From NCBI GenBank assembly GCA_947593275.1, contig CANQDN010000001.1, positions 1 to 25,986 on the forward strand: a DNA stretch of 25,986 nt. Reading direction: 5' to 3'. Below the pieces are notes generated by a model. It had not been told where the DNA came from, did no database searches, and was given only the letters and a program-made list of their open reading frames with translations. Of the stretch, positions 1 to 25,986 are shown one piece after another. Both the position numbers and the translations under genes were made by a program. Numbering within the stretch: position 1 is the first letter of the stretch; each line of letters begins with the position of its first letter. This stretch comes from an uncultured Bacilli bacterium (GTDB taxonomy: Bacteria > Bacillota_I > Bacilli_A > RF39 > UBA660).

Positions 1-1
1 C

Positions 2-127
2 ACGAATGGTAATCTTGGATGGTATGAGGTTAATAATATGTTTGGAATTCGTCCAGTCATTAACCTCAAGTCTGATACAGAATTTACAGGCACAGGAATC
101 TCAACAGACCCATATGTAATAAAATAA
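2..127 (+). CDS. 3' end (partial) of surface-protein paralog A, same family as 15099-16565 and 21952-23394
   Basis: Manual translation from base 2: TNGNLGWYEVNNMFGIRPVINLKSDTEFTGTGISTDPYVIK*. This matches the tails GLRPVINLKSDTEF...GTSTNPYIVS and GFRPVINLKANTKF...GTSSNPYIVS of the two complete paralogs. Confidence 0.88.
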   Translation, partial: TNGNLGWYEVNNMFGIRPVINLKSDTEFTGTGISTDPYVIK

Positions 128-132
128 CTTAT

Positions 133-173
133 TCTTGCTCATAATGCAATACTCTAATTATTTATGGGCAAGA
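133..173 (+). repeat. Conserved post-stop hairpin, copy A
   Basis: Arms TCTTGCTCATAA (133-144) and TTATGGGCAAGA (162-173) form 12 bp with one T.G pair. Loop TGCAATACTCTAATTAT. Homologous to 16566-16604 and 23395-23437. Confidence 0.85.
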
Positions 174-196
174 GGCCCATCCTTTACGGCCAATAT

Positions 197-223
197 AAAA
201 GCAAAGATTTATTCTTTGTTTTT
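197..223 (+). terminator. Intrinsic terminator after paralog A
   Basis: Stem GCAAAGA/TCTTTGT followed by a T run. Confidence 0.6.
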
Positions 224-280
224 ATTTGGTATTTACTTTAAAATAAAAAAATAATATAATTAGTTTAGGAGTGATGATTT

Positions 281-976
281 TTGAAAGGATATACTATTTT
301 AAAGAGAGTAGTTGCTTATTTAATTGATATTTTATTAGTTACATTTATAAGTTCCGCACTTGCATATATTAGCTTTATTAATCCTAAGTATGATCAATAT
401 ATTGAAGTGTCTGATAAGTATAATGAAGTATTAGAAGAATACTATGATAAGGAAATAACTATGGAAGAATTTACTGAAAAGACGCAGGATCTTAGTTATA
501 GTTTAAATAAAAATGGTTATGTTTATATTATTGGAGATGTAGTTATAGCGTTCTTATATTTTGGAGTTTTTGCTTATTTTACTAATGGTCAGACTTTAGG
601 AAAGAAATTAATGAAGTTAAAGATAGTAAGTAATAAAGAAGGAAAAGAACTTAAAATATATAATTATTTTATTAGATTATTTATTTTAAATGGAGTTATT
701 TTAAGAATTATTACATTTATTGCAATATGGTTTAATAAAGGAACTTATTATTCTATTTATAACTTTGGGTCTAATTTTAGTACCCTTTTAGAGTTAGTAA
801 TATTCTTGATGATTTTATTTAATCAAGAAGGAAGAGGACTTCATGATATCTTAGCGGGTACTAAAGTAATTGATTTAAAAGATACTCAGATAAGTGATGC
901 TAAAGATAGTAAAGAAGAAGTAGAAATAATTAAACCAAAGAAAACTAATAAAAAGAAAAGTGAAGAAGATGAATAA
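281..976 (+). CDS. RDD family membrane protein
   Basis: N-terminal R-x-x-A-Y-L-I-D motif, GQTLGKKLMKLKIV and GRGLHDILAGTKVI motifs, and hydrophobic helices. TTG start after GGAG. Confidence 0.88.
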   Translation: MKGYTILKRVVAYLIDILLVTFISSALAYISFINPKYDQYIEVSDKYNEVLEEYYDKEITMEEFTEKTQDLSYSLNKNGYVYIIGDVVIAFLYFGVFAYFTNGQTLGKKLMKLKIVSNKEGKELKIYNYFIRLFILNGVILRIITFIAIWFNKGTYYSIYNFGSNFSTLLELVIFLMILFNQEGRGLHDILAGTKVIDLKDTQISDAKDSKEEVEIIKPKKTNKKKSEEDE

Positions 977-991
977 TTTTTCATCTTTTTT
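966..991 (+). terminator. Intrinsic terminator after RDD gene
   Basis: Stem AAGATGAA/TTCATCTT followed by Ts. Confidence 0.65.
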
Positions 992-992
992 C

Positions 993-1023
993 TTGACTTT
1001 AACCTTAGGTAATACTTTATAAT
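993..1023 (+). promoter_or_regulatory. MerR-type promoter with 19-bp spacer
   Basis: TTGACT (993-998), 19 bp, TATAAT (1018-1023). The spacer carries the dyad ACCT-T-AGGT and lies directly upstream of a MerR gene. Confidence 0.75.
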
Positions 1024-1043
1024 GGAACTAGAAAGGAGAAGTT

Positions 1044-1685
1044 ATGAAAATAAATGAAGTAGCTAGTATTGTTGGTTTAACGCATAAAAGTATTAGGTAT
1101 TATGAATCAGAGGGACTTTTTAGACCTAAAAGAAATGATAATCAATATAGGGAATATGATCAGGATGATATAAAGAGATTAAGGCTTATCAAGTTTTTAA
1201 GGGAACTAAATATACCTATCTCGGATATTAAAAAGATGCAAAATAAAGAGTTAAAACTAACGGTTGCTATGAAAGAGCAAATTAAAAAGCTAGAAGAAGC
1301 GGAAAAGAATTTTTTAACTATTAAGAATATGTGTAAAGAAATAATTAATAAAGATGAAGATTATGATAGTATTGATGTTACACAATATGAGAAAGTTCTT
1401 TATATTTTAGAAAAGAGGGGATTTACTATTAAAGATCAAGAGAAAGATAATTCTAAAAAAATATTGGGAGCTGTTTTATCGAGTTTAGTTTTTAGTGCTT
1501 TATTTATATTTTTAGCAATTATTATTACTTATTTTGAATTTACAGAGGAAGATACTATACCTTGGGTAATTTATGTATTTTTTATGTTTATTTTAGTGAT
1601 TCCGGTTTTAGGAATATTAATTAATTTAGTGAGAAGAATTAAAGAAATTAAAGGAGGAGAAGAATATGAAGCTCGTAAATATTGA
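1044..1685 (+). CDS. MerR family transcriptional regulator with two C-terminal transmembrane helices
   Basis: MKINEVASIVGLTHKSIRYYESEGLFRPKR...YREY...LRLIKFLRELNIPISDIK is a MerR HTH. Two hydrophobic segments lie near the C terminus. Confidence 0.88.
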   Translation: MKINEVASIVGLTHKSIRYYESEGLFRPKRNDNQYREYDQDDIKRLRLIKFLRELNIPISDIKKMQNKELKLTVAMKEQIKKLEEAEKNFLTIKNMCKEIINKDEDYDSIDVTQYEKVLYILEKRGFTIKDQEKDNSKKILGAVLSSLVFSALFIFLAIIITYFEFTEEDTIPWVIYVFFMFILVIPVLGILINLVRRIKEIKGGEEYEARKY

Positions 1686-1983
1686 TTATTTACCGAATGA
1701 AGAAATAACTGAAGTATTAGGATTAGTTAAAGGGACTATTGTGCAGTCGAAAAATATTGGAAGAGATTTTATGGCTGGAATGAAAACTATTGTTGGTGGA
1801 GAAATTGTCGGATATACAGATATGCTTATTACGGCAAGACAAATAGCAACGAAAAGAATGGTTGATGAAGCAGAAAATTTGGGGGCAGATGCGATAATTA
1901 ATATTCGTTTTGGTTCATCTTCAGTTATGAATGGGGCAGCGGAGGTAATTGCGTACGGAACAGCAGTTAAAATAAAAAAATAA
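1666..1983 (+). CDS. YbjQ/UPF0145 family protein
   Basis: LGLVKGTIVQSKNIGRD...GGEIVGYTDML...A...MVDEAENLGADAIINIRF...AYGTAV is the typical UPF0145 pattern. Overlaps the MerR gene by 20 nt. Confidence 0.9.
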   Translation: MKLVNIDYLPNEEITEVLGLVKGTIVQSKNIGRDFMAGMKTIVGGEIVGYTDMLITARQIATKRMVDEAENLGADAIINIRFGSSSVMNGAAEVIAYGTAVKIKK

Positions 1984-2044
1984 TTATTTATAAGCATAAA
2001 TTAAAATATTTTGGCTAAAAATAACTAAAAAGAGATGATATAAT

Positions 2045-2842
2045 TTGAAAAAGAAAAAAATAGCTTTAGTTTTTATATTTATATCTTTAGTTATGGTTAG
2101 CTATTCGATATTTAAAATTAGTAATTGGTTTATTGATACTAATAAACTTAAGAAAATGGAAGAAAGTTTTAAAAGTGTTTATCAAGAGGTAATAGATTCT
2201 AAGAATTTATATTTAATTAATCCACCGGAAGATGAAAAAGATCAGTATTATGAATATATAAATGAACCTTTTTTACAAGTAGATTTTACTAATTTATTAA
2301 ATGTAAATAAAGATACTGTAGCGTGGATTCAAGTGTTGGGGACAAGTATTGATTATCCGGTTGTTCAGGGGCTTGATAACGAGTATTATTTAGAGCATTC
2401 TTTTGATAAAAGTACAAATATAGCGGGTTGGGTTTTTTCAGATTTTCGCAATAATTTTACTTATCCGAATAATAATAGTATTATTTATGCCCATAAAATG
2501 ACGAATAAAACGATGTTTGGAAGTTTACCGACTCTATTATCAGAGGAATGGCAGGAAGATAAGTCAAAACATTTAATTAAAATATCTACACCGGATAGTA
2601 ATATGATTTATGAAATATTTAGTGTATATATTATTCCGGAAGAGAGTTATTATATTAAAACACAGTTTAAAGATGAAGAAGAATATAAGACTTTTTTAAA
2701 TACTATTAAAGGTAGAAGTATTCATGATTTTAATACAACATTAAATAATGAAGATAAAGTTCTTACGTTGTCTACTTGTCAGGATTATAACGGAAATAGA
2801 TTGGTTGTACATGCCAAGCTAATAAAAAAAGGGAACAGATAG
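2045..2842 (+). CDS. srtB: Class B sortase
   Basis: N-terminal membrane anchor, WIQVLGTSIDYPVVQG-x-DNEYYLEH, IIYAH, catalytic TLSTC and downstream RLVVHAKL. Confidence 0.88.
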   Translation: MKKKKIALVFIFISLVMVSYSIFKISNWFIDTNKLKKMEESFKSVYQEVIDSKNLYLINPPEDEKDQYYEYINEPFLQVDFTNLLNVNKDTVAWIQVLGTSIDYPVVQGLDNEYYLEHSFDKSTNIAGWVFSDFRNNFTYPNNNSIIYAHKMTNKTMFGSLPTLLSEEWQEDKSKHLIKISTPDSNMIYEIFSVYIIPEESYYIKTQFKDEEEYKTFLNTIKGRSIHDFNTTLNNEDKVLTLSTCQDYNGNRLVVHAKLIKKGNR

Positions 2843-2852
2843 TTCCTTTTTT
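2824..2852. terminator. Bidirectional terminator between sortase and convergent gene
   Basis: A-run GGAAC-AGATA-GTTCC T-run. Confidence 0.7.
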
Positions 2853-2869
2853 AAGTGTTTAATTTTTTA

Positions 2870-3610
2870 TTAAGCATTTAATTTTTTGTAATTTATTCCA
2901 AGGCCAAATAAACCGAATAAGCAAGTTGCTGTAAGTAAGCCTAGGTTATCAAAAGTTGCAGGACTTTCTTGTTCTTCAAAGTATTCTTCTAGTTCATTTA
3001 AAGCAAGTTCAACACCGGATGCGATAGCTTGTGATTCGCCATCTTTTTCAATTATCGCGGGATCACTATCACTAGGTACCCAAAGAGTAGGTTTATCTTC
3101 AGATTCTGTATCATTAACAATTTTTGCATCATCAATAATTAAGTGATTTATATCTTCAACACTACTTCCTTGACCAAGTTCTATACCCCCAAAACCATTG
3201 CCAGATACGTCAATTTTTCCTACTAAAGTAACGTTTGAACCATTAACTAAAAGAGCAGCGTTACCTCCAGTAAGTTTTATATCTTTAATAGTCGCGGTTG
3301 TTTTATATACTTGAATTACATAAATACCACCCCATACAGTATTTTCAGAACTATTTTCGTTTCCGAATTTGCCAGTATAACGCATGGTGTGTCCTCCTCC
3401 ATCAATAGTTACAGGACGAGTAATATTAATTTTTTGAGTTGTGTCAATATCTTTTCCTAAAAGAATACTAGTAACATTTTCATCCTTTAAAGCTTCTAAT
3501 AAAGCAGATTCACTAGTTACAGTTCTTGATTCAGCAGCGTGGACGTTTATAAATGGAATGAGCACTATAAGAACAAGTAACAAAGCAAATATTTTATTAG
3601 TTTTTTTCAT
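2870..3610 (-). CDS. Secreted, probably cell-wall-anchored protein with a beta-helix-like adhesive region and SPATF-D sorting signal
   Basis: Signal peptide ending VHA-AE, TVTSESALLEAL...VTIDGGGHT repeats typical of parallel beta-helix adhesins, and C-terminal ESPATFD + hydrophobic stretch + KK. Confidence 0.65.
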   Translation of the reverse strand: MKKTNKIFALLLVLIVLIPFINVHAAESRTVTSESALLEALKDENVTSILLGKDIDTTQKINITRPVTIDGGGHTMRYTGKFGNENSSENTVWGGIYVIQVYKTTATIKDIKLTGGNAALLVNGSNVTLVGKIDVSGNGFGGIELGQGSSVEDINHLIIDDAKIVNDTESEDKPTLWVPSDSDPAIIEKDGESQAIASGVELALNELEEYFEEQESPATFDNLGLLTATCLFGLFGLGINYKKLNA

Positions 3611-3765
3611 CTCTTTGCAATCTCCTTTCTATTTTTATTTTGGTTGTTAGTTTTAAAATTATACTCGAAAATTGTCAATTTTTGTAATAATAATTGCGTT
3701 AAAAGTTTTTATTGTAAAACGCATGTTCATGTGATATGATGGTATTATTCAGGGAGGATAAAATT

Positions 3766-4092
3766 ATGCAAAACAAATTAGAGACTATTTCAAATTTATT
3801 TGAAGGAAAGGAAATAAGAAGTATTTGGGATAGTGAAAAAGAAGAATATTATTTTAGTGTAGTGGATGTTATTGAAGTTTTGACTGATAATGATTATGTT
3901 AAAGCTAGAAATTATTGGAAATGGTTAAAAGGTAAATTAAGTGATGAGGGAAGTCAGTTGGTTAGAAATACTAACCAACTGAAAATGAAAGCCCAAGATG
4001 GAAAATATTATAAAACTGATGCTTTGGATACAAAAAATATATTAAGATTGATTATCCCTAATCTTAAAACTGAAGTGTTAAGTACCAAATGA
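3766..4092 (+). pseudogene. Truncated BRO-N (prophage antirepressor-like) gene
   Basis: LFEGKEIRSIWD...YYFSVVDVIEVLT...ARNYWKWLK...QLKMKAQDGK...TD is BRO-N-like. ATG at 3766 follows GGAGG. The reading decays to IIPNLKTEV and stops where the family normally continues QSIPSPKAEPFKLW. Confidence 0.6.
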
Positions 4093-4165
4093 CATAGATG
4101 TTTTACTATTATTTAGATTACATACTTTGGTATTCTAATATCGAAGTTAATAAAGAGAGTTTAAT

Positions 4166-4189
4166 ATTTTGCAGACGCGTCTGCAAAAT
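4166..4189. repeat. Perfect 24-bp palindrome
   Basis: ATTTTGCAGACGCGTCTGCAAAAT equals its own reverse complement. It is GC-rich relative to its surroundings and sits just upstream of the AAGGAGG RBS of the next gene. Confidence 0.9.
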
Positions 4190-4209
4190 TAAAAAAAGGA
4201 GGAATTAAA

Positions 4210-5229
4210 ATGTTGACAACTGAAGCAAGAGATTTTAAAACCGCTATAAATGAAATAGTATCAAAAATTGAAGAAACACAATTAGCAATATTTCAATCAG
4301 CTAATGCAAATGTTATGGATTTGTATTTTTATATTGGAAAAATTATTGATGATAGAATTAAATGGGGAAATAAGTTTGTAGATGAATTATCCATTGAATT
4401 AAAACTTAAATTTCCTAACTCTAAAGGATATTCTCCTAGAAATCTTCGTAATATGAGAAAATATTATTTGTCTGTTAAAGACGATGAAAAATTAAAAGAA
4501 TACTCTTATAAAATTCCTTGGTCACATAATTCAATAATAATGGATCGGGTTAAGAACAATAATCAAAAAATATGGTATATAAAAGAAACTTATAATAATG
4601 GTTGGAGTTATGATTATTTAGAAATTCAAATAAAGCGAGAAGCTTATAAAAGACAAATTCTCGGAGATAAGCCTAATAACTTCAAATTAACTCTTTTACA
4701 ACCTCAAAGTTTATTGGCAAAAGAAATTATGAAAGATCCTTATATATTTGATGTTGGTGCTCTACGTGAGAATTTTGTAGAAAAAGATATTGAAAATGCG
4801 ATGATAGATAGAATTAAAATGACTTTATTAGAGTTAGGAAATGGATTTAGTTTTATTGCTAATCAATATAGAGTTACAGTTAATGATGAAGAGAATTTTA
4901 TTGACCTGTTATTTTATCATACAAAATTACATTGTTATATTGCAATTGAACTTAAAAATAAAAAATTTATACCAGAATATGCAGGCAAAATGAATTATTA
5001 TTTATCTGCACTAGATGATATGTTAAAAACAGAATTAGATAATCCATCTATAGGTATTATACTTGTCAGAAATAAGAATAAATTAAATGTAGAATATGCA
5101 CTAAGAGATATAAATAAACCAATTGGAGTTAGCTCATATGAATTATCAGAATATTTACCACCTGAAATTTTAAGGGAATTACCAACTGAAGAAGAATTAA
5201 ATTTACATATTGATTTAGAAAATAAATAG
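4210..5229 (+). CDS. YhcG/DUF1016 family PD-(D/E)xK nuclease-domain protein
   Basis: LYFYIGKII, KGYSPRNLRNMRKYY, IPWSHN, IMKDPYIFD, ELGNGFSFIANQY, FIDLLFYHTKLHCYIAIELK and YAGKMNYYL motifs. Confidence 0.92.
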   Translation: MLTTEARDFKTAINEIVSKIEETQLAIFQSANANVMDLYFYIGKIIDDRIKWGNKFVDELSIELKLKFPNSKGYSPRNLRNMRKYYLSVKDDEKLKEYSYKIPWSHNSIIMDRVKNNNQKIWYIKETYNNGWSYDYLEIQIKREAYKRQILGDKPNNFKLTLLQPQSLLAKEIMKDPYIFDVGALRENFVEKDIENAMIDRIKMTLLELGNGFSFIANQYRVTVNDEENFIDLLFYHTKLHCYIAIELKNKKFIPEYAGKMNYYLSALDDMLKTELDNPSIGIILVRNKNKLNVEYALRDINKPIGVSSYELSEYLPPEILRELPTEEELNLHIDLENK

Positions 5230-5297
5230 GTAAATCTATAATTAGTAATCAAAATAATCTTAATTACCAATATTTAGAAGAAACTAAATTAAAAAAT

Positions 5298-5321
5298 AAA
5301 AAAACTCCAATAAAAATGGAG
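5298..5321 (-). terminator. Terminator of the tRNA transcript
   Basis: CTCCA/TGGAG stem with an A run on its left, which is a U tract on the minus strand, just past the tRNA 3' end. Confidence 0.55.
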
Positions 5322-5335
5322 ACTAAATTTCAAAA

Positions 5336-5409
5336 TGGTGCTGAATGACTGAATTGAACAGTCCTCTGAAGCTTACCATGCTTCCGTTCTACCACTAAAC
5401 TAAATCAGC
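5336..5409 (-). tRNA. tRNA-Thr(GGT)
   Basis: The reverse complement folds as a 74-nt cloverleaf: acceptor GCTGATT/ATTCAGC (one mismatch), D arm GTTT/GAAC, anticodon arm GAAGC-ATGGTAA-GCTTC, T arm GACTG-TTCAATT-CAGTC, and encoded ACCA end. Confidence 0.95.
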
Positions 5410-5482
5410 ATATAAAAATTATAGCAATAAACTAGATATAAATCAATATGTATGATATAATTTTAATGAAAGTTGGTGGATT

Positions 5483-6193
5483 ATGGATGTACCTAATCAT
5501 GTAGCAATTATTATGGATGGCAATGGAAGATGGGCTCAAAAGCAAGGTTTAAAACGGAGTGCTGGACATCTTGAGGGCAGTAAAACATTAGAAAAAATTG
5601 CTATACACGCGAAAAAGATGGGGGTTAAAGTTTTAAGTGTTTATGCTTTTTCAACGGACAATTTTAAAAGGGATAAAGAAGAAGTAGATTATTTAATGGA
5701 TTTAATTATTAAGTATTTTAATACTAAATTTGATAAACTAGCTAAAAATGGAATTAAAGTGGTAGTTTCAGGACGAAGGAATAATATCCGGGAAGATGTA
5801 AAACAAGCGATAGAAACTGTTGAAGAAAAGACTAAAGATAATAAAGAAGCTATTTTAAATATTTGTTTTAATTATGGAGGTCAAGAAGAAATAATTGATG
5901 GAGCAATTAGGCTTGCTCAAGATCTAAATAAAGGACTTAAAATAGATAATTTTAAGAGAGAAGATTTTTATAAATACTTATATCATGATTTACCACCAAT
6001 TGATTTACTTATTAGAACGGGTGGAGAATATAGAGTAAGTAACTTTATGTTATATCAAATGAGTTACAGTGAATTTTATTTTACTAATACTTATTTTCCG
6101 GATTTTGATAAGTCAGAATTTAATAAAGCTATATTTACTTTCCAAAATAGAGATAGAAGATTTGGGGGTATAAATGATAAAAAAAGTAGTTAG
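5483..6193 (+). CDS. uppS: Isoprenyl transferase (undecaprenyl diphosphate synthase)
   Basis: PNHVAIIMDGNGRWA, YAFSTDNFKR, NYGGQEEI, IDLLIRTGGEYRVSNFMLYQ and RDRRFGG motifs. Confidence 0.96.
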   Translation: MDVPNHVAIIMDGNGRWAQKQGLKRSAGHLEGSKTLEKIAIHAKKMGVKVLSVYAFSTDNFKRDKEEVDYLMDLIIKYFNTKFDKLAKNGIKVVVSGRRNNIREDVKQAIETVEEKTKDNKEAILNICFNYGGQEEIIDGAIRLAQDLNKGLKIDNFKREDFYKYLYHDLPPIDLLIRTGGEYRVSNFMLYQMSYSEFYFTNTYFPDFDKSEFNKAIFTFQNRDRRFGGINDKKSS

Positions 6194-6629
6194 TTTTTTT
6201 GATAGGCATCGTTTTATTTTTGTTTTAGTTATTTTGTTTTTAGTAAGTTTTATTTTTATTGGGGTAAAAATATTTACATTTTTAAATCATAAGTTTGAAG
6301 CTTTAAGTTGTAAAGATAAGATAAAAGAGACAACATGTATGGTTGGGAATAAAGAGATATTTTTAGAGCCAGAAGAAGAAATTAACAAGCTTTTTAAAGA
6401 ATACGATAAGGAAATTAAGGATTTAAAAGAGCAATATAATTTGCCAGAATTTAATTTTTATACAGCGTATTATTACTATTTAGTCTCGAAGATTGACTAT
6501 CAGATGTATGGAAGAAATGAATCTATTATGGATTATTTATATATCTATATTAATACGTATAATTTAGAAGAATTTTATCAAAAAAATAATGTTTTTTATG
6601 AAATATTTTATCCTTATAAAATAATCTAA
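6174..6629 (+). CDS. Hypothetical single-pass membrane protein
   Basis: 151-aa ORF coupled to uppS (20-nt overlap) with one N-terminal hydrophobic helix and no recognised motif. Confidence 0.65.
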   Translation: MIKKVVSFFDRHRFIFVLVILFLVSFIFIGVKIFTFLNHKFEALSCKDKIKETTCMVGNKEIFLEPEEEINKLFKEYDKEIKDLKEQYNLPEFNFYTAYYYYLVSKIDYQMYGRNESIMDYLYIYINTYNLEEFYQKNNVFYEIFYPYKII

Positions 6630-6700
6630 AAAAACTTTTTACTTTTAATATAATTTGTAGTATAATACTTTTAGAATTTTTTAGTGAAAGGAACTTTTTT

Positions 6701-8941
6701 ATGAAATTTAAAATTAGCCCTAAAGACTTTTTGATATTTTGTTTATATTGTGTTTTACTTTTATATTTGTGTGCCATTGCAGTTTTAAATTTTACTTCAT
6801 TTTTAAATGAGGGAGAGTTTTATGGTTTATTACCTTTTAAAGCTTTTACAGGAGATTATCTTTTTCTTACTTTATTTATGTTTTTTATTTCCCTTATTAT
6901 TATTTTTACAAGTGTTTCATCTTATGTGTTTAGTAAAGAAAAGGGTAAAGGAATAGGACTTAAGTTAGGCGAAAAGCAAGAAAGTGGGTATTCTAGATGG
7001 AGTACGGAAAAAGAGATTAAAAATGATGCAGGAATAGTTAAAGTTGATCCAAAAGCAGAGACTGTTAGTGCTGCAGGTATTCCTTTAATTAATAATGGTA
7101 AAGAAATTTGGGTTGATAATGGAGAGTATCATAATTTAGTTATTGGTTCTACTGGTTCAGGTAAAACTCAGACAGTTGTAAAACCGATGGTTAATTTGCT
7201 GGCGAAAAAGGGTGAATCAATGATTATTACAGATCCGAAGGGTGAGATATATCGGTATGCAGCGACAGCTTTAAAAGAGCGAGGTTATAAAATTATTGTC
7301 TTAAATTTTAGAGAGCCACTTAAAGGTAATGCTTGGAATCCTCTTACTTTACCTTATAAATACTTTAAAGAGGGAAATACCGATAAATCAACAGAATTAT
7401 TGGATGATGTAGCTTTAAATATTTTATATGATCAAACTAAAAAGAGTAGTGATAGTGATTTCTGGGAGAAGAGTGCTGCCGATTATTTTTCAGGATTAGC
7501 TTTAGGTTTATTTTATGATGCGAAAGAAAAAGAAGTTAATTTAAATAGTATTAATTATATGAGTAGTATTGGAGAAGAAAGATATGCGACAAGTACTTAT
7601 ATTAAAGAATATTTTAATATGAAGGGACAAGAGTCTAGTCCATATATTTTTGCTTCTAATACAATAAATGCACCGAATGAAACTAAGGGAGGAATTTTGT
7701 CGACTTTTAGACAAAAAATTAGGTTATTTTCATCACGAGAGACTTTAAGTGAAATGCTTGCTTATAGTGATTTTAAAATGGAAGATATTGGAAAAGAAAA
7801 AACTGCAGTATTTATGATTATTCATGATGAAAAGAAAACATATCATGCTTTAATGACAATTTTTATTAAACAGTGTTATGAAACATTAATTGATATAGCG
7901 CAAGAAAATGGCGGTAAATTACCTTTTAGAACTAATTTTATTCTTGATGAGTTTGCAAATATGCCACCTTTAAAAGATGTCGATTCAATGGTCAGTGCGG
8001 CTCGTTCTAGAGATATTCGTTTTACCTTTATTATTCAAAATTTTGCCCAACTTAATGATGTTTATGGAAAAGAAGTAGCGGAAATAATTAAAGGTAATTG
8101 TGGTAATTTAGTTTATTTAATATCTACGGAACTTGCAGCGTTAGAAGAAATATCTAAGATGTGTGGAGAAGTTAAATCAAAAGAAAAAGATAAGACAGCT
8201 TCTACACCTTTGGTTACAGTTTCGGATTTACAAAAGTTAAAGTTGTTTCAAGCTATTATTATTCGGCTTAGAATGAATCCTTTTAAAACTAAGTTAGAAC
8301 CGGATTTTAAAATGGATTGGGGAATGAATAGAGAAGAAGCTGTTTATCCGGAGAGAATTTCGCAAAAAATAGAATTATTTGATATTAAAAAGTATGTTAC
8401 GGAAGAAAAAAGAAAACAAATGATGAATAATTTAGAGAATAAAAATGATAATCCGTTTGAAAATTTTAGTAATCCTTTTACACCTTTTGGAGATGTTAAT
8501 AAAGATTTAAATACGGTTAATCCTTTTGGAGTTAATAATAATATTGGTAATCCATTTAGTAATGATTCTTTATTTAATAAGCCTATGGGTAGTTTAACTG
8601 ATGCAGAGATAGATGCGATGATGAAAGATATTGATAGAAGATTAAAAGAGTTAGATGAAGAAGAAGCTAAACAAAAGGCGGAATTAGAAAATAAAAAGCA
8701 ACCGGAAGTTAATAGTTTAGAAAAACCTTTAGTTGTAGATGATCAAAATAAAGAAGAGGTTAATCCTATAAATAATCAAATAACTCAAGAAAATGGAGTT
8801 AATGATAATAAAATAGATAATAATGAGGAGATTAGTGAAGAAGAGAGTAAACCAAAGATAAATGTAGATGCAGATAGTATTATAGTTAATGAAAATGTGA
8901 TAACTGATGATGAATTCTTTGATGATTTCTTTAATGAATAA
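6701..8941 (+). CDS. VirD4/TraG-like type IV secretion coupling ATPase with a long low-complexity C terminus
   Basis: N-terminal TM helices, Walker A GSTGSGKT, MIITDPKGE, WNPL, FWEKSA, Walker B FILDEFAN, and ARSRDI...IIQNFAQL...YG motifs. Confidence 0.9.
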   Translation: MKFKISPKDFLIFCLYCVLLLYLCAIAVLNFTSFLNEGEFYGLLPFKAFTGDYLFLTLFMFFISLIIIFTSVSSYVFSKEKGKGIGLKLGEKQESGYSRWSTEKEIKNDAGIVKVDPKAETVSAAGIPLINNGKEIWVDNGEYHNLVIGSTGSGKTQTVVKPMVNLLAKKGESMIITDPKGEIYRYAATALKERGYKIIVLNFREPLKGNAWNPLTLPYKYFKEGNTDKSTELLDDVALNILYDQTKKSSDSDFWEKSAADYFSGLALGLFYDAKEKEVNLNSINYMSSIGEERYATSTYIKEYFNMKGQESSPYIFASNTINAPNETKGGILSTFRQKIRLFSSRETLSEMLAYSDFKMEDIGKEKTAVFMIIHDEKKTYHALMTIFIKQCYETLIDIAQENGGKLPFRTNFILDEFANMPPLKDVDSMVSAARSRDIRFTFIIQNFAQLNDVYGKEVAEIIKGNCGNLVYLISTELAALEEISKMCGEVKSKEKDKTASTPLVTVSDLQKLKLFQAIIIRLRMNPFKTKLEPDFKMDWGMNREEAVYPERISQKIELFDIKKYVTEEKRKQMMNNLENKNDNPFENFSNPFTPFGDVNKDLNTVNPFGVNNNIGNPFSNDSLFNKPMGSLTDAEIDAMMKDIDRRLKELDEEEAKQKAELENKKQPEVNSLEKPLVVDDQNKEEVNPINNQITQENGVNDNKIDNNEEISEEESKPKINVDADSIIVNENVITDDEFFDDFFNE

Positions 8942-8997
8942 TTAAAATAAAGGCTTTTGTTATAAAGCTTTTTTTAATGTTTAAATAATATATATTA

Positions 8998-9264
8998 GTG
9001 ATAAATATGAAAAGATTAGATATAAAAAATTATGCTAGAAATATGGGAGTATTAATAGATATTCAAAATCCTATTGATTATCAAGAATATCATCATCCGG
9101 ATAGTATAAATATACCTTATGAAAGTTTACTACTTAATTATAAGAAATATTTAGATAAAAATAAAAGTTATTATATAGTTTGTAATAAAGGTACTAAATC
9201 AAGGAAGGCTGTTGCAATATTAGAGTTTTACGGGTATGATGTTACGCAGATGAGTTATGAATAA
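8998..9264 (+). CDS. Rhodanese-like domain protein
   Basis: LIDIQNPIDYQEYHHPDSINIP and active-site loop VCNKGTKSRKAVAIL. The start may be the ATG at 9007. Confidence 0.8.
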   Translation: MINMKRLDIKNYARNMGVLIDIQNPIDYQEYHHPDSINIPYESLLLNYKKYLDKNKSYYIVCNKGTKSRKAVAILEFYGYDVTQMSYE

Positions 9265-9291
9265 TAAAAAAGAACTTCGGGGTTCTTTTTA
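9265..9291. terminator. Bidirectional terminator
   Basis: TAAAAAAGAAC-TTCGGG-GTTCTTTTTA between convergent genes. Confidence 0.75.
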
Positions 9292-9531
9292 TTTGATTTC
9301 ACTGTCATCTAGTAGATCTTTTATGTCAACGTTTAGAGCATTCGCTATTTGAACAAGAGTGTCTAATCTTGGCCTTCTGGTTATTTTTAAGCTTTCTAAA
9401 TCTCTAATGAATTGATGAGAAAGATTACATTTGTCAGCGAGTTCTTGAGCAGTATAGTTTCTTAGTTTACGATATTTTTTAATGTTTAATCTTGCGACAT
9501 AATAGTAGTAATCGCTATTTGTTTTATTCAT
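9289..9531 (-). CDS. XRE-family helix-turn-helix regulator
   Basis: NIKKYRKLRNYTAQELADKCNLSHQFIRDLE...PRLDTLVQIANALNV pattern. Confidence 0.88.
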   Translation of the reverse strand: MNKTNSDYYYYVARLNIKKYRKLRNYTAQELADKCNLSHQFIRDLESLKITRRPRLDTLVQIANALNVDIKDLLDDSEIK

Positions 9532-9572
9532 AATAACACCTTGTTAGTAGATTAAAAAGTTTGAGGAAGATA

Positions 9573-9791
9573 TTATTTATTATTTTTAATTATGTAAATT
9601 TCAAAATCGTTCTTTTTAGCTAATTCTAATAGATCTTTAAAATAATAATTACTTCTTACTAGTTCATTTGATTGACACCAATGTTTAGTTTTGTTGATGG
9701 TTTGAGCAAATTCTTTTTGATTTAAATCAGTAGCTTGTCTTACAAATCTTAATATTTCATCTGGAGTATAGTCGTTAGCTTTTATTTTCAT
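9573..9791 (-). CDS. Small XRE-like helix-turn-helix protein
   Basis: LRFVRQATDLNQKEFAQTINKTKHWCQSNE...FKDLLELAK pattern. Confidence 0.7.
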   Translation of the reverse strand: MKIKANDYTPDEILRFVRQATDLNQKEFAQTINKTKHWCQSNELVRSNYYFKDLLELAKKNDFEIYIIKNNK

Positions 9792-9848
9792 TTTAGCACC
9801 TCATCAAGATTATAACAAACATTTTTTTATAAATAAATATAAAATTAG

Positions 9849-9904
9849 TTGCATTATTATTTAATATGTGGTATATTTTACTTGTACTAGTACATATAGT
9901 ACAA
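9849..9904 (+). promoter_or_regulatory. Sigma-A promoter and YtrA-type operator of the ABC operon
   Basis: TTGCAT (9849)-17 bp-TATATT (9872) with an extended TG. The inverted repeat TTGTACTA-N7-TAGTACAA (9882-9904) equals TTGTA-N13-TACAA, the spacing of the B. subtilis YtrA box. Confidence 0.75.
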
Positions 9905-9919
9905 TGAAAGGACGAGTTT

Positions 9920-10819
9920 ATGATTGAGATTAAAAGTTTGAGCAAATGTTTTGATAAGAAAAAGTTTGTTCTAGAGAATCTTAATTGCACAATTACCAAT
10001 AATGCTATATATGGTTTAGTGGGCGCTAATGGGGCTGGTAAATCAACATTGCTTCGCTTAATTAATAGTATTTATACTGCCGATAGTGGGACAATTTTTA
10101 TTGATGGTAAAGATGTGTATGATAATGAAGAATTAAAAAAGGAAATGGTTTTTATACCGGATGATTTATTTTTTTATCCTGGCTATAGTTTAATGGATAT
10201 GGCTTTATATTATGAAGCATTATATCCTAAGTTTGATATGAACTATGTTTTGAAAGTTGCGGGTAAATTAAAATTAGATACCAATGCTAAAATTAGTTCT
10301 TTTTCAAAGGGAATGAAAAGACAATGTGCCTTAATATGTGCACTAGCAACAAGAGCCAAGTATTTATTTTTTGATGAAACTTTTGATGGATTAGATCCGG
10401 TAGTTCGCAAGTACTTTAAATCACTTTTGGCGGATGCGATAAGTAAAGATGAAGCTACTATTATTATGACAAGTCATAATCTTCGAGAGTTAGAAGATAT
10501 ATGTGATAATTTAGGATTGTTATATAAAGGTAAGATCTTATTTGAAAGTGATATAGATACATTAAAAACTAATATGTTTAAAGTTCAAATATCTTTAAAA
10601 AATGATTTTAATAAAGAAACATTTAAGGGAATAAAAATACTTTCTTATAAGAAGGTTGGAAGTGTTGCGACTCTTATTATTGATGAAAATGGAAAAGATA
10701 GTAGAAAGATCTTAGAGGGGTTAAAACCAATAATATTAGATTATTTACCACTTACTTTAGAAGAAGTATTTATATATCAAATGGAGGCATTAGGTTATGA
10801 GTTTAACGAAATTGTTTAA
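9920..10819 (+). CDS. ABC transporter ATP-binding protein (YtrB-like)
   Basis: Walker A GANGAGKST, signature FSKGMKRQ, Walker B LFFDETFDGLDP and SHNL. Confidence 0.95.
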   Translation: MIEIKSLSKCFDKKKFVLENLNCTITNNAIYGLVGANGAGKSTLLRLINSIYTADSGTIFIDGKDVYDNEELKKEMVFIPDDLFFYPGYSLMDMALYYEALYPKFDMNYVLKVAGKLKLDTNAKISSFSKGMKRQCALICALATRAKYLFFDETFDGLDPVVRKYFKSLLADAISKDEATIIMTSHNLRELEDICDNLGLLYKGKILFESDIDTLKTNMFKVQISLKNDFNKETFKGIKILSYKKVGSVATLIIDENGKDSRKILEGLKPIILDYLPLTLEEVFIYQMEALGYEFNEIV

Positions 10820-12677
10820 TTTTAAATATTTTAAAGAGAATGTGAGAAAGTCTAAATCTTTATTAGCGTTCTTTTTGGGATGTGTTCCTCTTTTTAATAT
10901 TTTAGCGCTTGTTATAGCTATGATTAGCAATAAAGAAATTACTTTTTTGACATTTAATAATATAAGTTTAATTACTTTTTTAGGTTTATATATTTTACCT
11001 GTTGTTTTAGCGGTTAGTCTATTTGGATTCTTATTTAAAAGAAAAAGTGTCGACTTTGTAATGTCAAAACCATTAAGTCGGAAAACTATTTATTTTACCA
11101 ATATTTTGGGTGGGATTATAATACTTGTAATCTTTATGTTTATTAATTTTATGATTTATACTTTATTTGGCTTGTTTTCAGATATTTTAATAATTCCATT
11201 TGCTTTAATTATAGATTATTTTGTTTACTTTTTAATATCTTATATCTTTATGTTTTTAGTTAGTACTTTAGCTATTACACTCGTGGGTAATTTTATTAGT
11301 TCTATAGTAATAATTCTTTTGGTTTTATGCTTAGTACCATTTTTAAGAACACTTCCTTTTATTCTTGATTTAGATAATAATGGTTATATATATTGTTCTA
11401 AAGAAGAATGCAAGCCAACACATTATAATTGTAATGCTAAAGATTGTGGGGATTATTATAATTTTACTTATACAGAATTACCTAATTTAAATGAAGTTGC
11501 TCCTTTAAGTATATTAAATAGCAATATAGCTTATAATGAAGATGCTTTAATTAAAATGGTTGTCTTAAGTTTTATTTATGCTTTTATAGGTTTTTATACC
11601 TTTATTCATCGAAAGATGGAAAATAACGAGACTAATTTTAAAAGTGAAAAAGTTCATTATTTTGTTAAATGTTTAACTATTGTTCCTTTTAGTTTATTAG
11701 TTTATATTACAATATTAGAACAAACTACTGTAGGTGTAATTATAAGTTTAGCTTTATTATTTATTTATAGTATAGTTTATGATTTAGTAACAAGAAAAGA
11801 AATATATAAGTTCTTAAAATCTACGTTTGTAACTTTGGCTATTTTAGGAATATATCTGGGAGGGTATGCTCTTTATGATAATCATAAAAATACTAGTTAT
11901 TTAGATGCTAGTAAAATAGATAAAATTTCCTTTAATGGAGTAGAAGTAACAGATAAAAATTTGATTTATAAATTAATAAAAGAATCTTTTCTTTATGAAG
12001 ATGATGGTTATTCTATAAAAATAGAAGCTAAAAATAAAGTTTATACTAGTTATATAAATATAAAATCTGCAACATTAGAAGAGATCAAAACTGTTTATAA
12101 CCAAAAAGTAGTTAAAGCTTTTGATATTAATAAAGTTAATTATGCTGAGGGAATACCTTTAACTAAAGAGTATAAAAAATTAATTAATGAAACTGTTAAA
12201 GATAAATTTGATTCTAATGATAATAGTCAAACTTTAATAACTTCATATTCTTATAAAAATCATCATTATGAGAGATTAACTATTGAAAAAGGGTTAAATC
12301 AAAAATTAGATAACTATGTTCTTAATTATTATAATAAAAATGCACTTAAATTATTAGAGAACAAAGAATTATATTTCTCTTATTATGGGTCTAATGCGAC
12401 TTTAAATGATTTACAAAATAAAAACCTTTTAAATTATCTTATCACGGAAAATTTAGCTAGTTTTAAAAATTATATTTCTAAATCTAATAACGAATATAAA
12501 GAACAATACATTAATTTATATGTTGATGGTTATAATAAAATAATAATTGGGGATACTTCGAAATTTATTCAAGAACTTAAAGAATATGAATTGAAAGTAA
12601 AAGATACGGATACATATAAAGAGATATTAAAACAATATCAAGAAAGTATTTCGGCTGGAGATATCTATGAATATTAA
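10797..12677 (+). CDS. ABC-2-type permease with a large C-terminal soluble domain
   Basis: About ten hydrophobic segments, the DFVMSKPLSRKTIY loop typical of ABC-2 permeases, and translational coupling to the ATPase. Confidence 0.8.
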   Translation: MSLTKLFNFKYFKENVRKSKSLLAFFLGCVPLFNILALVIAMISNKEITFLTFNNISLITFLGLYILPVVLAVSLFGFLFKRKSVDFVMSKPLSRKTIYFTNILGGIIILVIFMFINFMIYTLFGLFSDILIIPFALIIDYFVYFLISYIFMFLVSTLAITLVGNFISSIVIILLVLCLVPFLRTLPFILDLDNNGYIYCSKEECKPTHYNCNAKDCGDYYNFTYTELPNLNEVAPLSILNSNIAYNEDALIKMVVLSFIYAFIGFYTFIHRKMENNETNFKSEKVHYFVKCLTIVPFSLLVYITILEQTTVGVIISLALLFIYSIVYDLVTRKEIYKFLKSTFVTLAILGIYLGGYALYDNHKNTSYLDASKIDKISFNGVEVTDKNLIYKLIKESFLYEDDGYSIKIEAKNKVYTSYINIKSATLEEIKTVYNQKVVKAFDINKVNYAEGIPLTKEYKKLINETVKDKFDSNDNSQTLITSYSYKNHHYERLTIEKGLNQKLDNYVLNYYNKNALKLLENKELYFSYYGSNATLNDLQNKNLLNYLITENLASFKNYISKSNNEYKEQYINLYVDGYNKIIIGDTSKFIQELKEYELKVKDTDTYKEILKQYQESISAGDIYEY

Positions 12678-13017
12678 TATTGATTATACTAGTAGAATAC
12701 CAATATATGAACAGATAGTATTAGAAATTGAAAGATTGGTTGCGCTTAATATACTTATAAAAGATATGCAGATTCCAAGTATAAGAGATCTTGCCTATAC
12801 GTTGGGGATTAATCCTAATACTGTTAAAAAAGCTTATGATATATTAGAGAGTAAGAAAATAATTGTAAGTAAATCTACAAAAGGTACTTTTATCGCGGAT
12901 AGTGAAAAAGCTAAGGAAGCTAAGATAGAAGAAACATTTTTGAATATTAATAGTGAGATAAAAAAATTAGAGTCTTATGGTTTAAGGAAAGATGAAATAT
13001 TAAAAAAACTAAAATAG
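12667..13017 (+). CDS. GntR family regulator, YtrA subfamily
   Basis: SRIPIYEQIV...QIPSIRDLAYTLGINPNTVKKAYDILE...GTFI with a short C terminus (116 aa). Confidence 0.92.
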   Translation: MNINIDYTSRIPIYEQIVLEIERLVALNILIKDMQIPSIRDLAYTLGINPNTVKKAYDILESKKIIVSKSTKGTFIADSEKAKEAKIEETFLNINSEIKKLESYGLRKDEILKKLK

Positions 13018-13062
13018 ATTACCTTGACTAAAGTTATATTTTTGATATAATTAATTTAGAAG

Positions 13063-13494
13063 GTGAAGATAATGAAAATGTTGAATAAAAAAGGTTTTAC
13101 TTTAGTAGAATTGTTAAGTGTTATAGTTATTTTATCAGTTGTTGTTTTGATTGCCACGAATGCTGTAGTACCAATGATGAATGATGCGAAGAAACAAGTT
13201 TTAGCAACGGAAGCAAATAAGTTTATGTTGGCAGCTCAAAATTTATATGTTAAGAATCAAGCGAGTGGAACTGTTTGTTATTCATATAGTGAAGTTATTG
13301 ATTCAGGATTAATTGAAAAGAATGATGATAGTTATACTGGAAGCTTTTTGATTGAAAGTAATGGGGAAGGGAAGTATAGTTATAAAATTTGGCTTTCTAA
13401 TGGAGTTAATTTAGTTGATGGTAAGAGTCCAGATGTATCTAGTCAGGATGTTATAGATTCGGCTTTAGAAGCATCAACAACATGTGGAAATTAA
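13063..13494 (+). CDS. Type IV pilin-like protein (prepilin N-terminal cleavage/methylation motif)
   Basis: NKKG/FTLVELLSVIVILSVVVLIA class III signal with Glu at +5 and a Cys pair in the globular part. It has its own promoter-like TTGACT-16-TATAAT (13024-13051) and a terminator-like hairpin after the stop. Confidence 0.88.
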   Translation: MKIMKMLNKKGFTLVELLSVIVILSVVVLIATNAVVPMMNDAKKQVLATEANKFMLAAQNLYVKNQASGTVCYSYSEVIDSGLIEKNDDSYTGSFLIESNGEGKYSYKIWLSNGVNLVDGKSPDVSSQDVIDSALEASTTCGN

Positions 13495-13570
13495 AGGGAA
13501 TGTTAAATTCTCTTTTTTTATGACTTGTTATCTTTGGTGTTTTCTTTTATAATAGATAGTGGTGATGTAA

Positions 13571-14479
13571 ATGATTATAGGTTCACATGTTTCGTTTGGA
13601 GCTTCGGGTTTAGTTGGAAGTGTCAAAGAAACTTTAGGATATGGAGCAAATACTTTTATGTTTTATACAGGGGCTCCACAAAATACAATTAGAAAAGAAA
13701 TATCAAAAGAGAAAACAGAAGAAGCATTTAAATTAATGAAAGAAAATAATATTAATATTGATAATGTAATATGTCATGCTCCTTATATAGTTAATTTAGC
13801 TAATAATAAAGATGATCAGAAATATAATTTTAGTATAACTTTTTTGAAAAATGAAGTTAAAAGATGTGAAGAATTGGGAGTTAAATATTTAGTATTACAT
13901 CCGGGTTCTAGTGTTGGATTAGATAAGTTTGTAGCGCTTGATAATATTGCTTTTGCTTTAAATAAAATTATAACTAGTGATATAAAAGTTAGAGTGTTAT
14001 TGGAGACGATGGCTGGTAAGGGAAGTGAAGTAGGATCTACTTTAGAAGAAATTAAGTATTTGATTGATAAAGTTAATTTGAAAGATAAGATTGGGGTTTG
14101 TTTAGATACTTGTCACTTAAATGATGCAGGATATGATATGAGTGATTTTGAGGCTTTTTTAGATAAGTTTGAGGAATTAATTGGGCTTAAATATATTAAG
14201 TGTATTCATATTAATGATAGTAAAAATGCTGTAGGGTCTCATAAAGATAGGCATGCGAATATTGGGTTTGGGACATTAGGCTTTTTAGTAATTAAAAATA
14301 TTCTCGATAATAAAAGATTAGAAAATATTCCTAAGATATTGGAAACACCTTATATTGGAGAAAATGATGAAGATAAGAATAGAATATATCCACCATATAA
14401 GTTTGAGATTGAAATGTTAAAAAAGGGAGAGTTTAATCCGCATTTAATGGAAGATATTAGGAGTTTTTATAAGAATTAG
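13571..14479 (+). CDS. nfo: Endonuclease IV
   Basis: IIGSHVS, HAPYIVNLAN, LVLHPGS, LLETMAGKGSEVG, GVCLDTCH, IHINDSK, HKDRHANIG and ILETP motifs. Confidence 0.96.
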   Translation: MIIGSHVSFGASGLVGSVKETLGYGANTFMFYTGAPQNTIRKEISKEKTEEAFKLMKENNINIDNVICHAPYIVNLANNKDDQKYNFSITFLKNEVKRCEELGVKYLVLHPGSSVGLDKFVALDNIAFALNKIITSDIKVRVLLETMAGKGSEVGSTLEEIKYLIDKVNLKDKIGVCLDTCHLNDAGYDMSDFEAFLDKFEELIGLKYIKCIHINDSKNAVGSHKDRHANIGFGTLGFLVIKNILDNKRLENIPKILETPYIGENDEDKNRIYPPYKFEIEMLKKGEFNPHLMEDIRSFYKN

Positions 14480-14939
14480 TATCAGTTTTGCCATAGAGGT
14501 AATCGGCTGAAATATGGTATTTTTTACAGATAGTGTAAGCATAGGGAAGAGATAGAAGTTTCTTTCCTTTTTCATATTCACAAATTAAAGATTTAGATGT
14601 GCCTATTTCCATAGCTAAAGTTTCTTGATATAGTTTATTTTTTTCCCGAAGTTCTTTTAGTCTCTTACCAATTAAAGTCTTATTTAAGTCTAAGTTGTTT
14701 TTTTCAAAATTGTTTTTATCACTTAAGTTTAAAGCATAATCAAAAGATATTTCTAGGTAATTGCAGATGTTGTTAAAAGCAATGATCGGGATGTTTTCTT
14801 TTAAGTTTTCGTAGTTAGAGAGGTTTGATGCTTTTATGTTGACGATTTTAGCTAGTTCTTTTTGAGTAAGACCTTTTTTTTCACGAATTTCTTTAATTCG
14901 GTTTGTTTTCATTTCATAATTATAAGTAATAGAATTCAT
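14457..14939 (-). CDS. Regulator with two tandem XRE HTH domains
   Basis: Two repeats, NRIKEIREKKGLTQKELA...SFDY and KRLKELREKNKLYQETLA...SADY. The start is probably the ATG at 14912. Convergent overlap with the nfo 3' end. Confidence 0.9.
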   Translation of the reverse strand: MNSITYNYEMKTNRIKEIREKKGLTQKELAKIVNIKASNLSNYENLKENIPIIAFNNICNYLEISFDYALNLSDKNNFEKNNLDLNKTLIGKRLKELREKNKLYQETLAMEIGTSKSLICEYEKGKKLLSLPYAYTICKKYHISADYLYGKTDTNSYKNS

Positions 14940-14991
14940 ATATATTTCACCATAATTATTTTCTCAAACATAGGAAAAATATCATATATCT

Positions 14992-15043
14992 ATTATGAAA
15001 TAGCGAACTTTATATTGACAAGAAGAGTTCGCTATTTTATAAT
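14992..15043. promoter_or_regulatory. Back-to-back promoters with a 12-bp inverted-repeat operator
   Basis: Plus strand TTGACA (15015)-17-TATAAT (15038). Minus strand TTGTCA-18-CATAAT. A perfect inverted repeat AAATAGCGAACT (14998-15009) / AGTTCGCTATTT (15026-15037) brackets both -35 boxes. Confidence 0.8.
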
Positions 15044-15098
15044 ATAAATATAAATTAGAAAAATTTAAGATATTTGATATTAGAAAGTAGGATAGTTA

Positions 15099-16565
15099 AT
15101 GAAATATGAGAAAATAAATAAAAATTATACTAAAACTATAATAATAAGTTTTATAGTAATAATTATAATAGGGAGTGTATTAGTATTAAATATTACAAAA
15201 GCTAAATATAAAACTACTGTTAGTGTACCAATAGTTAGTGGTACTATTAAGTATAGTGGGGGTTATGATTTTAAGATAATGGCTTTATATAAACAAAATG
15301 AAGAAAAGAATTGCACTGATGACGAATGCTATGATGAAATAGGACAAATGCCTAGTGGTGATTATGAAATAAATACATCTAAAAGTTATTGTACATTAGA
15401 TGGTGAGAATAAAGAATATGATAAATTAGCTACAATTAATGGAATACATTCAATTAAAAACTTAAAGAAAAATGAAAAATGTTATTTATATTTTGATAAA
15501 GAAGTAAAAGTAGGGGATACAATAGTTGCAAATTCTAGTGTTATAGATGAAGCCCCAACTTTTAGTAAAACATCTTGCTTACAAGGTTGTGAAGTTAGTG
15601 AAAATGGTTTATATAAAACTGAAGATGATTTTGGAGATAGTTATTACTTCAGAGGAACAGTAGAGAATAACTGGGTCAAATTTGGACAAGATAAAAGCAA
15701 TAATGATATATACTGGAGAATTATTAGGATTAATGGAGATGGAACAATAAGATTAATATATGCTGGTGTCACTAAAGATAATGGAGATCCTCCTGATCTT
15801 ACGGGATCACAAACAAATGCATTAACAGGTCAAAAATTTAATTCAAGTTATAATGATAATATGTACGTTGGTTATCAATTTGAAAGTGGGGATAAACGTG
15901 GTATTAAATCACCAAGTAATGCATATACACAATTAATGAGTTGGTTTGGAGAAAATTTAATCGAAGAATGGAACAGTGGGAATGGTCAAATAGATCCAAG
16001 TGCCGGATTTTGTGGAGATAGATCAAGCTTAACAAGTCAATCTTCATGGAAAGAAGATATGCAAGAAAGTGGAGGAACAGGTAATGCTGTAGTTACTTAT
16101 TATGGATCAAGATTAAGATTGGAAAATAGTAATAAGCAACCAACATTAAAATGTAGTACAACTAGCCATAAAAATAATGATTATTATACATTTGAAAAAT
16201 CCACTGGGATAGAGTCAACCATAAATGGAAAAATATATTCTGGGACTCAAAGTTTAGAATATCCAATAGGCCTTATAACAGCCGATGAAGTAGCTTTTGC
16301 TGGCGCAGTATCTGGAAAAGCTAATTCAGGATATTGGTTAAATACAGGTGAGAATTATTGGACAATGTCTCCGTATGGATTTGGTAGTAGTGATGGGGCT
16401 TATGTTTACCGTGTAAATTCGAGTGGTTCCATCTATAATTACACTGTTAACCATGCGATTGGTTTACGTCCAGTAATAAACCTCAAGTCTGATACCGAAT
16501 TCACATTTGAACATCCAGATCAAGCAGATAAAGGTACTTCAACAAATCCATATATTGTATCTTAA
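15099..16565 (+). CDS. Membrane-anchored surface protein, paralog B, with C-type-lectin-like C terminus
   Basis: N-terminal TM helix, several Cys pairs, YYFRGTVENNWVKFG, IYWRIIRINGDGTIRLIY, YPIGLITADEV and NYWTMSP...GLRPVINLK...GTSTNPY. Closely similar to 21952-23394. The fold assignment is an inference from motifs. Confidence 0.8.
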   Translation: MKYEKINKNYTKTIIISFIVIIIIGSVLVLNITKAKYKTTVSVPIVSGTIKYSGGYDFKIMALYKQNEEKNCTDDECYDEIGQMPSGDYEINTSKSYCTLDGENKEYDKLATINGIHSIKNLKKNEKCYLYFDKEVKVGDTIVANSSVIDEAPTFSKTSCLQGCEVSENGLYKTEDDFGDSYYFRGTVENNWVKFGQDKSNNDIYWRIIRINGDGTIRLIYAGVTKDNGDPPDLTGSQTNALTGQKFNSSYNDNMYVGYQFESGDKRGIKSPSNAYTQLMSWFGENLIEEWNSGNGQIDPSAGFCGDRSSLTSQSSWKEDMQESGGTGNAVVTYYGSRLRLENSNKQPTLKCSTTSHKNNDYYTFEKSTGIESTINGKIYSGTQSLEYPIGLITADEVAFAGAVSGKANSGYWLNTGENYWTMSPYGFGSSDGAYVYRVNSSGSIYNYTVNHAIGLRPVINLKSDTEFTFEHPDQADKGTSTNPYIVS

Positions 16566-16604
16566 TCTTGCCAATGCTGCTTTCTAACTTATTCATTGGC
16601 AAGA
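16566..16604 (+). repeat. Conserved post-stop hairpin, copy B
   Basis: Perfect 11-bp arms TCTTGCCAATG / CATTGGCAAGA with loop CTGCTTTCTAACTTATT, starting at the first base after the stop codon. Confidence 0.9.
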
Positions 16605-16618
16605 TAAAACTTCATTGT

Positions 16619-16643
16619 GAGAGAATTTTTTTCTCTCTTTTTT
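16619..16643 (+). terminator. Intrinsic terminator after paralog B
   Basis: GAGAGAA/TTCTCTC stem followed by a T run. Confidence 0.7.
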
Positions 16644-16664
16644 ATTAAAAAAATAGCCTTTTGG

Positions 16665-16937
16665 CTATTTTAAAAAGTTTTGATAACGGGCACTATATTC
16701 TTCAAAAAGTTTTTTAATTTTGCTAAAATTTTCACTACTAAAGCGATCTTTATAGCGATCTAAATTTAAAAGATTAGGGTTTTTAATAACTTGTTCCCAA
16801 TTTTTTTTAACAAAGTCATAAGTAAAATCTAGTTCTTCAGGACTTAAGTTAACATTTTTACTGATAGCAAAGTTATTTACTTCTTCTTTAGTTAAACGTG
16901 CCATTACTCTTTCTACTAAATTATACATAATATTCAC
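16665..16937 (-). CDS. Small hypothetical protein, possibly YqfT/DUF2624-like
   Basis: 90-aa helical protein. The pattern (RLTKEEVNNFAISKNVNLSPEE) loosely resembles YqfT, and the convergent position near nfo matches the B. subtilis arrangement. Confidence 0.55.
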   Translation of the reverse strand: MNIMYNLVERVMARLTKEEVNNFAISKNVNLSPEELDFTYDFVKKNWEQVIKNPNLLNLDRYKDRFSSENFSKIKKLFEEYSARYQNFLK

Positions 16938-16996
16938 CCTAATACATTGTATGAAAAAAATAAAAATTTGAATACTAATAAAGGTGACTAATTAAA

Positions 16997-18949
16997 ATGC
17001 GGAAGAAGTTTTATTTTTTAATTATTTTAATAAGTATTATATTTGGAATCTTTTTATATAGGACTTATGATTTAATGTATGTTAAACATGATTATTATGT
17101 GAGTCTTTATGATAAAATTAATAATATATATATAAAGGGAGCTAGTGCTCCTAGAGGAAGAATTTTAGATATAAAGGGGAAAGTTATTGTAGATAATTTG
17201 GGAGTTAATACAATTTTGTATCATAAGCCTAATTCTATTACTGTAGAAGAAGAAATAGAAATTGCAAAAAAGTTAAGTTATTTAACTAATTATAGTTATA
17301 GGTATGATGAAAGTAAGTTAAAAGATTTTTTTATGATAATTAAAAAGGATATAGTAGAGGGTTTAATAACTGATGAAGAAAGAAAGTTATATAATGAAAG
17401 AAAGATAACTAAAGAAGAATTAGAAGAATTAAAAAAAGAAAGAATAACAGATGAGGTTTTGGATACTTTAACTTTGGAAGAAAAATATGCTTCGTATTTT
17501 TATAATCTGATGAATGATGGTTATTATTATGATAATAAAATAATTTTAAAAGAAGTAAGTGAAGAGGTGTATGCGGAAATTTTGGAAGAAGATTTGCCAG
17601 GGATTTTTGGGGAGATCGCGTGGGTTAGGTACTATCCTTATGAAGATACTTTAAAGAGCTTATTAGGAAGTATTAGTAATAGTCTACCTGAGGATAAGAA
17701 AGATTTATTAAATAAAGGTTATTCTTTAACAGATAAAGTGGGAATAAGTGGATTAGAAGAGTATTATGAAGAATATTTGCGAGGAGAAAAAGCAGTTTAT
17801 AAACTTGAAGATGGGAAATTAGTTTTAGTAAGTCCGGCTTCTCGGGGGAATGATTTAGTGTTAGAAATTGATATGGATATCCAATTAAAAGTTGAAGAAA
17901 TAATGAAAAAAGAGATGGCTCAAGCTAAAAAGGTGCCAAATACAGAATATTATAATGAAAGTTATGTGTTGATTGCTAATCCTAAAACGGGAGGAATTGT
18001 TGCTTCAACAGGTCTTAGAATAAATGATAAAGATCTTGGATATCAAGATGTAACTATAAATATAACTAAAAATGCATATACAGTAGGAAGTATTGTAAAA
18101 GGGGCTTCAATGGCAGTGGGATATCAAAATAAAGTGATAGATATTGGTTCAACAATGTTAGATAGTTGTGTGAAACTTAATTTTAAGCCAGCGAAATGTT
18201 CATGGACAAGACTCGGAGTAATAAATGATATAGATGCTTTAGCTCAAAGTTCTAATTATTATCAATTTATTATTGCCCTTGGGGTTGCGGGTTATAAATA
18301 TAAATATAATATGGATGCCCCAGTAAAAATAGAGGATTTTAACAAATATCGCGATACTTTTGCAAGTTTTGGGTTAGGGAATACTACTGGTATTGATTTA
18401 CCTCGTGAAACAAGCGGTTTAAAAGGAAATATTGTTGCTCCAGATTTACTTATGAATTTAGCAATTGGACAGTATGATTTATATACACCTCTTTCTTTAT
18501 TACAATATATGGGAACGATTGCGAATAAGGGAGTAAGATTAAAATTACGACTGGGTCATAGTATAATTAAAGATGAAAAAGTAATTGAAGAAAATCCCGT
18601 AACGGAACTTAATAAAGTAGATTTAGAAGAGAAGTATTTAAATAGGATAGAGGAAGGTTTAGTGGCAGTTATGAATTCAGGTACAGGATATTATTATGCG
18701 CCAAGAGGAATTAAAGCAGCGGGTAAAACAGGAACAAGTGAATCATATATTGATATAAATGGTGATGGAAGAAATGATGCATATGTAATCAGTAATACTT
18801 TTGCAATGTATGCTCCTTATGATGATCCAAAGTATGTAATGGTAGTAATTAGTCCTAATACAAGTAATTTAAATGGAAAAAGTAGCTATCAATCAGGGGT
18901 AAATCGCTTAATTGCACGAGAAATTAACGATTATCTCTTTTCAAGCTAA
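16997..18949 (+). CDS. Class B penicillin-binding protein (PbpA/PBP2B-like)
   Basis: N-terminal anchor, APRGRILD, VGISGLEEYYEEYLRG, catalytic S-x-x-K (GSIVKG), S-x-N (SSN) and KTG triad. Confidence 0.93.
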   Translation: MRKKFYFLIILISIIFGIFLYRTYDLMYVKHDYYVSLYDKINNIYIKGASAPRGRILDIKGKVIVDNLGVNTILYHKPNSITVEEEIEIAKKLSYLTNYSYRYDESKLKDFFMIIKKDIVEGLITDEERKLYNERKITKEELEELKKERITDEVLDTLTLEEKYASYFYNLMNDGYYYDNKIILKEVSEEVYAEILEEDLPGIFGEIAWVRYYPYEDTLKSLLGSISNSLPEDKKDLLNKGYSLTDKVGISGLEEYYEEYLRGEKAVYKLEDGKLVLVSPASRGNDLVLEIDMDIQLKVEEIMKKEMAQAKKVPNTEYYNESYVLIANPKTGGIVASTGLRINDKDLGYQDVTINITKNAYTVGSIVKGASMAVGYQNKVIDIGSTMLDSCVKLNFKPAKCSWTRLGVINDIDALAQSSNYYQFIIALGVAGYKYKYNMDAPVKIEDFNKYRDTFASFGLGNTTGIDLPRETSGLKGNIVAPDLLMNLAIGQYDLYTPLSLLQYMGTIANKGVRLKLRLGHSIIKDEKVIEENPVTELNKVDLEEKYLNRIEEGLVAVMNSGTGYYYAPRGIKAAGKTGTSESYIDINGDGRNDAYVISNTFAMYAPYDDPKYVMVVISPNTSNLNGKSSYQSGVNRLIAREINDYLFSS

Positions 18950-18999
18950 GGTTTTTCTGTTATAATACTGCTAGACTTTTTTATAAAGGAGGTGCAGTT

Positions 19000-19164
19000 A
19001 TGGCTAAAAATGAAAATAGAAATTATGTAACTATGAAGTGTACTGTATGTGGTGAGGAACTTAGATGTACAAGTAAGAATAAAAAGAATACTCCAGATCG
19101 TTTAGAAGTTAAAAAATATTGTAAAAAATGTCATAAACATCAAATTGTTAAAGAAAAGAAGTAA
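19000..19164 (+). CDS. rpmG: 50S ribosomal protein L33 (zinc-binding C+ form)
   Basis: Not in the ORF track. Manual translation MAKNENRNYVTMKCTVCGEELRCTSKNKKNTPDRLEVKKYCKKCHKHQIVKEKK*, with RBS AAGGAGG upstream. Confidence 0.95.
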   Translation: MAKNENRNYVTMKCTVCGEELRCTSKNKKNTPDRLEVKKYCKKCHKHQIVKEKK

Positions 19165-19172
19165 AATAGGAT

Positions 19173-19343
19173 ATGAAAAAGAAGAAATTTAAATTATATA
19201 AGACTACTGGTTATTCCCCAATTATGGCAGCTTTTGGAACTAAAAAGATAGATAGTAAATTACCTAATATGTATTCAAATCCTGTAGTAATTAATAATAA
19301 GAAAGTTAAAAGTAATACTAGTAGGAAAAGAAATAAAAGATAG
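19173..19343 (+). CDS. Small basic hypothetical protein (56 aa)
   Basis: MKKKKFKLYKTTGYSPIMAAFGTKKIDSKLPNMYSNPVVINNKKVKSNTSRKRNKR*. The ATG lies 8 nt after the rpmG stop, after TAGGA. Confidence 0.55.
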   Translation: MKKKKFKLYKTTGYSPIMAAFGTKKIDSKLPNMYSNPVVINNKKVKSNTSRKRNKR

Positions 19344-19353
19344 GAGTATACAT

Positions 19354-19515
19354 ATGATTAGGGGAACACATAGATTACAAAAAGTTAATTTTAAATCTCC
19401 GATTATTGCAATTATGAGTAATAAAAAAGAAGAAATTAGACGGGAAGATAAGAAACCCAAAACAAGAATGCGGAAAAAAAGATATGGAATATTTACAAAG
19501 AAAGTGGAGGTGTAA
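19354..19515 (+). CDS. Small basic hypothetical protein (53 aa)
   Basis: MIRGTHRLQKVNFKSPIIAIMSNKKEEIRREDKKPKTRMRKKRYGIFTKKVEV*. Its RBS AGGAG overlaps the previous stop, and the ORF ends 3 nt before the efp start. Confidence 0.6.
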   Translation: MIRGTHRLQKVNFKSPIIAIMSNKKEEIRREDKKPKTRMRKKRYGIFTKKVEV

Positions 19516-19518
19516 GAA

Positions 19519-20079
19519 GTGAATATAAATATAAATGATATTAAAAATGGTATGACGATTATTATGGATAATAATCTATATCAAATTGTAGAGTTTCAAC
19601 ATGTTAAACCGGGTAAAGGATCTGCTTTTGTTAGAATGAAATTAAAGAATTTAAGAACGGGATCTATTACAGAAGATACATATAATACTAATATTAAGAT
19701 CACAAAAGCTCATATAGATAGAATGCCAATGCAATATTTATATGCAGCAGGAGATAATTATGTATTTATGAATAATGAAACTTATGAACAAATTGAAATA
19801 CCAGTTAAAACTTTAGGAGATCAAGTTAAGTTTATTAAAGAAGGTTTAGATATTACTGTTGATTATTATGAGGGAGAAATACTTGGTATTACTCTTCCAG
19901 AGAAAGTAGAATATGAGATTGTTGAAACTGAACCAGCAGTAAGAGGAAATACAACAAATAATGCTCAAAAAGATGCGAAGATTGAGACTGGTTATGTTGT
20001 AAAAGTTCCTTTATTTATAAATGAGGGAGAAAAGATAATTATTTCTACTCGTGATGGAAAATATTCAAGTAGGGCATAG
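19519..20079 (+). CDS. efp: Elongation factor P
   Basis: FQHVKPGKGSAFVRMKLKNLRTG, EPAVRGNT and ETGYVVKVPLFINEGEKIII-STRDG-Y motifs. Confidence 0.97.
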   Translation: MNININDIKNGMTIIMDNNLYQIVEFQHVKPGKGSAFVRMKLKNLRTGSITEDTYNTNIKITKAHIDRMPMQYLYAAGDNYVFMNNETYEQIEIPVKTLGDQVKFIKEGLDITVDYYEGEILGITLPEKVEYEIVETEPAVRGNTTNNAQKDAKIETGYVVKVPLFINEGEKIIISTRDGKYSSRA

Positions 20080-20112
20080 GCTCTATTTTTTTTGGAAATA
20101 AAAAAAGACTGG

Positions 20113-21207
20113 TTAGTCTTTATAGAGATTTTTTTCTTTTTTGTAGGATGTTATAGCCGAATTATCTTTTATTAAATTAGATATGGAATCTCCTTTATTT
20201 AGGTTATCAATTATTTTAGCAAGATAAGTAGAACAATCAGCAGCATAGAACCATTCTTTATTTAAAATATCTTCGGGGATATAGGTAAGATTAGTGGAAT
20301 AAACTGCATCAAATAAGTTATTTTGATAAGCTTTATCAAATACTTCACAACCTGTTGTAAATAGGGCAAAGGTGGTAAAGAAGAAGATTTTTTTAGCACC
20401 TCTTTTTTTAAGTTCACCTGCAACATCAAGCATAGAAGAGCCACTGGCGAGCATATCATCTACAACGATTATAGATTTTCCTTTAACACTGCTACCTAAA
20501 TATTCGTGGGCGACTATGGGGTTTGAGCCATTGACAATTTTTGAGATATCACGTCTTTTATAAAACATTCCAACATCAACTCTTAATATGTCTGCGAGCC
20601 ATCTTGCGCGATCCATAGCTCCAGTATCTGGGCTTACTACAAGAGTTTTAGTGGGATTGAACTCTTCATTTTTTAAGAATAATTTTAACATATCATTGGT
20701 TGCATAAAAATTGTCAAATGGAAGAGTGGGGATAGCGTTTTGAACGTTGGGATCATGAGCATCAAAGGTAATTATACCACTTACGCCGAGATTTTTTAGT
20801 TCTTGTAAAGCAGCCGCACAGTCGAGAGATTCACGAGATTTGCGACGATGTTGTCTTGAAGAATATAAGAAAGGCATGACAACTTTAATACTTTTCGCGT
20901 GACCCATGATGGCTAGAATAGTTCTTTTAATGTCTTGCAAGTGTTCATCGGGACTCATGTGATGAATAAAATCATACATTTTGTAGGTAATACTGTAGTT
21001 ATGGGTATCACTTATAATGTAGACATCTTTGTTGCGAATACTTTCTAAAATATTTACTTTTCCTTCACCATCATTAAAACGAGATATTTTGATGGGAACG
21101 AGAAAATTTTTTTCGGTTTTACGAATTTTTTTAATTTCATTGTTAATTTTTAAGCCTAATTCTTCACAATTATTCATGACAATTAAGCATAAATCATCTT
21201 TTTCCAT
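20113..21207 (-). CDS. prs: Ribose-phosphate pyrophosphokinase
   Basis: RFNDGEGKV, PFLYSSRQHRR, TFDAHD, VVSPDTGA, YKRRD and IIVVDDMLASGSSM motifs. Confidence 0.94.
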   Translation of the reverse strand: MEKDDLCLIVMNNCEELGLKINNEIKKIRKTEKNFLVPIKISRFNDGEGKVNILESIRNKDVYIISDTHNYSITYKMYDFIHHMSPDEHLQDIKRTILAIMGHAKSIKVVMPFLYSSRQHRRKSRESLDCAAALQELKNLGVSGIITFDAHDPNVQNAIPTLPFDNFYATNDMLKLFLKNEEFNPTKTLVVSPDTGAMDRARWLADILRVDVGMFYKRRDISKIVNGSNPIVAHEYLGSSVKGKSIIVVDDMLASGSSMLDVAGELKKRGAKKIFFFTTFALFTTGCEVFDKAYQNNLFDAVYSTNLTYIPEDILNKEWFYAADCSTYLAKIIDNLNKGDSISNLIKDNSAITSYKKEKNLYKD

Positions 21208-21328
21208 ATAAACTTTTACTCCTTATAGTTTTATTTTAACATATTTTAGTTAGATATAAGAATAAGAAAACACTAACTTTACATAAGAAATTAAAAAAGA
21301 TTCTAATTTTTATTTAGAATGCTTTAAA

Positions 21329-21615
21329 TTTAGTTGTTTAGAATGCTTTTGGGATAGGGTTTTCTTTCATCAGTACGATATAAAAGATAGTCAATACTAG
21401 TTTTATAATAATCGGCAAGTTTATGTAATGTTTCAATAGGAATGTTGGTATCTTCTCTTTCGTAATGGGAATATCCTCTTTGACTAATATTTAAAATTTG
21501 AGCAATTTCGACTTCTAGTAGGTCATGATCTTCTCTTATTTCTTTTAATCTATTCATTTTACTTTCTCCATTTTTTACTTTAGTTGTTTAGAATGCTTTT
21601 GGGATAGGGTTTTCT
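21329..21615. repeat. 37-bp exact direct repeat (21329-21365 and 21579-21615) forming the 3' ends of both XRE genes
   Basis: TTTAGTTGTTTAGAATGCTTTTGGGATAGGGTTTTCT occurs twice, 250 bp apart. A 13-bp partial copy TTTAGAATGCTTT lies at 21313-21325. Confidence 0.92.
21330..21557 (-). CDS. XRE-family HTH regulator
   Basis: MNRLKEIREDHDL...EIAQILNISQRGYSHYE...IPIETLHKLADYYKTSIDYLL pattern. Confidence 0.9.
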   Translation of the reverse strand: MNRLKEIREDHDLLEVEIAQILNISQRGYSHYEREDTNIPIETLHKLADYYKTSIDYLLYRTDERKPYPKSILNN

Positions 21616-21825
21616 AGTGTCAGTTAGGCCTAATATATAGTCACTGCTTATGTTGTAAAATTTGGCTAATTTAATTAAGGCATCAATGGGTATTTGTCTT
21701 TTTCCAATTTCATAATAGCTATAGGCACTTTGGGTGATGTTAAGAAGATTAGCGATATCTTCTTGTTTTAAGTCTTTATCCTCTCTTAATCCTTTTAATC
21801 GCTCTAAAATTATGTCGTTATTCAT
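21580..21825 (-). CDS. XRE-family HTH regulator
   Basis: ERLKGLREDKDLKQEDIANLLNITQSAYSYYEIGKRQIPIDALIKLAKFYNISSDYILG pattern. Confidence 0.92.
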   Translation of the reverse strand: MNNDIILERLKGLREDKDLKQEDIANLLNITQSAYSYYEIGKRQIPIDALIKLAKFYNISSDYILGLTDTRKPYPKSILNN

Positions 21826-21872
21826 AAAAACACCTCTTACTTTCTTTTCTTATATTTTAATTTAAATCAAAT

Positions 21873-21933
21873 TGTTATATTGACTTTTATGACGAACTGT
21901 TATAAAATAATTTATATATAACATATTGTTATA
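21873..21933 (+). promoter_or_regulatory. Promoter of paralog C with repeated TGTTATA operator half-sites
   Basis: TTGACT (21880)-17-TAAAAT (21903). TGTTATA occurs at 21873, 21898 and 21927. Palindrome TATAACA-TAT-TGTTATA at 21917-21933. Confidence 0.65.
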
Positions 21934-21951
21934 AAAAAGGATGTGGAAAAG

Positions 21952-23394
21952 TTGAAGTATGAAAAATTAAATAAAAATTATACTAAAATTATTATAATGG
22001 GGTTAATAGTAATAATTATAATAGGTAGTGTATTGGTATTAAATATTACAAAATCAAAGTATAAGACTACTGTTAGTGTGCCTATTGTTAATGGTACTAT
22101 TAAGTATAGTGGTGGTTATGATTTTAAGATTATGGCTTTATATCAGCAGAAAGAGAATCAAGCTTGTGATGATGATAATTGCTATGAAAGTATAGATAGA
22201 ATGCCATATTCTGGATATGTTATAAATACAGATAAAAGCTATTGTAGTATTAATGGCAATGAAAGGGATACAGAAGCAAAATTATATACTGAAAATGGTA
22301 AACATATTATTGAAAATCTTGCTAAAAATGAAAAATGTTATTTGTATTTTGATAGAAGGGCAGAAAGTGTAATAATTGCTAATTCAAATTTTATAGAGGG
22401 AATTCCTGATTTTACAAAAACAACTTGTGATGCTATATGTGCCGATAGTAACTCAGCTTTATATAAAATAGAAGATGATTTTGGGGATAGTTATTACTTT
22501 AGAGGAACAGTGGAAAATAATTGGGTAAAGTTTGGAAAAATGGGAAGCGATGGAGCAGATATTTATTGGCGAATCATTCGAATAAATGGAGATGGAACAA
22601 TCAGACTCATATATTCTGGGAATGATAATCCTGCAATAACTGGAGCACAAACAAATGCACTAAGTGGATCATTTAATGGAACATATGGCGATAACATGTA
22701 TGCAGGTTATGAGTATCAAAAAGATATAGCTCATGGAAGAGGCACAAAAAGTTCTGCCTTAACTACATTAGAAAAATGGTTTGAAACTAATTTAGTAGAT
22801 GAATGGAATAATGGGGATGGAAGAATAGATATAAATGCCGGTTTTTGCAATGACAGATCAAATTCAACAAATAGTAATATAACATGGCAAGAAAATTTGC
22901 CTGATACTGGAGGTACTGGAAATACATATACATATTATGGAGGATTTTTAAGAATAGAAAGAAAAAAGGACCCTATGTTGAAATGTAGCACGAATGCTCA
23001 TAAAAATGATGATTATTTTACATATGAAAAGTCAATAGGTATAAAACAGAATGGAACAGTTAGTACGATTATAAAGGGAACTCAAAGTTTAAAGTATCCT
23101 ATAGGAATTATTACTGCTGATGAAGTAGTTTTTGCAGGAGGAGTATGGGGTTCAGTGAATTCAGGATTTTGGTTACATACTGATCAAAATTATTGGACAA
23201 TGACTCCTGATTATTTTTCTCCTTCAGTTCAATTTGTGTTTAGTGTCGTGCAGAGTGGTGGTTTTACTAATCTTAATGTAAGTAATTCTAGTGGTTTTCG
23301 CCCCGTAATTAATTTAAAAGCTAATACTAAATTTACTTTTGAACATGAGAATCAGCCAAAGGGTACTTCATCTAATCCCTATATAGTATCATAA
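21952..23394 (+). CDS. Membrane-anchored surface protein, paralog C, with C-type-lectin-like C terminus
   Basis: Same block structure as 15099-16565. The TTG at 21952 aligns with the Met of paralog B and is better spaced from the AAGGA than the GTG at 21943 used by the ORF track. Confidence 0.8.
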   Translation: MKYEKLNKNYTKIIIMGLIVIIIIGSVLVLNITKSKYKTTVSVPIVNGTIKYSGGYDFKIMALYQQKENQACDDDNCYESIDRMPYSGYVINTDKSYCSINGNERDTEAKLYTENGKHIIENLAKNEKCYLYFDRRAESVIIANSNFIEGIPDFTKTTCDAICADSNSALYKIEDDFGDSYYFRGTVENNWVKFGKMGSDGADIYWRIIRINGDGTIRLIYSGNDNPAITGAQTNALSGSFNGTYGDNMYAGYEYQKDIAHGRGTKSSALTTLEKWFETNLVDEWNNGDGRIDINAGFCNDRSNSTNSNITWQENLPDTGGTGNTYTYYGGFLRIERKKDPMLKCSTNAHKNDDYFTYEKSIGIKQNGTVSTIIKGTQSLKYPIGIITADEVVFAGGVWGSVNSGFWLHTDQNYWTMTPDYFSPSVQFVFSVVQSGGFTNLNVSNSSGFRPVINLKANTKFTFEHENQPKGTSSNPYIVS

Positions 23395-23437
23395 TCTTGC
23401 TTACATTGCTTTTCTAACTTATTATATGTAGGCAAGA
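23395..23437 (+). repeat. Conserved post-stop hairpin, copy C
   Basis: Arms TCTTGCTTACAT / ATGTAGGCAAGA (12 bp, one T.G pair) with loop TGCTTTTCTAACTTATTAT, starting at the first base after the stop codon. Confidence 0.88.
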
Positions 23438-23452
23438 ATAAAAAACTTCATT

Positions 23453-23477
23453 GCAAGGAACTCTTTCCTTGCTTTTT
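23453..23477 (+). terminator. Intrinsic terminator after paralog C
   Basis: GCAAGGAA-CTCT-TTCCTTGC followed by TTTTT. Confidence 0.8.
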
Positions 23478-23603
23478 GATTATCAATAATTTTTAAAATA
23501 TTGCATATAATAATATAGATAATATGTAGTTATTATAAAGATAATATCTTGACATAATTGTTATTATATGTTATTCTTTTTATGGAAAGTGAGATGAATA
23601 ATA

Positions 23604-23894
23604 ATGGCTAGTGCAACAAGTGCAATAAATGTAAATGTTGATGCTAAAATTAAAAAAGAAGCTACAGCAATACTGAAAGATTTAGGTTTAAATATGAGTA
23701 CTTTTATTAATATGGCTTTAACTCAAGTAGTAAAGAAAGATGGCATTCCTTTTGAAGTAGTTAATCCTAAACCAACTAGAGAGCTATTAAAAGCACTTAA
23801 AGAGGGGGAAAGATTAGAAAAAGAGATAAGAGCGGGTAAGAAAACAGGTTATCGTAATGCAAAGGAAATGCTTGAATCAATATTAGATGATTGA
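23604..23894 (+). CDS. RelB/DinJ family antitoxin
   Basis: INVNVDAKIKKEATAILKDLGLNMSTFINMALTQVVKKDGIPFEV ribbon-helix-helix pattern. Upstream TTGACA-17-TATTCT at 23549-23577. Confidence 0.92.
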   Translation: MASATSAINVNVDAKIKKEATAILKDLGLNMSTFINMALTQVVKKDGIPFEVVNPKPTRELLKALKEGERLEKEIRAGKKTGYRNAKEMLESILDD

Positions 23895-24201
23895 TTTTGA
23901 TTTAGATACAAAATATCATATAGATTATACTATAAAATTTAAAAAACAGTTAAAGAAAATATTAAAACAAGGTTATGATGTAGATCAATTATTAAATGTT
24001 GTGACAAACTTAGCAAATTTACAAGAACTTGATTATAAATATAGAAATCATAAAATAAATAATGATAAATATTATAAGGATTGTTATGAGTGTCATATTG
24101 ATCCCAATTGGTTACTTATTTATAAATATGTTGATGATAAATTAGTCTTATTACTTTTTGCAACTGGTAGTCATAGTGATTTATTTAAAGGTAATTATTA
24201 A
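23887..24201 (+). CDS. YafQ family (RelE superfamily) mRNA interferase toxin
   Basis: YTIKFKKQLKK...YRNHKI...ECHIDPNWLLIYK...LFATGSHSDLF pattern. Overlaps the antitoxin by 8 nt. Confidence 0.9.
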   Translation: MIDFDLDTKYHIDYTIKFKKQLKKILKQGYDVDQLLNVVTNLANLQELDYKYRNHKINNDKYYKDCYECHIDPNWLLIYKYVDDKLVLLLFATGSHSDLFKGNY

Positions 24202-24267
24202 AAGCATTTTATTGCTTTTTTATTTTAAAAAAATTATTTTCTAATATAATTTATTAGGAAGTGTTTT

Positions 24268-24966
24268 TTGATGTTATTTAATATACTTAATATAATTAAA
24301 GATATGCTGTTTTTTACAGGTAGTTATTCTAATCAGGTGTTTCCTGATCCTTTAAGTCATGAGGAAGAAGAACAGGCGATTGATGAGATGCTTAAAGGAA
24401 GTGTTAGTGCTCGCAATAAGTTAATTGAACATAATTTAAGATTAGTTGCCCATATTGTGAAAAAATTTGATTCTGTTAAAACTAATTCCGATGATTTAAT
24501 AAGTATTGGAACTATTGGGTTAATAAAGGGGATTGATTCTTATAAAAGAAGTAAGTCTACTAAGATAACTACTTATGCAGCAAGATGTATTGAAAATGAG
24601 ATATTGATGTATTTTAGGAGTAATAAAAAGAATCAGAATACAGTTAGTTTAAATGATTCGATAGGTTATGATAAAGATGGAAATGAAATAAGCCTTATGG
24701 AAGTAATTAAAGACGATAGTATTGATATTGCAGATAGTTTGCATAAAAAAGAAAATATTGGCCTTTTAAAGAAATATTTTAAGATTTTAAGTCCGAGAGA
24801 AAAAGAAATATTAATTAAAAGATATGGGCTTTTGGGGGAAGAGGAAGAAACACAAAAGGAGATAGCTAAAAAATTGCATATATCTAGAAGTTATGTATCA
24901 AGAATTGAAAAAAGAGCTTTAACTAAAGTATTAAGAGAATTTTTGAAGAATAATAAGACTTTTTAA
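24268..24966 (+). CDS. sigK: Sporulation sigma factor, SigK-like
   Basis: FPDPLS...ARNKLIEHNLRLVAHIVKKF...DDLISIGTIGLIKGI...TYAARCIENEILMYFR...ISRSYVSRIEKRAL. The ISRSYVSRIEK region 4 is SigK-like, and there is a short hydrophobic N-terminal extension. Confidence 0.85.
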   Translation: MMLFNILNIIKDMLFFTGSYSNQVFPDPLSHEEEEQAIDEMLKGSVSARNKLIEHNLRLVAHIVKKFDSVKTNSDDLISIGTIGLIKGIDSYKRSKSTKITTYAARCIENEILMYFRSNKKNQNTVSLNDSIGYDKDGNEISLMEVIKDDSIDIADSLHKKENIGLLKKYFKILSPREKEILIKRYGLLGEEEETQKEIAKKLHISRSYVSRIEKRALTKVLREFLKNNKTF

Positions 24967-25034
24967 ATAGTGGTTTGTTCTTTACTTTTTGGATATTTTA
25001 AAGTAAAATAAGAGTACAGAAAGAAGGAGTAATC

Positions 25035-25986
25035 ATGACTCAAAAAGAACTAGCAGATTTAATATTTCCTAATATAACAAAAACACCAGAAGATTATGAA
25101 AAAGAATATCCAGAAAGAGATTTAAAAGAAGGAGCCAAAGTAGTAAGATTTGCTCCTAGTCCAACGGGTTTTATGCATATTGGGAATATGATGAGTGCCG
25201 TTATAGATTATGTTTTAGCAAGATCTAGTGGGGGAGTATTTTTTCTTAGAAATGAAGATACTGATCAAGCAAGAACAGTAGAGGGGGCTGTAGATTTTAT
25301 TCATCATATTTTAAATTATTATGATATTAAGCCTCAAGAATATGAATATGATGGGAAAGTTGTTGGAGAGTATGGGCCTTATATTCAAAGTGAAAGAATT
25401 GAGATATATCATGCTTTTGTGAAATATTTAATTAGCATTGGAAGGGCTTATCCTTGTTTTTTAACAAAAGAAGAATTAGATGAGATAAGAGAGTATCAAA
25501 CTAAAAGTAAAAAAAGAATAGGAATATATGGGAAATATGCAAAATGTAGAGATTTAACGCCGGATGATGCTGCAAGAAGAATTAAAGCTGGAGAAAAGTT
25601 TGTTATTCGGTTTAAGTCAGAGGGGGATTTTAATCGAAAGTTTATATTTGAAGATCTAACTCAAGGTAAGTTAACATTTCCGGAGAATGACTTAGATGTA
25701 CCAATTATGAAAAGTGGAGATTTACTGCCAACTTATCATTTTGCCCATTTAGTTGATGATCATTTAATGCGGACTACACATGTTGTTCGGGGAAACGAAT
25801 GGATGAGTAGTGTACCCCTTCATTATGAGCTATTTAAAGCATTTGGTTATAAGATGCCTAAATATATTCATACATCTTTAATTTTGAAGAAAGATGAAGA
25901 AACGGGGGCAATTAGAAAAATATCTAAAAGAAAAGATCCGGAAGCTTTAATGTTCTATTATGAAGAAAAAGGTTATCCAACTATCG
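25035..25986 (+). CDS. gltX: Glutamate--tRNA ligase (partial, runs off the window)
   Basis: Not in the ORF track because no stop falls in the window. ATG after AAGGAG, then VRFAPSPTGFMHIGN, FFLRNEDTD, PYIQSER, PTYHFAHLVDDHLM-THVVRG-EW and KISKR. Confidence 0.95.
   Translation, partial: MTQKELADLIFPNITKTPEDYEKEYPERDLKEGAKVVRFAPSPTGFMHIGNMMSAVIDYVLARSSGGVFFLRNEDTDQARTVEGAVDFIHHILNYYDIKPQEYEYDGKVVGEYGPYIQSERIEIYHAFVKYLISIGRAYPCFLTKEELDEIREYQTKSKKRIGIYGKYAKCRDLTPDDAARRIKAGEKFVIRFKSEGDFNRKFIFEDLTQGKLTFPENDLDVPIMKSGDLLPTYHFAHLVDDHLMRTTHVVRGNEWMSSVPLHYELFKAFGYKMPKYIHTSLILKKDEETGAIRKISKRKDPEALMFYYEEKGYPTI

What the first reader, a model, noticed from the sequence alone, without database searches (positions are those of the whole stretch)
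133..23437. Conserved, covarying ~40-nt hairpin placed directly after the stop codon of all three surface-protein paralogs
Seen in sequence: copies at 133-173, 16566-16604 and 23395-23437 share an invariant outer stem (TCTTGC...GCAAGA). The inner stems differ but stay paired (TCATAA/TTATGG, CAATG/CATTG, TTACAT/ATGTAG). The 17-19 nt loop keeps TGC and TCTAA(C)TTAT. Stem position 7 is C-G in one copy and T.G in two, a wobble that only works on the plus strand. Each copy is followed by its own separate, unrelated intrinsic terminator, so the hairpin is not the terminator. Copies B and C also share a linker AAAACTTCATTG (16606-16617, 23442-23453). Inference: this is a family-specific cis element under selection for both structure and loop sequence. 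Candidates are a target-recognition hairpin like those downstream of DGR variable regions, a recombination or nicking site for single-stranded gene exchange, or a 3' UTR RNA motif bound by a protein. I do not recognise it as a known Rfam element.
Basis: partly seen in the sequence, partly recalled or inferred. Interest (0 to 1): 0.85.

Follow-up and report, generated by a model that had tools for sequence, protein, structure and literature searches.

The report
Small-RNA-like module behind surface-protein genes
The hairpin is real and under selection as RNA: it heads a small-RNA-like unit (hairpin, unpaired stretch, terminator) attached behind most genes of a huge variable surface-protein family, and the same unit also exists as a free-standing small-RNA gene, so it is probably a new regulatory RNA and not a recognition site for the diversity-generating retroelement (DGR).

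Summary
Observation confirmed and extended. The TCTTGC…GCAAGA hairpin lies at all three stated sites (3 hits against 0.01 expected). The 1.1-Mb genome has about 40 copies. All 35 assessable copies start 0-12 nt after the stop codon of one paralog family, and 39 of 44 genomes of the genus have the element. Covariation is strong: 9 of 12 pairs show double changes, and no shuffle out of 500 matches the observed values. All G·U wobbles lie on the gene-sense strand.

The family is a DGR-target-type (DUF6273) family, and the genome has a DGR with three template repeats. The hairpin is nevertheless not the known DGR target hairpin. Stem, loop and distance from the variable region (VR) all differ, three of the six cleanest targets lack it, and the window's three genes are not current targets.

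Decisive find: hairpin + unpaired AAAYTYCAT segment + terminator also occurs as a single-copy gene with its own promoter downstream of rpe, in 24 of 44 genomes. The 3' UTR element is therefore a copy of a small-RNA (sRNA) module.

Best reading (about 45%): a 3'-UTR-derived sRNA whose 5' hairpin blocks RNase J, and whose unpaired segment may pair with family start codons (supportive but inconsistent evidence). No RNA data were available. It is not in Rfam.

The parts
2..127 (+). 3' end of family paralog A (partial; stop TAA at 125-127), ending ...GIRPVINLK...GISTDPYVIK*
   Evidence: tblastn match to the family C-terminus
133..173 (+). Hairpin HP1, copy A: 12-bp stem with a U.G wobble and a 17-nt loop
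   Evidence: -13.5 kcal/mol, z -5.7; CM R1 hit E 2e-12
174..191 (+). Possible small second hairpin GGCC-CATCCTTTAC-GGCC. The motif recurs in this subtype and in other species, but the minimum-energy fold does not predict it.
   Evidence: same motif after HP1 in C95, G055, G002, G018, G022; one search leaves it unpaired
189..230 (+). A/U-rich terminator-like hairpin plus T-run after copy A
   Evidence: fold of 125-236
15099..16565 (+). Family paralog B (488 aa; N-terminal membrane anchor, weak DUF6273-like C-terminus). Its VR-equivalent region (about 16362-16475) is not a current match to any template repeat (TR) found.
   Evidence: (20 A and 19 non-A mismatches to TR1)
16566..16604 (+). Hairpin HP1, copy B: 11-bp stem, 17-nt loop
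   Evidence: (-13.3 kcal/mol, z -3.9)
16605..16618 (+). Unpaired linker TAAAACTTCATTGT, holding the conserved AAAYTYCAT core (candidate seed)
   Evidence: unpaired in the MFE and centroid folds; invariant columns AAA.T.CA
16619..16643 (+). Intrinsic terminator GAGAGAA-TTTTT-TTCTCTC plus T-run
21943..23394 (+). Family paralog C (483 aa). Its VR-equivalent region (about 23235-23307) is not a current TR match.
   Evidence: 12 A and 17 non-A mismatches
23395..23437 (+). Hairpin HP1, copy C: 12-bp stem with a U.G wobble and a 19-nt loop
   Evidence: (-13.5 kcal/mol, z -5.5)
23438..23452 (+). Unpaired linker ATAAAAAACTTCATT with the conserved AAAYTYCAT core
23453..23477 (+). Intrinsic terminator GCAAGGAA-CTCT-TTCCTTGC plus T-run

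Best explanation
The hairpin (HP1) is the 5' stem-loop of a small-RNA-like module transcribed as the 3' UTR of the family mRNAs. The module has three parts: stem-loop, a 13-15 nt unpaired segment with the core AAAYUYCAU, and an intrinsic terminator. It is homologous to a single-copy small-RNA gene with its own promoter, located downstream of rpe in the same genus.

Shown here: it is a conserved, covarying, sense-strand (RNA-type) structure with this architecture, and it has a free-standing homologue.

Inferred mechanism:
1. After the last ribosome leaves the stop codon, 5'-to-3' decay of the mRNA by RNase J stops at HP1.
2. This leaves a stable RNA of about 80 nt (hairpin, unpaired segment, terminator), as described for RsaG in Staphylococcus aureus.
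3. The hairpin thus sets and protects the 5' end of the small RNA.
4. The unpaired segment is the candidate seed and may pair with the start-codon region of family mRNAs, in cis or between paralogs.
For: - Placement and copy number: about 40 copies in G000, and all 35 assessable ones start 0-12 nt after a family stop codon.
- Genus distribution: 39 of 44 genomes have hits, 1-41 copies each. Outside the genus only marginal hits were found.
- Covariation within the genome: 98% of cells pair, against 33-44% when the partner is slid.
- Covariation across species: 36 sequences, 9 of 12 pairs with double changes, 0 of 500 shuffles on all five measures. The outer stem also covaries: CATGC/GCATG, CCTGC/GCGGG, TCTGC/GCAGA.
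- Strand: 34 G.U cells and no mismatches in pairs 3-12, all on the gene-sense strand. The sense fold is stronger than the antisense fold.
- Conservation: the module has a median identity of 79% against 64-67% for the coding sequence, and is the more conserved of the two in 89% of paralog pairs.
- Free-standing gene: TTGACA-16/17-TATAAT with a TG extension (12/12 match), then hairpin, AATGTTTCAAATTTCATTAG and terminator, syntenic after rpe. It occurs exactly once per genome in 24 of 44 genomes. Model R1, built only from 3' UTR copies, finds it.
- Collinear alignment of free-standing and 3' UTR modules, with invariant AAA.T.CA in the unpaired segment.
- Enzymes: two RNase J genes and RNase Y are present.
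- Precedent: 5'-to-3' exonuclease blockage by a 3' hairpin generating an sRNA in a Gram-positive bacterium (review PMC9438474).
- Seed idea: the best of 773 translation-initiation regions (TIRs) in G000 for the free-standing RNA's segment is a family gene, C118 (-16.3 kcal/mol, or -20.4 with the genus consensus). Family genes take 6-7 of the top 20 where 1 is expected; reversed controls give 0-1.
- In 8 of the 9 species sampled the duplex begins within 3 nt of the start codon; G013 gives 16 contiguous bp at -18.3 kcal/mol.
Against: - No RNA data. No RNA run was listed, so neither a processed small RNA nor its 5' end has been seen.
- The seed-target idea fails a covariation test. G024 has linker AAATTCCAT about 20 times but family starts ATGAGGATAGAG about 17 times. 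G002 and the commonest G000 class (TTGAAATAT start) do not pair in cis either.
- Family TIRs are related by descent, so the enrichment statistics overstate the case.
- In the clade with few copies, 3' UTR hairpins are followed by a different linker (TATAATACA..). HP1 function therefore cannot depend on the AAAYTYCAT segment.
- G000's own free-standing gene lacks HP1.
- No internal promoter was found in front of the 3' UTR copies.
- A conserved GC in the loop suggests a bound partner, which the RNase J-block model does not need.
Confidence: 0.45

Rival explanations
1. HP1 is a 3' UTR element that acts only in cis on its own mRNA. It could be a binding site for a genus-specific RNA-binding protein, or a second barrier to 3'-to-5' exonucleases once the terminator is clipped off at the unpaired linker (for example by RNase Y). 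It would tune mRNA stability or translation of the family without producing a trans-acting small RNA.
For: - Same structural evidence as the best explanation: RNA-type covariation and sense-only wobbles.
- Invariant unpaired GC at loop positions 2-3 across the genus suggests sequence-specific recognition.
- HP1 occurs with different linkers in different clades.
- RNase Y is present.
Against: - The same module exists as a free-standing gene with its own promoter and no upstream ORF. That is hard to explain for a purely cis-acting mRNA element.
- The terminator already provides a 3' barrier.
- No candidate binding protein has been identified.
Confidence: 0.27
2. HP1 is the DGR target-recognition hairpin or cruciform that directs mutagenic retrohoming of template-repeat cDNA into the variable regions of these genes.
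For: - The genome has a complete DGR: RT, bAvd, a MutS-I-like protein and a DUF6273 target.
- There are three template repeats, and at least six family genes differ from a template repeat almost only at adenines.
- Three of those six (C5, C111, C89) carry HP1.
- Inverted repeats downstream of VRs are typical of DGR targets (PMC3240598).
Against: - Guo et al. 2011 define a 7-10 bp GC-rich stem, a 4-nt GRNA loop (adding as little as 2 nt cut activity to near background) and a position 4-34 bp after the VR. HP1 has a 10-12 bp stem of mixed composition, a 12-20 nt loop (by the 10-11 bp core stem) and lies about 60-110 nt after the VR-equivalent end.
- The cassette-proximal and cleanest targets (C118, C9, C110) lack HP1.
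- Most HP1-bearing genes, including all three in the window, have as many non-A as A mismatches to every TR.
- The wobbles work on one strand only.
- A free-standing copy sits in a promoter-driven RNA gene far from any VR.
Confidence: 0.05
3. HP1 and its flank are a DNA-level homology or recombination signal shared by all paralogs, comparable to the conserved 3' repeat of Neisseria pilin loci. It would promote gene conversion or cassette exchange among family members.
For: - Both flanks of the paralogs are more conserved than the coding sequence: the 5' promoter/UTR and the 3' module.
- Identical modules follow genes whose bodies are only 55-65% identical.
- The family is highly variable.
Against: - Compensatory changes keep the stem paired in many different sequence versions. 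Homology-based recombination does not require that.
- G.U wobbles occur on one strand only.
- The free-standing copy is a transcribed unit with its own promoter and terminator.
- No recombinase, HUH or integrase gene was found in the window or at the RT locus.
- No joints were seen in the loop (weak data).
Confidence: 0.08
4. HP1 has no function of its own. It is a leftover spread by gene duplication and homogenised by gene conversion, or a small mobile repeat (REP/MITE-like).
For: Many copies are identical or nearly so within the genome (14 copies of one version), as expected after recent duplication.
Against: - It persists across 39 of 44 species with the stem maintained through double substitutions at 9 of 12 positions.
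- Its position relative to the stop codon is fixed at 0-12 nt.
- It is not scattered through other intergenic regions; all 35 assessable copies are family-linked.
- No terminal repeats or target duplications were noticed.
Confidence: 0.05

Closest known systems
3' UTR-derived small RNAs, especially RsaG of Staphylococcus aureus (review PMC9438474) and the autoregulatory OppZ/CarZ of Vibrio cholerae (PMC7398697)
   Same: - The unit starts at or just after the stop codon.
- It shares the mRNA's intrinsic terminator.
- It has a conserved unpaired segment between a 5' structure and the terminator.
- RsaG is generated when a stable hairpin blocks 5'-to-3' exonucleolytic decay.
- OppZ/CarZ pair with translation-initiation regions of their own operon.
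   Different: - No transcript evidence here.
- About 40 paralogous copies per genome, attached to one expanded gene family.
- A free-standing homologue with its own promoter exists in the same genus.
- No Hfq was found.
- Complementarity to targets is inconsistent across species.
DGR target hairpin/cruciform downstream of the VR (Guo et al. 2011, PMC3240598)
   Same: An inverted repeat downstream of a DGR-target-type gene. The stem structure is conserved while its sequence varies, and the loop has conserved bases.
   Different: - Stem 10-12 bp of mixed composition, against 7-10 bp GC-rich.
- Loop 12-20 nt (by the 10-11 bp core stem), against 4 nt GRNA.
- About 60-110 nt from the VR-equivalent end, against 4-34 bp.
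- Not correlated with TR-matching VRs.
- RNA-type wobbles on one strand.
icaR-type 5'-3' UTR interaction (own knowledge: Ruiz de los Mozos et al. 2013, S. aureus)
   Same: A 3' UTR sequence complementary to the mRNA's own 5' region. In G000 the HP1 loop has 12 nt complementary to the common 5' UTR, and the linker pairs over the start codon in some subfamilies.
   Different: The complementarity is not conserved in other species (z about 0). This was tested here and rejected as a general mechanism.
Conserved 3' repeat of Neisseria pilE/pilS loci (own knowledge)
   Same: A conserved non-coding sequence at the 3' end of every member of a variable surface-protein family.
   Different: That element acts through DNA homology in recombination. 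HP1 shows RNA-type compensatory evolution and also exists as a separate transcription unit.

Membership tests
DGR target-recognition hairpin (Guo et al. 2011) | 7-10 bp GC-rich stem | tested here: not met
   Core stem of 10-11 bp (plus an optional outer T-A pair) with only about 5 G-C pairs, the rest A-U or G.U (criterion)
DGR target-recognition hairpin (Guo et al. 2011) | 4-nt loop with GRNA consensus; small loop size is critical | tested here: not met
   Loops of 12-20 nt (by the 10-11 bp core stem) starting (U)GCU. In BPP-1, adding as little as 2 nt cut activity to near background
DGR target-recognition hairpin (Guo et al. 2011) | Located 4-34 bp downstream of the VR | tested here: not met
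   From the VR-equivalent end to the stop codon is mostly 69-97 nt; the hairpin follows 0-12 nt later
DGR target-recognition hairpin (Guo et al. 2011) | Accompanies VRs that match a template repeat with adenine-specific differences | tested here: not met
   Of the six cleanest TR/VR pairs, three carry HP1 (C5, C111, C89) and three do not (C118, C9, C110). Most HP1 genes have 13-43 non-A mismatches
3' UTR-derived small RNA | Lies between the stop codon and the mRNA's own intrinsic terminator | tested here: met
   Gap of 0-12 nt after the stop; terminator 13-15 nt after the hairpin
3' UTR-derived small RNA | Sequence and structure conserved beyond the neighbouring coding sequence | tested here: met
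   Median identity 79% against 64-67%; covariation across about 30 species
3' UTR-derived small RNA | A stable processed or separately transcribed RNA species is detectable | not testable with these tools
   No RNA run was listed; only DNA contigs were available
3' UTR-derived small RNA | Unpaired seed complementary to target mRNAs, with co-variation | tested here: inconclusive
   Enriched for family start regions in G000 and several species, but G024 and G002 do not fit
3' UTR-derived small RNA | Biogenesis nuclease present (RNase J or Y in Gram-positive lineages) | tested here: met
   Two RNase J genes (580.7 and 416.7 bits) and RNase Y (706.5 bits), all above the curated cut-offs
Intrinsic (Rho-independent) terminator | G+C-rich hairpin followed directly by a U-run | tested here: not met
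   HP1 is followed by AAUAUAAAACUUCAUUG, not a U-run. A separate terminator follows
Any Rfam family | Match to a curated covariance model | tested here: not met
   The only hit in the window is a tRNA. Nothing credible at E <= 1 on the free-standing genes
REP/MITE-like dispersed repeat | Copies scattered in intergenic regions irrespective of the neighbouring gene | tested here: not met
   All 35 assessable copies follow a family stop codon

The most novel reading that the evidence does not exclude
Each expressed member of this hypervariable surface-protein family releases from its 3' UTR a small RNA whose unpaired segment pairs with the start-codon region of sister paralogs. A free-standing master copy next to rpe would do the same. 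The family would then be wired into an RNA-based cross-repression network, a bacterial analogue of allelic exclusion or hierarchical expression for dozens of DGR-type surface proteins. The module would have been copied from a core small-RNA gene and amplified together with the family.
Probability: 0.15. Interest if true: 0.85.

Novelty: new variant of a known kind. Interest (0 to 1): 0.6.

Why it matters
If correct, this is an undescribed structured RNA family absent from Rfam, with hundreds of copies across a genus of uncultured, small-genome gut Bacilli. It is tied to a gene family that takes up about 7% of the genome and includes DGR targets.

It would be one of few 3'-UTR small-RNA systems in a Gram-positive-type lineage. 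To my knowledge it would also be the first case where the module is multiplied along with a paralog family and has a free-standing homologue, which gives a natural experiment on how 3' UTR small RNAs arise.

It also matters as a negative result for DGR biology. A conspicuous conserved hairpin downstream of DGR-type targets is not automatically the retrohoming signal.

Tried and rejected
1. DGR target hairpin. Rejected on stem, loop, distance and lack of association with TR-matching VRs.

2. Loop-to-5' UTR kissing. In G000 the commonest loop has 12 nt (TTTCTAACTTAT) complementary to the common 5' UTR (ATAAGTTAGAAA), with z about -2. In G006, G024, G018, G021, G020 and G053 z is about 0, and the type-B UTR / type-IV loop pair shows no compensation. 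Rejected as a conserved mechanism.

3. Linker as antisense to the gene's own start codon.
- It holds for some G000 subfamilies (9-10 bp at the start codon for the C5, C19, C94, C46, C8, C10, C32 and C42 genes) and for G006.
- It fails for the commonest G000 class, for G024 and for G002.
- Kept only as a partial, unproven trans-targeting idea.

4. Stop-codon readthrough, SECIS-like element or frameshift signal. The stops are TAA or TAG, and the gap of 0-12 nt is not in a fixed frame.

5. Antisense mini-ORF starting at the linker's ATGAAG. It would be 9-10 codons with no properly spaced ribosome-binding site and no promoter (read).

6. Attenuator-type alternative pairing between HP1 arms and the terminator. 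Partial similarity exists only in the CAAGGA-type terminators and not in the GAGAGA or GGAAGA types; MFE and centroid folds show independent hairpins.

7. Internal promoter in the last codons. None was called.

8. Read evidence. No RNA run was listed. DNA runs are short contigs with cross-mapping paralogs, so they say nothing about junctions or A-specific variation.

9. Integron attC-like site. The genes are dispersed among housekeeping genes, not in cassette arrays, and no integrase was found in the window.

Full report
**1. The observation**

The pattern TCTTGC-N25-35-GCAAGA occurs exactly three times in the window, at 133-173, 16566-16604 and 23395-23437. About 0.01 hits are expected, and none of 100 shuffles reached three. 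Each copy begins 0-5 nt after the stop codon of a paralogous gene.

As RNA the three hairpins fold at -13.3 to -13.5 kcal/mol, with z from -3.9 to -5.7. The antisense strands of copies A and C are weaker, at -10.3 and -9.2 kcal/mol. Rfam has nothing at these sites.

**2. Scale**

The window comes from a 1.135-Mb, 27.7% G+C, 133-contig assembly that is 86.5% complete. It is an uncultured gut Bacilli / 'Tenericutes'-like organism whose sequence is held in rabbit gut metagenome runs.

- The paralog family has about 55-65 members (67 tblastn hits).
- The core of the hairpin is CTTGC / variable 5-6 bp inner stem / loop starting (T)GC(T) / GCAAG.
- It occurs at 40 sites in 19 sequence versions; the covariance model finds 41.
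- All 35 sites that can be assessed follow a family stop codon, with a gap of 0-12 nt. The other five are at contig edges.
- Of 49 family 3' ends, 34 carry the hairpin, 14 do not and one is cut off.

**3. Structure is under selection, on the RNA-sense strand**

Among the 18 distinct versions in this genome, 98% of cells pair, against 33-44% when the partner is slid. Five of the six inner positions show double changes.

A covariance model built from these versions (R1) finds the element in 39 of 44 genomes of the genus, at 1-41 copies each. In about 78 genomes from 57 other genera of the same family there are only marginal single hits.

In a 36-sequence alignment covering about 30 species:
- 9 of 12 pairs show changes on both sides;
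- none of 500 shuffles reaches the observed value on any of the five measures;
- the slid controls pair at 29-48%;
- the 'invariant' outer stem also covaries (CATGC/GCATG, CCTGC/GCGGG, TCTGC/GCAGA).

All 34 G.U cells lie on the gene-sense strand, and pairs 3-12 contain no mismatch. On the other strand those cells would be C.A mismatches. The non-coding module (hairpin plus 45 nt) is more conserved than the coding sequence in front of it: median identity 79% against 64-67%, higher in 89% of paralog pairs.

**4. The DGR connection is real, but the hairpin is not the DGR signal**

The genome has one reverse transcriptase, in a cassette with bAvd, a MutS-domain-I protein and a family member with a DUF6273-type C-terminus. 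The template repeats lie elsewhere: two in tandem on contig C118 and one on C41.

Six family genes differ from a template repeat almost only at template adenines. Written as adenine/other mismatches they are C118 17/0, C5 12/2, C110 17/2, C111 19/4, C9 19/5 and C89 20/7. Three of these six carry the hairpin and three do not. Those without it include the cassette gene (C9) and the gene next to the template repeats (C118).

The three window genes have as many non-adenine as adenine mismatches (19, 17 and 16). They are therefore not current targets of any template repeat found.

Guo et al. 2011 define the DGR target hairpin as a DNA structure with a 7-10 bp GC-rich stem and a 4-nt GRNA loop, located 4-34 bp after the VR; lengthening the loop by as little as 2 nt cut activity to near background (PMC3240598). 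The present element has a 10-12 bp mixed stem, a loop of 12-20 nt (by the 10-11 bp core stem), and lies roughly 60-110 nt after the VR-equivalent end. It fails all three structural criteria.

**5. The decisive clue**

Three hits of the model are not behind a family gene. They lie downstream of ribulose-phosphate 3-epimerase, rpe. Reading them shows a complete small transcription unit:
- a consensus promoter, TTGACA, 16-17 nt, TATAAT with a TG extension (12 of 12 matches);
- a leader of 20-35 nt;
- the hairpin;
- an invariant unpaired AATGTTTCAAATTTCATTAG;
- a terminator.

A strict pattern finds exactly one such gene per genome in 24 of 44 genomes. G000 has it too, after its own rpe. There a different short 5' hairpin replaces HP1, but the same TTTCAAATTTCA segment and a terminator are present.

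There is a clean split:
- 17 genomes whose free-standing gene carries the HP1-type hairpin have 1-8 hits of the model;
- 7 genomes whose free-standing gene has another 5' hairpin have 24-41 hits, nearly all behind family genes.

This split is probably confounded with phylogeny. Free-standing and 3' UTR modules align collinearly, and the unpaired segment holds the most invariant columns, AAA.T.CA. Neither version matches Rfam.

**6. Mechanism**

The architecture is a 5' stem-loop, an unpaired conserved segment and a terminator. In copies B and C this is the predicted minimum-energy and centroid fold. It is the architecture of bacterial small RNAs, and of 3'-UTR-derived ones in particular (PMC9438474).

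In Gram-positive-type organisms that lack RNase E, one documented route to such RNAs is a stable hairpin that stops 5'-to-3' decay by RNase J1; the example is RsaG, cited. This genome has two RNase J genes and RNase Y, and no Hfq or Rho was found. A hairpin whose 5' arm lies within the footprint of the terminating ribosome fits that route.

I therefore propose, as inference, that HP1 sets and protects the 5' end of a 3'-UTR-derived RNA of about 80 nt.

**7. What might it target?**

- The complement of the free-standing RNA's unpaired segment is the start of family genes (ATG-AAA/GAA-TTT-GAA-AC).
- In G000 the best partner among 773 start regions is the C118 DGR-target gene, at -16.3 kcal/mol, or -20.4 with the genus-consensus segment.
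- Family genes take 6-7 of the top 20 places where about one is expected. Reversed controls give 0-1.
- In 8 of the 9 species sampled the best duplex begins within 3 nt of the start codon; G013 gives 16 contiguous bp.
- The 3' UTR linkers also favour family start regions. 29% pair at or below -9 kcal/mol, against 1-9% of shuffled and 3-6% of other genes' start regions, and family genes take 5-9 of the top 20.

Against this:
- paralogs are not independent observations;
- the commonest G000 class does not pair in cis;
- G024 (linker AAATTCCAT, starts ATGAGGATAGAG) and G002 do not fit.

I treat target pairing as a lead, not a result.

**8. Other ideas tested**

A loop-to-5' UTR interaction holds only in G000: a 12-nt match with z about -2, against z about 0 in other species. 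Readthrough or SECIS-like signals, an antisense mini-ORF, attenuator-type alternative pairing, an internal promoter and an attC-like site were considered and set aside; see the 'tried and rejected' field. Read data gave nothing usable.

**9. Verdict**

The DGR-hairpin and recombination candidates do not.

| Claim | My estimate |
|---|---|
| It is an RNA-level element, part of a small-RNA-like module with a free-standing homologue | about 0.8 |
| The RNase J-blocking / 3'-UTR-derived sRNA mechanism is correct | about 0.45 |
| It cross-regulates the family | about 0.15 |

It is a new RNA family of a known general kind, in an unusual multiplied arrangement.

Noticed in passing
G000 contigs C9:13363-16704 (L001), C118:~2165-2290 and ~2470-2580, C41:~4185-4264: A complete DGR (RT 368 aa, bAvd 115 aa, MutS-domain-I protein 139 aa, DUF6273-type target) whose template repeats are not in the cassette. 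Two tandem TRs follow a family gene on C118 and a third lies on C41. At least six dispersed family genes look like targets.
   Followed up: partly
G000 C33:11266-11335 (L114:2164-2236); L059:1476-1590; L116-L127: A conserved single-copy small-RNA gene with its own promoter downstream of rpe, with an invariant unpaired AATGTTTCAAATTTCATTAG. It is found once per genome in 24 of 44 genomes of the genus and is not in Rfam.
   Followed up: partly
G000 C118:1850-1960, C105:~180-290; L005, L003, L010 just after the family stop codon: DGR-proximal family genes carry a different conserved 3' element: a hairpin spanning the stop codon (CATACGTAG..TAA..CTACGTATG), then ..CTTTCAAGGAG..GTGG..GGTTCAAAATGACTCTTCATTT. 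This could be the true DGR-related downstream signal or the start of the TR RNA.
   Followed up: no
Upstream of most family genes in other G000 contigs (e.g. C27, C10, C45, C54) and in L003, L099, L102, L004; module B in the window (about 14990-15098) has only a degenerate version: The 5' flanks of most paralogs are conserved: TTGAC..-N17-TATAAT followed at once by a palindromic box TTAG(A/G)AATTTCTAA, also in other species. It looks like an operator for the XRE-type regulators encoded divergently, or a 5' UTR hairpin.
   Followed up: partly
whole genome G000: The family (about 55-65 genes of about 1.45 kb) takes up roughly 7% of a 1.1-Mb genome. Many contigs end inside family genes or their 3' modules, so the family is a main cause of assembly fragmentation. 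All 24 sister genomes sampled also have 10-60 matches.
   Followed up: partly
G000 C20:36-77 and C20:266-1879: One of the two RNase J genes lies directly downstream of a family 3' module (hairpin at C20:36-77). This is probably coincidence.
   Followed up: no
L114:2240-2455 (G000 C33, downstream of the free-standing sRNA): A further promoter-like site and a structured-looking non-coding stretch of about 130 nt (GAACTTAGAGTGTTAGGGCTTGATGTC...) lie before the next gene. It may be another leader or small RNA.
   Followed up: no
window 5339-5409 (-): A tRNA gene, the only Rfam hit in the window (60.2 bits).
   Followed up: no

Follow-up and report, generated by a model that had tools for sequence, protein, structure and literature searches.

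Two paralogous putative surface proteins of an uncultured gut Bacilli bacterium are probably former targets of a multi-template DGR

Two intact paralogs, B and C, in the window (the 25,986-nt stretch of DNA analysed here, from a 1.14 Mb rabbit-gut MAG of an uncultured Bacilli bacterium) are most likely former targets of a multi-template DGR that now persist as fixed variants. To our knowledge, no natural system other than DGRs directs hypermutation to particular proteins in prokaryotes, and the DUF6273 targets that we know of have been described mainly in gut phages. The sequence-only reading had put these genes forward as present targets, or descendants of targets, of a DGR located elsewhere in the genome. 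This proposal was supported by a cassette of reverse transcriptase (RT), Avd and MutS-like genes on contig C9, by four template repeats (TRs) and by a lectin-like predicted fold; judging from sequence, descent is most likely the half of it that fits B and C better. We read them as former targets because their tails have drifted from every assembled TR in the manner of ordinary paralog DNA.

Paralog B (15099..16565, forward strand, 488 aa) has an N-terminal membrane anchor (helix 9-36), a beta-rich stalk (residues ~60-135) and a C-terminal DUF6273 / C-type-lectin-like domain (~136-488), as predicted. Paralog C (21943..23394, forward strand, 483 aa) has the same architecture and ~60% full-length identity to B (296/497 aligned columns). 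The reported alternation of conserved and unrelated blocks between them was reproduced, with 13 to 28 identical residues per 30-residue block, as was the likeness of their first 66 residues, although our recount gave 57 identities rather than 58. A six-frame motif scan and tblastn placed the third copy, paralog A, at 2..127 on the forward strand as a 3' end truncated by the contig start, with positions 2-121 matching B residues 441-487. The range of 15099-23394 first assigned to the family holds B and C but not this copy; the ORF at 16997-18949, within that range, was rejected as a family member and encodes a penicillin-binding protein. As described, G-x-RPVINLK occurs three times in the window, as GIRPVINLK (A, from base 44), GLRPVINLK (B) and GFRPVINLK (C), and the variable stretch is preceded by YWTMSP in B and YWTMTP in C. 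What remains of A is the last part of a decayed variable region (VR), GIRPVINLK and a C-terminal tail, DPYVIK plus stop, with scaffold codons (GGA ATT CGT CCA) that are AT-shifted relative to the TRs. A conserved hairpin just past the stop codons of A, B and C was considered as the target-site hairpin but not linked to the DGR, since ~95 nt separate it from the VR end and the targets on contigs C118 and C9 have none after them.

Both intact paralogs have a divergent XRE regulator gene on the reverse strand. That of B (14457..14939) encodes a tandem-XRE protein with two helix-turn-helix domains and NCBIfam RstR/HipB-type HTH matches, and together with B it is one duplicated module. The module partner of C (21580..21825) was found from the ORF list and by tblastn with XRE proteins, 127 bp upstream of C. 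Throughout the genome the family comprises 68 loci (about 60 copies), of which 43 are near full length, and takes up 6.6% of the assembly; among paralogs that retain the N-terminus, 30/38 have an opposite-strand XRE-type gene ~60-250 bp upstream.

The codon bias reported for the variable stretches was exact: pyrimidine-ending codons account for 25/30 in B (16374-16463) and 23/29 in C (23209-23295), with 2 and 3 A-ending codons, respectively. Outside these stretches, the two genes have ~50% pyrimidine-ending and 37-42% A-ending codons (Fisher p = 0.0003 for B and 0.004 for C). The attached caveat, that amino-acid richness alone might produce the NNY share, did not survive restriction to four-fold codon boxes, in which A-ending codons number 2/14 in each tail vs ~49% elsewhere (p = 0.02 and 0.012; pooled p = 0.0003).

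The expectation of a C-type-lectin-like C-terminal fold agrees with the AF2 model of B (mean pLDDT 86.2). Its best structural match was the N-terminal DUF6273 domain of the Thomasclavelia ramosa IgA peptidase (9qa6; Z 13.2, 210 residues aligned at 20% identity, model residues 136-488). Further matches were to the Legionella Lcl C-terminal domain (Z 6.2), T. denticola TvpA (2y3c; Z 5.6), more than 25 canonical C-type lectin domains (Z 4-4.7, residues ~192-463) and BFVD phage DUF6273 proteins (probability 1.00). The Pfam DUF6273 profile (PF19789) matched B below its gathering score (E = 0.012, 15.9 bits vs a cut-off of 23.5), over residues 416-464 and only the last 46 profile positions, and did not match C; several paralogs and homologs have precomputed PF19789 matches. 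The model assigns the C-terminal domain to DUF6273, with a C-type-lectin-like fold and the VR at its C-terminal end. Judged only from topology and fold, the family proteins would be surface adhesins or receptors.

The DGR-class RT that had been predicted to lie elsewhere in the genome was found on contig C9, beside a paralog, in a cassette ordered target, MutS-like gene, Avd, RT. The genome has no other RVT_1 match; this ORF, of 369 aa, bears the motifs IGNMTSQ and YMDD, and its best solved relative is 8ub7 (328 aa, E = 3e-26), which we take to be the RT of the Bordetella phage DGR; group II intron RTs scored more weakly (E = 1e-9). The adjoining ORFs match bAvd/DivGenRetAVD and MutS domain I. 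We saw no TR inside the cassette, the templates lying on other contigs, and no phage genes around it or around the window copies.

Four stand-alone TR units were located on contigs C118 (two), C41 and C20, a count that is a lower bound (at least four). They have upstream and spacer blocks in common and are laid out as a promoter-like box, a ~100 nt AAY-rich template, a conserved spacer and a terminator-like hairpin. An ungapped 'match-or-template-A' scan with 151-161-nt tails including 3' flanks returned paralogs only; cutting the query to its core exposed the TRs because the templates diverge from the VRs directly after GCGCCCA. One pair is clean: the VR of the C118 paralog differs from the neighbouring TR1 at 16 positions, 16/16 of which are template adenines, with 0/72 non-adenine positions altered (chance ~3e-8). 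From such pairs the paralogs form a continuous gradient down to fully decayed tails. About 15 tails are still TR-like in DNA, and 8 depart from a TR at 10% or fewer of the non-adenine positions; in TR-close tails the non-adenine mismatch is 0-10% while the flanks are 18-48% diverged. Several TR-like VRs have no exact cognate TR in the assembly and align only with gaps of 6-9 columns. All four assembled TRs retain G/C-rich scaffold codons, and TR1-3 share with the TR-like VRs the 3' end GGTTTGCGCCCA.

The fossil VR of B (16367..16472, forward strand, 106 nt) has 41.5% GC against 30.5% for the whole gene and is colinear with TR1 of C118 save for one missing codon (3 gap columns). Its mismatches fall at 21/37 template adenines and 17/69 other positions (Fisher p = 0.0014), so that B departs from TR1 at 25% of non-adenine positions, mostly by synonymous G/C-to-A/T changes. 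Of the 14 codons opposite a template AAY, 12 have a pyrimidine in third position; where the template codon lacks adenine, the amino acid is kept in 12/14 and the codon in only 6/14, with shifts such as GTG to GTT/GTA, GGC to GGT, TTG to TTA and CGC to CGT. The VR of C (23202..23304, forward strand, 103 nt, 38% GC) is strongly decayed: against its best TR the mismatches number 16/30 at adenines and 24/67 elsewhere (36%; p = 0.12; 5 gap columns), and the NNY and A-depletion signal is the only mark of a past target left. Colinearity of a TR with the tail of B was thus confirmed, but the companion prediction for both tails, of mismatches almost only at adenines, failed on the 17 non-adenine differences in B and 24 in C. 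In each gene, non-adenine divergence equals that of its own flanks, the ordinary paralog level. Neither carries a GC-rich IMH-like 3' element identical to the template; the 3' ends of B (GGTTTACGTCCA) and C (GGTTTTCGCCCC) each agree with that of TR1-3 at 10/12 bases.

Public data on the window were sparse. Logan contigs from four runs, at roughly 2-9x depth, listed no informative variants in either VR, and this stretch occurs only in rabbit-gut and gut Logan contigs. An exact cluster look-up returned B as a singleton cluster and had no entry for C, D or the RT. Metagenome pattern scans gave 0 matches to B-specific flanks and 5 to the 19-nt spacer motif, none of which fits the TR-unit profile and which are probably due to chance. 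The lineage is uncultured, with genomes of 1.1-1.5 Mb, and its MAGs come from rabbit, mouse, human and bird gut under the labels Bacilli, Tenericutes or 'Mycoplasma sp. CAG'. The XRE+B module is missing between nfo and the penicillin-binding protein gene in most congeners in which both genes were located, and the housekeeping DNA of congeners shares only 68-78% identity. Most congeners have an intact RT; in ~5 it is interrupted by stops, and in 9 it was not found, although these nine retain many paralogs; targets therefore outlive the element. In more distant relatives, TR units stand in tandem arrays of 3-6 upstream of avd-RT.

We considered whether B and/or C might still be live remote targets whose cognate template units are missing from a fragmented assembly, which we regard as unlikely. 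The assembly is 86.5% complete in 133 contigs, 21 family matches touch a contig end, and TR units, being dispersed and rich in repeats, would probably drop out of an assembly; additional TRs, a cognate of B or C among them, may be missing here. Templates also vary among themselves, TR4 carrying AT-shifted ends (e.g. CGTCCA) unlike TR1-3, and B retains an exact template match at its 5' end (GTCTCCGTAT) besides its near-complete 3' homology, ranking 15th among 44 aligned tails in scaffold retention. Against this stand the AT-shifted synonymous codons found throughout B and C, when every assembled TR has a G/C-rich scaffold, and the equality of non-adenine and flank divergence, as an absence of rewriting predicts. 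Moreover, the TR-unit profile, which detects 15 other tails, found neither B nor C and had no match in the window. That B and C have no DGR history at all, their tails varying by paralog divergence, recombination or diversifying selection and their NNY codons reflecting composition, is highly improbable. Ser, Asn, Tyr and Gly are abundant in both tails, block-wise identity could reflect mosaic recombination, and the mismatches of C are not significantly enriched at adenines; yet A-ending codons are depleted with composition controlled, B follows TR1 codon by codon with its variable codons on template AAY and its scaffold changes mostly synonymous, and the gradient leads from adenine-only pairs to fully decayed tails.

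It is likewise quite improbable that the whole DGR is a relic, with an intact-looking RT, mutagenesis stopped and all paralogs, TR-like ones included, frozen. RT pseudogenes or failures to find the gene in several congeners would fit such a history, but here the RT, Avd and MutS-like genes are all intact with catalytic motifs present, and the C118 pair, with its zero scaffold drift, argues for rewriting that is recent relative to the drift of other copies. The DGR would appear to be active in this genome at present, and B and C are probably no longer rewritten.

Taken together, these findings make B and C most likely former targets. By the standard mechanism, the RT would copy template RNA with adenine errors and the cDNA would replace the homologous VR, so that rewriting would hit the putatively ligand-contacting stretch between YWTM(S/T)P and G-L-R-P. 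In this reading a template of that kind once wrote both genes, clearly a TR1-like one in the case of B; ordinary drift, AT-biased and mostly synonymous, then eroded their match to the template, and they would now be variants of fixed specificity, each with a divergent XRE regulator beside it. We tentatively suggest a wider 'write, duplicate, archive' receptor repertoire, in which one RT/Avd/MutS-like machine serves many autonomous template units and retired copies form a fixed-specificity library; a subset of the ~60 XRE-gated surface receptors might then be rewritten, with B and C perhaps among the retired. Such an organisation, if real, would join many templates and many loci in one DGR and go far past the known systems with one TR and few targets. 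This cellular lineage, small as its genome is, spends ~6.6% of its assembly on one DGR-linked receptor family, and a hypervariable adhesin repertoire may be central to the attachment of these reduced organisms to hosts or partner cells. The gradient from freshly written through drifting to decayed VRs could be used to follow targets as they come under DGR control and escape from it, and bears on the fixation of written diversity by duplication.

DUF6273 targets of DGRs are known from gut phages (PMC10743442, PMC11792537, bioRxiv 10.1101/2024.10.15.618418), among them tentaclins, Mtd-like targets and those of Faecalibacterium prophages and Toutatisvirus. They resemble the family described here in Pfam domain, C-lectin-like fold, C-terminal VR, AAY-rich template and more than one target per element. 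In contrast, our family is cellular and membrane-anchored by an N-terminal helix, with ~60 copies, each with an XRE regulator, rather than 1-2, and B and C now lack a template match. The N-terminal DUF6273 domain of the T. ramosa IgA peptidase, the closest structural likeness to B, forms part of a fusion with an M64 peptidase, with no report of DGR diversification (PMC12402451), whereas the proteins here have no peptidase domain.

The T. denticola DGR likewise combines one RT with several dispersed paralogous surface proteins of C-lectin fold, some with 'excessive mutations', and its targets remain in strains without RT or TR (PMC4891356). The TvpA family parallels ours in its single RT, dispersed paralogous targets and remote and 'leftover' copies. 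It differs in having 2-7 targets, one TR, an HRDC accessory gene, an FGE-sulfatase-type domain and lipoprotein anchors, as against ~60 paralogs, at least 4 TR units, an MSL accessory gene, DUF6273 and a transmembrane anchor. The C9 cassette, with MSL, avd, RT and an adjacent target, resembles DGR 'Architecture D', defined by avd and a MutS-like MSL accessory gene (Wu et al. 2018, PMC5758913), but here the cassette contains no TR, and each template lies on another contig in a module of its own that resembles a transcription unit. Full-text literature searches returned no paper that links RF39 to DGRs, nor any on template-repeat arrays. The kind of system is known; its scale, at 68 loci and 6.6% of the assembly, and its many autonomous TR units are unusual.

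The window, which has a GC content of 27%, carries two intact, mutually paralogous ORFs, B (15099-16565; 488 aa) and C (21943-23394; 483 aa), and part of a third copy, A, which the contig start truncates so that its 3' end (2-127) is what the window contains. A sequence-only reading had proposed that these surface-protein genes are, or descend from, targets of a DGR elsewhere in the genome. The similarity of the B and C N-termini on which it drew stands, albeit with 57 rather than the 58 residues it gave identical among the first 66. As it described, conserved and unrelated blocks alternate between B and C (13 to 28 identities per 30-residue block), YWTM(S/T)P precedes the variable stretch in both proteins, and G-x-RPVINLK is present in all three copies. 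An ORF inside the range it assigned to the family (16997-18949) encodes a penicillin-binding protein (PBP) and was rejected as a family member. Exact counting reproduced the reported codon bias: pyrimidine-ending codons account for 25/30 positions in the B tail and 23/29 in the C tail, and A-ending codons for 2/30 and 3/29, respectively. Over the remainder of these genes the shares are ~50% for pyrimidine-ending and 37-42% for A-ending codons (tail contrast, p = 0.0003 for B and p = 0.004 for C). As a control for the caveat that amino acid composition alone raises the pyrimidine-ending share, we restricted the comparison to four-fold codon boxes, in which A-ending codons made up 2/14 in each tail versus ~49% elsewhere (pooled p = 0.0003).

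In the AF2 model of B (alignment of 50 sequences; mean pLDDT 86.2), three parts can be distinguished: an N-terminal helix (residues 9-36) that takes in the hydrophobic stretch of the anchor, a small stalk rich in beta structure, and a large C-terminal domain. Exhaustive structural comparison of this model returned matches over residues ~192-463 to both DUF6273 and C-type lectin domains, in agreement with the C-type-lectin-like fold anticipated for DGR targets. Among these matches, Z scores were 13.2 for the T. ramosa IgA peptidase (N-terminal DUF6273 domain), 6.2 for Legionella Lcl (C-terminal domain), 5.6 for TvpA, a DGR target of T. denticola, and 4-4.7 for many canonical C-type lectin domains. 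The top matches in a viral structure library were phage DUF6273 proteins, and a weak match to Pfam DUF6273 covered the last 46 positions of the profile, corresponding exactly to the tail. DUF6273 has been described as C-lectin-like, and in phage DGR targets the variable region (VR) lies at its C-terminal end (PMC10743442, PMC11792537, bioRxiv 10.1101/2024.10.15.618418). Judged from predicted topology and fold, the proteins are probably surface adhesins or receptors.

The source assembly (1.135 Mb in 133 contigs, 86.5% complete, with the window as contig C1) contains a single Pfam RVT_1 match, located on contig C9; the sequencing runs containing the window stretch are rabbit-gut metagenomes. 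The match belongs to a cassette of the kind expected of a DGR elsewhere in the genome, with all genes on one strand in the order D (a 469-aa paralog of B), a 140-aa ORF with MutS domain I, a 116-aa Avd-like ORF and a 369-aa reverse transcriptase (RT). The RT bears the motifs YMDD and IGNMTSQ, the latter typical of DGR RTs. Its best solved relative is the 328-aa reverse transcriptase 8ub7 (E = 3e-26), which we take to be the Bordetella phage DGR RT; group II intron RTs matched with E = 1e-9. A cassette combining avd with a MutS-like accessory (MSL) gene corresponds to the published DGR 'Architecture D' (PMC5758913). A Pfam-checked PD-(D/E)XK 'transposase' gene (PDDEXK_2, Rpn-like) lies near the C9 cassette (L002:3631-4473), and a candidate gene of this type, assigned by eye, lies near a pair of templates on contig C118 (L003:2797-3318).

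We scanned for templates using the core of the D tail as query, scoring each position as a match or as an adenine in the genome. This yielded three AAY-rich copies outside the paralogs, of which C118 carries two and C41 the third; they part from all VRs directly after GGTTTGCGCCCA. A fourth, on C20, was revealed by its spacer motif. These four template repeat (TR) units are alignable over ~300 nt. Each combines a promoter-like box and GGGTTAATCTA with a 97-109-nt template (31-35% A), a spacer that is conserved and includes TAGGAWACAAGATTARTCC, and a hairpin resembling a terminator, with a T run behind it. A search of the assembly with a profile built from these units recovered just four that bear the spacer, and no match fell in the window; since the assembly is incomplete, further templates may exist. 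The profile also matched 15 paralog tails, in the template part only, of which the C9 tail is weakly alignable past that part; this tail sits within the D gene and was rejected as a TR unit on that ground. The C118 paralog has TR1 immediately downstream, and its VR differs from this template at 16 positions, all of them template adenines, with 0/72 differences elsewhere (chance value ~3e-8). The C118 VR and TR1 are a textbook TR/VR pair.

Each tail was then aligned to its best TR, with template adenine and non-adenine positions scored apart. Eight TR-like tails (C118, C111, C5, C16, C9, C95, C105 and C89) exhibited mismatch of 0-10% at non-adenine and 30-60% at adenine positions, with flank divergence of 18-48%. 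Because their scaffold (the non-adenine template positions) is template-identical despite diverged flanks, these tails appear to have been rewritten repeatedly. In contrast, B and C displayed no scaffold homogenisation of this kind: mismatch at non-adenine and adenine positions was 25% (17/69) and 57% (21/37) in B, with 28% divergence of the upstream flank, and 36% (24/67) and 53% (16/30) in C, with flank divergence of 32-42%.

A TR1-like template has left a clear mark on the B tail, which is colinear with it codon by codon, minus one codon. Where the template has AAY, 12 of the 14 B codons have a pyrimidine in third position; at the 14 adenine-free template codons the amino acid is retained in 12 cases and the codon itself in 6. 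Scaffold codon changes are mostly synonymous and G/C-to-A/T (GTG to GTT/GTA, GGC to GGT, TTG to TTA, CGC to CGT), and mismatches fall preferentially on adenines (p = 0.0014). In C, the corresponding enrichment has p = 0.12, and the remaining signal comprises NNY codons and A-depletion only. GC content of the TR-like VRs is 45-55%, compared to 39% and 34% for the same 105-nt stretch in B and C, respectively, and 30% for the B and C genes; this gradient parallels that of template mismatch. Our reading is that B and C would be former DGR targets that are drifting at present. From the sequence decay, we infer that the DGR is probably active at present, with B and C no longer being rewritten.

By tblastn, the assembly contains 68 family loci, 43 of at least 1.2 kb, totalling 75 kb or 6.6% of its length; 21 of the matches abut contig ends. 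More than 6,500 family homologs are present in public data. Of the 38 copies in the genome that include an N-terminus, 30 are accompanied by a divergent XRE regulator gene, with a single or tandem HTH, ~60-250 bp upstream; what has been duplicated is therefore a module of an XRE gene plus a surface-protein gene. In the window, the XRE partners of B (14457-14939) and C (21580-21825) are both divergent from their paralogs. The XRE+B module (14457-16650) is flanked by nfo (13571-14479) and the PBP gene (16997-18949). Since nfo and the PBP gene are adjacent in most congeners in which both were located, the module represents an insertion in the source lineage. A 1.7-2.1-kb insert occupies the same nfo/PBP site in two congeners (G001 and G007). 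A conserved hairpin (arms TCTTGCC...GGCAAGA, loop with CTAACTTATT) follows the stop codons of A, B and C (~133-175, 16566-16605 and 23395-23437); the TR-like targets of C118 and C9 lack it in this position, and we therefore did not connect it with DGR homing.

The RT family comprises 306 loci in gut MAGs labelled uncultured Bacilli, Tenericutes, 'Mycoplasma sp. CAG:776/956' and similar, presumably members of order RF39. Within the genus, the RT was found in 35/44 genomes; in about five congeners (G009, G012, G031, G038 and G040) several stop codons disrupt it. It was not found in 9/44, seven of which are at least 90% complete, and all six of these nine that were searched for the family contained many paralog matches. 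Across these genome sequences, the distribution points to repeated DGR loss with targets retained. In more distant relatives (~50% RT identity), 3-6 template units are arrayed in tandem immediately upstream of avd-RT (L034:3977-7116; also L031, L033, L035, L036 and L041). The L034 array contains five units of ~335 nt, each with its own TATAAT-like box, in which the templates differ and the spacer that follows the template, ~150 nt in length, is near-identical among units.

Remote and 'leftover' DGR targets are known in T. denticola, with 2-7 targets (PMC4891356), and multi-VR and occasional multi-TR DGRs have been described (PMC6642488). MSL accessory genes and the DUF6273 target domain, both found here, are likewise established features of known DGR systems. 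Our literature search found no paper on a DGR organisation such as this one for this lineage. What appears unusual is the size of the paralog family within a reduced genome, the pairing of its copies with XRE regulators, and the several autonomous template units, dispersed in the source genome and arrayed in relatives.
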